Source: Eledone cirrhosa
Taxonomy: Eukaryota
Assembly: GCA_964016885.1 (NCBI GenBank)
Contig: OZ024764.1
Coordinates: 27,838,001-27,902,000, forward strand
Reading direction: 5' to 3'
DNA: 64,000 nt
Shown: piece after piece, positions 1 through 64,000 of the stretch
Layout of the letters: each line of letters opens with the position of its first letter
How positions within the stretch are numbered: position 1 is the stretch's first letter
Notes under the pieces: generated by a model
Databases searched by the model: none
Seen by the model: the letters and a program-made list of their open reading frames with translations, nothing else
Told to the model about the DNA's origin: nothing
Program-made: the position numbers and the translations under genes

Positions 1-174
1 TATAGATAGCAATATATATACACTAATATGTATGTACATATTTATACATATATACATATATATAGGGAGAGAGAGAGACACATGTATGTATATATATATA
101 CACATGCGTGTATGTATGTGTTTATGTACATTCTTCGGTATATATATATGAGTCACGGTTTATTACACATTGGA

Positions 175-1488
175 GACACAGAGAGAAAGAGTTGAAACGA
201 GAGGTGAGAGAGTTGAAACAAGAGAGGAGAGAGTTGAAACGAGAAAAGAGAGAGAGAGTTGAAACGAGAGGAGAGAGAGAGAGAGTTGTAACGAGAGGAG
301 AGAGAGAGAGAGAGTTGAAACGAGAGGAGAGAGAGTTGAAACGAGGAGAGAGTTGAAACAAGAGGGTGAGGGGAGAGAGGGGAGAGAGTGATGAAACGAG
401 TCGGAGATAGAGTGTGAAAGAGAGAGAGAGAGGAAGAGAGAGAGAGAGAGGAAGAGAGAGAGAGAGGAAGAGAGAGAGAGAAAGAGAGAGAGAGAGGAAG
501 AGAGAGAGAGGAAGAGGGAGAGGGGGGATGAAACAAGAGGGTGAGGGATGAAACAAGAGACAGAGGGGAGAGAAAGAGAGAGGGGAGAGAAAGAGAGAGG
601 GGAGAGAAAGAGAGAGAGAGAGAGAGAGAACGAATTGAAACAAGAGAGAGATGAAACAAGTGAGGGATTAGAGTGTTGAAACAAGAGAGAGAGGAAGAGA
701 GAGAGAGAGCAAGATGGAACGAGAGAGAGAGAGCGAGATGAAATGAGAGCGAGATGAAACGAGAGAGAGAGAGAGTGAGATGAAATGAGAGAGAGAGAGA
801 GCGAGATGAAACGAGAGAGAGAGAGAGAGAGAGAGAGCGAGATGAAATGAGACAGAGAGAGCGAGATGAAACGAAAGAGAGAGAGAGCGAGATGAAATGA
901 GAGAGTGAGTGCGAGATGAAATGAGAGAGAGTGAGAGCGACATGAAATGAGAGAGAGAGAGCGAGATGAAACGAGAGAGAGAGAGAGCGAGATGAAATGA
1001 GAGAGAGTCAGAGCGAGATGAAATGAGAGAGTGAGAGCGAGATGAAATGAGAGAGAGAGAGCGAGATGAAATGAGAGAGAGTGAGAGCGAGATGAAATGA
1101 GAGAGAGAGAGCGAGATGAAATGAGAGAGAGAGGAAACGAGACTAGAGAGCGAGATGAAACAGGAGAGAGAGAGCGAGATGAAACAGGAGAGAGAGAGCG
1201 AGATGAAACGAGAGGGAGAGAGAGATGAAATGAGAGAGCGAGAGAGAGATAGAGGGAGATGAAACGACAGAGAGAGAGACAGATGAAACGAGAGAGAGAA
1301 ATAGAGATGAAACGAGAGAGAGTGATGAAACGAGAGAGAGGAAGAGAGAGATGGAACGAGAGAGAGGAAGAGAGAGATGGAACGAGAGAGAGGAAGACAG
1401 AGATGAAATGAGAGAGAGGAAGACAGAGATGAAACGAGAGAGAGAGAGAGCGAGATGAAACGAGAGAGAGGGAGCGCGAGATGAAACT
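175..1488 (+). repeat. GA-rich complex satellite block (GATGAAAC/GTTGAAAC anchors separated by (GA)n), seed-state cassette
   Basis: Purine-rich tract of ~20-26-bp subunits such as GCGAGATGAAA(C/T)GAGAGAGAGA; positions 1-1488 are colinear with ~14798-16066. Confidence 0.95.
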
Positions 1489-1830
1489 CTGTCATGTAAT
1501 GTTATGGACATATCTGCCCCTGGGGCTAATAATTGTCATGTAATGTTATGGTCATCTCTGCCCCTGTGGTTAATAATTCTGTCATGTAATGTTATGGTCA
1601 TGTCTGCACCTGTGGCTAATAAATCTGTCATGTAATGTTATGGTCATCTCTGCCCCTGTGGCTAATAATTCTGTCATGTAATGTTATGGACATCTCTGCC
1701 CCTGTGGCTAATAATTCTGACATGTAATGTTATGGACATCTCTGCCCCGGTGGCTAATAATTCTGACATGTAATGTTATGGACATCTCTGCCCCTGTGGC
1801 TAATAATTCTGACATGTAATGTTATGGACA
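1489..1830 (+). repeat. 46-bp minisatellite block, ~7.5 copies
   Basis: Monomer G(T/A)CATGTAATGTTATGGACATCTCTGCCCCTGTGGCTAATAATTCT; the first monomer is a 44-bp variant. Confidence 0.97.
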
Positions 1831-1850
1831 TTGCTATCTTGTTTCATCTC

Positions 1851-3447
1851 AAACAGCAAAGTGCAAGAAGAGAAAATTGTCGTGTACAGAACTGTGAATT
1901 AAGATTTAGAAGAGGATCAGATATGAGCTGCTCTAATTTACCAACTAGTAATGATAGCTGTTGTTTTGTGGGGGATTGAGGGCACACCACCTGTACAAAG
2001 AGATATTATCATCTTTCCTAAAGACCATCCTCCTCAGAAAATACCACATAATGCATGCCACTTGGACCTCATGACCGACCGATAATGGTGAATTTTGGTG
2101 GCATAGTGCCATGGAGAGGAATGTAGGACCTGTGTTTGCAATAGACTGACAATGCAGGAGTATTACATATACTGTATAGCATATAGAGGAGGATTTAGTG
2201 CGATATATAGGGCAGGTAAATTATTTTAGCAGTATTTAGTGGATGCCTATATGAAAGTAGAGGGATGCAGGCTTCAATATTTGAGGAACAATCAAGCCCA
2301 ATTGTGAGTGGATGAGTATAATGGTTTAATGAATTATCTAAACAGATGATAACACTGAGCCTTAAAAAATGAAGACAAGATAAGAAACAGAGAAGACATT
2401 GACAGAATCGTGTCAGCAGAAATACCTGCATTGGAAGATGATCCAGTACTACATGAGCAGGTTTAAAAGTTTATGATCCACAGGCCATGTGGTTCTGGAA
2501 ACCCTTTTCCCCCATTTATACAAAATGGATTTTTCAAAAAGAACTATCCAAAAACCTACAGAAGGGAAACATTATTGAACCTAAATGGATACCCAGAGTA
2601 CAGGAGGTGCAAGACAGGAACTGCAGTGTAAATTGGATGACATTCAGTAGATAACAGGAATGTTATGCCATTTAATGCCTTTTTGCTTAAGAAATATTGT
2701 GCACATATTAATGTTGAAGTTTGCGCTTCTGTAAAAAGTGTCAAGTACCTCTTTAAATATGTTACATGGGGCATGATTGTACATCTATAGAAGTAACGAA
2801 TAATGCATTACCTAATGAGGCTCAGAACCAACACAACCATGATGAAATAAGAACCTATCTTTGTTGCAGGTATGTGTCTCAGCCAGAAGCAGTGTCGTGT
2901 CTCTCGGAATTTAAGCTTCATGGTACATCACATACAGTATACAGCCTAGCCACACACCTGGAGAACAAACAGAGTTTACTTTCAAAGAGGCAATGCTCAG
3001 GTTGTGGTAGAAATGCAGGGACCCTTGCTGCCTGGTTCAAGCTAAATAAACTTGCTTACACCTTCTGGGATGCCGCCTCACTAACTCCAATTATAAGCAG
3101 GATCAATAATAATGCTTCTATGGAATATTTCAATCCAGAACAGATTATGTAATGGCACAAGATTAGAAGTAGTAGAACTGCATAAACATTTTATCAAAGC
3201 TTCTCATATCTATGGTCCTTTGATGGGCAGGTGTGTTTTGATCCCAAGACTGAAGTTATCCCCCAGTGGTGCCAACATCCCTTTTACTTTGGAAAGACCC
3301 CAGTTTCCATTAAGACTGTCATATGCCATGACAATCAACAAGAACCATGGTCAAATACATGATAAAGTGGGTCTGTTCCTCCCTGAGCAAGTATTTAACC
3401 CTGGACAATTGTATGTTGCTTTTTCAAGAGTTCACAGACAGATGTAA
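1851..3447 (+). pseudogene. Helitron Rep/Hel remnant, 3' part (internally deleted, frameshifted)
   Basis: Translated motifs: NLPTSND, AGKLF*QYLVDAYMKVE, IDRIVSAEIP, MIHRPCG, GYPEYRR, DNRNVMPFN, AHINVEVCASVKSVKYLFKYV..GHD (Rep Y2 motif, ~2743), DEIRTYLCCRYVSQPEA, then Pif1 helicase LCNGTRL, QFPLRLSYAMTINKNHGQ, VFNPGQLYVAFSRV. Confidence 0.93.
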
Positions 3448-3641
3448 AAATTAATCCTAGCAAACCCCCACCACTCCTACAACTGTTAGCTGTTAGCCCA
3501 CCCCCAGCACCACCCAACCTCCGTTCTAGTCCCACCGTTAGAACCAATGCTGCTTACCCTGCCTCTTTTACTAGTTCACTCCGTCGCTCGAATTTCAAAG
3601 CTGGCCCTCTACACTTGGTCGTTGCCAGCTCACCACCTGGT

Positions 3642-3779
3642 TGTGCTCTCTGTGTCCGCACTAGCCGGTACCTAAACACAATAAAATGTCACCTGTGCTA
3701 CCAAAACTACCACAGGAACTCTGTCGGCATCAGCAAGGCTCAAGCCGAAAGGCTTCAATACTAGACCTGTAATCAGGGC
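3642..3779 (+). pseudogene. Decayed PHD-finger coding fragment (C4HC3), preceded by an in-frame Pro/Ser-rich linker from ~3465
   Basis: Hand translation CALCVRTSRYLNTIKCHLCYQNYHRNSVGISKAQAERLQY*TCNQG; three single-base changes (TCT>TGT, TAG>TGG, GGC>TGC) restore HxxC and WxCxxC. Confidence 0.6.
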
Positions 3780-4017
3780 CACTTTACCTCCGACGACCAG
3801 CTTTCTACCGAGTGTGTGTTGATGGAGGGGACATGAGACCAGCAAAGTCCTAGGAGTAGAGACTAGTAAATAATAAACGGTCCTAGCTATGTTAAGAATA
3901 TATATAAGAAAAATGTTCTATACATTTAAGAAGACAAGAGAAATAAATATTTACCTCTTTCATGTAGGTAATATAGCGGTGTTATAAAAGTATAATAACT
4001 GATGCAGGTAGTTTGTT

Positions 4018-4277
4018 TCAAACTATAACACATATAACTCTATCAGTGAAGCCCTTTAGTATAGGTCAACTGGGAAACTATAACACATATAACCCTATCA
4101 GTGAAGCCCTCTGGGAAACTATAACACATATAACTCTATCAGTGAAGCCCTTTAGTATAGGTCAACTGGGAAACTATAACACATATAACCCTATCAGTGA
4201 AGTCCTTTAGTATAGGTCAACTGGGAAATTATAACACATATAACCCTATCAGTGAAGTCCTTTAGTATAGGTCAACT
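4018..4277. repeat. 55-bp VNTR, ~5 copies
   Basis: GGGAAACTATAACACATATAACCCTATCAGTGAAGTCCTTTAGTATAGGTCAACT, including one shortened monomer. Confidence 0.95.
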
Positions 4278-4329
4278 AACAGAAGTATTACGGGTATGGA
4301 AAAAATTCTAAATAAGCCTACAACAGTCA

Positions 4330-4397
4330 TTGCGGGCCACTCTGACTGGTCAGGTGGGCTCGATTGTGGCCCGCGGGCCGCCTGTTGCACGCCCCTC
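4330..4397. mobile_element. hAT-like (Charlie-type) non-autonomous element terminus
   Basis: GCGGGCC...TGGCCCGCGGGCCGCCTGTTGCACGCCCCT resembles typical hAT MITE right ends; no partner TIR or TSD identified. Confidence 0.4.
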
Positions 4398-4423
4398 CTT
4401 TAGACAGAATATCTATCACTGTT

Positions 4424-4639
4424 AAGTAATACTGTGATCTGTCGGCTAACTACATTTTCCAGCCTGTGGCGTTTGGGGGAGTCGGGATACTGACTGCGAG
4501 ATTCCTATCTTCACTGGCGGCTAGCCTGACGAAGGTGACTGGTGAAGCTCGTGAGGGCACTTGGTTGTTCCAGCTCCTCAGCCTCGCCATCGCCCGAGGT
4601 AACGCTGCAGACGTGCTGGCTTGCCTAAAAAATCATTAG
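4424..4639 (+). mobile_element. CRE-clade (RLE-type) non-LTR retrotransposon, ORF C-terminal fragment 1
   Basis: Translation YCDLSANYIFQPVAFGGVGILTARFLSSLAASLTKVTGEAREGTWLFQLLSLAIARGNAADVLACLKNH* matches the CRE C-terminal pattern Y.F.PVA.ET.G...REx.FLFQRLSLAIQRGNA. Confidence 0.75.
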
Positions 4640-4722
4640 AGAGGTTTCCCAGTGCTCCTCGCGATACTGTTATCTTTTGCTCTAGTAGCAGCTCGTTTGT
4701 CCACCCCTTTCGCCTGCCTTTG

Positions 4723-4905
4723 GTTGTATGTCGTCCTAGATGTGTGTATTACCTGCTTGTGTGTTGTATGTGGTCCTAGATGTGTGTATTACCTGCTTAT
4801 GTGGTCCTAGATGTATGTATTACCTGCTGGTGTGTTGTATGTGGTCCCAGATGTGTGGATTACCTGTTTTTGTGTTGTATGTGGTCCCAAATGTGTGTGC
4901 TACCC
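4723..4905. repeat. ~40-bp minisatellite, ~4.5 copies
   Basis: GTTGTATGTGGTCCTAGATGTGTGTATTACCTGCTTGTGT tandem variants. Confidence 0.85.
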
Positions 4906-5618
4906 GCTTCTGTGATTTGTTGTTTCTTCTTTCTCTCTTCCGAGAAACAATCCTGTATTTTTTTAATCTATTCCATGCGTTAAGTAATTAGCAGCAACAA
5001 CAAACTGATTTTCAGTTGTAAAAAGAATCTTTAAACCTTCACCATTTACATTAACACATACCATACGTTGTCCCAGCCACAAATAAACAGTAAAAAAAAC
5101 TTACTTTGCGGTTAAATTCGTCACAATTAAAAGAAAAATATTTCTAACACGTTTCTAGACAACACCAAGTTTACACCTTCAATATCCGGTAAAAGTAAAA
5201 ACAAATTCTGGAGACATTTAACGAAACGAAACTATGTAAAGAAAAACGAAAATTAAACGAAGACAAATAGTAAATTTTAATTTTTATTAAATAAAATACC
5301 AGTAATTCACTGCAGTAGATTTAATCAACTTTACTCTCTCTGCACGAAAGAAGAAAAAAATTCCTGACTTAGTGCTTAATATATAGAGAGGGGGAGAGTT
5401 TGGTGTTACTTCATATAGAGAGGGGTATTGGAAGAGAGTGCCGTGTAGTAGATATAGAGAGGGAGAGAGTGTGTGCTAATTGATATAAAGAGGGGGATTT
5501 GCACGCCCCCCCCCCCGCCTAGAAAAATTCTGAAATGCTTCGACCTCCCTGTACATATATATATATATATAGTATACACACACAGACATATATATAGTAA
5601 ATAAATGTGTGTGTGTAT

Positions 5619-5800
5619 CAGTGGTCCCCAAACTTTTCTGTTCCACACCCCTCCTCTAAAATATGTTTATGTTCCCCTTTAATATAAAAACAATCCGAGT
5701 ATTCTGAAAGTATTATTACTGTAATATAAAGTAGAAACCCTTTATTTAAACAAAGCTACGATGCAGCGATGATCAAAACAAACTTCTCGTAGGTGCTGCC
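5619..5800 (+). mobile_element. hAT-like terminus continuing into the outer part of the foldback arm
   Basis: CAGTGGTCCCCAAACTTTT start; downstream sequence matches 45554 onward and the reverse complement of ~8295-8440. Confidence 0.55.
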
Positions 5801-6269
5801 AAGCGGGGAAAAGTGGATGTATAATGATGATGATATATATATATATGCCCCACCCTTGCAAACAGGGAAAAGCAGACGTAAAATGAAAATGATGATATAT
5901 ATATAGATAGATAGATATGTACATATATATATTTATACTTATACGTCATGGTGGCTACAGGTGCCAAGAGGAAGAAGCCGGTCAAATCCTCTGATATTTG
6001 TTTATCTTCCTTTCCTTTGTATATATATATATAGTATGTGTGTGTGTGTATGAAGATGTATGACCCCTAGCAAGCCAAACTACAGTTACTCCCCAACATG
6101 GAGAGCAAATTAAAACATTACCTGTTAGAGACGAACGTGAAATGATTTGTTAGTGAACTACCGGTGTCACAGTAATTATGTTACCGGTGTAACTATTTCT
6201 GTTTACCTTATTTTTAAATGACACTCCTATATTAGTTTAGTGACCTTTCAATTCAAATAAATTCTTGAT

Positions 6270-6680
6270 GATGATTGAACTCGCATCGGAGTAGCCCAAC
6301 GCCTTGGCCTCCGCGTGTGTGAGCCACATAAATGCTCTCAACGACATAGTGAGAAGAAGCCTGGACGCAGCTGAATTTCCATCTCAACTGGAGTCAGCAG
6401 GCTTAGGCCGCGGAGATGGCAAGCACCCCGAGGGAATCACCCTCTTCCCATTCGAAGGAGGTAGATCCACAAACCCCAGCATCGCTGCCCGTCTCGCAGA
6501 TGAACATAAAATAAACAAATTCCGGTGTTTGTCCTGGAGCCTCTTCTAAGCACCAGCCGCCGTCGAGACCCCGGGCCAACTTGGACCCATTACAGCCGAG
6601 CTCCTCCGCAACATCGCAGTGTCTGTGGCCCGTCTGAGGATGGAGTCCCACGAGGTTGGATGCCTGTTGCAGCAGGTGTT
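6270..6680 (+). mobile_element. CRE-clade non-LTR retrotransposon, RLE-domain fragment 2
   Basis: RIGVAQRLGLRVCEPHKC / ALNDIVRRSLDAAEFPSQLESAGLGRGDGKHPEGITLFPFEGG (RHxxLND...E..GL.R.DGKRPDG.T RLE motif) / AAVETPGQLGPITAELL. Confidence 0.8.
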
Positions 6681-6805
6681 ACTGTCCTTACATATATATA
6701 CGTAAATGTTCCCTTGACTGCTATTTCTAGCATATATTAATAGACACTTTAGAAACAGCAGCTAAAAATCAAGAAACAACAGTGTGTGTCTGTATATATA
6801 TACAC

Positions 6806-6806
<1 letters not shown>

Positions 6807-6872
<66 letters not shown>

Positions 6873-6956
6873 AGCCAAAGACACGCACACACGAACATAC
6901 ACATACACACAGGTGTATGTCTGCGTGTATGTATATATATGTGTGTGTCTTTTTGT

Positions 6957-7046
<90 letters not shown>
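6807..7046. repeat. (GA)n, (TC)n and (TA)n microsatellite cluster
   Basis: (GA)n 6807-6871; (TC)n(TA)n 6957-7046. Confidence 0.95.
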
Positions 7047-7051
<5 letters not shown>

Positions 7052-7074
7052 GTCAGTGATCCCCCTCGCAACCT

Positions 7075-8440
7075 TTAATTAAACAAACCTGCGATGAGGC
7101 GATGATCAAAATAAACACCAAAGTATAAACAAACAGCCCATAGGTGCTGCCGGATACACGATAACATGTGTAGACGAAGTAAAACTTTTATTACTGTAAT
7201 ATAAAGTAGAAACCCTTTATTTAAACAAAGCTGCGATGCAGCGATGATCAAAACAAACTTCAAATAACATGTGTATACGAAGTGTATCTGGAAGCTTGGT
7301 CGTATTATATGACTTTCAAATTGACCCCTATTATATTCAAATTATCCCCTGTGGGGCGTGCACCCCACGTTGAGAATCCCTCATAAATAAATATATGTGA
7401 GTGTGTTGCTATGACTGCTATTTCTAGCAGGTTTACTGCAGTCCTGTAGACGCACAACAAAAACCGGAAGTGGCAGCCATTAAAAAACTTTGGCTTAAAA
7501 TCAGGCAAAAGTTTTTTAACAATTTGCCAAGAAAGATAACTCTTGTCTTACTTAATCGCAAAAATCGAGGCAAAAATTTTGTGGGTGTACAGTTTGTTTG
7601 GTGTATTTGACTGCTATTTCTAGCATGTATGGACACTTTAGAAATAGCAGCGAAAAACGGAAAACAGCAGAAAGAAGGACACACACCTATATATATATAT
7701 ATATATACCAGCTATACACTCACCCATACATATATATATATACCAGCTATACACACACCCATATCTACGTATAGGTGTGTGTGCGCGCGTGTATGTATAT
7801 ATAAATATATATATTTAAATGTATATATCTGTGCATATATATATGTATATATATATACGTGTGTGTCCTTCTTTCTTATGTTTCCCGTGTTTCGCTGCTA
7901 TTTCTAAAGTGTCCATATATGCTAGAAATAGCAGTCAAATACACCAAACAAACTGCACACCCGCAAAATTTTTTGCCTCGATTTTTGCGATTAAGTAAGA
8001 CAAGAGTTATCTTTCTTGGCAAATTGTTAAAAAACTTTTGCCTGATTTTAAGCCAAAGTTTTTTAATGGCTGCCACTTCCGGTTTTTGTTGTGCGTCTAC
8101 AGGACTGCAGTAAACCTGCTAGAAATAGCAGTCATAGCAACACACTCACATATATTTATTTATGAGGGATTCTCAACGTGGGGTGCACGCCCCACAGGGG
8201 ATAATTTGAATATAATAGGGGTCAATTTGAAAGTCATATAATACGACCCAACTCCCTGTTACACTTCGTATACACATGTTATCGTGTATCTGGCAGCACC
8301 TGCGAGAAGTTTGTTTACATTTTGGGGTTTGCTTTGATGATCGCTGCATCTCAGCTTTGTTTAAATAAAGGGTTTCTACTTTATATTACAGTAATAACAC
8401 TTTTACAAGACTCGGATTGTTTTTATATTAAAGGGGGACA
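7075..8440. mobile_element. Foldback element: ~500-bp inverted arms (7188-7686 / 7859-8397) around a ~170-bp TA/CA-rich spacer
   Basis: Arms are near-exact reverse complements; the ORF track shows the identical 67-aa peptide at 7305..7508(-) and 8038..8241(+). Confidence 0.9.
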
Positions 8441-8540
8441 TGTTTTTTAAACTCTGAACTCAGCATCTTTCTGTTGTTCTCCGGGATTCTAGCAAAGTAT
8501 AAAAAAAAATATATATATATAGATATATATATATATATCT

Positions 8541-8720
8541 GGCAGTCAACCTCAGACTCGAAAAAGCCGCCGCTAATCGTGATCGTTGGGGTTATAATTC
8601 GACTAAAGTGCTTCCACTGGGCACCATTAGCTGGTTGTGATCATTGGAGAATTCTTTCTGCGCTGAAAGAGCCTAGGACTAAAAGATATATATATAGATG
8701 TCGAAACGGCAGTAGCACAG
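8541..8720 (+). mobile_element. Possible Penelope-like element 3' remnant (GIY-YIG tail plus degenerate hammerhead-like motif)
   Basis: Frameshifted AVNLRLEK(PPL)NRD resembles the PLE endonuclease tail EA..IR.EKP.LNRD; CTGAAAGA...CGAAACGGCAGTAGC at 8663-8716; second copy at ~47465-47645. Confidence 0.35.
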
Positions 8721-9077
8721 CCGTTGGGGTCCTGAATATTTTCACATCTATATATGTGTGTGTATTCTGCGACATTTATAATTACATAAGCAAGCATATT
8801 TGAATAACAAAATTTGAGGTTTAAATACTTTATTTTTTACCAATAACATAGAGAAAGGCATGAACAACACCACATGTTAATTACTTTAATATTGAAAGTA
8901 GGCTTATAAATATTAAAAAAGCAGATGCTTGTATCTTTCATGGTGGTCTGGTGGGTGATACCAGAGATGGTGGTAGTCATGGTTTCGGTTTCAATCCTGG
9001 TCATGGGTTACATATAAGGTCTCATTTTTCTTTCTTTCAGTTTTCTTCTTATCTCTAGATATAAATATATATACATA

Positions 9078-9185
9078 AGGTAATTTGGTAGAATTGTTAG
9101 AACATCAGATAGAATTCTTTGCAGTATTTTTCCAGTTCTTTACTCTGAGTTCAACTTTACCTTTCTTCCATTCGGTGTCGATAAG
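9078..9185 (+). mobile_element. Degenerate tRNA-SINE fragment (same broad family as the minus-strand copies)
   Basis: TGGTAGAATTGTTAG (A-box-like)...CTCTGAGTTCAA...CTTTACCTTTCTTCCATTCGGTGTCGATAA; copies at ~11783-11890 and ~48008-48115. Confidence 0.55.
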
Positions 9186-10004
9186 TCTTGAATATGTCTA
9201 ACGTAGCAATAACTGGAGCTACTTAACCAAGTTTTGCCAACCTAGTCGATGTCACCTACTGGTTGGCGATTTAAACTGTTGGCTGGGACAATGACCAACT
9301 AATCAGTCAGATTCCAACTCACTATGTCTGGCATATATTTTATATTTTATATTTGAATGAAGTTCTGTAAGTAACCTGGTGGCTTAGATGGCAATACTGC
9401 TCGAATAGATGGCTTCTATTATGAAGTTATAAGTTCATTCCCTATCCAGGATTGTAGAATTAATTTTATTTAGTTATTATTTAATCAATTGTTTTAACAA
9501 ACAAATTATATCTATAAAACGCCAAATATAGTGAGTTCAAATCTGACTGACATGCATGGTATATATTTATGTTTCATTATACAGCGACACAATACACAGG
9601 AACTTATAAAGATATGTATATATTGTCCAGGAGTTTCGAGTTTAGTGGGAATTGGTACAACTCTCAATTGGAGCTAGTCCCTGCAAGATCAGCATAAATA
9701 ATGTTATACCTTTTCATGAAATCTTGCACACCCGATATTTTATACATGATTATTTAAAGGTGAACAAAAACCAAAGAACATTGTGCAGCATTTCTCAACC
9801 TTTCTACCCATGTCGATCTCTTGAAATAGTTTTTATGTCTCAGGGAAGCCCTGCATAAAATATACTTTTTCTATCTCTAGAGCAGTGGTTCCCAAATCGT
9901 GTGCTGCGAGATGAAACAAGATGAGCTGCAAAAGACTAAGATTAAGTTTTAAGATGTGAAAAATATAAAACTGAAATTTCATATAAAAGTTCAAATATAG
10001 CTAC

Positions 10005-10235
10005 AGCCACAAACCTAGGCTCCACACCCCGCAATGCAGAGGATAGTAAGATAGTACCAAGGCCTGACTCACCTCTTCCACTCCATTGAGACCTCTGCCA
10101 TACTTGGTCCCTGTACTGCTGATTTCCTCCATAAAGTCGGGAGGAAAGACAACAGGAGCCTCATGAGGAGGGGCAACTATTGTAGCAGGTGTCTCTGGCC
10201 TTGTTCCGAGGTAACGCTTTTACGTTTCTTCCACA
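10005..10235 (+). mobile_element. CRE-clade non-LTR retrotransposon, C-terminal fragment 3
   Basis: NAEDSK..YQGLTHLFHSIETSAILGPCTADFLHKVGRK...L*QVSLALFRGNAFTFL; copies at ~12710-12940 and ~48935-49165. Confidence 0.6.
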
Positions 10236-10470
10236 GGTTGCGGCTGAGGGACCACTTAGACTGGGGTGAAGTGTCTGTCCCTCCCCCGACTTCTTACTTC
10301 TTTTTTTTTCTCATTTTCATTTTCTTTTCTCTTCTTGCTTATCTCTGCTATACCACGGCATCAAAAACATATATAATATGTGTATGTATGGTATAGGTGT
10401 ATTTATATTTAGGATAGTTATCAAAGGTAAATAGACTGGTTGGAGCAATAACAGTCTTGTTTATGTATAT

Positions 10471-10527
<57 letters not shown>

Positions 10528-10628
10528 TGTTCTTGTATTTCCATAGAAAAGGTAAAGAAAAGAAGAATGCTATATATATTGTACAGAGCTATTTAATTAC
10601 ATAATAAACAACAGAATATAATTATTCC

Positions 10629-10880
10629 ATGCAAATAGACTTAGACTGGAAAACATTCAGACAGAGAAGAATGGATAATGAGCGTCGTAAGAGAAATTGC
10701 CAACAATTAATATTAATGGAAATGTAGAAGGATTTCATATTAGTGATATGAATGTTTCGTGTGATCACTGTGGAGCTTTGAAATTTAGAAATGAAAATTG
10801 TAACTGTTGTAATAAAGGAAAGGTTATGTTGCCACCATTGCAAATATACCCTGAGAGACTGAGAAATCTCTTTGAAAGAG
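10629..10880 (+). pseudogene. Helitron N-terminal Zn-finger-like region, truncated (alpha type)
   Basis: CDHCGALKFRNENCNCCNKGKVMLPPLQIYPERLRNLF; ends in a snap-back hairpin. Confidence 0.85.
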
Positions 10881-10904
10881 ATTTCTCAGTCTCTCAGGGT
10901 ATAT
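10844..10904. other. Perfect palindrome, 30-bp arms with a 1-nt loop
   Basis: ATATACCCTGAGAGACTGAGAAATCTCTTT-G-AAAGAGATTTCTCAGTCTCTCAGGGTATAT. Confidence 0.97.
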
Positions 10905-11700
10905 ATTCCCGCCGGTGAAATAAAAATTTTAATAGAAAAACGGCGGGAATATATGTTACAACCCAACCTACATATTTTTGGGCTGTAACATATATTCCCG
11001 CCGTTGAAATAAATATTTTAATAGAAAAACGGCGGGAATATATGTTACAACCCAATCTATATATATTTGAGTTGTAACATATATTCCCGCCGTTGAAATA
11101 AAAATTTTAATAGAAAAACGGCGGGAATATATGTTACAACGCAATCTATATATATTTGGGTTGTAACATATATTCCCGCCGTTGAAATAAAAATTTTAAT
11201 AGAAAAACGGCGGGAATATATGTTACAACCCAACCTACATATGTTTGGGTTGTAATATATATTCCCGCCGTTTTTCTGTTAAAATTTTTATTTCAACGGC
11301 GGGAATATATGTTACAACCCAAATATATGTAGATTGGGTTGTAACATATATTCCCGCCGTTTTTCTATTAAAATTTTTATTTCGACGGCGGGAATATATG
11401 TTACAACCCAAATATATATAGATTGCGTTGTAACATATATTCCCGCCGTTTTTCTATTAAAATTTTTATTTCAACGGCGGGAATATATGTTACAACCCAA
11501 ATATATGTACATTGGATTGTAACATATATTCCCGCCGTTTTTCTATTCAAATTTTTATTTCAACGGCGGGAATATATGTTACAACTCAAATATATATAGA
11601 TTGGGTTGTAACATATATTCCCGCCGTTTTTCTATTAAAATTTTTATTTCACCGGCGGGAATATGTTACAACCCAAATATATATATATTGAGTTGTAACA
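10901..11700. repeat. 89-bp minisatellite built from alternating inverted 28-bp arms; 4 monomers forward then 5 reversed
   Basis: TTGGGTTGTAACATATATTCCCGCCGTT-[GAAATAAAAATTTTAATAGAAA]-AACGGCGGGAATATATGTTACAACCCAA-[~11 nt]; period 89 (10984, 11073, 11162); spacers become reverse-complemented from ~11272. Confidence 0.95.
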
Positions 11701-13288
11701 TGGGTTACATATAAGGTCTCATTTTTTTTCTTTTCTTTCTTTCAGTTTTCTTCTTATCTCTAGATATAAATATATATACATGAGGTAACTTGGTAGAATT
11801 GTTAGAACATCAGATAGAATTCTTTGCAGTATTTTTCCAGTTCTTTACTCTGAGTTCAACTTTACCTTTCTTCCATTCAGTGTCGATAAGTCTTGAATAT
11901 GTCTAACGTAGCAATAACTGGAGCTACTTAACCAAGTTTTCCCAACCTAGTCGATGTCACCTACTGGTTGGCGATTTAAACTGTTGGCTGGGACAATGAC
12001 CAACTAATCAGTCAGATTCGAACTCACTATGTCTGGCATATATTTTATATTTTATATTTGAATGAAGTTCTGTAAGTAACCTGGTGGCTTAGATGGCAAT
12101 ACTGCTCGAATAGATGGCTTCTATTATGCAGTTATAAGTTCATTCCCTATCCAGGATTGTAGAATTAATTTTATTTAGTTATTATTTAATCAATTGTTTT
12201 AACAAACAAATTATATCTATAAAACGCCAAATATAGTGAGTTCAAATCTGACTGACATGCATGGTATATATTTATGTTTCATTATACAGCGACACAATAC
12301 ACAGGAACTTATAAAGATATGTATATATTGTCCAGGAGTTTCGAGTTTAGTGGGAATTGGTACAACTCTCAATTGGAGCTAGTCCCTGCAAGATCAGCAT
12401 AAATAATGTTATACCTTTTCATGAAATCTTGCACACCCGATATTTTATACATGATTATTTAAAGGTGAACAAAAACCAAAGAACATTGTGCAGCATTTCT
12501 CAACCTTTCTACCCATGTCGATCTCTTGAAATAGTTTTTATGTCTCAGGGAAGCCCTGCATAAAATATACTTTTTCTATCTCTAGAGCAGTGGTTCCCGA
12601 ATCGTGTGCTGCGAGATGAAACAAGATGAGCTGCAAAAGACTAAGATTAAGTTTTATGATGTGAAAAATGTAAAGCTGAAATTTCATATAAAAGTTCAAA
12701 TATAGCTACAGCCACAAACCTAGGCTCCACACCCCGCAATGCAGAGGATAGTAAGATAGTACCAAGGCCTGACTCACCTCTTCCACTCCATTGAGACCTC
12801 TGCCATACTTGGTCCCTGTACTGCTGATTTCCTCCATAAAGTCGGGAGGAAAGATGACAGGAGCCTCATGAGGAGGGGCGACTATTGTAGCAGGTGTCTC
12901 TGGCCTTGCTCCGAGGTAACGCTTTTACGTTTCTTCCACAGGTTGCGGCTGAGGGACCACTTAGACTGGGGTGAAGTGTCTGTCCCTCCCCCGACTTCTT
13001 ACTTCTTTTTTTTTCTCCTTTTCATTTTCTTTTCTCTTCTTGCTTATCTCTGCTATACCACGGCATCAAAAACATATATGATATATGTATGTATGGTATA
13101 GGTGTATTTATATTTAGGATAGTTATCAAAGGTAAATAGACTGGTTGGAGCAATAACAGTCTTGTTTATGTATATACATATATATATATATTTATATGTT
13201 TGTTCTTGTATTTCCATAGAAAAGGTAAAGAAAAGAAGAGTGCTCTATGTATTGTACAGAGCTATTTAATTACATAATAAACAACAGA

Positions 13289-14030
13289 ATGGAAAACATT
13301 CAGACAGAGAAGAATGGATAATGAGCGTTGTAAGAGAAATTGGCCAACAATTAATATTAATGGAAATGTAGAAGAATTTCATATTAGTGATATGAATGTT
13401 TCGTGTGATCACTGTGGAGCTTTGAAATTTAGAAATGAAAATTGTAACTGTTGTAATAAAGGAAAGGTTGTGTTGCCACCATTGCAAATATACCCTGAGA
13501 GACTGAGAAATCTCTTTGAAAGAGGCCAGGAAGCAGTTGATTTCACAGAAACATCTGCAATTAAAACTACATTTATTTCACTTCATTTGGTGTTACCACC
13601 CGGCAGAGGCCCGTATAGCTTTCATATTCAGGGTCAAACATATCACTACACCCCCATCTCTGTAACCTGCAGAAAATACACCACAATATGGCCAGTTATA
13701 TATTATTGATGGGAACGAAGGTATGTAGCACAGATTGGAAGTACGTCCAAATAATTGTTTCTAGCACAAGGCCAGCAATTACTGGTACTTTATTCTATCG
13801 ACCTAATAAGGATGAAAACAAAGTCAACCTTGGAGGGATTTGAACCCAGAACGTAAAGGGACATAACCCTATGCTGTAAAGCATGGTGTCTGGCGCTCTA
13901 CCGATACTGCCAATCCACTGCCCTAGTACCAACAAATAATGACTGCTCACCACAAAAAATGGCTATGATAAGAGAAGTGTTGCATGAATGTAATTCATAT
14001 GTCGAAGTGTACAATACAATGCATGGCATC
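13289..14030 (+). pseudogene. Helitron 5' coding part (beta type), interrupted by a SINE and ending at the cassette insertion
   Basis: CDHCGAL...CCNKGKVVLPPL...PGRGPYSFHIQGQTYH, GQLYIIDG, EVLHECNSYVEVYNTMHGI. Confidence 0.9.
13756..13924 (-). mobile_element. tRNA-derived SINE with Meta-domain-like core and ~16-bp TSD
   Basis: Minus strand: A box TGGCAGTATCGGTAG, B box GGTTCAAATCC, core GACTTTGTTTTCATCCTTATTAGGTCGATAGAATAAAGTACCAG; flanks AGTACGTCCAAATAAT / AGTACCAACAAATAAT. Confidence 0.85.
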
Positions 14031-14035
14031 ACAAA

Positions 14036-14070
<35 letters not shown>

Positions 14071-14965
14071 TACTAAAGAGTATGTAAAATTTTAAAATAA
14101 ATACTTAAATTCAATTTGTATAATTACACATACAATATGTTTTGTTGTAAAACCCTAAATAATGATTTAAGAAATGATGTCAATCTCTTTGTACAGAGAA
14201 AAACAATTTATATATATGCATTGTGTGCGCGTGTATACTCCATTTAAGACAGTGAAAAACCTAGTACCTCCTTCAAAGAATGCCAAATAGTTTATGCCTA
14301 AGGTGTAACACTAATTAAGTTACCGGTGTAGATATTTCAGTTGAACCCTGCTTCAAACATGCATATTATTATTATATATTTTCAAACACACTTACATACA
14401 TTATATTTATACACATAGAAATAATAAGTTAAAACTAAAGTATAATGATATAACAACAGTATATAATAGTTTTCTTCACTTTATTGAAATGCAATCGTTT
14501 TAAAGAAAAAACATGACAGTATAAGAAATATTTAATATGATAACATAATATTTCAGGTAGGATGGTCGTTTCTCTATGATGGTGGTTTCTCTTTGAACTA
14601 ATAATTGTTTCTATTTTAGGCACAAGGTCAGTAATTAACCAGTACATTACTGGTACTTTATTTTATCGACCCCGTAAGGATGAAAGGCAAAGTTGACCTC
14701 GGATCGTAAAGGGACGTAACTATGCTGGAAAGCATGGCGTCAGACCCTCTACCGATACTGCCAATTCACCATACAGTATAATTATACAAATATGCATATA
14801 GATAGCAATATATATACACTAATATGTATGTACATATTTACACATATGTACATATATATAGGGAGAGAGAGAGACACATGTATGTATATATATATACACA
14901 TGCGTGTATGCATGTGTGTTTATGTACATTCTTCGGTATATATATCGGTATACACATTGGAGACA
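14031..14965. other. Non-satellite leader of the cassette inserted into the Helitron (AT-rich, starts with (TA)n)
   Basis: Begins exactly at GGCATC| where the empty copy (40567/40568) continues AAACAGC; repeated at 50256-50965 and partly at 1-175. Confidence 0.8.
14604..14770 (-). mobile_element. tRNA-SINE copy with internal deletion (B box lost)
   Basis: GGCACAAGGTCAG...ACTGGTACTTTATTTTATCGACCCCGTAAGGATGAAAGGCAAAGTTGACCTCGG...CTACCGATACTGCCAA; truncated copy at ~50823-50965. Confidence 0.8.
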
Positions 14966-15214
14966 CAGAGAGAGAGAGTTGAAACGAGAGGTGAGAGAGT
15001 TGAAACAAGAGAGGAGATGGTTGAAACACGAGGAGAGAGAGAGAGTGGAAACGAGAGGAGAGAGAGAGAGTTGAAACGAGGAGAGAGTTGAAACAAGAGG
15101 GTGAGGGGAGAGAGGAAGAGAGAGAGAGAGAGGAAGAGAGAGAGAGGGGAAGAGAGAGAGGGGGAGAGAAGGGGATGAAACAACAGAGAGAGGGGAGAGA
15201 AAGAGAGAGGGGAT

Positions 15215-15255
<41 letters not shown>

Positions 15256-18200
15256 ATTGAAACAAGAGAGAGATGAAACAAGTGAGGGATTAGAGAGAGA
15301 TGAAACAAGTGAGGGATTAGAGTGTTGAAACAAGAGAGAGAGAGCGAGATGAAATGAGAGAAAGAGAGTGAGATGAAATGAGAGAGTGGGAGCGAGATGA
15401 AACGAGACAGGGAGAGCGAGATGAAATGAGAGAGTTAGAGTGAGATGAAACGAGAGAGTGAGAGCGAGATGAAACGAGAGACAGAGAGAGCGAGATGACA
15501 CGAGACAGAGAGCGAGATGAAATGAGAGAGAGAGAGTGAGAGAGAGAGATGAAACGAGAGAGAGAGTGCGAGATGAAACGAGAGTGAGAGAGCGAGATGA
15601 AACGAGAGAGTGAGAGCGAGATGAAATGAGAGAGAGAGAGAACGAGATGAAATGAGAGAGAGAGAGAGCGAGATGAAATGAGACATAGAGAGATGAAACG
15701 AGAGAGAGATGAAACGAGAAAGAGAGGAAACGAGAGAGAGGAAACGTGAGTAGAGAGCGAGATGAAACAGGAGCGAGAGAGCGAGATGAAACGAGAGGGA
15801 GAGAGAGATGAAACGAGAGCGAGAGAGAGATAGAGGGAAATGAAACGTCAGAGAGAGAGACAGATGAAAGGAGGGATATAGAGATGAAACGAGAGAGAGA
15901 GATGAAACGAGAGAGAGGAAGAGAGAGATAGAACGAGAGAGAGGAAGAGAGAGCTGAAACGAGAGAGAAGAAGACAGAGGTGAAACGAGAGAGAGAGCGA
16001 GATGAAACGAGAGAGAGAGCGAGATGAAACGAGAGAGAGGAAGAGAGAGAGCGAGAGATGAAACTCTGTCATGGACATATCTGACCCTGGGGCTAATAAT
16101 TGTCATGTAATGTTATGGACATCTCTGCCCCTGTGGCTAATAATTCTGTCATGTAATGTTATGGACATCTCTGCCCCTGTGGCTAATAATTCTGTCATGT
16201 AATGTTATGGAAATCTCTGCCCCTGTGGCTAATAATTCTGACATGTAATGTTATGGAATCTCTGCCCCTGTGGCTAATAAATCTGTCATTTGATGTTACG
16301 GACATCTCTGCCCCTGTGGCTAATAAATCTGTCATGTAATGTTATGGACATCTCTGCCCCTGTGGCTAATAATTCTGACATGTAATGTTATGGACATCTC
16401 TGCCCCTGTAGCTAATAATTCTGACATGTAATGTTATGGACATCTCTGCCCCTGTGGCTAATAAATTCGTCATGTAATGTTAAGGACATCTCTGCCCCTG
16501 TGGCTAATAAATCTGTCATGTAATGTTATGGACATCTCTGCCCCTGTGGCTAATAATTCTGACATGTAATGTTATGGACATCTCTGCCCCTGTGGCTAAT
16601 AATTCTGACATGTAATGTTATGGACATCTCTGCCCCTGTGGCTAATAATTCTGAGAGAGATGAAACAAGTGAGGGATTAGAGAGAGATGAAACAAGTGAG
16701 GGATTAGAGTGTTGAAACAAGAGAGAGAGAGGAAGAGAGAGTGAGAGCGAAATCAAACGAGAGAGAGCGAGATGAAATGAGAGAGTGAGAGCGAGATGAA
16801 ACGAGAGAGAGAGAGAGAGCGAGATGAAATGAGAGCGAGATGAAATGAGAGAGAGAGAGCGAGATGAAACGAGACAGAGAGAGCGGGATGAAACGAGACA
16901 GAGAGAGCGAGAGCGAGATGAAACGAGACAGAGAGAGCGAGATGAAACGAGAGAGAGAGAGCGAGATGAAATGAGAGAGAGAGAGCGAGATGAAATGAGA
17001 GAGAGAGAGCGAGATGAAACGAGAGAGTGAGAGCGAGATGGAACGAGACAGAGAGAGCGAGATGAAACGAGAGTGGGAGAGCTAGATGAAACGAGAGAGA
17101 GAGGAAATGAGAAAGACGAAACGAGAGAGAGGAAACGAGAGTAGAGAGCGAGATGAAACAGGAGAGAGAGAGCGAGATGAAATAGGAGCGAGAGAGCGAG
17201 ATGAAACGAGAGGGAGAGAGAGATGAAACGAGAGAGCGAGAGAGAGATAGAGGGAGATGAAACGACAGAGAGAGAGACAGATGAAACGAGGGAGATAGAG
17301 ATGAAACGAGAGAGAGAGATGAAACGAGAGAGAGGAAGAGAGAGATGGAACGAGAGAGAGGAAGAGAGAGATGGAACGAGAGAGAGGAAGACAGAGATGA
17401 AACGAGAGAGAGAGAGAGCAAGATGAAACGAGAGAGAGAGATGAAACGAGAGAGAGGAAGAGAGAGATGGAACGAGAGAGAGGAAGAGAGAGATGGAACG
17501 AGCGAGAGGAAGACAGAGATGAAACGAGACAGAGAGAGATCGAGATGAAACGAGAGAGAGGAAGAGAGAGAGCGCAAGATGAAACGAGAGAGAGATAGAG
17601 AGCGAGATGAAACGAGAGAGAGGAAGAGAGAGAGCGCGAGATGAAACGAGAGAGAGGAAGAGAGAGAGAGCGCGAGATGAAATGAGAGAGAGAGAGCGAG
17701 ATGAAATGAGAGATTGAGAGTGAGATGAAACGAGAGAGTGAGAGAGAGCGAGATGAAATGAGAGAGAGAGAGCGAGATGAAATGAGAGAGAGAGAGCGAG
17801 ATGAAACGAGACAGAGAGAGCGGGATGAAACGAGACAGAGAGATCGAGATGAAATGAGAGAGAGAGAGCGAGATGAAATGAGAGAGAGAGAGCGAGATGA
17901 AACGAGAGAGTGAGAGCGAGATGGAACGAGTCAGAGAGAGCGAAATGAAACGAGAGAGTGAGAGCTAGATGAAACGAGAGAGAGAGGAAACGAGAGAGAG
18001 AGGAAACGAGAGAGAGGAAACGAGAGTAGAGAGCAAGATGAAACAGGAGAGAGAGAGAGCGAGATGAAACCGGAGAGAGAGAGCGAGATGAAACGAGAGG
18101 GAGGGAGAGATGACACGAGAGAGCGAGAGAGAGATAGAGGGAGATGAAGCGAGAGAGTGATAGCTAGATGAAACGAGAGAGAGAGGAATAGAGAGATGGA

Positions 18201-21200
18201 ACGAGAGAGAGGAAGACAGATATGAAACGAGAGAGAGAGAGAGCGAGATGAAACGAGAGAGAGGAAGAGAGAGAGCGCGAGATGAAAGTCTGTCATGTAA
18301 TGTTATGGACATATCTGCCCTTGGGGCTAATAATTGTCATGTAATGTTATGGACATATCTACCCTTGGGGCTAATAATTGTCATGTAATGTTATGTACAT
18401 CTCTGCCCCTGTGGCAAATAATTCTGTCATGTAATGTTATGGACATCTCTGTCCCTGTGGCTAATAATTATGTCATGTAATGTTATGGACATCTCTGCCC
18501 CTGTGGCTAATAATTCTGTCATGTAATGTTATGGACATCTCTGCCCCTGTGGCTAATAAATTCGTCATGTAATGTTATGGACATCTCTGCCCCTGTGGCT
18601 AATAAATCTGTCATGTAATGTTATGGACATCTCTGCCCCTGTGGCTAATAATTCTGACATGTAATGTTATGGATATCTCTGCCCCTGTGGCTAATAATTC
18701 TGAGAGAGATGAAACAAGTGAGGGATAAGAGAGAGATGAAACAAATGAGGGATTAGAGTGTTGAAACAAGAGAGAGAGAGGAAGAGAGAGTGAGAGCGAG
18801 ATCAAACGAGAGAGAGAGAGCGAGATGAAATGAGAGAGTGAGAGCGAGATGAAACGAGAGGGAGAGAGCGAGATGAAATGAGAGAGCGAGAGCGAGATGA
18901 AATGAGAGAGAGAGAGCGAGATGAAACGAGACAGAGAGAGCGAGATGAAACGAGAGAGAGAGAGAGCGAAATGAAACGAGACAGATTAGAGCGAGATGAA
19001 ACGAGAGAGAGAGAGCGAGATGAAATGAGAGAGAGAGAGCGAGATGAAACGAGAGAGTGAGAGCTAGAGGAAACGAGAGAGAGAGGAAACGAGAGAGAGG
19101 ATACGAGAGAGAGGAAACGAGAGTAGAGAGCGAGATGAAACAGGAGAGAGAGAGCGAGATGAAACAGGAGAGAGAGAGCGAGATGAAACGAGAGGGAGAG
19201 AGAGATGAAACGAGAGAGCGAGAGAGAGATAGAGGGAGATGAAACGACAGAGAGAGAGACAGATGAAACGAGGGAGATAGAGATGAAACGAGAGAGAGAG
19301 ATGAAACGAGAGAGAGGAAGAGAGAGATGGAACGAGAGAGAGGAAGAGAGAGATGGAACGAGAGAGAGGAAGACAGAGATGAAACGAGAGAGAGAGAGAG
19401 CGAGATGAAACGAGAGAGAGGAAGAGAGAACGCGAGATGAAACGAGAGAGAGAGAGAGCAAGATGAAACGAGAGAGAGGAAGAGAGAGAGCGCAAGATGA
19501 AACGAGAGAGAGAGCGCGAGATGAAAGTCTGTCATGTAATGTTATGGACATATCTGCCCTTGGGGCTAATAATTGTCATGTAATGTTATGGAAATCTCTG
19601 CCTCTGTGGCTAATAATTCTTTCATGTAATGTTATGGACATCTCTGCCCCTGTGGCTAATAATTCTGTCATGTAATGTTATGGACATCTCTGCCCCTGTG
19701 GCTAATAAATCTGTCATGTAATGTTATGGACATCTCTGCCCCTGTGGCTAATAATTCTGACATGTAATGTTATGGACATCTCTGCCCCTGTGGCTAATAA
19801 ATATGACATGTAATGTTATGGACATCTCTGCCCCTGTGGCTAATAAATCTGTCATGTAATGTTATGGACATCTCTGCCCCTGTGGCTAATAATTCTGACA
19901 TGTAATGTTATGGACATCTCTGCCCCTGTGGCTAATAATTCTGAGAGAGATGAAACAAGTGAGGGATTAGAGAGAGATGAAACAAGTGAGGGATTAGAGT
20001 GTTGAAACAAGAGAGAGAGAGAGGAAGAGAGAGTGAGAGCGAAATCAAACGAGAGAGAGCGAGATGAAATGAGAGAGTGAGAGCGAGATGAAACGAGAGA
20101 GAGAGAGAGAGCGAGATGAAATGAGAGAGAGAGAGCGAGATGAAATGAGAGAGAGAGAGCGAGATGAAACGAGACAGAGAGAGCGGGATGAAACGAGACA
20201 GAGAGAGCGAGAGCGAGATGAAACGAGACAGAGGGAGCGAGATGAAACGAGAGAGAGAGAGCGAGATGAAATGAGAGAGAGAGAGCGAGATGAAATGAGA
20301 GAGAGAGAGCGAGATGAAACGAGAGAGTGAGAGCGAGATGGAACGAGACAGAGAGAGCGAGATGAAACGAGAGTGGGAGAGCTAGATGAAACGAGAGAGA
20401 GAGGAAACGAGAGAGACGAAACGAGAGAGAGGAAACGAGAGTAGAGAGCGAGATGAAACAGGAGAGAGAGAGCGAGATGAAACAGGAGAGAGAGAGCGAG
20501 ATGAAACGAGAGGGAGAGAGAGATGAAACGAGAGAGCGAGAGAGAGATAGAGGGAGATAAAACGACAGAGAGAGAGACAGATGAAACGAGGGAGATAGAG
20601 ATGAAACGAGAGAGAGAGATGAAACGAGAGAGAGGAAGAGAGAGATGTAACGAGAGAGAGGAAGAGAGAGATGGAACGAGCGAGAGGAAGACAGAGATGA
20701 AACGAGACAGAGAGAGATCGAGATGAAACGAGAGAGAGGAAGAGAGAGAGCGCAAGATGAAACGAGAGAGAGAGAGAGAGAGAGCGAGATGAAACGAGAG
20801 AGAGGAAGAGAGAGAGCGCGAGATGAAACGAGAGAGCGGAAGAGAGAGAGCGCGAGATGAAATGAGAGAGAGAGAGCGAGATGAAATGAGAGATTGAGAG
20901 TGAGATGAAACGAGAGAGTGAGAGAGAGCGAGATGAAATGACAGAGAGAGAGCGAGATGAAATGAGAGAGAGAGAGCGAGATGAAACGAGACAGAGAGAG
21001 CGGGATGAAACGAGACAGAGAGATCGAGATGAAATGAGAGAGAGAGAGCGAGATGAAATGAGAGAGAGAGAGCGAGATGAAACGAGAGAGTGAGAGCGAG
21101 ATGGAACGAGTCAGAGAGAGCGAGATGAAACGAGAGAGTGAGAGCTAGATGAAACGAGAGAGAGAGGAAACGAGAGAGAGAGGAAACGAGAGAGAGGAAA

Positions 21201-24200
21201 CGAGAGAGAGGAAACGAGAGTAGAGAGCAAGATGAAACAGGAGAGAGAGAGAGCGAGATGAAACCGGAGAGAGAGAGCGAGATGAAACGAGAGGGAGGGA
21301 GAGATGAAACGAGAGAGCGAGAGAGAGATAGAGGGAGATGAAACGAGAGAGTGATAGCTAGATGAAACGAGAGAGAGAGGAATAGAGAGATGGAACGAGA
21401 GAGAGGAAGACAGATATGAAACGAGAGAGAGAGAGAGCGAGATGAAACGAGAGAGAGGAAGAGAGAGAGCGCGAGATGAAACGAGAGAGAGAGAGCGAGA
21501 TGAAACGAGAGAGAGAGCGAGATGAAACGAGAGAGAGGAAGAGAGAGAGCGCGAGATGAAAGTCTGTCATGTAATGTTATGGACATATCTGCCCTTGGGG
21601 CTAATAATTGTCATGTAATGTTATGGACATATCTACCCTTGGGGCTAATAATTGTCATGTAATGTTATGTACATCTCTGCCCCTGTGGCAAATAATTCTG
21701 TCATGTAATGTTATGGACACCTCTGTCCCTGTGGCTAATAATTATGTCATGTAATGTTATGGACATCTCTGCCCCTGTGGCTAATAATTCTGTCATGTAA
21801 TATTATGGACATCTCTGCCCCTGTGGCTAATAAATTCGTCATGTAATGTTATGGACATCTCTGCCCCTGTGGCTAATAAATCTGTCATGTAATGTTTTGG
21901 ACATCTCTTCCCCTGTGGCTAATAATTCTGACATGTAATGTTATGGATATCTCTGCCCCTGTGGCTAATAATTCTGAGAGAGATCAAACAAGTGAGGGAT
22001 AAGAGAGAGATGAAACAAGTGAGGGATTAGAGTGTTGAAACAAGAGAGAGAGAGGAAGAGAGAGTGAGAGCGAGATCAAACGAGAGAGAGAGAGCGAGAT
22101 GAAATGAGAGAGTGAGAGCGAGATGAAACGAGAGAGAGAGAGCGAGATGAAATGAGAGAGAGAGAGAGCGAGATGAAATGAGAGAGAGAGAGCGAGATGA
22201 AACGAGACAGAGAGAGCGAGGTGAAACGAGAGAGAGAGAGAGCGAAATGAAACGAGACAGATTAGAGCGAGATGAAACGAGAGAGAGAGAGCAAGATGAA
22301 ATGAGAGAGAGAGAGCGAGATGAAACGAGAGAGTGAGAGCTAGAGGAAACGATAGAGAGAGGAAACGAGAGAGAGAGGAAACGAGAGAGAGGATACGAGA
22401 GAGAGGAAACGAGAGTAGAGAGCGAGATGAAACAGGAGAGAGAGAGCGAGATGAAACAGGAGAGAGAGAGCGAGATGAAACGAGAGGGAGAGTGAGATGA
22501 AACGAGAGAGCGAGAGAGAGATAGAGGGAGATGAAACGACAGAGAGAGAGACAGATGAAACGAGGGAGATAGAGATGAAACGAGAGAGAGAGATGAAACG
22601 AGAGAGAGGAAGAGAGAGATGGAACGAGAGAGAGGAAGAGAGAGATGGAACGAGAGAGAGCGAGATGAAACGAGAGAGAGGAAGAGAGAGAACGCGAGAT
22701 GAAACGAGAGAGAGAGCAAGATGAAACGAGAGAGAGGAAGAGAGAGAGCGCAAGATGAAACGAGAGAGAGAGAGCGCGAGATGAAAGTCTGTCATGTAAT
22801 ATTATGGACATATCTGCCCTTGGGGCTAATAATTGTCATGTAATGTTATGGAAATCTCTGCCCCTGTGGCTAATAATTCTGTCATGTAATGTTATGGACA
22901 TCTCTGCCCCTGTGGCTAATAATTCTGTCATGTAATGTTATGGACATCTCTGCCCCTGTGGCTAATAAATCTGTCATGTAATGTTATGGACATCTCTGCC
23001 CCTGTGGCTAATAATTCTGACATGTAATGTTATGGACATCTCTGCCCCTGTGGCTAATAAATATGACATGTAATGTTATGGACATCTCTGCCCCTGTGGC
23101 TAATAAATCTGTCATGTAATGTTATGGACATCTCTGCCCCTGTGGCTAATAAATCTGTCATGTAATGTTATGGACATCTCTGCCCCTGTGGCTAATAATT
23201 CTGACATGTAATGTTATGGACATCTCTGCCCCTGTGGCTAATAATTATGTCATGTAATGTTATGGACATCTCTGCCCCTGTGGCTAATAATTCTGTCATG
23301 TAATATTATGGACATCTCTGCCCCTGTGGCTAATAAATTCGTCATGTAATGTTATGGACATCTCTGCCCCTGTGGCTAATAAATCTGTCATGTAATGTTT
23401 TGGACATCTCTTCCCCTGTGGCTAATAATTCTGACATGTAATGTTATGGATATCTCTGCCCCTGTGGCTAATAATTCTGAGAGAGATCAAACAAGTGAGG
23501 GATAAGAGAGAGATGAAACAAGTGAGGGATTAGAGTGTTGAAACAAGAGAGAGAGAGGAAGAGAGAGTGAGAGCGAGATCAAACGAGAGAGAGAGAGCGA
23601 GATGAAATGAGAGAGTGAGAGCGAGATGAAACGAGAGAGAGAGAGCGAGATGAAATGAGAGAGAGAGAGAGAGCGAGATGAAATGAGAGAGAGAGAGCGA
23701 GATGAAACGAGACAGAGAGAGCGAGGTGAAACGAGAGAGAGAGAGAGCGAAATGAAACGAGACAGATTAGAGCGAGATGAAACGAGAGAGAGAGAGCAAG
23801 ATGAAATGAGAGAGAGAGAGCGAGATGAAACGAGAGAGTGAGAGCTAGAGGAAACGATAGAGAGAGGAAACGAGAGAGAGAGGAAACGAGAGAGAGGATA
23901 CGAGAGAGAGGAAACGAGAGTAGAGAGCGAGATGAAACAGGAGAGAGAGAGCGAGATGAAACAGGAGAGAGAGAGCGAGATGAAACGAGAGGGAGAGTGA
24001 GATGAAACGAGAGAGCGAGAGAGAGATAGAGGGAGATGAAACGACAGAGAGAGAGACAGATGAAACGAGGGAGATAGAGATGAAACGAGAGAGAGAGATG
24101 AAACGAGAGAGAGGAAGAGAGAGATGGAACGAGAGAGAGGAAGAGAGAGATGGAACGAGAGAGAGGAAGACAGAGATGAAACGAGAGAGAGAGAGAGCGA

Positions 24201-27200
24201 GATGAAACGAGAGAGAGGAAGAGAGAGAACGCGAGATGAAACGAGAGAGAGAGCAAGATGAAACGAGAGAGAGGAAGAGAGAGAGCGCAAGATGAAACGA
24301 GAGAGAGAGAGCGCGAGATGAAAGTCTGTCATGTAATATTATGGACATATCTGCCCTTGGGGCTAATAATTGTCATGTAATGTTATGGAAATCTCTGCCC
24401 CTGTGGCTAATAATTCTGTCATGTAATGTTATGGACATCTCTGCCCCTGTGGCTAATAATTCTGTCATGTAATGTTATGGACATCTCTGCCCCTGTGGCT
24501 AATAAATCTGTCATGTAATGTTATGGACATCTCTGCCCCTGTGGCTAATAATTCTGACATGTAATGTTATGGACATCTCTGCCCCTGTGGCTAATAAATA
24601 TGACATGTAATGTTATGGACATCTCTGCCCCTGTGGCTAATAAATCTGTCATGTAATGTTATGGACATCTCTGCCCCTGTGGCTAATAATTCTGACATGT
24701 AATGTTATGGACATCTCTGCCCCTGTGGCTAATAATTCTGTCATGTAATGTTATGGACATCTCTGCCCCTGTGGCTAATAAATTCGTCATGTAATGTTAT
24801 GGACATCTCTGCCCCTGTGGCTAATAAATCTGTCATGTAATGTTATGGACATCTCTGCCCCTGTGGCTAATAATTCTGACATGTAATGTTATGGATATCT
24901 CTGCCCCTGTGGCTAATAATTCTGAGAGAGATGAAACAAGTGAGGGATAAGAGAGAGATGAAACAAATGAGGGATTAGAGTGTTGAAACAAGAGAGAGAG
25001 AGGCAGAGAGAGTGAGAGCGAGATCAAACGAGAGAGAGAGAGCGAGATGAAATGAGAGAGTGAGAGCGAGATGAAACGAGAGAGAGAGAGCGAGATGAAA
25101 TGAGAGAGCGAGAGCGAGATGAAATGAGAGAGAGAGAGCGAGATGAAACGAGACAGAGAGAGCGAGATGAAACGAGAGAGAGAGAGCGAAATGAAACGAG
25201 ACAGATTAGAGCGAGATGAAACGAGAGAGAGAGAGCGAGATGAAATGAGAGAGAGAGAGCGAGATGAAACGAGAGAGTGAGAGCTAGAGGAAACGAGAGA
25301 GAGAGGAAACGAGAGAGAGGATACGAGAGAGAGGAAACGAGAGTAGAGAGCGAGATGAAACAGGAGAGAGAGAGCGAGATGAAACAGGAGAGAGAGAGCG
25401 AGATGAAACGAGAGGGAGAGAGAGATGAAACGAGAGAGCGAGAGAGAGATAGAGGGAGATGAAACGACAGAGAGAGAGACAGATGAAACGAGGGAGATAG
25501 AGATGAAACGAGAGAGAGAGATGAAACGAGAGAGAGGAAGAGAGAGATGGAACGAGAGAGAGGAAGAGAGAGATGGAACGAGAGAGAGGAAGACAGAGAT
25601 GAAACGAGAGAGAGAGAGAGCGAGATGAAACGAGAGAGAGGAAGAGAGAACGCGAGATGAAACGAGAGAGAGAGAGAGCAAGATGAAACGAGAGAGAGGA
25701 AGAGAGAGAGCGCAAGATGAAACGAGAGAGAGAGCGCGAGATGAAAGTCTGTCATGTAATGTTATGGACATATCTGCCCTTGGGGCTAATAATTGTCATG
25801 TAATGTTATGGAAATCTCTGCCTCTGTGGCTAATAATTCTTTCATGTAATGTTATGGACATCTCTGCCCCTGTGGCTAATAATTCTGTCATGTAATGTTA
25901 TGGACATCTCTGCCCCTGTGGCTAATAAATCTGTCATGTAATGTTATGGACATCTCTGCCCCTGTGGCTAATAATTCTGACATGTAATGTTATGGACATC
26001 TCTGCCCCTGTGGCTAATAAATATGACATGTAATGTTATGGACATCTCTGCCCCTGTGGCTAATAAATCTGTCATGTAATGTTATGGACATCTCTGCCCC
26101 TGTGGCTAATAATTCTGACATGTAATGTTATGGACATCTCTGCCCCTGTGGCTAATAATTCTGAGAGAGATGAAACAAGTGAGGGATTAGAGAGAGATGA
26201 AACAAGTGAGGGATTAGAGTGTTGAAACAAGAGAGAGAGAGAGGAAGAGAGAGTGAGAGCGAAATCAAACGAGAGAGAGCGAGATGAAATGAGAGAGTGA
26301 GAGCGAGATGAAACTAGAGAGAGAGAGAGAGCGAGATGAAATGAGAGAGAGAGAGCGAGATGAAATGAGAGAGAGAGAGCGAGATGAAACGAGACAGAGA
26401 GAGCGGGATGAAACGAGACAGAGAGAGCGAGAGCGAGATGAAACGAGACAGAGAGAGCGAGATGAAACGAGAGAGAGAGAGCGAGATGAAATGAGAGAGA
26501 GAGAGCGAGATGAAATGAGAGAGAGAGAGCGAGATGAAACGAGAGAGAGAGGAAACGAGAGAGACGAAACGAGAGAGAGAGAGCGAGATGAAATGAGAGA
26601 GAGAGAGCGAGATGAAATGAGAGAGAGAGAGCTAGATGAAACGAGAGAGAGAGGAAACGAGAGAGACGAAACGAGAGAGAGGAAACGAGAGTAGAGAGCG
26701 AGATGAAACAGGAGAGAGAGAGCGAGATGAAACAGGAGAGAGAGAGCGAGATGAAACGAGAGGGAGAGAGAGATGAAACGAGAGAGCGAGAGAGAGATAG
26801 AGGGAGATGAAACGACAGAGAGAGAGACAGATGAAACGAGGGAGATAGAGATGAAACGAGAGAGAGAGGTGAAACGAGAGAGAGGAAGAGAGAGATGGAA
26901 CGAGAGAGAGGAAGGGAGAGATGGAACGAGAGAGAGGAAGACAGAGATGAAACGAGAGAGAGAGAGAGCAAGATGAAACGAGAGAGAGAGATGAAACGAG
27001 AGAGAGGAAGAGAGAGATGGAACGAGAGAGAGGAAGAGCGAGATGGAACGAGCGAGAGGAAGACAGAGATGAAACGAGACAGAGAGAGATCGAGATGAAA
27101 CGAGAGAGAGGAAGAGAGAGAGCGCAAGATGAAACGAGAGAGAGAGAGAGAGCGAGATGAAACGAGAGAGAGGAAGAGAGAGAGCGCGAGATGAAACGAG

Positions 27201-29683
27201 AGAGAGGAAGAGAGAGAGCGCGAGATGAAATGAGAGAGAGAGAGCGAGATGAAATGAGAGATTGAGAGTGAGATGAAACGAGAGAGTGAGAGAGAGCGAG
27301 ATGAAATGACAGAGAGAGAGCGAGATGAAATGAGAGAGACAGAGCGAGATGAAACGAGACAGAGAGAGCGGGATGAAACGAGACAGAGAGATCGAGATGA
27401 AATGAGAGAGAGAGAGCGAGATGAAATGAGAGAGAGAGAGCGAGATGAAACGAGAGAGTGAGAGCGAGATGGACCGAGTCAGAGAGAGCGAGATGAAACG
27501 AGAGAGTGAGAGCTAGATGAAACGAGAGAGAGAGGAAACGAGAGAGAGAGGAATCGAGAGAGAGGAAACGAGAGAGAGGAAACGAGAGTAGAGAGCAAGA
27601 TGAAACAGGAGAGAGAGAGAGCGAGATGAAACCGGAGAGAGAGAGCGAGATGAAACGAGAGGGAGGGAGAGATGAAACGAGAGAGCGAGAGAGAGATAGA
27701 GGGAGATGAAACGAGAGAGTGATAGCTAGATGAAACGAGAGAGAGAGGAATAGAGAGATGGAACGAGAGAGAGGAAGACAGATATGAAACGAGAGAGAGA
27801 GAGAGCGAGATGAAACGAGAGAGAGGAAGAGAGCACGAGATGAAACGAGAGAGAGAGAGCGAGATGAAACGAGAGAGAGAGCGAGATGAAACGAGAGAGA
27901 GGAAGAGAGAGAGCGCGAGATGAAAGTCTGTCATGTAATGTTATGGACATATCTGCCCTTGGGGCTAATAATTGTCATGTAATGTTATGGACATATCTAC
28001 CCTTGGGGCTAATAATTGTCATGTAATGTTATGTACATCTCTGCCCCTGTGGCAAATAATTCTGTCATGTAATGTTATGGACACCTCTGTCCCTGTGGCT
28101 AATAATTATGTCATGTAATGTTATGGACATCTCTGCCCCTGTGGCTAATAATTCTGTCATGTAATGTTATGGACATCTCTGCCCCTGTGGCTAATAAATT
28201 CGTCATGTAATGTTATGGACATCTCTGCCCCTGTGGCTAATAAATCTGTCATGTAATGTTTTGGACATCTCTTCCCCTGTGGCTAATAATTCTGACATGT
28301 AATGTTATGGATATCTCTGCCCCTGTGGCTAATAATTCTGAGAGAGATGAAACAAGTGAGGGATAAGAGAGAGATGAAACAAGTGAGGGATTAGAGTGTT
28401 GAAACAAGAGAGAGAGAGGAAGAGAGAGTGAGAGCGAGATCAAACGAGAGAGAGAGAGCGAGATGAAATGAGAGAGTGAGAGCGAGATGAAACGAGAGAG
28501 AGAGAGCGAGATGAAATGAGAGAGAGAGAGCGAGATGAAATGAGAGAGAGAGAGCGAGATGAAACGAGACAGAGAGAGCGAGGTGAAACGAGAGAGAGAG
28601 AGAGCGAAATGAAACGAGACAGATTAGAGCGAGATGAAACGAGAGAGAGAGAGAGCAAGATGAAATGAGAGAGAGAGAGCGAGATGAAACGAGAGAGTGA
28701 GAGCTAGAGGAAACGATAGAGAGAGGAAACGAGAGAGAGAGGAAACGAGAGAGAGGATACGAGAGAGAGGAAACGAGAGTAGAGAGCGAGATGAAACAGG
28801 AGAGAGAGAGCGAGATGAAACAGGAGAGATAGAGCGAGATGAAACGAGAGGGAGAGTGAGATGAAACGAGAGAGCGAGAGAGAGATAGAGGGAGATGAAA
28901 CGACAGAGAGAGAGACAGATGAAACGAGGGAGATAGAGATGAAACGAGAAAGAGAGATGAAACGAGAGAGAGGAAGAGAGAGATGGAACGAGAGAGAGGA
29001 AGAGAGAGATGGAACGAGAGAGAGGAAGACAGAGATGAAACGACAGAGAGAGCGAGATGAAACGAGAGAGAGGAAGAGAGAGAACGCTAGATGAAACGAG
29101 AGAGAGAGCAAGATGAAACGAGAGAGAGGAAGAGAGCGCAAGATGAAACGAGAGAGAGAGAGCGCGAGATGGAAGTCTGTCATGTAATGTTATGGACATA
29201 TCTGCCCTTGGGGCTAATAATTGTCATGTAATGTTATGGAAATCTCTGCCCCTGTGGCTAATAATTCTGTCATGTAATGTTATGGACATCTCTGCCCCTG
29301 TGGCTAATAATTCTATCATGTAATGTTATGGACATCTCTGCCCCTGTGGCTAATAAATCTGTCATGTAATGTTATGGACATCTCTGCCCCTGTGGCTAAT
29401 AATTCTGACATGTAATGTTATGGACATCTCTGCCCCTGTGGCTAATAAATATGACATGTAATGTTATGGACATCTCTGCCCCTGTGGCTAATAAATCTGT
29501 CATGTAATGTTATGGACATCTCTGCCCCTGTGGCTAATAATTCTGACATGTAATGTTATGGACATCTCTGCCCCTGTGGCTAATAAATCTGTCATGTAAT
29601 GTTATGGACATCTCTGCCCCTGTGGCTAATAATTCTGACATGTAATGTTATGGACATCTCTGCCCCTGTGGCTAATAATTCTG
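14965..29683 (+). repeat. Composite higher-order satellite, forward arm: 9 GA blocks each followed by a block of 9-15 46-mers
   Basis: 46-mer blocks at ~16067-16652, 18290-18701, 19530-19942, 21565-21976, 22790-23478, 24327-24922, 25750-26162, 27929-28340, 29178-29683; GA blocks ordered seed, A, B, A, B, B, B, A, B. Confidence 0.95.
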
Positions 29684-32600
29684 ATTTATTAGCCACAGGG
29701 GCAGAGATGTCCATAACATTACATGACAGAATTATTAGCCACAGGGGCAGAGATTTCCATAACATTACATGTCAGAATTATTAGCCACAGGGGCAGAGAT
29801 GTCCATAACATTACATGTCAGAATTATTAGCCACAAGGGCAGAGATGTCCATAACATTACATGACAGAATTATTAGCCACAGGGGCAGAGATGACCATAA
29901 CATTACATGACAATTATTAGCCACAGGGGCAGATATGTCAAAAACATTACATGACAGAGTTTCATCTCGCGCTCTCTCTCTCTCGTTTCATCTTGCGCTC
30001 TCTCTCTCTCTCGTTTCATCTTGCTCTCTCTCTCGTTTCATCTCTGTCTTCCTCTCTCTCGTTCCATCTCTCTCTTCCTCTCTCTCGTTCCATCTCTCTC
30101 ATCCTCTCTCTCGTTTCATCTCTATCTCCCTCCTTTCATCTGTCTCTCTCTCTGTCGTTTCATCTCGCGCTCTCTCTCTCTCGTTTCATCTCGCGCTCTC
30201 TCTGTCTCGTTTCATCTCGCTCTCTCTCTCTCTCGTTTCATCTCTGTCTTCCTCTCTCTCGTTCCATCTCTCTCTTCCTCTCTCTCGTTCCATCTCTCTC
30301 TTCTTCTCTCTCGTTTCATCTCTATCTCCCTCGTTTCATCTCTCTCTCGCTCTCTCGTTTCATCTCTCTCTCCCGCTCGTTTCTTTTCGCTCGCTCTCTC
30401 CTGTTTCATCTCGCTCTCTACTCTCGTTTCCTCTCTCTCATTTCCTCTCTCTCTCGTTTCTTCTCTGTCTCGTTTCATCTCGCTCTCTCTCTTTCTCGTT
30501 TGATCTCGCTCTCACTCTCTCGTTTCATCTCGCTTCTCTCACTCTCTTGTTTCATCTCGCTCTCTCTCTCTCTTCCTCTCTCTCTCTTGTTTCAACACTC
30601 TAATCCCTCACTTGTTTTATCTCTCTCTAATCCCTCACTTGGTTCATCTCTCTCAGAATTATTAGCCACAGGGGCAGAGATGTCCATAACATTACATGTC
30701 AGAATTATTAGCCACAGGGCAGAGATGTCCATAACATTACATGTCAGAATTATTAGCCACTGGGGCAGAGATGTCCATAACATTACATGTCAGAATTATT
30801 AGCCACAGGGGTAGAGATGTCCATAACATTACATGTCAGAATTATTAGCCACAGGGGCAGAGATGTCCATAACATTACATGACAGAATTATTAGCCACAG
30901 GGGCAGTGATGTCCATAACATTACATGACAATTATTAGCCCCAAGGGCAGATATGTCCATAACATTACATGACAGAGTTCCATCTCGCGCTCTCTCTCTT
31001 CCTCTCTCTCGTTTCATCTCGCTCTCTCTCTCTCTCGTTTCATCTCGCTCTCTCGTTTCATCTCGCTCTCTCGTTTCATCTCGCTCTCTCTCGTTTCATC
31101 TCTGTCTTCCTCTCTCTCGTTCCATCTCTCTCTTCCTCTCTCTCGTTCCATCTCTCTGTTCCTCTCTCTCGTTTCATTTCTATCTCCCTCCTTTCATCTG
31201 TCTCTCTCTCTGTCGTTTCATCTCGCGCTCTCTCTCTCTCGATTCATCTCGCGCTCTCTCTCTCTCGTTTCATCTCGCTCTCTCTCTCTCTCGTTTCATC
31301 TCTGTCTTCTTCTCTCGCGTTCCATCTCTCTCTTCCTCCCTCTCTTCCTCTCTCTCGTTTCATCTCTATCTCCCTCGTTTCATCTCTCTCTCCCTCTCGT
31401 TTCATCTCGCTCTCTCTCTCCTGTTTCATCTCGCTCTCTACTCTCGTTTCCTCTCTCTCGTTTCCTCTCTGTCTCGTTCCATCCCTTTCTCTCTCTCTCT
31501 CATTACATCTCGCTCTCTCTGTCTCGTTTCATCTCGCTCTCTCTCTCTCTCGTTTCATCTCGCTCTCACTCTCTCGTTTCATCTCGCGTTTCATCTCACT
31601 CTCCCTGTCTCATTTCACCTCGCTCTCTCTCTCTCTTCCTCTCTCTCTCTTGTTTCAACCCTCTAATCCCTCACTTGTTTTATCTCTCTCTAATCCCTCA
31701 CTTGTTTCATCTCTCTCAGAATTATTAGCCACAGGGGCAGAGATGTCCATAACATTACATGTCAGAATTATTAGCCACAGGGCAGAGATGTCCATAACAT
31801 TACATGTCAGAGTTATTAGCCACAGGGGCAGAGATGTCCATAACATTACATGTCAGAATTATTAGCCACGGGGGCGGAGACGTCCATAACATTACATGAC
31901 AGAATTATTAGCCACAGGGGCAGAGATGACCATAACATTACATGACAATTATTAGCCACAGGGGCAGATATATCAATAACATTACATGATAGAGTTTCAT
32001 CTCGCGCTCTCTCTCTCTCGTTTCATCTTGCTCTCTCTCTCTCTCGTTTCATCTCTGTCTTCCTCTCTCACGTTCCATCTCTCTCTTCCTCTCTCTCGTT
32101 CCATCTCTCTCTTCCTCTCTCTCGTTTCATCTCTATCTCCCTCGTTTCATCTCTCTCTCGCTCTCTCGTTTCATCTCTCTCTCCCTCTCGTTTCATCTCG
32201 CTCTCTACTCTCGTTTCCTCTCTCTCGTTTCCTCTCTGTCTCGTTCCATCCCGCTCTCTCTCTCTCACATTACATCTCGCTCTCTCTGTCTCGTTTCATC
32301 TCGCTCTCTCTCTCTCTCGTTTCATCTCGCTCTCACTCTCTCGTTTCATCTCGCTTCTCTCACTATTGCGTTTCATCTCGCTCTCCCTGTCTCATTTCAT
32401 CTCGCTCTCTCTCTCTCTCTTCCTCTCTCTCTCTTGTTTCAACACTCTAATCCCTCACTTGTTTTATCTCTCTCTAATCCCTCCCTTGTTTCATCTCTCT
32501 CAGAATTATTAGCCACTGGGGCAGAGATGTCCATAACATTACATGTCAGAGTTATTAGCCACAGGGGCAGAGATGTCCATAACATTACATGACAGAGTTT

Positions 32601-35600
32601 CATCTCGCGCTCTCTCTCTCTCGTTTCATCTCGCGCTCTCTCTCTTCCTCTCTCTCGTTTCATCTCGCTCTCTCTCTCTCTCGTTTCACCTCTGTCTTTC
32701 ATCTCTCTCTTCCTCTCTCTCGTTCCATCTCTCTCTTCCTCTCTCTCGTTTCATCTCTATCTCCCTCCTTTCATCTGTCTCTCTCTCTGTCGTTTCATCT
32801 CGCGCTCTCTCTCTCTCATTTCATCTCGCGCTCTCTCTCTCTCGTTTCATCTCGCTCTCTCTCTCTCTCGTTACATCTCTGTCTTCCTCTCTCTCGTTCC
32901 ATCTCTCTCTTCCTCTCTCTCTTCCTCTCTCTCGTTTCATCTCTATCTCCCTCGTTTCATCTCTCTCTCCCTCTCGTTTCATCTTGCTCTCTCTCTCCTG
33001 TTTCATCTCGCTCTCTACTCTCGTTTCCTCTCTCTCGTTTCCTCTCTGTCTCGTTCCATCCCGCTCTCTCTCTCTCTCATTACATCTCGCTCTCTCTGTC
33101 TCGTTTCATCTCGCTCTCTCTCTCTCTCGTTTCATCTCGCTCTCACTCTCTCGTTTCATCTCGCGTTTCATCTCACTCTCCCTGTCTCATTTCATCTCGC
33201 TCTCTCTCTCTCTTCCTCTCTCTCTCTTGTTTCAACACTCTAATCCCTCACTTGTTTTATCTCTCTCTAATCCCTCACTTGTTTCATCTCTCTCAGAATT
33301 ATTAGCCACAGGGGCAGAGATGTCCATAACATTACATGTCAGAATTATTAGCCACAGGGCAGAGATGTCCATAACATTACATGTCAGAATTATTAGCCAC
33401 AGGGGCAGAGATGTCCATAACATTACATGTCAGAATTATTAGCCACAGGGGCGGAGACGTCCATAACATTACATGACAGAATTATTAGCCACAGGGGCAG
33501 AGATGACCATAACATTACATGACAATTATTAGCCACAGGGGCAGATATATCAATAACATTACATGATAGAGTTTCATCTCGCGCTCTCTCTCTCTCGTTT
33601 CATCTTGCGCTCTCTCTCTCTCGTTTCATCTTGCTCTCTCTCTCTCTCGTTTCATCTCTGTATTCCTCTCTCTCGTTCCATCTCTCTATTCCTCTCTCTC
33701 GTTCCATCTCTCTCATCCTCTCTCTCGTTTTATCTGTATCTCCCTCCTTCAATCTGTCTCTCTCTCTGTCGTTTCATCTCGTGCTCTCTCTGTCTCGTTT
33801 CATCTCGCGCTCTCTCTGTCTCGTTTCATCTCGCTCTCTCTCTCTCTCTCGTTTCATCTCTGTCTTCCTCTCTCTCGTTCCATCTCTCTCTTCCTCTTTC
33901 TCGTTCCATCTCTCTCTTCCTCTCTCTCGTTTCATTTCTATCTCCCTCGTTTCATCTCTCTCTCGCTCTCTCGTTTCATCTCTCTCTCCCTCTCGTTTCA
34001 TCTCGCTCTCTACTCTCGTTTCCTCTCTCTCGTTTCCTCTCTGTCTCGTTCCATCCCGCTCTCTCTCTCTCTCATTACATCTCGCTCTCTCTGTCTCGTT
34101 TCATCTCGCTCTCTCTCGCTCTCGTTTCATCTCGCTCTCACTCTCTCGTTTCATCTCGCTTCTCTCACTATTGCGTTTCATCTCGCTCTCCCTGTCTCAT
34201 TTCATCTCGCTCTCTCTCTCTCTTCCTCTCTCTTGTTTCAACACCCTAATCCCTCACTTGTTTTATCTCTCTCTAATCCCTCACTTGTTTCATCTCTCTC
34301 AGAATTATTAGCCACAGGGGCAGAGATGTCCATAACATTACATGTCAGAGTTATTAGCCACAGGGGCAGAGATGTCCATAACGTTACATGACAATTATTA
34401 GCCCCAAGGGCAGATATGTCCATAACATTACATGACAGAGTTTCATCTCACGCTCTCTCTCTCTCGTTTCATCTCGCGCTCTCTCTCTTCCTCTCTCTCG
34501 TTTCATCTCGCTCTCTCTCTCTCTCGTTTCACCTCTGTCTTCCATCTCTCTCTTCCTCTCTCTCGTTCCATCTCACTCTTCCTCTCTCTCATTTCATCTC
34601 TCTCTCTCGTTTCATCTCTATCTCTCTCTCTCGTTTCATCTGTCTCTCTCTCTGTCGTTTCATCTCCCTCTATCTCTCTCTCCCTCTCGTTTCATCTCGC
34701 TCTCTCTCTCCTGTTTCATCTCGCTCTCTCTCTCTCCTGTTTCATCTCGCTCTCTACTCTCGTTTCCTCTCTCTCTCCCTCCTGTTTCATCTCGCTCTCT
34801 CTCTCTCGTTTCATCTCGCTCTCACTCTCTCGTTTCATCTCGCTCTCTCTCTGTCTCGTTTCATCTCGCTCTCTCTCTCTCATTTCATCTCGCTCTCTCT
34901 CTCTCATTTCATCTCGCTCTCTCTCTCTCGTTTCATCTCGCTCTCACACTCTCGTTTCATCTCGCTCTCACTCTCTCGTTTCATCTCGCTCTCCCTGTCT
35001 CGTTTCATCTCGCTCACACTCTCTCATTTCATCTCGCTCTCTCTCTCTCTCTTCTTTCAACACTCTAATCCCTCACTTGTTTCATCTCTCTCAGAATTAT
35101 TAGCCACAGGGGCAGAGATGACCATAACATTACATGTCAGAATTATTAGCCACAGGGGCAGAGATGTCCATAACATTACATGTCAGAATCATTAGCCACA
35201 GGGGCAGAGATGTCCATAACATTACATGACAGAATTATTAGCCACAGGGGCAGAGATGACCATAACATTACATGACAATTATTAGCCACAGGGGCAGATA
35301 TGTCAATAACATTACATGACAGAGTTTCATCTCGCGCTCTCTCTCTCTCTCGTTTCATCTTGCGCTCTCTCTCTCTCTCGTTTCCTCTCGCTCTCTCTCT
35401 CTCTCGTTTCATCTCTGTCTTCCTCTCTCTCGTTCCATCTCTCTCTTCCTCTCTCTCGTTCCATCTCTCTCTTCCTCTCTCTCGTTTCATCTGTCTCTCT
35501 CTCTGTCGTTTCATCTCGCGCTCTCTCTCTCTCGTTTCATCTCGCGCTCTCTCTCTCTCATTTCATCTCGCTCTCTCTCTCTCTCGTTTCATCTCTGTCT

Positions 35601-38600
35601 TCCTCTCTCTCTTCCTCTCTCTCGTTCCATCTCTCTCTTCCTCTCTCTCGTTTCATCTCTATCTCCCTCGTTTCATCTCTCTCTCGCTCTCTCGTTTCAT
35701 CTCTCTCTCCCTCTCGTCTCATCTCGCTCTCTCTCTTCTGTTTCATCTCGCTCTCTACTCTCGTCTCCTCTCTGTCGTTTCCTCTCTGTCTCGTTTCATC
35801 TCGCTCTCCCTGTCTCATTTCATCTCGCTCTCTCTCTCTCTCTTCCTCTCTGTCTCTTGTTTCAACACTCTAATCCCTCACTTGTTTTATCTCTCTCTAA
35901 TCCCTCACTTGTTTCATCTCTCTCAGAATTATTAGCCACAGGGGCAGAGATGTCCATAACATTACATGTCAGAGTTATTAGCCACAGGGGCAGAGATGTC
36001 CATAACGTTACATGACAATTATTAGCCCCAAGGGCAGATATGTCTATAACATTACATGACAGAGTTTCATCTCGCGCTCTCTCTCTCTCGTTTCATCTCG
36101 CGCTCTCTCTCTTCCTCTCTCTCGTTTCATCTCGCTCTCTCTCTCTCTCGTTTCACCTCTGTCTTCCATCTCTCTCTTCCTCTCTCACGTTCCATGTCAC
36201 TATTCCTCTCTCTCATTTCATCTCTCTCTCTCGTTTCATCTCTATCTCTCTCTCTCGTTTCATCTGTCTCTCTCTCTGTCGTTTCATCTCCCTCTATCTC
36301 TCTCTCCCTCTCGTTTCATCTCGCTCTCTCTCTCCTGTTTCATCTCGCTCTCTCTCTCTCCTGTTTCATCTCGCTCTCTACTCTCGTTTCCTCTCTCTCT
36401 CGCTCCTGTTTCATCTCGCTCTCTCTCTCTCGTTTCATCTCGCTCTCACTCTCTCGTTTCATCTCGCTCTCTCTCTGTCTCGTTTCATCTCGCTCTCTCT
36501 CTCTCATTTCATCTCGCTCTCTCTCTCTCATTTCATCTCGCTCTCTCTCTCTCGTTTCATCTCGCTCTCACTCTCTCGTTTCATCTCGCTCTCACTCTCT
36601 CGTTTCATCTCGCTCTCCCTGTCTCGTTTCATCTCGCTCACACTCTCTCATTTCATCTCGCTCTCTCTCTCTTCTTTCAACACTCTAATCCCTCACTTGT
36701 TTCATCTCTCTCAGAATTATTAGCCACAGGGGCAGAGATGACCATAACATTACATGTCAGAATTATTAGCCACAGGGGCAGAGATGTCCATAACATTACA
36801 TGTCAGAATCATTAGCCACCAGGACAGAGATGTCCATAACATTACATGACAGAATTATTAGCCACAGGGGCAGAGATGACCATAACATTACATGACAATT
36901 ATTAGCCACAGGGGCAGATATGTCAATAACATTACATGACAGAGTTTCATCTCGCGCTCTCTCTCTCTCTCGTTTCATCTTGCGCTCTCTCTCTCGTTTC
37001 CTCTCGCTCTCTCTCTCTCTCGTTTCATCTCTGTCTTCCTCTCTCTCGTTCCATCTCTCTCTTCCTCTCTCTCGTTCCATCTCTCTCTTCCTCTCTCTCG
37101 TTTCATCTGTCTCTCTCTCTGTCGTTTCATCTCGCGCTCTCTCTCTCTCTCTCGTTTCATCTCGCGCTCTCTCTCTCTCATTTCATCTCGCTCTCTCTCT
37201 CTCGCGTTTCATCTCTGTCTTCCTCTCTCTCTTCCTCTCTCTCGTTCCATCTCTCTCTTCCTCTCTCTCGTTTCATCTCTATCTCCCTCGTTTCATCTCT
37301 CTCTCGCTCTCTCGTTTCATCTCTCTCTCCCTCTCGTTTCATCTCGCTCTCTCTCTTCTGTTTCATCTCGCTCTCTACTCTCGTCTCCTCTCTGTCGTTT
37401 CCTCTCTGTCTCGTTTCATCTCGCTCTCCCTGTCTCATTTCATCTCGCTCTCTCTCTCTCTCTTCCTCTCTGTCTCTTGTTTCAACACTCTAATCCCTCA
37501 CTTGTTTTATCTCTCTCTAATCCCTCACTTGTTTCATCTCTCTTAGAATTATTAGCCACAGGGGCAGAGATGTCCATAACATTACATGTCAGAATTATTA
37601 GCCACAGGGCAGAGATGTCCATAACATTACATGTCAGAATTATTAGCCACAGGGGCAGAGATGTCCATAACATTACATGACAGAGTTTCATCTCGCTCTC
37701 TCTCTCTCTCGTTTCATCAGTGTCTTCCTCTCTCTCGTTCCATCTCTCTCTCGCTCTCTCTCGTTCCATCTCTATCTTCATCTCTCTCGTTTCATCTCTA
37801 TCTCCCTCCTTTCATCTGTCTCTCTCTCTGTCGTTTCATCTCGCGCTCTCTCTCTCTCGTTTCATCTCGCGCTCTCTCTCTCTTTCTCTCTCTCGTTTCA
37901 TCTCTATCTCCCTCGTTTCATCTGTCTCTCGCTCTCTCGTTTCATCTCTCTCTCCCTCTCGTTTCATCTCGCTCTCTACTCTCGTTTCCTCTCTCTCGCG
38001 TTCCATCCCGCTCTCTCTCTCTCTCATTACATCTCGCTCTCTCTGTCTCGTTTCATCTCGCTCTCTCTCTCTCTCGTTTCATCTCGCTCTCACTCTCTCG
38101 TTTCATCTCGCTTCTCTCACTCTCGTGTTTCATCTCGCTCTCCCTGTCTCATTTCATCTCGCTCTCTCTCTCTCTTCCTCTCTCTCTCTTGTTTCAACAC
38201 TCTAATCCCTCACTTGTTTTATCTCTCTCTAATCCCTCACTTGTTTCATCTCTCTCAGAATTATTAGCCACAGGGGCAGAGATGTCCATAACATTACATG
38301 TCAGAATTATTAGCCACAGGGCAGAGATGTCCATAACATTACATGTCAGAATTATTAGCCACAGGGGCAGAGATGTCCATAACATTACATGACAGAATTA
38401 TTAGCCACAGGGGCAGAGATGTCCATAACATTACATGTCAGAATTATTAGACACAGGGCAGAGATGTCCATAACATTACATGTCAGAATTATTAGCCACA
38501 GGGGCAGAGATGTCCATAACATTACATGTCAGAATTATTAGCCACAGGGGCCGAGATGTCCATAACATTACATGAAAGAATTATTAGCCACAGGGGCAGA

Positions 38601-39630
38601 GATGTCCATAACATTACATGACAGAATTATTAGCCACAGGGGCAGAGATGTCCATAACATTACATGACAATTATTAGCCCCAAGGGCAGATATGTCCATA
38701 ACATTACATGACAGAGTTTCATCTGGCGCTCTCTCTCTTCCTCTCTCTCGTTTCATCTCTGTCTTCCTCTCTCTCGTTCCATCTCTCTCTTCCTCTCGCT
38801 CGTTCCATCTCTCTCTTCCTCTCTCTCGTTTCATCTCTATCTCCCTCCTTTCATCTGTCTCTCTCTCTGTCGTTTCATCTCGCGCTCTCTCTCTCTCTCG
38901 TTTCATCTCGCGCTCTCTCTCTCTCGTTTCATCTCTCTCTCTCTCTCGTTTCATCTCTGTCTTCCTCTCTCTCGTTCCATCTCTCTCTTCCTCTCTCTCG
39001 TTTCATCTCTATCTCCCTCGTTTCATCTCTCTCTCCCTCTCGTTTCATCTCGCTCTCTCTCTCCTGTTTCATCTCGCTCTCTACTCTCGTTTCCTCACTC
39101 TCGTTTCATCTCTCTCTCGTTTCCTCTCTGTCTCGTTCCATCCCGCTCTCTCTCTCTCTCATTACATCTCGCTCTCTCTGTCTCGTTTCATCTCGCTCTC
39201 TCTCTCTCTCGTTTCATCTCGCTCTCACTCTCTCGTTTCATCTCGCTTCTCTCACTCTCGCGTTTCATCTCGCTCTCCCTGTCTCATTTCATCTCGCTCT
39301 CTCTCTCTCTTCCTCTCTCTCTCTTGTTTCAACACTCTAATCCCTCACTTGTTTTATCTCTCTCTAATCCCCCACGTGTTTCATCTCTCTCAGAATTATT
39401 AGCCACAGGGGCAGAGATGTCCATAACATTACATGTCAGAATTATTAGCCACAGGGCAGAGATGTCCATAACATTACATGTCAGAATTATTAACCACAGG
39501 GGCAGAGATGTCCATAACATAACATGACAGAATTATTAGCCACAGGGGCAGAGATGTCCATAACATTACATGACAGAATTATTAGCCACAGGGGCAGATA
39601 TGTCCATAACATTACATGACAGAGTTTCAT
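29683..39630 (-). repeat. Composite higher-order satellite, inverted arm: 11 CT blocks (~0.5-0.75 kb) alternating with blocks of 2-10 46-mers
   Basis: Reverse-complement monomer AGAATTATTAGCCACAGGGGCAGAGATGTCCATAACATTACATG(T/A)C; near-exact dimer duplication ~34299-35922 / 35923-37542. Confidence 0.95.
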
Positions 39631-39671
39631 CTGGTTGGAGTAATAACAGTCTTGTTTATGTATATACACAC

Positions 39672-39704
<33 letters not shown>

Positions 39705-39809
39705 TGTTTGTTCTTGTATTTCTATAGAAAAGGTAAAGAAAAGAAGAATGCTCTATGTATTGTACAGAGCTATTTAATTACATAATAAACAACAGAATAT
39801 AATTATTCC

Positions 39810-42164
39810 ATGCATATAGACTTAGAATGGAAAACATTCAGACAGAGAAGAATGGATAATGAGCGTCGTAAGAGAAATTGGCCAACAATTAATATTAATG
39901 GAAATCTAGAAGAATTTCATATTAGTGATATGAATGTTTCGTGTGATCACTGTGAAGCTTTGAAATTTAGAAATGAAAATTGTAACTGTTGTAATAAAGG
40001 AAAGGTTGTGTTGCCTCCATTGCAAATATACCCCGAGAGACTGAGAAATCTCTTTGAAAGAGGCCAGGAAGCAGTTGATTTCACAGAAACGTCTGCAATT
40101 AAAACTACATTTATTTCACTTCATTTGGTGTTACCACCCGGCAGAGGCCCGTATAGCTTTCATATTCAGGGTCAAACATATCACTACACGCCCATCTCTG
40201 TAACCTGCAGAAAATACACCACAATATGGCCAGTTATATATTATTGATGGGAACGAAGGTGTGTAGCACAGATTGGAAGTACGACCAAATAATTGTTTCT
40301 GGCACAAGGCCAGCAATTACTGGTACTTTATTCTATCGACCTCATAAGGATGAAAACAAAGTCAACCTTGGAGGGATTTGAACCCAGAACGTAAAGGGCC
40401 ATAACCCTATGCTGCAAAGCATGGTGTCTGACGCTCTACCGATACTGCCAATCCACCGCCCTAGTACCAACAAATAATGAGTGCTCACCACAAAAAATGG
40501 CTATGATAAGAGAGGTGTTGCGTGATGTAATCCATATGTCGAAGTGTACAATACAATGCATGGCATCAAACAGCAAAGTGCAAGAAGAGAAAATTGTTGT
40601 GTACAGAACTGTAAATTAAGATTTAGAAGAGGATCAGATATGAGCTGCTATAATTTACCAACTAGTAATGATAGCTGTTGTTTTGTGGGGGATTGAGGGC
40701 AGACCACCTGTACAAAGAGATATTATCATCTTTCCTAAAGACCATCCTCCTCAGAATATATCACATAATTCATGCCACTTGGACCTCATGACCAACCCAT
40801 AATGGTGAATTTTGGTGGCATAGTGACATGGAGAGGAATGCAGGACCTGTGTTTGCAATAGACTGACAATGCAGGAGTATTACATATACAGTATAGCATA
40901 TAGAGGAGGATTTAGTGCGATATATAGGGCAGGTAAATTATTTTAGCAGTATTTAGTGGAAGCCTATATGAAAGTAGGGGGATGCAGGCTTCAATATTTG
41001 AGGAACAATCAAGCCCAATTGTGAGTGGATGAGTATAATGGTTTAATGAATTATCTAAACAGATGATAACACTGAGCCTTAAGAAATGAAGACAAGATAA
41101 GAAACAGAGAAGACATTGACAGAATCGTGTCAGCAGAAATACCTGCATTGGAAGATGATCAAGTACTACATGAGCAGGTTTAAAAGTTTATGATACACGG
41201 GCCATGTGGTTCTGGAAACCCTTTTCCCCCATTTATACAAAATGGATTTTTCCAAAAGAACTATCCAAAAACCTACAGAAGGGAAACATTATTGAACCTA
41301 AATGGATACCCAGAGTACAGGAGGTGCAAGACAGGAACTGCAGTGCAAATTGGATGACATTCAGTAGATAACAGGAATGTTGTGCCATTTAATGCCTTTT
41401 TGCTTAAGAAATATTGTGCATATATTAATGTTGAAGTTTGCGCTTCTGTAAAAAGTGTCAAGTACCTCTTTAAATATGTTACATGGGGCATGATTGTACA
41501 TCTATAGAAGTAACGAATAATGCATTACCTAATGAGGCTCAGAACCAACACAACCATGATGAAATAAGAACCTATCTTTGTTGCAGGTATGTGTCTCAGC
41601 CAGAAGCAGTGTCGTGTCTGTCCGAATTTAAGCTTCATGGTACATCACATACATTATACAGCCTAGCCACACACCTGGAGAACAAACAGAGTTTACTTTC
41701 AAAGAGGCAATGCTCAGGTTGTGGTAGAAATGCAGGGACCCTTGCTGCCTGGTTCAAGCTAAATGAACTTGCTTACACCTTCTGGGATGCCGCCTCACAA
41801 ACTCCAATTAAAAGCAGGATCAATAATAATGCTTCTATGGAATATTTCAATCCAGAACAGATTATGTAATGGCACAAGATTAGAAGTAGTAGAACTGCAT
41901 AAACATTTTATCAAAGCTTCTCATATCTATGGTCCTTTGATGGGCAGGTGTGTTTTGATCCCAAGACTGAAGTTAGCCCCCAGTGGTGCCAACATCCTTT
42001 TTACTTCGGAAAGACCCCAGTTTCCATTAAGACTGTCATATGCCATGACAATCAACAAGAACCATGGTCAAATACATGATAAAGTGGGTCTGTTCCTCCC
42101 TGAGCAAGTATTTAACCCTGGACAATTGTATGTTGCTTTTTCAAGAGTTCACAGACAGATGTAA
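39810..42164 (+). pseudogene. Most complete Helitron Rep/Hel remnant (alpha type, empty cassette site at 40567/40568)
   Basis: Continuous N-terminal Zn-finger-like region, N-terminal conserved domain, Rep Y2 motif, and Pif1 C-terminus LTPSGMPPHKLQLKAGSIIMLLWN...LCNGTRL...AMTINKNHGQ...GQLYVAFSRV; many stops and frameshifts. Confidence 0.95.
40294..40462 (-). mobile_element. tRNA-SINE inserted in the Helitron ORF (same insertion as 13756 and 49981)
   Basis: A and B boxes on the minus strand; TSD 40278-40293 / 40463-40478. Confidence 0.85.
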
Positions 42165-42358
42165 AAATTAATCCTAGCAAACCCCCACCACTCCTACAAC
42201 TGTTAGCTGTTAGCCCACCCCCAGCATCACCCAACCTCCGTTCTAGTCCCACCGTTAGAACCAATGCTGCTTACCCTGCCTCTTTTACTAGTTCACTCCG
42301 TCGCTCGAATTTCAAAGCTGGCCCTCTACACTTGGTCGTTGCCAGCTCACCACCTGGT

Positions 42359-42496
42359 TGTGCTCTCTGTGTCCGCACTAGCCGGTACCTAAACACAATA
42401 AAATGTCACCTGTGCTACCAAAACTACCACAGGAACTCTGTCGGCATCAGCAAGGCTCAAGCCGAAAGGCTTCAATACTAGACCTGTAATCAGGGC
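42359..42496 (+). pseudogene. Decayed PHD-finger fragment, second copy
   Basis: Near-identical to 3642-3779. Confidence 0.6.
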
Positions 42497-42712
42497 CACT
42501 TTACCTCCGACGACCAGCTTTCTACCGAGTGTGTGTTGATGGAGGGGACATGAGACCAGCAAAGTCCTAGGAGTAGAGACTAGTAAATAATAAACGGTCC
42601 TAGCTATGTTAAGAATATATATAATAAAAATGTTCTATACATTTAAGAAGACAAGAGAAATAAATATTTACCTCTTTCATGTAGGTAATATAGCGGTGTT
42701 ATAAAAGTATAA

Positions 42713-43285
42713 TAACTCTATCAGTGAAGCCCTTTAGTATAGGTCAACTGGGAAACTATAACACATATAACCCTATCAGTGAAGTCCTTTAGTATAGGTC
42801 AACTGGGAAACTATAACACATATAACCCTATCAGTGAAGTCCTTTAGTATAGGTCAACTGGGAAACTATAACACATATAACCCTATCAGTGAAGTCCTTT
42901 AGTATAGGTCAACTGGGAAACTATAACACATATAACCCTATCAGTGAAGTCCTTTAGTATAGGTCAACTGGGAAACTATAACACATATAACCCTATCAGT
43001 GAAGCCCTCTGGGAAACTATAACACATATAACTCTATCAGTGAAGCCCTTTAGTATAGGTCAACTGGGAAACTATAACACATATAACCCTATCAGTGAAG
43101 TCCTTTAGTATAGGTCAACTGGGAAATTATAACACATATAACCCTATCAGTGAAGTCCTTTAGTATAGGTCAACTGGGAAACTATAACACATATAACCCT
43201 ATCAGTGAAGTCCTTTAGTATAGGTCAACTGGGAAACTATAACACATATAACCCTATCAGTGAAGTCCTTTAGTATAGGTCAACT
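42713..43285. repeat. 55-bp VNTR, ~10.5 copies
   Basis: Same monomer as 4018-4277, expanded. Confidence 0.95.
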
Positions 43286-43431
43286 AACAGAAGTATTACG
43301 GGTATGGAAAAAATTCTAAATAAGCCTACAACAGTCATTGCGGGCCACTCTGACTGGTCAGGTGGGCTTGATTGTGGCCCGCGGGCCGCCTGTTGTACGC
43401 CCCTCCTTTAGACAGAATATCTATCACTGTT

Positions 43432-43647
43432 AAGTAATAATGTGATCTGTCGGCCAACTACATTTTCCAGCCTGTGGCGTTTGGGGGAGTCGGGATACTG
43501 ACTGCGAGATTCCTATCTTCACTGGCGGCTAGCCTGACGAAGGTGACTGGTGAAGCTCGTGAGGGCACTTGGTTGTTCCAGCTCCTCAGCCTCGCCATCG
43601 CCCGAGGTAACGCTGCAGACGTGCTGGCTTGCCTAAAAAATCATTAG
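43432..43647 (+). mobile_element. CRE-clade C-terminal fragment 1, second copy
   Basis: Near-identical to 4424-4639. Confidence 0.75.
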
Positions 43648-44499
43648 AGAGGTTTCCCAGTGCTCCTCGCGATACTGTTAACTTTTGATCTAGTAGCAGC
43701 TCGTTTGTCCACCCCTTTCGCCTGCCTTTGGTTGTATGTCGTCCTAGATGTGTGTATTACCTGCTTGTGTGTTGTATGTGGTCCTAGATGTGTTATTACC
43801 TGCTTATGTGGTCCTAGATGTATGTATTACCTGCTGGTGTGTTGTATGTGGTCCCAGATGTGTGGATTACCTGTTTTTGTGTTGTATGTGGTCCCAAATG
43901 TGTGTGCTACCCGCTTCTGTGATTTGTTTCTTCTTCCTCTCTTCCGAGAAACAATCCTGTATTTTTTAAATCTATTCCATGCGTTAAGTAATTAGCAGCA
44001 ACAACAAACTGATTTTCAGTTGTAAAAAGAATCTTTAAACCTTCACCATTTACATTAACACATACCATACGTTGTCCCAGCCACAAATAAACAGTAAAAA
44101 AAACTTACTTTGCGGTTAAATTCGTCACAATTAAAAGAAAAATATTTCTAACACGTTTCTAGACAACACCAAGTTTACACCTTCAATATCCGGTAAAAGT
44201 AAAAACAAATTCTGGAGACATTTAACGAAACGAAACTATGTAAAGAAAAACGAAAATTAAACGAAGACAAATAGTAAATTTTAATTTTTATTAAATAAAA
44301 TACCAGTAATTCACTGCAGTAGATTTAATCAACTTTACTCTCTCTGCACAAAAGAAGAAAAAAATTCCTGACTTAGTGCTTAATATATAGAGAGGGGGAG
44401 AGTTTGGTGTTTCTTCATATAGAGAGGGGTATTGGAAGAGAGTGCCGTGTAGTAGATATAGAGAGGGAGAGAGTTAGTGCTAATTGATATAAAGAGGGG

Positions 44500-45527
44500 G
44501 ATATTCAAATTATCCCCTGTGGGGCGTGCACCCCACGTTGAGAATACCTCATAAATAAATATATGTGAGTGTGTTTCTATGACTGCTATTTCTAGCAGGT
44601 TTACTGCAGTCCTGTAGACGCACAACAAAAACCGGAAGTGGCAGCCATTAAAAAACTTTGGCTTAAAATCAGGCAAAAGTTTTTTAACAATTTGCCAAGA
44701 AAGATAACTCTTGTCTTACTTAATCGCAAAAATCGAGGCAAAAATTTTGCGGGTGTGCAGTTTGTTTGGTGTATTTGACTGCTATTTCTAGCATGTATGG
44801 ACACTTTAGAAATAGCAGCGAAAAACGGAAAACAGCAGAAAGAAGGACACACACCTATATATATATATATATATATATACCAGCTATACACTCACCCATA
44901 CATATATATATATATATACCAGCTATACACACACCCATATCTACGTATAGGTGTGTGTGCGCGCGTGTATGTATATATAAATATATATATTTAAATGTAT
45001 ATATATATGTATATATGTATATATATATATATATATACAGATACATAATTATATATATATATATACGTGTGTGACCTTCTTTCTTATGTTTCCCGTGTTT
45101 TGCTGCTATTTCTAAAGTGTCCATATATGCTAGAAATAGCAGTCAAATACACCAAACAAACTGAACACCCGCAACATTTTTGCCTCGATTTTTGCGATTA
45201 AGTAAGACAAGAGTTATCTTTCTTGGCAAATTGTTAAAAAACTTTTGGCTGATTTTAAGCCAAAATTTTTTAATGGCTGCCACTTCCGGTTTTTGTTGTG
45301 CGTCTACAGGACTGCAGTAAACCTGCTAGAAATAGCAGTCATAGCAACACACTCACATATATTTATTTATGAGGGATTCTCAACGTGGGGTGCACGCCCC
45401 ACAGGGGATAATTTGAATATAATAGGGGTCAATTTGAAAGTCATATAATACGACCCAACTCCCTGTTACACTTCGTATACACATGTTATCGTGTATCTGG
45501 CAGCACCTGCGAGAAGTTTGTTTACAT
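44500..45527. mobile_element. Foldback element (left arm truncated by a deletion)
   Basis: Inverted arms ~44500-44856 / 45066-45527; junction GGGGAT|ATTCAAA removes the equivalent of ~5498-7333. Confidence 0.85.
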
Positions 45528-45553
45528 TAATAAAAACGATGATTCGTTGTCTT

Positions 45554-46604
45554 CAGTAGTTCCAAACCTTTTTTGCTCCATGCCCCACCTCAACGTTTAA
45601 AAATTAGGTTTATGTTCCCCTTTAATATAGAAATAAACCGAGTCTTGTAAAAGTGTTACTACTGTAATATAAAGTAGAAATGCTTTAATTAAACAAAGCT
45701 ACGATGCCGCGATGATCAAAACAAACTTCAAAATATAAACAAACTTCTCGTAGGTGCTGCCAGATACACGATAACATGTGAACAAAGTGTAACTGGAAGT
45801 TTGGTCGTATTATATCACTTTCTAATTGGCCCCTATTAAATTCAAATTGCCCCCTGTGGGGCGTGTACCCTTCGTTGAGAATCCCTGATATATAAATATA
45901 CATAAGTGTGTTGTTATGACTGCTATTTCTAGTAGGTTTCTGGCTGTCCTGTAGACGCACAACAAAAACCGGAAGTGGCAGCCATTAAAAAACTTCGGCT
46001 TAAAATCAGCCAAAAGATTTTCAATAATAGTAAAATTTTATTTTTGACAAGGACGATAACTTTTGTCTTACTTAATCGCAAAAATCGAGGCAAAGATTTT
46101 GCGGGTGTCCAGTTAACACGCTAAAATAAACCTGCTAGAAATAGCAGTCATAGCCACTCACATATATTTATATATCATATATATATATATATATATATAT
46201 ATCAGCCAAACACACACACTTATATATGTACGTGTGTGTGTGTTGACCGCTATATATATATATAGCAGCCAAACACATACACAGACACACATATATATAT
46301 ATATACATGTGTGTGTCCTCCTCTCGTCTATGGCTGTTATTTTTACATTGTCCTTTTCGTTATTTTTCTCGGGATTTGCCCGGATTCGAACATGCGACCA
46401 CCTATTTACAATATAGAATCTTTACAGCTTTACTGACTTTTAAGTAATCCAAGTTGTAACCCCGGATTTAGGGGTGTTTAATTTATTTTGAAGTATTTTA
46501 TTATTGGTCTTAGTTAGACGATCGTCCAAGACCATGCTGGGGCATATATATATATATGTATATATATGTGTGTGTGTGTGTGTATGCTGGGGCATATATA
46601 TATA

Positions 46605-46670
<66 letters not shown>

Positions 46671-47360
46671 CTGGGGCATATATATATATGTGTGTGTGTG
46701 TATATATATATATGTGTGTGTGTGTGTGTCCTTTCTGTTATTCGCTGCTATTTCTAAAGTGTCCATATATATATCATATATATATATATATGATATATAA
46801 ATATATGTAAGTGAGTTGCTATGACTGCTATTTCTAGCAGGTTTATTTTTAGCGTGTAAACTGCACACCCTCAAAATTTTTGCCTCGATTTTTGCGATTA
46901 AGTAAGACAAAAGTTATCGTCCTTGTCAAAAATAAAATTTTACTATTATTGAAAATCTTTTGGCTGATTCTAAGCCAAAGTTTTTTAATGGCTGCCACTT
47001 CCGGTTTTTGTTGTGCGTCTACAGGACTGCAGTAAACCTGCTAGAAATAGCAGTCATAGCAACACACTCACATATATTTATTTATGAGGGATTCTCAACG
47101 TGGGGTGCACGCCCCACAGGGGATAATTTGAATATAATAGGGGTCAATTTGAAAGTCATATAATACGACCCAACTCCCTTTACACTTCGTATACACATGT
47201 TATCGTGTATCTGGCAGCACCTGCGAGAAGTTTGTTTACATTTTGGGGTTTGCTTTGATGATCGCTGCATCGCAGCTTTGTTTAAATAAAGGGTTTCTAC
47301 TTTATATTACAGTAATAACACTTTTACAAGACTCGGATTGTTTTTATATTAAAGGGGACA
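45554..47360. mobile_element. Second, diverged foldback element starting with a hAT-like terminus
   Basis: CAGTAGTTCCAAACCTTTTT start; arms ~45610-46160 / ~46800-47360 share a variant segment (TAATAGTAAAATTTTATTTTTGACAAGGACGAT) absent from the other foldback. Confidence 0.8.
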
Positions 47361-49513
47361 TGTTTTTTAAACTCTGAACTCAGCATCTTTCTGTTGTTCT
47401 CCGGGATTCTAGCAAAGTATAAAAATATATATATATATATATAGAGATATATATATATATATCTGGCAGTCAACCTCAGACTCGAAAAAGCCGCCGCTAA
47501 TCGTGATCGTTGGGGTTACAATTAGACTAAAGTGCTTCCACTGGGCACCATTAGCTGGTTGTGATCATTGGAGAATTCTTTCTGCGCTGAAAGAGCCTAG
47601 GACAAAAATATATATATATAGATGTCGAAACGGCAGTAGCACAGCCGTTGGGGTCCTGAATATTTTCACATCTATATATGTGTGTGTATTCTGCGACATT
47701 TATAATTACATAAGCAAGCATATTTGAATAACAAAATTTGAGGTTTAAATACTTTATTTTTTACCAATAACATAGAGAAAGGCATGAACAACACCACATG
47801 TTAATTACTTTAATATTGAAAGTAGGCTTATAAATATTAAAAAAGCAGATTTTTGTATCTTTCATGGTGGTCTGGTGGGTGATACCAGAGATGGTGGTAG
47901 TCCTGGTTTCGGTTTCAATCCTGGTCATGGGTTACATATAAGGTCTCATTTTTTTTTTTCTTTCTTTCAGTTTTCTTCTTATCTCTAGATATAAATATAT
48001 ATACATAAGGTAATTTGGTAGAATTGTTAGAACATCAGATAGAATTCTTTGCAGTATTTTTCCTGTTCTTTACTCTGAGTTCAACTTTACCTTTCTTCCA
48101 TTCGGTGTCGATAAGTCTTGAATATGTCTAACGTAGCAATAACTGGAGCTACTTAACCAAGTTTTCCCAACCTAGTCGATGTCACCTACTGGTTGGCGAT
48201 TTAAACTGTTGGCTGGGACAATGACCAACTAATCAGTCAGATTCGAACTCACTATGTCTGGCATATATTTTATATTTTATATTTGAATGAAGTTCTGTAA
48301 GTAACCTGGTGGCTTAGATGGCAATACTGCTCGAATAGATGGCTTCTATTATGAAGTTATAAGTTCATTCCCTATCCAGGATTGTAGAATTAATTTTATT
48401 TAGTTATTATTTAATCAATTGTTTTAACAAACAAATTCTGTCTATAAAACGCCAAATATAGTGAGTTCAAATCTGACTGACATGCATGGTATATATTTAT
48501 GTTTCATTATACAGCGACACAATACACAGGAACTTATAAAGATATGTATATATTGTCCAGGAGTTTCGAGTTTAGTGGGAATTGGTACAACTCTCAATTG
48601 GAGCTAGTCCCTGCAAGACCAGCATAAATAATGTTATACCTTTTCATGAAATCTTGCACACCCGATATTTTATACATGATTATCTAAAGGTGAACAAAAA
48701 CCAAAGAACATTGTGCAGCATTTCTCAACCTTTCTACCCATGTCGATCTCTTGAAATAGTTTTTATGTCTCAGGGAAGCCCTGCATAAAATATACTTTTT
48801 CTATCTCTAGAGCAGTGGTTCCCAAATCGTGTGCTGCGAGATGAAACAAGATGAGCTGCAAAAGACTAAGATTAAGTTTTATGATGTGAAAAATATAAAA
48901 CTGAAATTTCATATAAAAGTTCAAATATAGCTACAGCCACAAACCTAGGCTCCACACCCCGCAATGCAGAGGATAGTAAGATAGTACCAAGGCCTGACTC
49001 ACCTCTTCCACTCCATTGAGACCTCTGCCATACTTGGTCCCTGTACTGCTGATTTCCTCCATAAAGTCGGGAGGAAAGATGACAGGAGCCTCATGAGGAG
49101 GGGCGACTATTGTAGCAGGTGTCTCTGGCCTTGCTCCGAGGTAACGCTTTTACGTTTCTTCCACAGGTTGCGGCTGAGGGACCACTTAGACTGGGGTGAA
49201 GTGTTTGTCCCTCCCCCGACTTCTTACTTCTTTTTTTTTCTCCTTTTCATTTTCTTTTCTCTTCTTGCTTATCTCTGCTATACCACGGCATCAAAAACAT
49301 ATATGATATATGTATGTATGGTATAGGTGTATTTATATTTAGGATAGTTATCAAAGGTAAATAGACTGGTTGGAGCAATAACAGTCTTGTTTATGTATAT
49401 ACATATATATATATATTTACATGTTTGTTCTTGTATTTCCATAGAAAAGGTAAAGAAAAGAAGAGTGCTCTATGTATTGTACAGAGCTATTTAATTACAT
49501 AATAAACAACAGA

Positions 49514-50255
49514 ATGGAAAACATTCAGACAGAGAAGAATGGATAATGAGCGTTGTAAGAGAAATTGGCCAACAATTAATATTAATGGAAATGTAGAAGA
49601 ATTTCATATTAGTGATATGAATGTTTCGTGTGATCACTGTGGAGCTTTGAAATTTAGAAATGAAAATTGTAACTGTTGTAATAAAGGAAAGGTTGTGTTG
49701 CCACCATTGCAAATATACCCTGAGAGACTGAGAAATCTCTTTGAAAGAGGCCAGGAAGCAGTTGATTTCACAGAAACATCTGCAATTAAAACTACATTTA
49801 TTTCACTTCATTTGGTGTTACCACCCGGCAGAGGCCCGTATAGCTTTCATATTCAGGGTCAAACATATCACTACACCCCCATCTCTGTAACCTGCAGAAA
49901 ATACACCACAATATGACCAGTTATATATTATTGATGGGAACGAAGGTGTGTAGCACAGATTGGAAGTACAACCAAATAATTGTTTCTGGCACAAGGCCAG
50001 CAATTACTGGTACTTTATTCTATCGACCTCATAAGGATGAAAACAAAGTCAACCTTGGAGGGATTTGAACCCAGAACGTAAATGGCCATAACCCTATGCT
50101 GTAAAGCATGGTGTCTGGCGCTCTACCGATACTGCCAATCCACTGCCCTAGTACCAACAAATAATGACTGCTCACCATAAAAAATGGCTATGATAAGAGA
50201 AGTGTTGCATGAACGTAATTCATATGTCGAAGTGTACAATACAATGCATGGCATC
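49514..50255 (+). pseudogene. Helitron 5' coding part (beta type), second copy
   Basis: Near-identical to 13289-14030, with the same ~29-bp deletion and the same cassette junction GGCATC|ACAAATG. Confidence 0.9.
49981..50149 (-). mobile_element. tRNA-SINE inserted in the Helitron ORF
   Basis: TSD AGTACAACCAAATAAT (49965-49980) / AGTACCAACAAATAAT (50150-50165). Confidence 0.85.
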
Positions 50256-50965
50256 ACAAATGAATATATATATATATATATATATATACTACTAAAGTGT
50301 ATGTCAAATTTTAAAATAAATACTTAAATTCAATTTGTATAATTACACATACAATATGTTTTGTTGTAAAACCCTAAATAATGATTTAAGAAATGATGTC
50401 AATCTCTTTGTACAGAGAAAAACAATTTATATATATGCATTGTGTGCGCGTGTATACTCCATTTAAGACATTGAAAAACCTAGTACCTCCTTCAAAGAAT
50501 GCCAAATAGTTTATGCCTAAGGTGTAACACTAATTAAGTTACCGGTGTAGATATTTCAGTTGAACCCTGCTTCAAACATGCATATTATTATTATATATTT
50601 TCAAACACACTTACATACATTATATTTATACACATAGAAATAATAAGTTAAAACTAAAGTATAATGATATAACAACAGTATATAATAGTTTTCTTCACTT
50701 TATTGAAATGCAATCGTTTTAAAGAAAAAACATGACAGTATAAGAAATATTTAATATGATAACATAATATTTCAGGTAGGATGGTGGTTTCTCTATGATG
50801 GTGGTTTCTCTTTGAACTAATAATTGTTTCTATTTTAGGCACAAGGTCAGTAATTAACCAGTACATTACTAGTACTTTATTTTATCGACCCCGTAAGGAT
50901 GAAAGGCAAAGTTGACCTCGGATCGTAAAGGGACGTAACTATGCTGGAAAGCATGGCGTCAGACC

Positions 50966-53900
50966 CGAGAGACAGAGAGAGCGAGATGACACGAGACAGA
51001 GAGCGAGATGAAATGAGAGAGAGAGAGAGAGAGATGAAACGAGAGAGAGAGTGCGAGATGAAACGAGAGTGAGAGAGCGAGATGAAACGAGAGAGTGAGA
51101 GCGAGATGAAATGAGAGAGAGAGAGAACGAGATGAAATGAGAGAGAGAGAGAGCGAGATGAAATGAGACATAGAGAGATGAAACGAGAGAGAGATGAAAC
51201 GAGAAAGAGAGGAAACGAGAGAGAGGAAACGTGAGTAGAGAGCGAGATGAAACAGGAGAGAGAGAGCGAGATGAAACGAGAGGGAGAGAGAGATGAAACG
51301 AGAGAGCGAGAGAGAGATAGAGGGAAATGAAACGACAGAGAGAGAGACAGATGAAACGAGGGATATAGAGATGAAACGAGAGAGAGAGATGAAACGAGAG
51401 AGAGGAAGAGAGAGATAGAACGAGAGAGAGGAAGAGAGAGATGAAACGAGAGAGAAGAAGACAGAGGTGAAACGAGAGAGAGAGAGAGCGAGGTGAAACG
51501 AGAGAGAGAGAGAGCGAGATGAAACGAGAGAGAGAGCGAGATGAAACGAGAGAGAGGAAGAGAGAGAGAGAGCGAGATGAAACGAGAGAGAGGAAGAGAG
51601 AGAGCGAGAGATGAAACTCTGTCATGGACATATCTGACCCTGGGGCTAATAATTGTCATGTAATGTTATGGACATCTCTGCCCCTGTGGCTAATAATTCT
51701 GTCATGTAATGTTATGGACATCTCTGCCCCTGTGGCTAATAATTCTGTCATGTAATGTTATGGAAATCTCTGCCCCTGTGGCTAATAATTCTGACATGTA
51801 ATGTTATGGAATCTCTGCCCCTGTGGCTAATAAATCTGTCATTTAATGTTACGGACATCTCTGCCACTGTGGCTAATAAATCTGTCATGTAATGTTATGG
51901 ACATCTCTGCCCCTGTGGCTAATAATTCTGACATGTAATGTTGTGGACATCTCTGCCCCTGTAGCTAATAATTCTGACATGTAATGTTATGGACATCTCT
52001 GCCCCTGTGGCTAATAAATTCGTCATGTAATGTTATGGACATCTCTGCCCCTGTGGCTAATAAATCTGTCATGTAATGTTATGGACATCTCTGCCCCTGT
52101 GGCTAATAATTCTGACATGTAATGTTATGGACATCTCTGCCCCTGTGGCTAATAATTCTGACATGTAATGTTATGGACATCTCTGCCCCTGTGGCTAATA
52201 ATTCTGAGAGAGATGAAACAAGTGAGGGATTAGAGAGAGATGAAACAAGTGAGGGATTAGAGTGTTGAAACAAGAGAGAGAGAGGAAGAGAGAGTGAGAG
52301 CGAGATGAAACGAGAGAGAGAGAGAGAGCGAGATGAAATGAGAGAGAGAGAGCGAGATGAAATGAGAGAGAGAGAGCGAGATGAAACGAGACAGAGAGAG
52401 CGGGATGAAACGTGACAGAGAGAGCAAGAGCGAGATGAAACGAGACAGAGAGAGCGAGATGAAACGAGAGAGAGAGAGCGAGATGAAATGAGAGAGAGAG
52501 AGCGAGATGAAATGAGAGAGAGAGAGCGAGATGAAACGAGAGAGTGAGAGCGAGATGGAACGAGACAGAGAGAGCGAGATGAAACGAGAGTAGGAGAGCT
52601 AGATGAAACGAGAGAGAGAGGAAACGAGAGATACGAAACGAGAGAGAGGAAACGAGAGTAGAGAGCGAGATGAAACAGGAGAGAGAGAGCGAGATGAAAC
52701 AGGAGAGAGAAAGCGAGATGAAACGAGAGGGAGAGAGAGATGAAACGAGAGAGCGAGAGAGAGATAGAGGGAGATGAAACGACAGAGAGAGAGACAGATG
52801 AAACGAGGGAGATAGAGATGAAACGAGAGAGAGAGATGAAACGAGAGAGAGGAAGAGAGAGATGGAACGAGAGAGAGGAAGAGAGAGATGGAACGAGAGA
52901 GAGGAAGACAGAGATGAAACGAGAGAGAGAGAGAGCAAGATGAAACGAGAGAGAGGAAGAGAGAGATGGAACGAGAGAGAGGAAGAGAGAGATGGAACGA
53001 GCGAGAGGAAGACAGAGATGAAACGAGACAGAGAGAGATCGAGATGAAACGAGAGAGAAGAAGAGAGAGAGCGCAAGATGAAACGAGAGAGAGAGAGAGA
53101 GCGAGATGAAACGAGAGAGAGGAAGAGAGAGAGCGCGAGATGAAACGAGAGAGAGGAAGAGAGAGAGCGCGAGATGAAGTGAGAGAGAGAGAGCGAGATG
53201 AAATGAGAGATTGAGAGTGAGATGAAACGAGAGAGTGAGAGAGAGCGAGATGAAATGAGAGAGAGAGAGCGAGATGAAATGAGAGAGAGAGAGCGAGATG
53301 AAATGAGAGAGAGAGAGCGAGATGAAACGAGACAGAGAGAGCGGGATGAAACGAGACAGAGAGATTGAGATGAAATGAGAGAGAGAGAGCGAGATGAAAT
53401 GAGAGAGAGAGAGCGAGATGAAACGAGAGAGTGAGAGCGAGATGGAACGAGTCAGAGAGAGCGAGATGAAACGAGAGAGTGAGAGCTAGATGAAACGAGA
53501 GAGAGAGGAAACGAGAGAGAGAGGAAACTAGAGAGAGGAAACAAGAGAGAGGAAACGAGAGTAGAGAGCAAGATGAAACAGGAGAGAGAGAGAGCGAGAT
53601 GAAACCGGAGAGAGAGAGCGAGATGAAACGAGAGGGAGGGAGAGATGAAACGAGAGAGCGAGAGAGAGATAGAGGGAGATGAAACGAGAGAGTGATAGCT
53701 AGATGAAACGAGAGAGAGAGGAATAGAGAGATGGAACGAGAGAGAGGAAGACAGATATGAAACGAGAGAGAGAGAGAGCGAGATGAAACGAGAGAGAGGA
53801 AGAGAGAGAGCGCGAGATGAAACGAGAGAGAGAGAGCGAGATGAAACGAGAGAGAGAGAGCGAGATGAAACGAGAGAGAGAGAGCGAGATGAAACGAGAG

Positions 53901-56900
53901 AGAGGAAGAGAGAGAGCGCGAGATGAAAGTCTGTCATGTAATGTTATGGACATATCTGCCCTTGGGGCTAATAATTGTCATGTAATGTTATGGACATATC
54001 TACCCTTGGGGCTAATAATTGTCATGTAATGTTATGTACATCTCTGCCCCTGTGGCAAATAATTCTGTCATGTAATGTTATGGACATCTCTGTCCCTGTG
54101 GCTAATAATTATGTCATGTAATGTTATGGACATCTCTGCCCCTGTGGCTAATAATTCTGTCATGTAATGTTATGGACATCTCTGCCCCTGTGGCTAATAA
54201 ATTTGTCATGTAATGTTATGGACATCTCTGCCCCTGTGGCTAATAAATCTGTCATGTAATGTTATGGACATCTCTGCCCCTGTGGCTAATAATTCTGACA
54301 TGTAATGTTATGGATATCTCTGCCCCTGTGGCTAATAATTCTGAGAGAGATGAAACAAGTGAGGGATAAGAGAGAGATGAAACAAGTGAGGGATTAGAGT
54401 GTTGAAACAAGAGAGAGAGAGGAAGAGAGAGTGAGAGCGAGATCAAACGAGAGAGAGAGAGAGAGCGAGATGAAATGAGAGAGAGAGAGCGAGATGAAAT
54501 GAGAGAGAGAGAGCGAGATGAAACGAGACAGAGAGAGCGGGATGAAACGTGACAGAGAGAGCGAGATGAAACGAGAGAGAGAGAGCGAGATGAAATGAGA
54601 GAGAGAGAGCGAGATGAAATGAGAGAGAGAGAGCGAGATGAAACGAGAGAGTGAGAGCGAGATGGAACGAGACAGAGAGAGCGAGATGAAACGAGAGTAG
54701 GAGAGCTAGATGAAACGAGAGAGAGAGGAAACGAGAGATACGAAACGAGAGAGAGGAAACGAGAGTAGAGAGCGAGATGAAACAGGAGAGAGAGAGCGAG
54801 ATTAAACAGGAGAGAGAAAGCGAGATGAAACGAGAGGGAGAGAGAGATGAAACGAGAGAGCGAGAGAGAGATAGAGGGAGATGAAACGACAGAGAGAGAG
54901 ACAGATGAAACGAGGGAGATAGAGATGAAACGAGAGAGAGAGATGAAACGAGAGAGAGGAAGAGAGAGATGGAACGAGAGAGAGGAAGAGAGAGATGGAA
55001 CGAGAGAGAGGAAGACAGAGATGAAACGAGAGAGAGAGAGAGCAAGATGAAACGAGAGAGAGGAAGAGAGAGATGGAACGAGAGAGAGGAAGAGAGAGAT
55101 GGAACGAGCGAGAGGAGGACAGAGATGAAACGAGACAGAGAGAGATCGAGATGAAACGAGAGAGAGGAAGAGAGAGAGCGCAAGATGAAACGAGAGAGAG
55201 AGAGAGAGCGAGATGAAACGAGAGAGAGGAAGAGAGAGAGCGCGAGATGAAACGAGAGAGAGGAAGAGAGAGAGCGCGAGATGAAGTGAGAGAGAGAGAG
55301 CGAGATGAAATGAGAGATTGAGAGTGAGATGAAACGAGAGAGTGAGAGAGAGCGAGATGAAATGAGAGAGAGAGAGCGAGATGAAATGAGAGAGAGAGAG
55401 CGAGATGAAATGAGAGAGAGAGAGCGAGATGAAACGAGACAGAGAGAGCGGGATGAAACGAGACAGAGAGATCGAGATGAAATGAGAGAGAGAGAGCGAG
55501 ATGAAATGAGAGAGAGAGAGCGAGATGAAACGAGAGAGTGAGAGCGAGATGGAACGAGTCAGAGAGAGCGAGATGAAACGAGAGAGTGAGAGCTAGATGA
55601 AACGAGAGAGAGAGGAAACGAGAGAGAGAGGAAACTAGAGAGAGGAAACAAGAGAGAGGAAACGAGAGTAGAGAGCAAGATGAAACAGGAGAGAGAGAGA
55701 GCGAGATGAAACCGGAGAGAGAGAGCGAGATGAAACGAGAGGGAGGGAGAGATGAAACGAGAGAGCGAGAGAGAGATAGAGGGAGATGAAACGAGAGAGT
55801 GATAGCTAGATGAAACGAGAGAGAGAGGAATAGTGAGATGGAACGAGAGAGAGGAAGACAGATATGAAACGAGAGAGAGAGAGAGCGAGATGAAACGAGA
55901 GAGAGGAAGAGAGAGAGCGCGAGATGAAACGAGAGAGAGAGAGCGAGATGAAACGAGAGAGAGAGAGCGAGATGAAACGAGAGAGAGAGAGCGAGATGAA
56001 ACGAGAGAGAGGAAGAGAGAGAGCGCGAGATGAAAGTCTGTCATGTAATGTTATGGACATATCTGCCCTTGGGGCTAATAATTGTCATGTAATGTTATGG
56101 ACATATCTACCCTTGGGACTAATAATTGTCATGTAATGTTATGTACATCTCTGCCCCTGTGGCAAATAATTCTGTCATGTAATGTTATGGACATCTCTGT
56201 CCCTGTGGCTAATAATTATGTCATGTAATGTTATGGACATCTCTGCCCCTGTGGCTAATAATTCTGTCATGTAATGTTATGGACATCTCTGCCCCTGTGG
56301 CTAATAAATTTGTCATGTAATGTTATGGACATCTCTGCCCCTGTGGCTAATAAATCTGTCATGTAATGTTATGGACATCTCTGCCCCTGTGGCTAATAAT
56401 TCTGACATGTAATGTTATGGATATCTCTGCCACTGTGGCTAATAATTCTGAGAGAGATGAAACAAGTGAGGGATAAGAGAGAGATGAAACAAGTGAGGGA
56501 TTAGAGTGTTGAAACAAGAGAGAGAGAGGAAGAGAGAGTGAGAGCGAGATCAAACGAGAGAGAGAGAGCGAGATGAAATGAGAGAGTGAGAGCGAGATGA
56601 AACGAGAGAGAGAGAGCGAGATGAAATGAGAGAGAGAGAGCGAGATGAAATGAGAGAGAGAGAGCGAGATGAAACGAGACAGAGAGAGCGAGGTGAAACG
56701 AGAGAGAGAGAGAGCGAAATGAAACGAGACAGATTAGAGCGAGATGAAACGGGAGAGAGCGAGATGAAATGAGAGAGAGAGAGCGAGATGAAACGAGAGA
56801 GTGAGAGCTAGAGGAAACGATAGAGAGAGGAAACGAGAGAGAGAGGAAACGAGAGAGAGGATACGAGAGAGAGGAAACGAGAGTAGAGAGCGAGATGAAA

Positions 56901-59900
56901 CAGGAGAGAGAGAGCGAGATGAAACAGGAGAGAGAGAGCGAGATGAAACGAGAGGGAGAGAGAGATGAAACGAGAGAGCGAGAGAGAGATAGAGGGAGAT
57001 GAAACGACAGAGAGAGAGACAGATGAAACAAGTGAGGGATAAGAGAGAGATGAAACAAGTGAGGGATTAGAGTGTTGAAACAAGAGAGAGAGAGGAAGAG
57101 AGAGTGAGAGCGAGATCAAACGAGAGAGAGAGAGCGAGATGAAATGAGAGAGTGAGAGCGAGATGAAACGAGAGAGAGACAGCGAGATGAAATGAGAGAG
57201 CGAGAGCGAGATGAAATGAGAGAGAGAGAGCGAGATGAAACGAGACAGAGAGAGCGAGATGAAACGAGAGAGAGAGAGAGCGAAATGAAACGAGACAGAT
57301 TAGAGCGAGATGAAACGAGAGAGAGAGAGCGAGATGAAATGAGAGAGAGAGAGCGAGATGAAACGAGAGAGTGAGAGCTAGAGGAAACGAGAGAGAGAGG
57401 AAACGAGAGTAGAGAGCGAGATGAAACAGGAGAGAGAGAGCGAGATGAAACAGGAGAGAGAGAGCGAGATGAAACAGGAGAGAGAGAGCGAGATGAAACA
57501 GGAGAGAGAGAGCGAGATGAAACGAGAGGGAGAGAGAGATGAAACGAGAGAGCGAGAGAGAGATAGAGGGAGATGAAACGACAGAGAGAGAGACAGATGA
57601 AACGAGGGAGATAGAGATGAAACGAGAGAGAGAGATGAAACGAGAGAGAGGAAGAGAGAGATGGAACGAGAGAGAGGAAGAGAGAGATGGAACGAGAGAG
57701 AGGAAGACAGAGATGAAACGAGAGAGAGAGAGAGCGAGATGAAACGAGAGAGAGGAAGAGAGAGAACGCGAGATGAAACGAGAGAGAGAGAGAGCAAGAT
57801 GAAACGAGAGAGAGGAAGAGAGAGAGCGCAAGATGAAACGAGAGAGAGAGAGCGCGAGATGAAAGTCTGTCATGTAATGTTATGGACACATCTGCCCTTG
57901 GGGCTAATAATTGTCATGTAATGTTATGGAAATCTCTGCCCCTGTGGCTAATAATTCTGTCATGTAATGTTATGGACATCTCTGCCCCTGTGGCTAATAA
58001 TTCTGTCATGTAATGTTATGGACATCTCTGCCCCTGTGGCTAATAAATCTGTCATGTAATGTTATGGACATCTCTGCCCCTGTGGCTAATAATTCTGACA
58101 TGTAATGTTATGGACATCTCTGCCCCTGTGGCTAATAAATATGACATGTAATGTTATGGACATCTCTGCCCCTGTGGCTAATAAATCTGTCATGTAATGT
58201 TATGGACATCTCTGCCCCTGTGGCTAATAATTCTGACATGTAATGTTATGGACATCTCTGCCCCTGTGGCTAATAATTCTGAGATAGATGAAACAAGTGA
58301 GGGATTAGATAGAGATGAAACAAGTGAGGGATTAGAGTGTTGAAACAAGAGAGAGAGAGGAAGAGAGAGTGAAAGCGAAATCAAACGAGAGAGAGCGAGA
58401 TGAAATGAGAGAGTGAGAGCGAGATGAAACGAGAGAGAGAGAGAGAGCGAGATGAAATGAGAGAGAGAGAGCGAGATGAAATGAGAGAGAGAGAGCGAGA
58501 TGAAACGAGACAGAGAGAGCGGGATGAAACGAGACAGAGAGATCGAGATGAAATGAGAGAGAGAGAGCGAGATGAAACGAGAGAGAGAGAGCGAGATGAA
58601 ATGAGAGAGAGAGAGCGAGATGAAATGAGAGAGAGAGAGCGAGATGAAACGAGAGAGTGAGAGCGAGATGGAACGAGACAGAGAGAGCGAGATGAAACGA
58701 GAGTGGGAGAGCTAGATGAAACGAGAGAGAGAGGAAACGAGAGAGACGAAACGAGAGAGAGGAAACGAGAGTAGAGAGCGAGATGAAACAGGAGAGAGAG
58801 AGCGAGATGAAACAGGAGAGAGAGAGCGAGATGAAACGAGAGGGAGAGAGAGATGAAACGAGAGAGCGAGAGAGAGATAGAGGGAGATGAAACGACAGAG
58901 AGAGATACAGATGAAACGAGGGAGATAGAGATGAAACGAGAGAGAGAGATGAAACGAGAGAGAGGAAGAGAGAGATGGAACGAGAGAGAGGAAGAGAGAG
59001 ATGGAACGAGAGAGAGGAAGACAGAGATCAAACGAGAGAGAGAGAGAGCAAGATGAAACGAGAGAGAGAGATGTAACGAGAGAGAGGAAGAGAGAGATGG
59101 AACGAGAGAGAGGAAGAGAGAGATGGAACGAGCGAGAGGAAGACAGAGATGAAACGAGACAGAGAGAGATCGAGATGAAACGAGAGAGAGGAAGAGAGAG
59201 AGCGTAAGATGAAACGAGAGAGAGAGAGAGAGCGAGATGAAACGAGAGAGAGGAAGAGAGAGAGCGCGAGATGAAACGAGAGAGAGGAAGAGAGAGAGCG
59301 CGAGATGAAATGAGAGAGAGAGAGCGAGATGAAATGAGAGATTGAGAGTGAGATGAAACGAGAGAGTGAGAGAGAGCGAGATGAAATGAGAGAGAGAGAG
59401 TGAGATGAAATGAGAGAGAGAGAGCGAGATGAAACGAGACAGAGAGAGCGGGATGAAACGAGAGAGAGAGAGCGAGATGAAACGAGAGAGAGGAAGAGAG
59501 AGAGCGCGAGATGAAACGAGAGAGAGAGATGAAACGAGAGAGAGGAAGAGAGAGATGGAACGAGAGAGAGGAAGAGAGAGATGGAACGAGAGAGAGGAAG
59601 ACAGAGATGAAACGAGAGAGAGAGAGAGCGAGATGAAACGAGAGAGAGGAAGAGAGAGAACGCGAGATGAAACGAGAGAGAGAGCAAGATGAAACGAGAG
59701 AGAGGAAGAGAGAGAGCGCAAGATGAAACGAGAGAGAGAGAGCGCGAGATGAAAGTCTGTCATGTAATGTTATGGACATATCTGCCCTTGGGGCTAATAA
59801 TTGTCATGTAATGTTATGGAAATCTCTGCCCCTGTGGCTAATAATTCTGTCATGTAATGTTATGGACATCTCTGCCCCTGTGGCTAATAATTCTGTCATG

Positions 59901-60309
59901 TAATGTTATGAACATCTCTGCCCCTGTGGCTAATAAATCTGTCATGTAATGTTATGGACATCTCTGCCCCTGTGGCTAATAATTCTGACATGTAATGTTA
60001 TGGACATCTCTGCCCCTGTGGCTAATAAATATGACATGTAATGTTATGGACATCTCTGCCCCTGTGGCTAATAAATCTGTCATGTAATGTTATGGACATC
60101 TCTGCCCCTGTGGCTAATAATTCTGACATGTAATGTTATGGACATCTCTGCCCCTGTGGCTAATAAATCTGTCATGTAATGTTATGGACATCTCTGCCCC
60201 TGTGGCTAATAATTCTGACATGTAATGTTATGGACATCTCTGCCCCTGTGGCTAATAATTCTGACATGTAATGTTATGGACATCTCTGCCCCTGTGGCTA
60301 ATAATTCTG
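50966..60309 (+). repeat. Composite higher-order satellite, forward arm of the second expanded cassette
   Basis: 46-mer blocks at ~51619-52205, 53932-54342, 56039-56449, 57867-58280, 59758-60309, separated by A, B and hybrid GA blocks. Confidence 0.95.
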
Positions 60310-63300
60310 ATTTATTAGCCACAGGGGCAGAGATGTCCATAACATTACATGACAGAATTATTAGCCACAGGGGCATAGATTTCCATAACATTACATGTCA
60401 GAATTATTAGCCACAGGGGCAGAGATGTCCATAACATTACATGTCAGAATTATTAGCCACAGGGGCAGAGATGTCCATAACATTACATGACAGAATTATT
60501 AGCCACAGGGGCAGAGATGACCATAACATTACATGACAATTATTAGCCACAGGGTCAGATATGTCAATAACATTACATGACAGAGTTTCATCTTGCGCGC
60601 TCTCTCTCTCGTTTCATCTCGCTCTCCCTCTCTCTCGTTTCATCTCTGTCTTCCTCTCTCTCGTTTCATCTCGCTCTCTCTCTCTCTCGTTCCATCTCTC
60701 TCTTCCTCTCTCTCGTTCCATCTCTCTCATCCTCTCTCTCGTTTCATCTCTATCTCCCTCCTTTCATCTGTCTCTCTCTCTGTCGTTTCATCTCGCGCTC
60801 TCTCTCTCTCGTTTCATCTTGCGCTCTCTCTCTCTCGTTTCATCTCGCTCTCTCTCTCGTTTCATCTCTGTCTTCCTCTCTCTCGTTCCATCTCTCTCTT
60901 CCTCTCTCTCGTTCCATCTCTCTCTTCCTCTCTCTCGTTTCATCTCTATCTCGCTTCTTTCATCTGTCTCGCTCTCTGTAGTTTCATCTCGCGCTCTCTC
61001 TCTCGTTTCATGTCGCGCTCTCTCTCTCTCGTTTCATCTCGCTCTCTCTCTCTCGTTTCATCTCTGTCTTCCTCTCTCTCGTGCCATCTCTCTCTTCCTC
61101 TCTCTCGTTCCATCTCTCTCTTCCTCTCTCTCGTTTCATCTCTATCTCCCTTGTTTCATCTCTCTCTCGCTCTCTCGTTTCATCTCTCTCTCCCTCTCGT
61201 TTCATCTCGCTCTCTCTCTCCTGTTTCATCTCGCTCTCTCTCTCTCGTTTCATCTCTGTCTTCCTCTCTCTCGTTCCATCTCTGTCTTCCTCTCTCTCGT
61301 TCCATCTCTCTCTTCCTCTCCCTCGTTTCATCTCTCTCTCGCTCTCTCGTTTCATCTCTCTCTCCCTCTCATTTCATCTCGCTCTCTCTCTCCTGTTTCA
61401 TCTCGCTCTCTACTCTCGTTTCCTCTCTCTCTCTCGTTTCATCTCTCTCTCCCTCCCGTTTCATCTCGCTCTCTCTCTCTCATTTCATCTCGCTCTCTCT
61501 CTCTCGTTTCATCTCGCTCTCCCTCTCTCGTTTCATCCCGCTCTCACTCTCTCATTTCTTCTCGCTCTCTCTCTCTTGTTTCAACACTCTAATCCCTCAC
61601 TTGTTTACTATCTCTCAGAATTATTAGCCACAGGGACAGAGATGACCATAACATTACATGTCAGAATTATTAGCCACAAGGGCAGAGATGTCCATAACAT
61701 TACATGACAGAATTATTAGCCACAGGGGCAGAGATGACCATAACATTACATGAAAATTATTAGCCACAGGGGCAGATATGTCAATAACATTACATGACAG
61801 AGTTTCATCTCGCGCTCTCTCTCTCTCGTTTCATCTTGCGCTCTCTCTCTCTCTCGTTTCATCTTGCTCTCTCTCTCGTTTCATCTCTGTCTTCCTCTCT
61901 CTCGTTCCATCTCTCTCTTCCTCTCCCTCGTTCCATCTCTCTCATCCTCTCTCTCGTTTCATCTCTATCTCCCTCCTTTCATCTGTCTCTCTCTCTGTCG
62001 TTTCATCTCGCGCTCTCTCTCTCTCGTTTCATCTCGCGCTCTCTCTGTCTCGTTTCATCTCGCTCTCTCTCGTTTCATCTCTGTCTTTTCTCTCTCGTTC
62101 CATCTCTCTCTTCCTCTCTCTCGTTCCATCTCTCTCTTCCTCTCTCTCGTTTCATCTCTATCTCCCTCGTTTCATCTCTCTCTCGCTCTCTCGTTTCATC
62201 TCTCTCTCCCGCTCGTTTCTTCTCGCTCTCTCTCTCCTGTTTCATCTCGCTCTCTACTCTCGTTTCCTCTCTCTCATTTCCTCTCTCTCTCGTTTCATCT
62301 CTGTCTCGTTTCATCTCGCTCTCTCTCTTTCTCGTTTGATCTCGCTCTCACTCTCTCGTTTCATCTCGCTTCTCTCACTCTCTTGTTTCATCTCGCTCTC
62401 TCTCTCTCTTCCTCTCTCTCTCTTGTTTCAACACTCTAATCCCTCACTTGTTTTATCTCTCTCTAATCCCTCACTTGGTTCATCTCTCTCAGAATTATTA
62501 GCCACAGGGGCAGAGATGTCCATAACATTGCATGTCAGAATTATTAGCCACAGGGCAGAGATGTCCATAACATTACGTCAGAATTATTAGCCACAGGGGC
62601 AGAGATGTCCATAACATTACATGTCAGAATTATTAGCCACAGGGGCAGAGATGTCCATAACATTACATGACAGAATTATTAGCCACAGGGGCAGAGATGT
62701 CCATAACATTACATGTCAGAATTATTAGCCATAGGGGCAGAGATGTCCATAACATTACATGACAATTATTAGCCCCAAGGGCAGATATGTCGATAACATT
62801 ACATGAGAGAGTTTCATCTCGCGCTCTCTCTCTTCCTCTCTCTCGTTTCATCTCTGTCTTCCTCTCTCTCGTTCCATCTCCCTCTTCCTCTCTCTCGTTC
62901 CATCTCTCTCTTCCTCTCTCTCGTTTCATCTCTATCTCCCTCCTTTCATCTGTCTCTCTCTCTGTCGTTTCATCTCGCGCTCTCTCTCTCTCGTTTCATC
63001 TCGCTCTCTCTCTCTCTCGTTTCATCTCTGTCTTCCTCTCTCTCGTTCCATCTCTCTCTTCCTCTCTCTCGTTTCATCTCTATCTCCCTCGTTTCATCTC
63101 TCGCTCGCTCTCTCGTTTCATCTCTCTCTCCCTCTCGTTTCATCTCGCTCTCTACTCTCGTTTCCTCTCTGTCTCGTTCCATCCCGCTCTCTCTCTCTCT
63201 CATTACATCTCGCTCTCTCTGTCTCGTTTCATCTCGCTCTCACTCTCTCGTTTCAACACTCTAATCCCTCACTTGTTTTATCTCTCTCTAATCCCCCACT

Positions 63301-64000
63301 TGTTTCATCTCTCTCAGAATTATTAGCCACAGGGGGAGAGATGTCCATAACATTACATGTAAGAATTATTAGCCACAGGGGCAGAGATGTCCATAACATT
63401 ACATGACAGAATTATTAGCCACAGGGCCAGTGATGTCCATAACATTACATGACAATTATTAGCCCGAAGGGCAGATATGTCCATAACATTACATGACAGA
63501 GTTTCATCTCGCGCTCTCTCTCTTGCTCTCTCTCGTTTCATCTCGCTCTCTCTCTCTCTCGTTTCATCTCGCTCTCTCGTTTCATCTCGCTCTCTCTCGT
63601 TTCATCTCTGTCTTCCTCTCTCTCGTTCCATCTCTCTCTTCCTCTCTCTCGTTCCATCTCTCTCTTCCTCTCTCTCGTTCCATCTCTCTCTTCCTCTCTC
63701 TCGTTTCATTTCTATCTCCCTCCTTTCATCTGTCTCTCTCTCTGTCGTTTCATCTCGCGCTCTCTCTCTCTCGATTCATCTCGCGCTCTCTCTCTCTCGT
63801 TTCATCTCGCTCTCTCTCTCTCTCGTTTCATCTCTGTCTTCCTCTCTCTCGTTCCATCTCTCTCTTCCTCCCTCTCTTCCTCTCTCTCGTTTCATCACTA
63901 TCTCCCTCGTTTCATCTCTCTCTCCCTCTCGTTTCATCTCGCTCTCTCTCTCCTGTTTCATCTCGCTCTCTACTCTCGTTTCCTCTCTGTCTCGTTCCAT
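60309..64000 (-). repeat. Composite satellite, inverted arm of the second expanded cassette (runs off the window)
   Basis: Same inversion junction sequence as at 29683; CT blocks alternate with reversed 46-mers. Confidence 0.95.

Follow-up and report, generated by a model that had tools for sequence, protein, structure and literature searches.

The window, a stretch of 64,000 nucleotides of the Eledone cirrhosa genome, contains several copies of a degraded Helitron, some of them interrupted by a composite satellite of GA-rich blocks and 46-bp monomers (features are on the + strand unless stated). The sequence itself looks octopod, judging from a SINE and, weakly, from its proteins. The right half of the Helitron RepHel fossil is found at 1851–3441 (copy 1), where it corresponds to residues 341–867 and 1367–1498 of an intact relative, P0001 (tblastn), and at 40568–42481 (copy 2), where it ends in a candidate hairpin and CTAG (42459–42481). 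P0001, which carries PF14214 and PF05970, is 77% identical. Homology to RepHel (Rep plus PIF1 helicase) was also seen with Helraiser (7LCC; E-values of 3.4e-37, 4.5e-11 and 2.9e-07 for three fragments). In a Pfam scan, Pif1_2B was matched by one of eight short fragments (E 5.3e-14) and the seven others gave no match. This host Helitron is a broken fossil, unable to transpose: it has stops, frameshifts and a SINE-like piece inside, and residues 868–1366 are missing. As for its 3′ end, a 5-bp hairpin lies 5 nt before the CTAG at 42478, and the next base is A instead of T. An Rfam scan of 1850–14970 gave no match. The satellite was not brought in by the Helitron, which is fossil DNA within a tandem macro-repeat of about 10 kb; contig depth in one run puts this macro-repeat at roughly tens to 100 copies, a rough figure that is not a copy number.

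One insertion site in a Helitron fossil

A sequence-only reading of this locus had placed an empty Helitron join at 40567/8, left insert junctions at 14030 and 50255 and a right junction at 1850/1, and had proposed a single insertion into the Helitron. The junctions are confirmed, and the single insertion is supported. ATGCATGGCATC is found three times in the window (14019, 40556 and 50244) and AAACAGCAAAG twice (1851 and 40568). The empty, left (14030/1 and 50255/6) and right junctions all meet at a single base, between RepHel codons 340 and 341, and the right junction of the short insert occurs once in the window. The junction flanks are colinear over kilobases (1849–4261 versus 40566–43008, 96.8%), far beyond chance. 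The empty form (40556–40580) is the ancestral state, because its reading frame runs through (residues 303–512, compared with the intact P0001) and because contig 10 of run X2, from another organism (organism B), spans it (40373–40671). This contig comparison involved short-read contigs only, on the flank interval 39710–42700. A contig of run X1 (40545–40732) has 23 letters left of the empty site and was not scored as a bridge; run X3 (share 0.07) gave diverged pieces only, among the matches listed. Loose contig ends at 40567/8, a measure of filled against empty units, were absent among the 24 matches listed, from a set dominated by SINE matches with 1141 more, which has no bearing either way.

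The left flank of copy 2 (11699–14030), which includes a SINE-like piece (13778–13918), ends in RepHel residue 340. The left flank of copy 3 (47926–50255) differs from it at 24 of 2330 sites and has the same 30-bp deletion. The segment absent from these two insert-bearing flanks is kept in the last 937 bp of the empty unit's left flank (39631–40567), which differs from the copy 2 flank at 21 of 832 sites. Since the array joins these last 937 bp of an adjoining empty unit, the “empty” site belongs to a tandem neighbour that has been truncated. The three states, taken in the earlier reading for alleles side by side, are paralogous units of the tandem macro-repeat. Origin of the empty site by precise excision was also considered and is rejected, as its left flank is 2.5% off the insert-bearing flanks and keeps the 30-bp segment missing there. 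A possible 3-bp duplication, TCA, had also been pointed out at the insert junctions. The 3-nt overlap is present, but it is weak evidence of target duplication, because an ambiguity of at least 3 nt arises in 7.0% of 200,000 random draws of ends.

Two head-to-head satellite arrays

In copy 2, the insert starts with a leader (14031–14966) made of (TA)15, AT-rich DNA and a SINE-like piece (14646–14769). It is followed by a satellite array of 24.7 kb, with 20 GA blocks and 21 46-mer blocks in total. The forward arm (14967–29682, 14.7 kb) consists of nine units, each with a GA block and a 46-mer block. The array then folds back with a one-base loop at 29682 into an inverted arm (29683–39630, − strand, 9.9 kb) of 12 46-mer blocks and 11 GA blocks. 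The inversion centre (29670–29694, no strand assigned) reads GGCTAATAATTC-T-GATTTATTAGCC and coincides to the base with the boundary of the higher-order unit. Copy 3 has its leader at 50256–50966 and then lacks 728 bp relative to copy 2, the missing equivalent being 14748–15475 (leader and GA head). Its forward arm (50967–60308, 9.3 kb) has five units, and its inverted arm (60309–64000, − strand), at least 3.7 kb long and cut by the window end, starts from the same centre as in copy 2. The 46-mer anchors of copy 2 are 96 forward and 0 reverse before 29682, then 0 forward and 61 reverse; the corresponding values around 60308 in copy 3 are 51 and 0, then 0 and 21.

The earlier reading had described a segment of about 1.4 kb amplified some 20-fold. 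The count agrees with the blocks found; the uniform length does not, as units range from 1.24 to 2.18 kb in the forward arm and from 0.71 to 1.14 kb in the inverted arm. The later, higher-order character of this amplification is supported, the unit of GA block plus 46-mer block starting at a 27-mer, at about 15267. Its junction joins the end of a 46-mer to this 27-mer (TTCTGA/GAGAGATG, also written TTCTGA/TTTATTAG).

Between left and right arms, 9 of 230 sites differ; between the right arms of copies 2 and 3, 4 of 280 do. A G head with GAGCTAGA marks all 12 internal forward GA blocks and none of the 15 inverted ones, and TAAAAC is found in 11 of these 15 and in none of the 12 forward blocks. 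An identical 31-nt inversion centre is present in both expanded arrays; it is explained by recent duplication and is therefore no evidence of selection. The predicted fold of this centre (z = −22) merely restates the palindrome. The order of 46-mer variants is not mirrored on the two sides of the centre, so that a fold-back of the present forward arm is only one candidate, the joining of two arrays fitting as well. A second fold-back (10844–11701, no strand assigned) has 30-bp arms around a 1-nt loop at 10874; after it come nine palindromic units of 89 bp that are themselves head-to-head, and the region is bordered by two copies of the left flank. Its repair signature matches that of the array centre, at the same locus.

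The short insert and its origin

Copy 1 enters the window with a leader tail (1–176) matching 14797–14963, with three substitutions in its first 147 nt. It continues with a single GA block (177–1487) that has one 27-mer and a C head, then a run of 7.5 46-mers (1488–1831, TRF), and finally a 19-nt filler at the right junction (1832–1850, no strand assigned), an inverted copy of local sequence. The colinearity previously given as 1–1488 with 14798–16066 stands, with coordinates shifted by one (1–1487 and 14797–16066; 68 substitutions over 1229 aligned sites). The proposed cassette of about 2.6 kb, with one GA block and 7.5 46-mers, likewise fits, its length being 2,616 bp if the leader is as in copy 2, the left end of copy 1 lying outside the window.

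Whether the short cassette could be a deletion derivative had been raised in the earlier reading, and variant analysis indicates that it is not a deletion product of the present arrays. Copy 1 is not derived from the present arms, because it lacks the markers of both (no G head, GAGCTAGA or TAAAAC) and branches basally, outside both arm clusters of a k-mer NJ tree (a tree with no support values, of units that recombine). It has an undeleted first monomer and a single 27-mer, and its last 46-mer continues beyond the higher-order breakpoint. It is also a sister lineage rather than a frozen ancestor, because it has a long branch of its own (242 of 571 GA 20-mers are private, 0.42, the highest share, the next being 0.40); the word “seed” fits the branching order. 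The 21T monomer is shared by copy 1 with seven of 16 inverted blocks and none of 14 forward blocks, and five 14-mers are common to copy 1 and the first units only. In an alignment of the GA module, which took in 18 of 33 extracts, copy 1 is 5 of 267 sites away from internal forward units, and 19 and 15 sites away from the first units of copies 2 and 3, about five of these differences reflecting a misaligned start. Nearness to internal forward units is also expected from a chimera of first and later units.

In our view, the composite GA-rich and 46-bp satellite, in its two head-to-head arms, probably grew in place from about 2.6 kb of captured DNA, through break repair, unequal exchange and one fold-back. 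The starting point is the macro-repeat unit that holds the RepHel fossil, with a reading frame left uninterrupted in the empty unit. Microhomology-type repair may then have inserted ordinary genomic DNA between codons 340 and 341, namely the leader, one GA block and a few 46-mers, leaving behind the templated inverted 19-nt filler. The filled unit would have been duplicated, copy 1 staying short. In a lineage other than that of copy 1, a 2-nt GA microhomology may have produced the observed junction of a 46-mer end (TTCTGA) with the 27-mer, creating a higher-order unit of 0.7–2.2 kb that then multiplied. A fold-back or template switch at TC-T-GA would account for the head-to-head array, each arm homogenising apart afterwards. 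The join through CTGG would result from a deletion that removed the right end of the insert and about one macro-unit, and fused the inverted arm with the empty unit that follows. Duplication of the whole block of about 36 kb would finally have given copy 3, unit order being altered later in both copies. Function is unnecessary in this explanation, and the array would be heterochromatic DNA changing by recombination.

The variant data are also compatible with an earlier array, expanded or even inverted by then, having collapsed to the short insert, whose filler would be a remnant of the inverted arm. Indeed, TCTTGTTTCATCTC, 14 nt of the filler, is found on the + strand in both inverted arms (30545 and 62381). 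Copy 1 is a mosaic, with a module nearest to internal forward units and 46-mer variants like those of the inverted-arm type-B blocks, and long palindromes are prone to deletion. However, the filler matches the flank (15 nt at 9908/12613) and the insert itself (13 nt) equally well, besides 14 nt in the inverted arm and 10 nt in the leader; its best match of 15 nt was reached in one of 2000 shuffled controls. Together with the absence of every marker fixed in internal forward units and of the common inverted-arm marker, the undeleted first monomer, the single 27-mer and the share of private 20-mers, this makes such a collapse rather unlikely.

Another possibility is that the higher-order satellite pre-existed at a donor locus and that the insertion copied its edge, a new array being founded here without the satellite being born here. 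The leader resembles ordinary intergenic DNA with a SINE-like piece, and the 46-mer variants common to all units predate the higher-order junction. Divergence is about 1–4% among units and 1.0–2.5% among flanks, thus not clearly lower among units, so that a higher-order array older than the insertion fits these values. On the other hand, the higher-order unit can be derived wholly within the short insert via the 2-nt GA overlap, and the last 46-mer of copy 1 runs beyond the breakpoint. This donor origin looks unlikely.

It is very unlikely that the insert is itself a non-autonomous Helitron or Helentron (HINE, DINE-1-like), or a TIR element of a kind with 3-bp target duplication (CACTA, PIF/Harbinger), bearing repeats. 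Helitrons start with 5′-TC and insert between A and T without target duplication, and a boundary set before TCA would indeed give such a start at such a target. Nevertheless, the TCA overlap occurs by chance in 7% of draws, there is one insertion site in the window, and the insert has no CTRR in its last 30 nt, no GC hairpin and no poly-A. Its 80-nt ends, the left one being that of copy 2, share no inverted match longer than 5 nt, in line with the initial statement that TIRs are lacking. The suggested analogy with DINE-1-like, Helitron-borne satellites fails, since the repeats interrupt the Helitron coding region and are not its central repeats, and no HINE ends were found among those tested.

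A single cassette whose internal 1.4-kb segment was amplified head-to-tail, with both ends kept, was the initial model. It fits the left junction, the leader, the unit boundaries and the 20 GA blocks. But 9.9 of the 24.7 kb (about 40%) are inverted, so that the cassette is not otherwise unchanged. Nor is the array a simple expansion: its right end, and with it the short insert's right junction, is lost from copy 2, the array ending through CTGG at 39631, the equivalent of 13141, 937 bp from the empty site. The model is refuted for copy 2, may hold for copies outside the window, and is highly improbable as a whole. An assembly or chimeric-read artefact (fold-back reads) is hardly credible: the contigs of run X4 lack some of the window's letters, but the centre is present twice, each time beside different units, the arms differ by fixed markers and the copies differ by 1–2.5%.

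Related systems and significance

The closest known arrangement is that of the Tribolium macro-dyad satellites, HiFi-checked opposite multi-kb subarrays that occupy putative (peri)centromeric domains, at thousands of sites; according to the Tribolium paper, macro-dyad arrays had been documented in Tribolium only, and a literature search on such arrays listed Tribolium papers and others that cite one of them. The present locus similarly has multi-kb subarrays in opposite orientation (14.7 + 9.9 kb; 9.3 + at least 3.7 kb), a single inversion site that is conserved, unit numbers that vary and a dyad that moves as a cassette in a larger repeat. It differs by its two copies, its composite GA and 46-bp unit, its 1-nt-loop centre, its non-insect host, and the survival of the empty site and the one-unit insert.

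Rsp-like insertions into 1.688 clusters of the Drosophila simulans clade (10.1101/846238) offer a parallel: an insertion with microhomology founded a new cluster, one junction being conserved and the other variable, with filler, and the cluster later expanded locally and moved as a higher-order unit. In that case the donor is known and the insertion went into another satellite; the present insertion lies in a Helitron fossil, and its array is inverted internally. Maize CRM1TR and CRM4TR (PMC3648361) share a dated array birth in the last few million years, illegitimate recombination and local homogenisation, but their monomers derive from the transposon itself, the unit here being foreign to the Helitron. 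Inversions and microhomology repair are also described in satellite regions of maize CEN10 (PMC4806543). Cg_HINE/DINE-1 (PMC7492417) provides a mollusc example of tandem repeats with Helitron-superfamily DNA, and the same empty-site logic. It has central repeats between subterminal inverted repeats, a 3′ palindrome, one orientation and many dispersed sites, features not seen here: one target site lies in the window, and a HINE test gave only a 5-bp AT-rich stem in the last 46-mer and no 3′ palindrome. The macro-unit of about 10 kb is a patchwork of TE remnants, like the “transposon graveyards” satellites (PMC12628747). The inversion centre, being a short inverted sequence, could prime a fold-back, as in the inverted duplications formed by fold-back in humans (PMC3907307); the human cases keep a spacer between arms, in contrast to the one-base loop found here, where the arms later expanded as satellite. 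Neither this repeat nor an octopus satellitome was described among the papers listed by the literature searches; repeat libraries in supplements (e.g. PMC13282606) may hold the 46-mer.

The locus bears on two questions: how satellite arrays start, and whether a head-to-head arrangement is kept for function or is a by-product of repair. In the Tribolium work, a possible function is seen in the conservation of inversion sites. At the present locus, such a site is explained by one repair event followed by duplication, and earlier states survive next to the array; nothing in this calls for a new type of element or biochemical function. The locus likely records the growth and folding back of a satellite within a few million years. 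A broader scenario, tentative and more doubtful than not, would make it a macro-dyad origin outside Tribolium. A TCTGA 46-mer variant at the edge of the GA polypurine tract would give both the higher-order junction and the fold-back, and the inversion would yield two separately homogenised arms. The cassette of about 36 kb would then spread in a macro-repeat of megabase scale and limited to the species. This would be a nascent domain, heterochromatic or centromeric, with an age of a few million years and with its empty and one-unit states alongside. With the genome in hand, the order of insertion, higher-order unit, inversion and block duplication is testable across copies and close species, and the locus provides a direct test of inversion as a barrier to homogenisation.

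Junctions and states of the Helitron site

An exact search of the window gives three occurrences of the left half ATGCATGGCATC of the interrupted Helitron and two of the right half AAACAGCAAAG, the halves being united solely at 40567/8. The left half passes into the leader, i.e., the 5′ part of the insert, at 14030 and at 50255. The right half is entered from foreign DNA at 1850, the right junction of a short insert (copy 1) visible from window base 1 rightward, its left end lying upstream. The flanks are colinear over kilobases around these junctions, whose coordinates in the sequence-only reading prove correct to within one base by the same search.

To either side of the site lie stop-free frames with similarity to the transposase of Helraiser (E 2.9e-07, 4.5e-11, and 3.4e-37). 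Aligned to P0001, an intact RepHel relative (1530 aa, 77% identity over the helicase fragment), the filled copies are interrupted between aa 340 and 341. For the empty copy, a single alignment runs unbroken over aa 303–512. Since this RepHel frame is continuous and one contig from organism B (40373–40671) crosses the empty site, the empty state is ancestral. The Helitron is a fossil, with stops, frameshifts, and a SINE-like piece inside, and lacks aa 868–1366. The host is probably an octopus: the best named protein match came from Octopus bimaculoides (63%), other matches being at least as good. SINE-like pieces, which we take to be similar to an Octopus SINE, are found at 13778–13918, 14646–14769, 40316–40457, and 50003–50143, and their depth is very high in each of the four runs compared.

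Because the fossil (~2.7 kb) sits in a larger repeating unit, the three states are paralogous units of a tandem macro-repeat. This macro-unit spans 9,688 bp at 40568–50255 and 12,180 bp at 1851–14030, of which 2,697 bp are an internal duplication; its remainder consists of minisatellites and MITE-like fold-backs. A 55-bp minisatellite with a 41-bp variant (4020–4277; 42712–43285, the second tract being longer) is a third repeat whose length varies between copies. The arrangement of the fold-back elements (7179–8406, 44501–47358) differs between the two macro-units, and 5499–7332 is replaced or missing in the second. The stretch 6230–6690, present in the first only, is by eye a candidate decayed non-LTR retroelement end.

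The segment 39710–42700 is present, whole or in part, in 7 of 11 listed runs, and contigs of four runs were compared with it. In the run of organism D (X4), near-identical contigs reach depths of 665–1049, versus 6–15 for diverged contigs and window-private letters. This contrast points roughly to tens to ~100 copies of the macro-unit; contig depth, here for a library of unspecified type, does not amount to a copy number. Depth is 2–12 in organisms A and B. Because the X4 majority letters that differ from the flanks of the empty site (L′, 39631–40567, and the right Helitron half) at 12 sites sit in the window's other copies at 12/12, wherever the position is present, these flanks represent a diverged member of the macro-repeat.

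Array architecture

The copy 2 array (14967–39630) runs forward and then inverted. Its forward arm holds nine units, each a GA block plus a 46-mer block, with a period of 1.24–2.18 kb; the inverted arm comprises 12 46-mer blocks and 11 GA blocks (0.71–1.14 kb). The strand switch at 29682, which recurs at 60308, forms an almost perfect palindrome around a loop of one base, and coincides with TTCTGA, the usual joint between a 46-mer block and the next GA block, where the two overlap by 2 nt (GA). The last inverted-arm unit is a CATCTGG variant, and CTGG links the array to the flank at the equivalent of 13141. L′ differs by 2.5% from the insert-bearing flanks and retains a 30-bp segment without counterpart in either; we read the array's right end as probably fused to the next, empty unit by deletion. 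Copies 2 and 3 (the latter from 50256 to the window end) are unlike in number and order of units, although their flanks and leader differ at only 29 of 3,008 sites, so that the units turn over fast. In both expanded arrays, the first unit (14960–16066; 50967–51620) diverges most from the others, an edge effect. Two inverted-arm blocks (c2m6 and c2m8) carry marks common to the first unit and the short insert.

The sequence-only reading had named DINE-1-related repeats as known Helitron-borne satellites; the present locus is very unlikely to be of this HINE/DINE-1 type (PMC7492417), as the insert has none of the HINE end features looked for. Its architecture is that of the macro-dyads of Tribolium, which according to the paper describing them (PMC13081366) are documented in Tribolium alone, and the manner of working is that of Rsp-like cluster founding in Drosophila (10.1101/846238). 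Inversions inside satellite regions are known as such, e.g., from maize CEN10 (PMC4806543), and short arrays within retrotransposons have been shown to give rise to satellites (PMC7004042). No earlier description of this repeat was found in the part of the literature covered by the searches.

Origin of the short insert

Copy 1 carries no arm-specific marker: the forward-arm G head and GAGCTAGA occur in 12/12 internal forward blocks and 0/15 inverted ones, and the inverted-arm TAAAAC in 11/15 inverted and 0/12 forward blocks. It has one 27-mer (the sequence at which the higher-order unit starts), retains 10 bp that copies 2 and 3 have lost from their first monomer, and shares five 14-mers with first units only; its 21T monomers recur in 7/16 inverted and 0/14 forward blocks. 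A neighbor-joining tree (30 units, 1,966 informative 14-mers, without support values) places it outside both arm clusters. Copy 1 is thereby probably an early-branching one-unit copy. The missing markers and the tree favor the seed previously proposed and speak against a collapse product of an earlier array, which we consider rather unlikely, whereas the GA module, only 5/267 sites from internal forward units and more distant from first units, and the presence in inverted arms of 14 nt of the 19-nt filler at the right junction (1832–1850) argue for such a collapse. Read inverted, the filler matches a hAT-like end in the flank over 15 nt and the leader over 10 nt, lengths attained by 1/2000 and 3.6% of shuffles, respectively. 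GA-block units share 16 nt, GCGAGATGAAACAAGA, with this presumed hAT-like end (9883–9940, 12588–12645, and 48813–48870), from which the GA core or the filler may derive unless the 16-nt match is due to chance.

Proposed mechanism and age

The junctions themselves are directly visible, and we infer the repair routes and the order of steps. DNA would have been captured by microhomology-type repair, followed by formation of a higher-order junction, fold-back, separate homogenization of each arm, a deletion reaching into the next unit, and duplication of a block. A second fold-back, at 10874, has perfect 30-bp arms and a 1-nt loop. After it, within 10844–11701, come nine units of 89 bp in head-to-head arrangement, every one of them a double palindrome (the best centre lies at 11239, arm match 94%). 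This array returns to the flank via CAT, yields a 1.9-kb direct duplication, and is not in copy 3; it is a second, small dyad array bearing the same repair signature as the main one in a single locus.

Scaled by the rate implied in PMC13282606 (JC 0.09 = 25 My), ages would be ~1.3 My for copies 2 and 3, ~2.6 My for copy 1 versus the forward arm, and ~3.5 My for L′ versus the insert-bearing left flank, these values relying on few sites and an assumed octopus host. The series of states is real and unusually legible, but its history is more complex than was first proposed.

What the first reader, a model, noticed from the sequence alone, without database searches (positions are those of the whole stretch)
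9003..49366. Helitron-containing ~9.7-kb unit is arrayed as an alternating alpha/beta dimer, giving a ~36-kb super-repeat
Seen: the landmark CTGGTTGGAG recurs at 10436, 13141, 39631 and 49366 (intact alpha unit 9735 bp; beta-to-beta 36225 bp). Starts at 10436 and 39631 retain a ~29-bp segment (ATAATTATTCCATGCA..GACTTAG) that is deleted at 13289 and 49514. Diagnostic SNPs group 11700-13140 with 47927-49365 against 9003-10435 (GTTTTCCCAA vs GTTTTGCCAA; ATTCGAAC vs ATTCCAAC; AAGATGAC vs AAGACAAC). The order is beta(seed), alpha(deleted), beta(expanded), alpha(intact), beta(expanded). Inference: five nested repeat levels (22-46 bp, ~1-2 kb, ~3.3 kb, ~10 kb, ~36 kb). Head-to-tail arrays fit rolling-circle concatemers but also unequal crossover.
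Basis: partly seen in the sequence, partly recalled or inferred. Interest (0 to 1): 0.7.

Follow-up and report, generated by a model that had tools for sequence, protein, structure and literature searches.

The report
Duplicated dead Helitron with fold-back satellite
This stretch holds two roughly 99%-identical but unequal copies of a block made of a broken transposon and a satellite repeat that reverses direction at the same point in both copies, likely built by ordinary DNA-repair and copying slips rather than by the transposon itself.

Summary
The landmarks, the retained/deleted segment (30 bp) and the three SNPs are real. The alpha/beta idea is half right. A Helitron RepHel frame runs unbroken through the one intact 9.7-kb unit and is split at residue 340/341 by about 0.9 kb of spacer plus satellite in the other type. 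But there is no regular dimer array: one intact unit, two unequal long copies, and offsets of 30.6 to 39.0 kb. The two 'alpha' starts differ by 3.0%, more than the 1.2% of other paired segments. The Helitron lacks its HUH and Walker A regions, with the same deletions in both copies, and no hairpin-CTRR|TC junction exceeds chance. A perfect 30-bp fold-back sits at the 10880 break. Most likely this is a recent tandem segmental duplication in a TE graveyard, shaped by fold-back template switching and unequal exchange. Rolling-circle and haplotype-joining rivals stay open but are less likely. New example of a known kind.

The parts
1..179 (+). Spacer F, third copy of the spacer that precedes the satellite (matches 14797-14966)
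   Evidence: 7 differences in 168
175..1831 (+).
1832..1851 (-). Short reversed satellite-like tail joining satellite to Helitron body; 3-bp TCA shared with the left break at about 14031
1849..3441 (+). Helitron RepHel remnant, second part (residues 341-512, 633-867, 1367-1498 of relative P0001), with stops and frameshifts
3442..5498 (+). Downstream mosaic with 41/55-bp and 31/40-bp minisatellites; 99% like 42159-44502
5499..7332 (.). 1.8-kb segment present in the first copy only (absent at 44502; 2-bp AT overlap)
7179..8406 (.). About 1.2-kb inverted repeat, 86% arm identity
7950..10435 (+). Segment D, copy 1
10436..10880 (+). Helitron first part, truncated near residue 223; keeps the 30-bp segment
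10844..10904 (.). Perfect 30-bp inverted duplication with 1-nt loop at the truncation point; the 6-bp stem at its centre exists in the unbroken copy at about 40050
10901..11701 (.). Nine 89-bp units that reverse direction mid-array, forming a 760-bp palindrome of 94% identity
11699..13140 (+). Segment D, distal 1.44 kb only (copy 2); 3-bp CAT overlap with the 89-bp array
13141..14031 (+). Helitron first part (residues 154-340) with the 30-bp deletion
14032..14966 (+). Spacers E and F that interrupt the Helitron frame
14962..29683 (+). Satellite plus arm: 9 composite monomers of 1.2-2.2 kb
29639..29725 (.). Head-to-head turn of the satellite: perfect 40-bp arms, 7-nt loop; 97% symmetric for 200 bp, falling to 65% over 400 bp
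29686..39630 (-). Satellite minus arm: 11 composite monomers of 0.7-1.1 kb plus a last 46-bp block; joins the Helitron start through a 2-bp CT overlap
39631..42158 (+). Uninterrupted Helitron RepHel remnant (residues 148-512, 633-867, 1367-1498; 732 of 1530 residues covered) with a SINE-like insert at about 40290-40465
42159..44502 (+). Downstream mosaic with expanded 55-bp minisatellite
44501..47358 (.). Nested inverted repeats (44501-45420, 89%; 45616-46202 vs 46765-47358, 91%)
46858..49365 (+). Segment D, copy 3
49366..50966 (+). Helitron first part with the 30-bp deletion, then spacer E; spacer F and the start of the first monomer are deleted
50967..60309 (+). Satellite plus arm: 5 composite monomers
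60265..60351 (.). Second head-to-head turn, same junction sequence as at 29684
60312..64000 (-). Satellite minus arm, runs off the window

Best explanation
The region is two unequal, about 99%-identical tandem copies of a composite block (a dead Helitron remnant, other decayed repeats and a two-armed satellite), likely produced by break repair with fold-back template switching followed by unequal exchange, with the Helitron as passenger. Inferred order: (1) a Helitron lost its Rep catalytic region, most of its helicase and its 3' end; (2) the ~10-kb block around it was duplicated in tandem (about 2.5-3% divergence) and one copy took in spacer plus a satellite monomer at codon 340; (3) the monomer was tandemly copied, the young array folded back once to give a head-to-head turn, and copying resumed at a Helitron start through a 2-bp overlap; (4) each arm expanded separately; (5) the whole block was duplicated again (about 1.2%), after which each copy gained or lost monomers and segments and the copies exchanged at least one 1-kb tract. 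Shown: the anatomy, junctions, shared deletions and divergences. Inferred: the order and the repair mechanism.
For: Same two internal deletions and the same 3' break in both Helitron bodies; missing residues 513-632 hold FITYT (557) and HCHML (626), missing 868-1366 hold GGCGKT (1101). Identical turn junction in both satellite blocks while flanks differ, so it was inherited. Arm-specific variants: GAAAG|TCT in 12 of 12 cases on the plus strand, GATAAAACAAG in 11 of 11 on the minus strand; 25-mer sharing is higher within plus arms than between arms. A perfect 30-bp inverted duplication centred on a native 6-bp stem at the 10880 break matches the 5-34 bp fold-back insertions described in yeast (PMC11724301, abstract). 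Of the 4 perfect inverted repeats with arms of 15 bp or more in the window, 3 lie at rearrangement junctions and the fourth inside the 89-bp palindrome. Junction overlaps of 1-5 bp at six other joins. A 1015-bp tract with 2 differences vs 27 in 2033 bp around it (scan-corrected p=0.018) suggests exchange between copies. The deleted Helitron form is spanned without gaps by contigs of three runs.
Against: Overlaps of 1-3 bp arise often by chance and do not prove a repair pathway. The long duplication itself has no fold-back at its visible join (39631), and its other end lies outside the window. The Helitron's true 5' end was not located, so read-through or truncated rolling-circle copying at step 2 is not excluded. 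Helitron first parts (4) outnumber bodies (2), as that model predicts (PMC12628747, passages). The 39631 junction was not tested in reads, because the tool skipped the repeat there. No flanking sequence was available.
Confidence: 0.66

Rival explanations
1. Rolling-circle concatemer: a Helitron transposase acting in trans copied a terminator-less or read-through template, giving the ~10-kb tandem with more 5' parts than 3' parts; later events scrambled it.
For: Four first parts vs two bodies and no 3' end. Arrays of truncated Helitrons with many 5' ends and one 3' end are described for plants (Xiong et al. as summarised in PMC12628747, passages). Contig depth is higher over the first part than over the body in three runs (the tool warns that depth is not copy number).
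Against: In 39631-49365, CTRR|TC occurs 7 times vs 8.05 in shuffles, none with a hairpin; hairpin+CTRR occurs 2 times vs 1.55. Units are unequal and differ by 1-3%, not near-identical. The landmark at 39631 is a satellite break with a CT overlap, not a TC terminus. The unit carries several kb unrelated to the Helitron frame. It does not explain inverted junctions.
Confidence: 0.12
2. Assembly artefact: the two long copies are the two haplotypes of one locus joined in tandem at 39631.
For: About 1.2% divergence with many indels is within the range of alleles in heterozygous marine invertebrates (recalled). Only two long copies are seen. The join was not tested in reads.
Against: No N gap in the window. 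The join has only a 2-bp overlap, which gives an assembler nothing to merge on. There are three copies of the spacer-to-satellite start, three of D and four of the Helitron start, more than two alleles can give. In an independent raw-read run, the letter private to the 39631 copy at 39955 is a minority class (27 of 159 reads), though only 1 of 34 at 39906. The palindromes are not fold-back read chimeras, because the arms are not mirror copies beyond about 250 bp.
Confidence: 0.12
3. The two-armed satellite is a foldback-type transposon or a Helentron-type element with internal tandem arrays, inserted into the Helitron.
For: Opposite-facing arms made of modular subrepeats. Spacer plus satellite sits in the Helitron frame with TCA at both breaks. 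Tandem arrays in different directions occur within Helitron/Helentron elements in oyster (PMC12628747, passage).
Against: The arms are different subfamilies, not mirror copies. No terminal inverted repeat at the ends of the insert, and the flanks at 14031 and 39631 are not two halves of one target site.
Confidence: 0.07

Closest known systems
'Shuffled' satellite-Helitron loci of the oyster Crassostrea gigas (review PMC12628747, passages read)
   Same: Truncated and tandemised Helitron parts mixed with satellite arrays of different lengths and directions, ascribed to insertion, deletion, tandemisation and recombination.
   Different: Here the Helitron is a coding-region remnant, the satellite is a composite AG-rich/46-bp monomer of 0.7-2.2 kb, and one turn junction is inherited by two 30-39 kb copies.
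Fold-back inverted duplications and templated inverted insertions (PMC11724301 and PMC3907307, abstracts read)
   Same: Short inverted sequence at the turn, small spacer, and a 30-bp templated inversion at a break captured by end joining.
   Different: Those are new events in yeast and patients; here they are germline events, one later amplified on both sides and duplicated.
Tandem arrays of truncated Helitrons made by rolling-circle replication (Xiong et al. 2016; not read, seen only as summarised in PMC12628747)
   Same: More 5' parts than 3' parts, decayed elements, tandem order.
   Different: No terminus found at the unit borders, unequal units, large non-Helitron content, inverted junctions.
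TE tandems that expand by unequal exchange (PMC5932611, passages read)
   Same: TE-derived tandem units as a substrate for larger arrays; internal-to-internal junctions after deletion.
   Different: The repeated block here is a mosaic rather than one element, and no target site is kept at the join.
Canonical Helitron1 RepHel (relative P0001, 1530 aa, 77% identical over the helicase end)
   Same: Collinear homology over 732 of 1530 residues; Pfam Helitron_like_N and Pif1_2B hits.
   Different: HUH region, Walker A and B, C-terminus and 3' end are missing; up to 8 stops per aligned piece.

Membership tests
Helitron1 (canonical), as a derived remnant | RepHel homology (Rep and PIF1-type helicase) | tested here: met
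   Pfam PF14214 (E 9e-8 and 8e-6; 33 and 26.6 bits against a cut-off of 28.9) and PF21530; collinear tblastn to P0001, P0008 and P0012
Helitron1, autonomous element | Intact frame with HUH motif and Walker A | tested here: not met
   Residues 513-632 and 868-1366 absent in both copies; stops and frameshifts
Helitron1 | 3'-CTRR with a hairpin 10-12 nt upstream (PMC5148889, passage) | tested here: not met
   2 hairpin+CTRR sites in 9.7 kb vs 1.55 in 20 shuffles, both more than 5 kb past the helicase end
Helitron1 | 5'-TC terminus | tested here: inconclusive
   The landmark is not a terminus; no related DNA copy could be fetched to place the end
Helitron1 | Insertion between A and T without target duplication (recalled) | not testable with these tools
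   No empty site and no termini available
Rolling-circle concatemer | Head-to-tail CTRR|TC junction at unit borders | tested here: not met
   7 CTRR|TC vs 8.05 by chance, none with a hairpin, none at the landmark
Rolling-circle concatemer of truncated templates | More 5' parts than 3' parts | tested here: inconclusive
   4 first parts vs 2 bodies, also explained by deletion and local duplication
Higher-order repeat / macrosatellite (recalled definition) | A multi-monomer unit of constant length repeated several times | tested here: not met
   One intact 9.7-kb unit; long-range offsets of 30.6-39.0 kb; two copies only. Flanks not available
Tandem segmental duplication (recalled definition: over 1 kb, over 90% identity) | Long high-identity paired segments in tandem | tested here: met
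   87 differences in 7075 paired bases; blocks of 2.4-3.0 kb at 95-99%
Fold-back inverted duplication | Inverted copy starting at a short native inverted repeat with a small spacer | tested here: met
   30-bp arms with 1-nt loop at 10844-10904; 40-bp arms with 7-nt loop at 29639-29725 and 60265-60351
Foldback transposon (FB/Tetris type; recalled features) | Mirror-image terminal arms and a duplicated target site | tested here: not met
   Arm symmetry falls to 65% over 400 bp and about 50% over 1 kb; arm-specific variants; unrelated flanks

The most novel reading that the evidence does not exclude
The window catches a giant palindrome-bearing macrosatellite at birth: a 30-40 kb unit, repeated many more times beyond the window, in which one fold-back junction is stably inherited, the two facing satellite arms homogenise as separate subfamilies, and the hairpin-prone junctions keep triggering the breaks that duplicate and reshuffle the unit.
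Probability: 0.25. Interest if true: 0.5.

Novelty: new member of a known kind. Interest (0 to 1): 0.27.

Why it matters
As it stands, a clean worked example of how a TE graveyard turns into nested repeats. The intact ancestral Helitron frame, a single satellite monomer, the expanded arrays and datable junctions all lie within 64 kb, so the order of events can be read from sequence. It warns that a Helitron inside a repeat unit is not evidence of rolling-circle amplification. If the block repeats widely, the two arms facing each other across a fixed junction would be a natural test of whether satellite homogenisation is confined to same-orientation arrays. No gene or cellular function is implied.

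Tried and rejected
Own genome: none held, so no flanks. Helitron 3' end and head-tail junction scan: chance level. A CTGG|TC at 8997/47921 sits next to the start of the short D copy, but that copy lacks the T and the nearest hairpin is about 30 nt away; rejected. An A|TCTATAAAA near 9512 resembles some animal Helitron starts (recalled) but could not be tested. Related DNA loci of P0001 in JGI metagenomes: 1 weak locus from 456 pattern matches, not useful. 46-bp motif in viral contigs: 0 matches. Rfam on 39631-50966: 0 matches at gathering score. Stretches near 43441-43644, 6300-6680 and 49000-49300 look like retrotransposon endonuclease ends (recalled), but Pfam gave nothing and a homologue search of 43441-43644 found none among 234 candidates, so that label is unverified. 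The long stop-free frames in the satellite follow from AG-rich composition and were not treated as genes. Fold-back read chimera as the cause of the palindromes: rejected, because the arms are not mirror copies. Earlier scan notes: three look-ups, nothing returned. Paper searches showed no description of this satellite in their listings; a repeat annotation of Octopus vulgaris has no occurrence of 'satellite' in its main text (PMC13282606, term search); supplements were not checked.
Full report
OBSERVATION. The four landmarks, their spacings and the three SNP pairs are at the stated places. The retained/deleted segment is real and 30 bp long, lost between two AGAAT copies. A self-comparison with the satellite masked resolves the non-satellite DNA into segments: A (10436-10880 truncated, 13141-14031, 39631-40568, 49366-50256), B (1849-5498, 40566-44502), an inverted-repeat region, D (7950-10435, 11699-13140 distal part only, 46858-49365), E (two copies) and F (1-179 and 14797-14966, deleted before the second array). 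Satellite fills 39,360 of 64,000 bases.

WHAT ALPHA AND BETA ARE. A full-length relative (P0001, 1530 aa) aligns collinearly with A then B. One hit runs through the A-B border at 40464-41063 (residues 303-512). In the other copies A ends at residue 340 and B starts at residue 341. So the uninterrupted form is ancestral, and 'beta' carries spacer plus satellite inside the frame, with TCA at both breaks. The window start is the second half of such a unit. But the two expanded betas show no B or D after the satellite (the first goes straight to A at 39631, the second runs off the window). The 10436 'alpha' breaks off near residue 223, before the site that tells the types apart. It shares only the ancestral 30-bp state with 39631 and differs from it at 13 of 431 sites, against 87 of 7075 for other pairs (p=0.007). 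Among the four A copies, 3 substitutions plus the deletion unite 13141 and 49366 and none supports another pairing; one of the three is a CpG change and one lies in an AT run. In run X1 a gap-free contig keeps the 30-bp segment yet carries the 'beta' letter at 39867, so these markers are not firmly linked. Offsets between paired parts run from 30,626 to 39,008. The fair description is two unequal copies of a composite block plus part of a third unit, not a periodic dimer array.

THE HELITRON IS A PASSENGER. The remnant covers 732 of 1530 residues. Missing are 513-632 (FITYT at 557, HCHML at 626) and 868-1366 (GGCGKT at 1101, LDEASM at 1178); the motif roles are from established knowledge of RepHel proteins. 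Both bodies share these deletions and the same 3' break, so decay came before the long duplication. Contigs from runs X1, X4 and X7 span the first deletion without gaps, and X1 and X7 span the second, so the deleted form exists outside this assembly; these runs held 53-65% of the sampled words and one may be related to the source. A scan for a 3' end found 2 hairpin+CTRR sites (1.55 expected from 20 shuffles) and 7 CTRR|TC (8.05 expected), none with a hairpin. The landmark at 39631 is a satellite break with a 2-bp CT overlap, not a terminus. The 5' end was not located, so copying in trans from a truncated template cannot be excluded for the older 10-kb level.

WHAT WAS MISSED: INVERSIONS. Base skew flips at about 29.7 kb, 39.6 kb and 60.3 kb. 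Each large satellite block has a plus arm and a minus arm meeting head-to-head with perfect 40-bp arms and a 7-nt loop, and the junction is the same in both blocks. Symmetry is 97% over 200 bp, 65% over 400 bp and about 50% over 1 kb (ungapped). The arms are separate subfamilies: GAAAG|TCT is on the plus strand in 12 of 12 cases and GATAAAACAAG on the minus strand in 11 of 11; monomers are 1.2-2.2 kb in plus arms and 0.7-1.3 kb in minus arms. Both arms share the monomer-to-monomer junction that the single monomer at 175-1831 lacks, so the array had at least two monomers when it turned. Monomer order differs between the two blocks, so turnover went on after the duplication. At 10844-10904 the truncated A ends in a perfect 30-bp inverted copy of itself centred on a 6-bp stem that is present in the unbroken copy. 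It then passes into an 89-bp array that is itself a 760-bp, 94% palindrome. Further inverted repeats of 0.6-1.2 kb lie at 7179-8406 and 44501-47358.

MECHANISM. Shown: anatomy, junction sequences, shared deletions, divergences. Inferred: breaks at hairpin-prone sites were repaired by fold-back synthesis and joining at 1-5 bp overlaps, and homologous unequal exchange then changed copy numbers. The 30-bp inversion fits the 5-34 bp fold-back insertions reported in yeast (PMC11724301, abstract only), and the turn junctions fit the fold-back model for inverted duplications (PMC3907307, abstract only). A 1015-bp tract with 2 differences, against 27 in the other 2033 bp, points to exchange between the copies (scan-corrected p=0.018). 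Short overlaps alone are weak evidence. I put this reading at 0.66, rolling-circle origin of the 10-kb level at 0.12, joined haplotypes at 0.12 and a foldback/Helentron-type carrier at 0.07.

ARTEFACT CHECK. The window has no N, the long-range join has no homology to merge on, and three to four diverged copies of several segments exceed two alleles. Raw reads of run X9 show the letter private to the 39631 copy as a minority at 39955 (27 of 159) but almost absent at 39906 (1 of 34). Contig depth is higher over A than B in X1 (11.6 vs 3.4-7.7), X7 (35-56 vs 8-19) and X4 (1447 vs 665-1049, leaving out one 6.8-depth contig with 11 other letters), in line with more A than B copies, but the tool states that depth is no copy number. 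The decisive junction at 39631 was skipped by the tool and remains untested, and no genome was held to see the flanks.

COMPARISON AND NOVELTY. A review describes oyster loci with truncated, tandemised Helitron parts and arrays in different directions, made by insertion, deletion, tandemisation and recombination (PMC12628747, passages); TE tandems that expand by unequal exchange are documented in Drosophila (PMC5932611, passages); canonical Helitron ends are taken from PMC5148889 (passages). The window works like those shuffled loci and is a new example of them. It fails the tests for an autonomous Helitron, a head-to-tail concatemer, a constant-period higher-order repeat and a foldback transposon. 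The host is probably an octopus: this rests on my recall of the short interspersed repeat at about 40290-40465, which is extremely deep in the runs; the one named close protein, from Octopus bimaculoides, is only 63% identical and does not identify it. Seven paper searches (listings only, except the papers named) showed no account of this satellite; subscription papers and supplements were not covered. Interest 0.27.

Noticed in passing
window 9885-9925, 12590-12630, 48815-48855 and 1832-1851: The 15-mer GAGATGAAACAAGAT, close to the core of the AG-rich satellite, occurs once in each D copy just after CAGTGGTTCCCAAA (a hAT/Charlie-like end, recalled) and reversed in the tail of the single monomer. 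A possible seed of the satellite motif.
   Followed up: partly
window 10901-11701: The 89-bp unit holds two hairpins (about 14-bp and 10-bp stems) and the array reverses mid-way; present once in the window, origin unknown.
   Followed up: partly
window 4020-4277 and 42712-43285: A 55-bp minisatellite with a 41-bp variant has about 4.5 units in the first copy and about 10 in the second.
   Followed up: no
window 43441-43644, 6300-6680, 49000-49300, 42200-42480: Short frames resembling ends or zinc-finger parts of non-LTR retrotransposon proteins (recalled); not confirmed by Pfam or homologue search.
   Followed up: partly
window 40290-40465, 13760-13920, 14610-14770: Short interspersed repeat copies; the one laid has read depth 100-1000 times that of the Helitron body.
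   Followed up: partly
window 18703-21976 vs 24925-28340; 21977-23479 vs 23480-24924; 34300-35923 vs 35924-37544: Very recent local duplications inside the arms (2-20 mismatches for plus-arm pairs; 79-89% 25-mer sharing for the minus-arm pair).
   Followed up: partly
window 44501-47358: Nested inverted repeats differ between the copies: the second has an extra 1.3 kb made of inverted pieces of its neighbours.
   Followed up: no

Follow-up and report, generated by a model that had tools for sequence, protein, structure and literature searches.

How does a tandem satellite come to reverse its strand with nothing between the two orientations, and why is the same join found twice at one locus? The window analyzed here is a stretch of 64,000 nucleotides from Eledone cirrhosa (contig OZ024764.1) that contains arrays of a 46-bp minisatellite in both orientations. 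Forward 46-mers (29176–29684) abut reverse 46-mers (29683–29960) with foreign DNA absent, as an earlier note on this DNA had claimed. The center base of this junction is at 29682. The identical junction that the note placed near 60309 is also present, with its center base at 60308, and GATTTCCAT is situated inside the second reversed monomer of both copies. By sequence match, a 25-base junction sequence occurs at 29670–29694 and 60296–60320 only, where none is expected (100 shuffles). Both occurrences of the inversion site in the window stem from one duplication. The locus is likely the product of one old inversion, later duplicated with its surroundings, and a feature of a known kind in satellite DNA.

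The missing spacer is in itself unremarkable: an inversion whose two breakpoints both fall within a 46-bp array leaves no spacer, and its loop cannot exceed 23 nt. The surprise implied by the note was overstated, since the absence of a spacer is automatic and strand switches occur in the hundreds in some human satellites. The strand-switch center (29679–29685) contains a two-base microhomology, GA at 29683–29684. A T:T mismatch three bases from the center leads to a predicted 7-nt hairpin loop on top of a perfect 40-bp stem (29639–29725), in which 29639–29678 pairs with 29686–29725.

Around this center the two sides mirror each other over a short distance. In the first 230 pairs there are 9 mismatches around 29682 and 8 around 60308, and beyond that the register is lost. 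Gapped mirror identity is 261/276 in the first copy and 262/276 in the second, close to the ~270 bp of near-perfect palindrome reported earlier. The identity is 96% over 230 bp, 94% over 276 bp and about 70% farther out, and globally it is 0.64–0.72 for spans of 0.5–3.6 kb. The note had also described a quasi-palindrome of ~25 kb. Opposite orientation does extend over about 14960–39632, but the sequence does not mirror over that distance, and 9 units face 12 blocks. A 25-kb mirror palindrome was rejected on the basis of the arm lengths (14.7 versus 10 kb), the unlike unit lengths and the arm-specific variants.

The left arm (14960–29684, forward strand) consists of nine higher-order units of 1.2–2.2 kb, each with two copies of a 27-mer, a GA-rich tract and 9–15 copies of the 46-mer. 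The right arm (29683–39632, reverse strand) consists of 12 blocks of 2–10 monomers, in units of 0.7–1.1 kb. Monomer and unit mapping of the second copy gives a left arm of five units (50967–60310, forward strand) and a right arm of four blocks (60309–64000, reverse strand) that continues past the window end. There are 82 diagnostic 19-mers for the left arm and 39 for the right. The distance between arms is 0.55, compared with 0.38 and 0.50 within them, and 0 of 5000 permutations were as extreme (29/31 units). In a k-mer tree the units group by arm across both cassette copies. Units R1_6 and R1_8 fall with the left arm, so the barrier between the arms may be incomplete.

Even the blocks of the two arms that adjoin the center are not mirror copies of each other. 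The inner left block (29176–29684, forward strand) contains 11 monomers of the left-arm type and stops at the end point of all complete blocks. The inner right block (29683–29960, reverse strand) contains six monomers of the right-arm type and starts within an A-type monomer. The blocks are unlike in start motif, in first and second monomer type, and in length. The fold-back event proposed in the note is possible, but a fold-back or breakage-fusion-bridge origin calls for a center made of a small loop or a short inverted repeat and, on either side of it, mirror-copy arms. The small center is present, with its single base and predicted 7-nt loop, as it is in 20 of 92 random microhomology joins; the arm-specific variants, however, reach the center.

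These features bear on an unlikely alternative, in which a perfect palindrome with a one-base center arose first, from a hairpin-capped break or sister-chromatid fusion, after which a later change opened the loop and turnover wiped out the mirror. The junction is one change, at 29685, away from a perfect palindrome around 29682, and a clear snap-back copy exists at 10844–10904. Near-symmetric centers make up just 6.4% of all joins, so the near-symmetric center leans toward a mirror-type origin. Compared with forward-by-reverse monomer runs drawn at random from the window, the inner three to four monomer pairs show slightly greater similarity, though not significantly so (fraction ≤ observed, 0.08–0.17). 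In contrast, the mismatches nearest the center, at offsets 3 and 44, fall on the two commonest variant sites of the satellite and both equal common existing variants, as expected if two pre-existing variants were joined. The dissimilarity of the inner blocks also argues against a perfect start.

The ends of the blocks indicate where the break occurred. All 26 of 26 complete blocks end after one same monomer variant; both inner left blocks do likewise and neither inner right block does, which indicates that the right side was cut within a block. A-type monomers account for 46 of 141 monomers in the left arms; the right arms have 2 among 74, both of them the junctions themselves. A tail-to-tail fusion of two complete higher-order units at their natural ends, followed by a one-sided loss of five bases, is quite improbable. 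Such a center-break revision is an idea from mouse palindrome work. It would fit the left arm, which stops where 26/26 complete blocks stop, and the one-sided loss yields the observed letters, but the inner right block does not have, as its last full monomer, the variant with which complete blocks end.

We consider it somewhat probable that the strand switch in this compound satellite, made of a GA-rich tract and the 46-bp minisatellite, is one old neutral inversion that arose when a template switch was guided by microhomology. First, a segment carrying a single satellite unit would have entered a Helitron gene, and that unit would then have been tandemly duplicated. At the point where blocks usually end, a 3′ end that was broken or stalled may have formed two base pairs with an A-type monomer in a block of ancestral type, which lay either on the same strand, reached by a looped fold-back, or in a neighboring copy. 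Copying would have run backward and exited, again by two bases, into another Helitron copy. The arms would subsequently have grown and homogenized separately by same-direction slippage or unequal exchange, with none across the switch, before the whole cassette of ~36 kb was duplicated. The two-base microhomology is weak evidence for this route, because microhomology of at least two bases is available in 92 of 1584 possible joins, and the best microhomologies of the monomer (4–6 bases) are unused at the center. By-eye comparison found no left block that matches the inner right block today at any register, so the template of the switch is only inferred.

The surroundings of the satellite derive from a Helitron. 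The flanking DNA carries a Rep and Pif1-type helicase coding region (PF21530, E 5e-14). The best named protein match is from Octopus bimaculoides (63%). Comparison by tblastn with P0001, a 1530-residue protein with PF14214 and PF05970, gave collinear but broken matches. A decayed Rep-helicase gene that is intact across the insertion point is situated at 39840–42158 (forward strand), with a Pif1 2B domain at 41763–42161. The gene is unbroken at 40464–41063, and it is split between 14039 and 1851. The 5′ part (13302–14039, forward strand; residues 154–340 of P0001) is broken after 14031 by the satellite-bearing insert, which opens with an AT-rich lead segment (14032–14960, forward strand) extending from the Helitron break to the first GA tract. 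A simpler, likely ancestral allele is present at 1–1851 (forward strand). It contains one GA tract and seven monomers but no inverted arm, and it rejoins the Helitron at residue 341 with TCA repeated. Its block at 1488–1831 carries both right-arm markers and an A-type monomer, and judged by these letters it would be a fitting ancestral template for the switch. At the outer end of the inverted arm, two bases of microhomology (CT, 39631–39632) lead into the 5′ portion of a further Helitron copy.

Helitrons have a 5′ TC and a 3′ hairpin followed by CTRR; they insert at A|T targets and make no target repeat. Some of this is seen here: CTGA and then T stand at the end of the left arm, the right side is compatible with an A|T site, and remnants of Helitrons flank the satellite. 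It is nonetheless very improbable that the end of the left arm is a Helitron-like 3′ terminus inserted at an A|T site in an oppositely oriented array. The tandem unit junctions are without the TC start expected for head-to-tail Helitrons, the GC hairpin before the end is a 3-bp stem in most monomers, and the likely ancestral allele ends elsewhere, with a three-base repeat. A foldback transposon, which has long terminal inverted repeats reaching both ends and a target duplication, was likewise rejected: the left end is a 0.9-kb non-satellite segment, the right end lies 9 bases into a GA tract, and a shared target repeat was not found.

Between the two cassette copies, 29 of 3041 aligned sites differ (about 1%). 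Their offset is 36.2 kb in non-satellite DNA, but only 30.6 kb from junction to junction, because the second left arm has five units and not nine; the 36-kb figure of the earlier note needs this correction. The inner left blocks differ by two mismatches and one extra monomer, and the inner right blocks by four mismatches in 278. The junction and the pattern of variants in the inner blocks are common to both copies, and units cluster by arm across them, which supports the claim of a single flip before the duplication.

Raw reads from another individual (run X9) were also compared with the junction. About 31 of 424 placed reads fit it, indirectly: read depth rises by 18 and 13 at the AATT site at 29677, and no other letters are listed over the center. 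The 32-base right part of the junction has no other match in the window within three substitutions. From these indirect counts the junction seems present about once per cassette. The read comparison covered 4 of 11 listed runs, with the glacier metagenome X3 (share 0.12) outside it. Logan contigs of X4, X1 and X2 yielded 36 placed pieces and none across the junction, a gap that proves nothing in itself. This gap and the difficulty of assembling satellite arrays speak for a library fold-back chimera or misassembly, yet such an artifact is highly improbable, as the note had judged. A chimera would mirror its own molecule; here the arms differ by many arm-specific variants, each of the two copies has private differences, and the fitting reads come from a separate study. 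A library chimera was rejected.

The junction likely persists because the possible hairpin, with its 7-nt loop, would be short and interrupted, carrying a mismatch every 25–30 bp and ending after 230–280 bp; weak selection on such DNA is a further likely reason. From known palindrome rules it would follow that interrupted arms aid persistence. It is improbable that selection keeps the junction for a structural or protein-binding role of the kind proposed for the macro-dyads of Tribolium. The center is unchanged in 2/2 copies although both arms were reshuffled, and the junction seems to occur about once per cassette in another individual. However, at 1% divergence a 25-mer would stay unchanged in about 78% of cases (0.99^25), strand switches in human satellites look like a side effect of array growth, and the Tribolium authors call function there untested.

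Among the closest known parallels, the satellites of Tribolium madens and T. freemani form kilobase inverted subarrays with unequal arms up to 75 and 26 kb, a recurring inversion site, predicted hairpins of 58–98 bp and cassette spread, and TmSat4 is joined to microsatellite tracts (PMC13081366, PMC12581902). Those papers describe thousands of sites (2044, 3486 and 6428) in multi-megabase putative pericentromeres, confirmed by raw HiFi reads. The present locus resembles these descriptions in its kilobase inverted subarrays of one satellite (14.7 kb forward, 10 kb reverse), its unequal arms, its inversion site, present twice in the window and with a predicted hairpin, its duplicated cassette and its satellite joined to a GA-rich tract. 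It differs from them in having two copies, within a Helitron-derived 36-kb cassette in the 64-kb window, and in a center monomer that is not degenerate. A 2026 paper describes macro-dyads as documented in Tribolium alone, and in PMC13427858 the term occurs in the reference list only.

In human beta-satellite, HSat3 and alpha-satellite, persistent and segregating orientation changes are reported, with over 200 breakpoints in one genome, and they are interpreted as array-expansion by-products (bioRxiv 10.1101/2021.07.12.452052; 10.64898/2026.07.22.740206). These changes too lie inside satellite arrays, but the monomers are unrelated, and the passages compared describe no center at base level. 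ODIRA, FoSTeS/MMBIR and DUP-TRP/INV-DUP rearrangements, as described in PMC10766186, share an inverted segment between two short-homology junctions with direct repeats outside. In contrast to DUP-TRP/INV-DUP or ODIRA, the Helitron 5′ part that is repeated here belongs to a different copy (867 identities, 23 mismatches and 49 gaps, versus 880, 11 and 0 between cassette copies), and the arms are not mirror copies. Helitron and Helentron elements are reported to carry mini- and microsatellite arrays among Helitron sequences (PMC7492417, PMC8268682), but here the array interrupts a Helitron gene and is not the core of a non-autonomous element, and the Helitron label comes from the coding region. 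A search of the main texts of the open literature found no prior description of the 46-bp satellite.

As seen, the locus represents a strand switch of an ordinary sort for satellite DNA. What gives it value is how well it is resolved, with an ancestor-like allele, both junctions and two later copies in one window, and that it shows how the arms of a single satellite diverge to the two sides of an inversion point. A rather unlikely extension is that the 36-kb cassette, with its fixed hairpin-prone center, forms a macrosatellite that was amplified to a copy number in the tens or hundreds. It would then be a Tribolium-type macro-dyad in a distant animal lineage, born in a dead Helitron with the un-inverted ancestor adjacent, and with the inversion point walling off separately homogenizing arms. 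If the cassette is common in the genome, macro-dyad satellites would extend beyond Tribolium, and conservation of the center by function versus by descent alone would become testable.

Rfam gave 0 matches in the window; an RNA gene was rejected. The monomer pattern had 0 matches in metagenome contigs. A 15-base motif of a SINE-like piece had no match in a literature text search; the piece presumably resembles an octopus SINE. The strand switch itself sits in an animal-type repeat region.

The window consists of eukaryotic repeat DNA in which GA-rich tracts lie between 31 blocks of the 46-bp minisatellite, and its GC skew changes sign twice, near 29.7 kb and near 60.3 kb. At the first strand switch (centre 29682), 11 forward monomers abut 6 reverse monomers without foreign DNA between them, as the earlier note had described, and at the second (centre 60308) a 12-monomer block abuts a 6-monomer block. 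The same note placed an identical junction near 60309; a 25-base junction sequence is indeed found at both centres and nowhere else in the window, with a chance expectation of 0. The Helitron-derived cassette that carries both arms is repeated at a distance of 36.2 kb. Between its copies, 29 of 3041 aligned sites are different; in the junction blocks the count is 6 of about 785, and the number of left-arm units changes from 9 to 5. The junction has thus outlived about 1% divergence and several arm rearrangements. About 0.7 kb that separates the lead segment from the first GA tract at 14748–15480 is also missing from the second cassette, at 50966–50967. Minisatellites 3' of the Helitron helicase, of 55/41 bp (4020–4277, 42712–43285) and 40 bp (4723–4914, 43731–43921), vary in copy number between the cassettes.

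Without gaps, the first 230 mirror pairs contain 9 and 8 mismatches in the two copies, and with gaps 261 and 262 of 276 positions are identical. The near-perfect palindrome of about 270 bp claimed previously therefore stands when gaps are allowed, but the proposed 25-kb quasi-palindrome is one of orientation only, with a mirror identity of 0.64–0.72 at 0.5–3.6 kb. Single-strand folding predicts a perfect 40-bp stem with a 7-nt loop for the central 101 nt (−52.9 kcal/mol) and one long interrupted hairpin for 461 nt around the centre (−262.3 kcal/mol). The inner 3–4 monomer pairs have 4–6 mismatches, compared with medians of 8 and 10 for random forward-by-reverse pairings (n = 2244 and 765), and fractions of 0.08–0.17 of the random pairings are at least as alike. 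Since the inner pairs are little better than random ones, the stem is what an inversion anywhere in a 46-bp array of 95% homogeneity would yield; the periodicity of the array also means that such an inversion never has a foreign spacer and that its loop is at most 23 nt. Of all joins, 6.4% have a centre at most 1 base off symmetry, as do 20 of the 92 joins with at least 2 bases of microhomology. As a candidate fold-back palindrome, the strand switch failed the mirror test. A palindrome that was perfect at first and acquired its asymmetry later is conceivable but rather unlikely.

The two arms are separate lineages. Left units span 1.2–2.2 kb with 9–15 monomers, and right units 0.7–1.1 kb with 2–10. 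Among 29 of the 31 units (two short outliers excluded), 82 19-mers are present in 70% or more of the left units and absent from all right units, and 39 show the reverse. This separation was equalled in none of 5000 label permutations of the 29 units, which are kin by descent, so that the count is no formal probability. Across both cassette copies, units group by arm and not by copy, the exceptions being the founder units and right units R1_6 and R1_8. The A-type monomer, the variant present at the junction, accounts for 46 of 141 monomers in left arms and 2 of 74 in right arms, those two being the junctions themselves. All 26 complete blocks share an end point directly after one monomer variant, a rule that inner left blocks obey and inner right blocks break. 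We consider a tail-to-tail fusion followed by loss at the centre improbable.

Outside the satellite, the DNA consists of several partial copies of a decayed Helitron Rep-helicase gene. The gene is uninterrupted at 40464–41063; elsewhere it breaks off at residue 340 (14039) and restarts at residue 341 (1851). The trinucleotide TCA is single at the empty site (40566–40568) and present at the left (14029–14031) and right (1849–1851) ends of the insert, a comparison that joins ends of different copies, as the window does not reach the left end of the first copy. Helitron-type insertion as the source of the junction is very improbable. The allele at 1–1851 contains one tract and 7 monomers, bears markers of both arms and has no inverted arm; it is likely to represent the ancestral state. 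Its 46-mer block is flanked by a 10-base inverted repeat (1478–1487, 1841–1850) whose motif is also the GA-tract core, and the inverted arm terminates on this core motif (39624–39632). The motif is possibly an inversion substrate or an element end. The inverted arm stops at 39631–39632, 9 bases beyond a block start, where 2 bases are common to it and to the 5' portion of another Helitron copy, in which the sequence continues.

The most likely origin, which we favour with modest confidence, is a template switch at 2-base microhomologies followed by separate arm growth and cassette duplication. A 3' end located where blocks usually stop would prime by 2 bases on an oppositely directed A-type monomer, copy an ancestral-type stretch backwards and re-enter a Helitron copy via 2 bases; the arms would then expand separately before the cassette duplicated. 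The template could be either the same strand, as a looped fold-back with a loop made of monomers, or a neighbour, and the data fit both.

The satellite is present in 7 of 11 listed sequencing runs from 3 studies. The 46-mer also occurs in two other organisms (runs X1 and X2), so that the satellite is common to related species. No contig crossed the 52 bases examined at the centre in X4 (31 pieces), X1 (4) or X2 (1). Run X9, from another individual (organism C), consists of raw RAD reads from an AATT-cutting digest, of which 424 aligned with about 85% of the run covered. Its depth climbs by 18 and 13 at 29677, where 17 reads carry unrelated preceding letters and 13 molecules terminate; no alternative letters are listed over 29678–29684. 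From these tables, rather than from single reads, we infer that about 31 reads start at an AATT cut and cross the junction. The 32-base junction stretch has no other match in the window at up to 3 substitutions. The other listed joints total 496 reads, a ratio of 1:16 that is near the 2:42 given by digestion of the window, and 30 reads carry a founder-block variant that occurs once per cassette. These counts agree with a single junction in each cassette of the X9 individual, whose organism may not be the species of the window. An artefact is the least probable explanation. Thirty-one reads of so small a fragment hint at many copies, a count that genome size, ligation bias and size selection could alter; if the cassette is highly amplified, the finding gains interest.

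According to PMC7999016, the risk posed by a palindrome rises with the length, likeness and closeness of its arms, with fork stalling and breakage still seen for inverted Alu pairs whose spacer is 12 bp. A 230-bp stem of 96% identity is accordingly predicted to be mildly fragile rather than safe. Survival of the stem is only a modest puzzle, because satellites abound in such switches. In two preprints, strand switches in human satellites number in the hundreds (bioRxiv 10.1101/2021.07.12.452052; 10.64898/2026.07.22.740206), and the present junction is one more of that kind. It also behaves in the manner of the macro-dyad symmetries described in Tribolium (PMC13081366, PMC12581902) and, with two copies known from one window, is a candidate member of that class, which calls for a count across the genome. 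The strand switch belongs to a known kind; for the 46-bp satellite itself, no earlier description was found in the open-licence literature. That the junction persists as a selected structural site is improbable to about the same degree as the fusion.

A true snap-back with 29-base mirror arms and a 3-nt loop is found within a Helitron copy at 10844–10904. It grew from a natural 5-bp inverted repeat in the Helitron parent (about 13490–13525) and then jumps into an 89-bp array; it shows what a local fold-back looks like. The array (10901–11701) comprises nine 89-bp units, each with two small hairpins, whose asymmetric loops reverse direction at about 11250, so that the array as a whole forms a dyad of 0.8 kb. 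It is flanked by the direct copies 9002–10880 and 11699–13524 and is missing from the second cassette. Local inverted duplications of 0.5–1.2 kb occur in non-satellite DNA at 7179–8406, 44501–45420 and 45616–47358, and the region seems inversion-prone. Short SINE-like pieces, 72–77% alike, are located at 13770–13920, 14620–14770 and 40300–40460, and presumably resemble an abundant octopus SINE.
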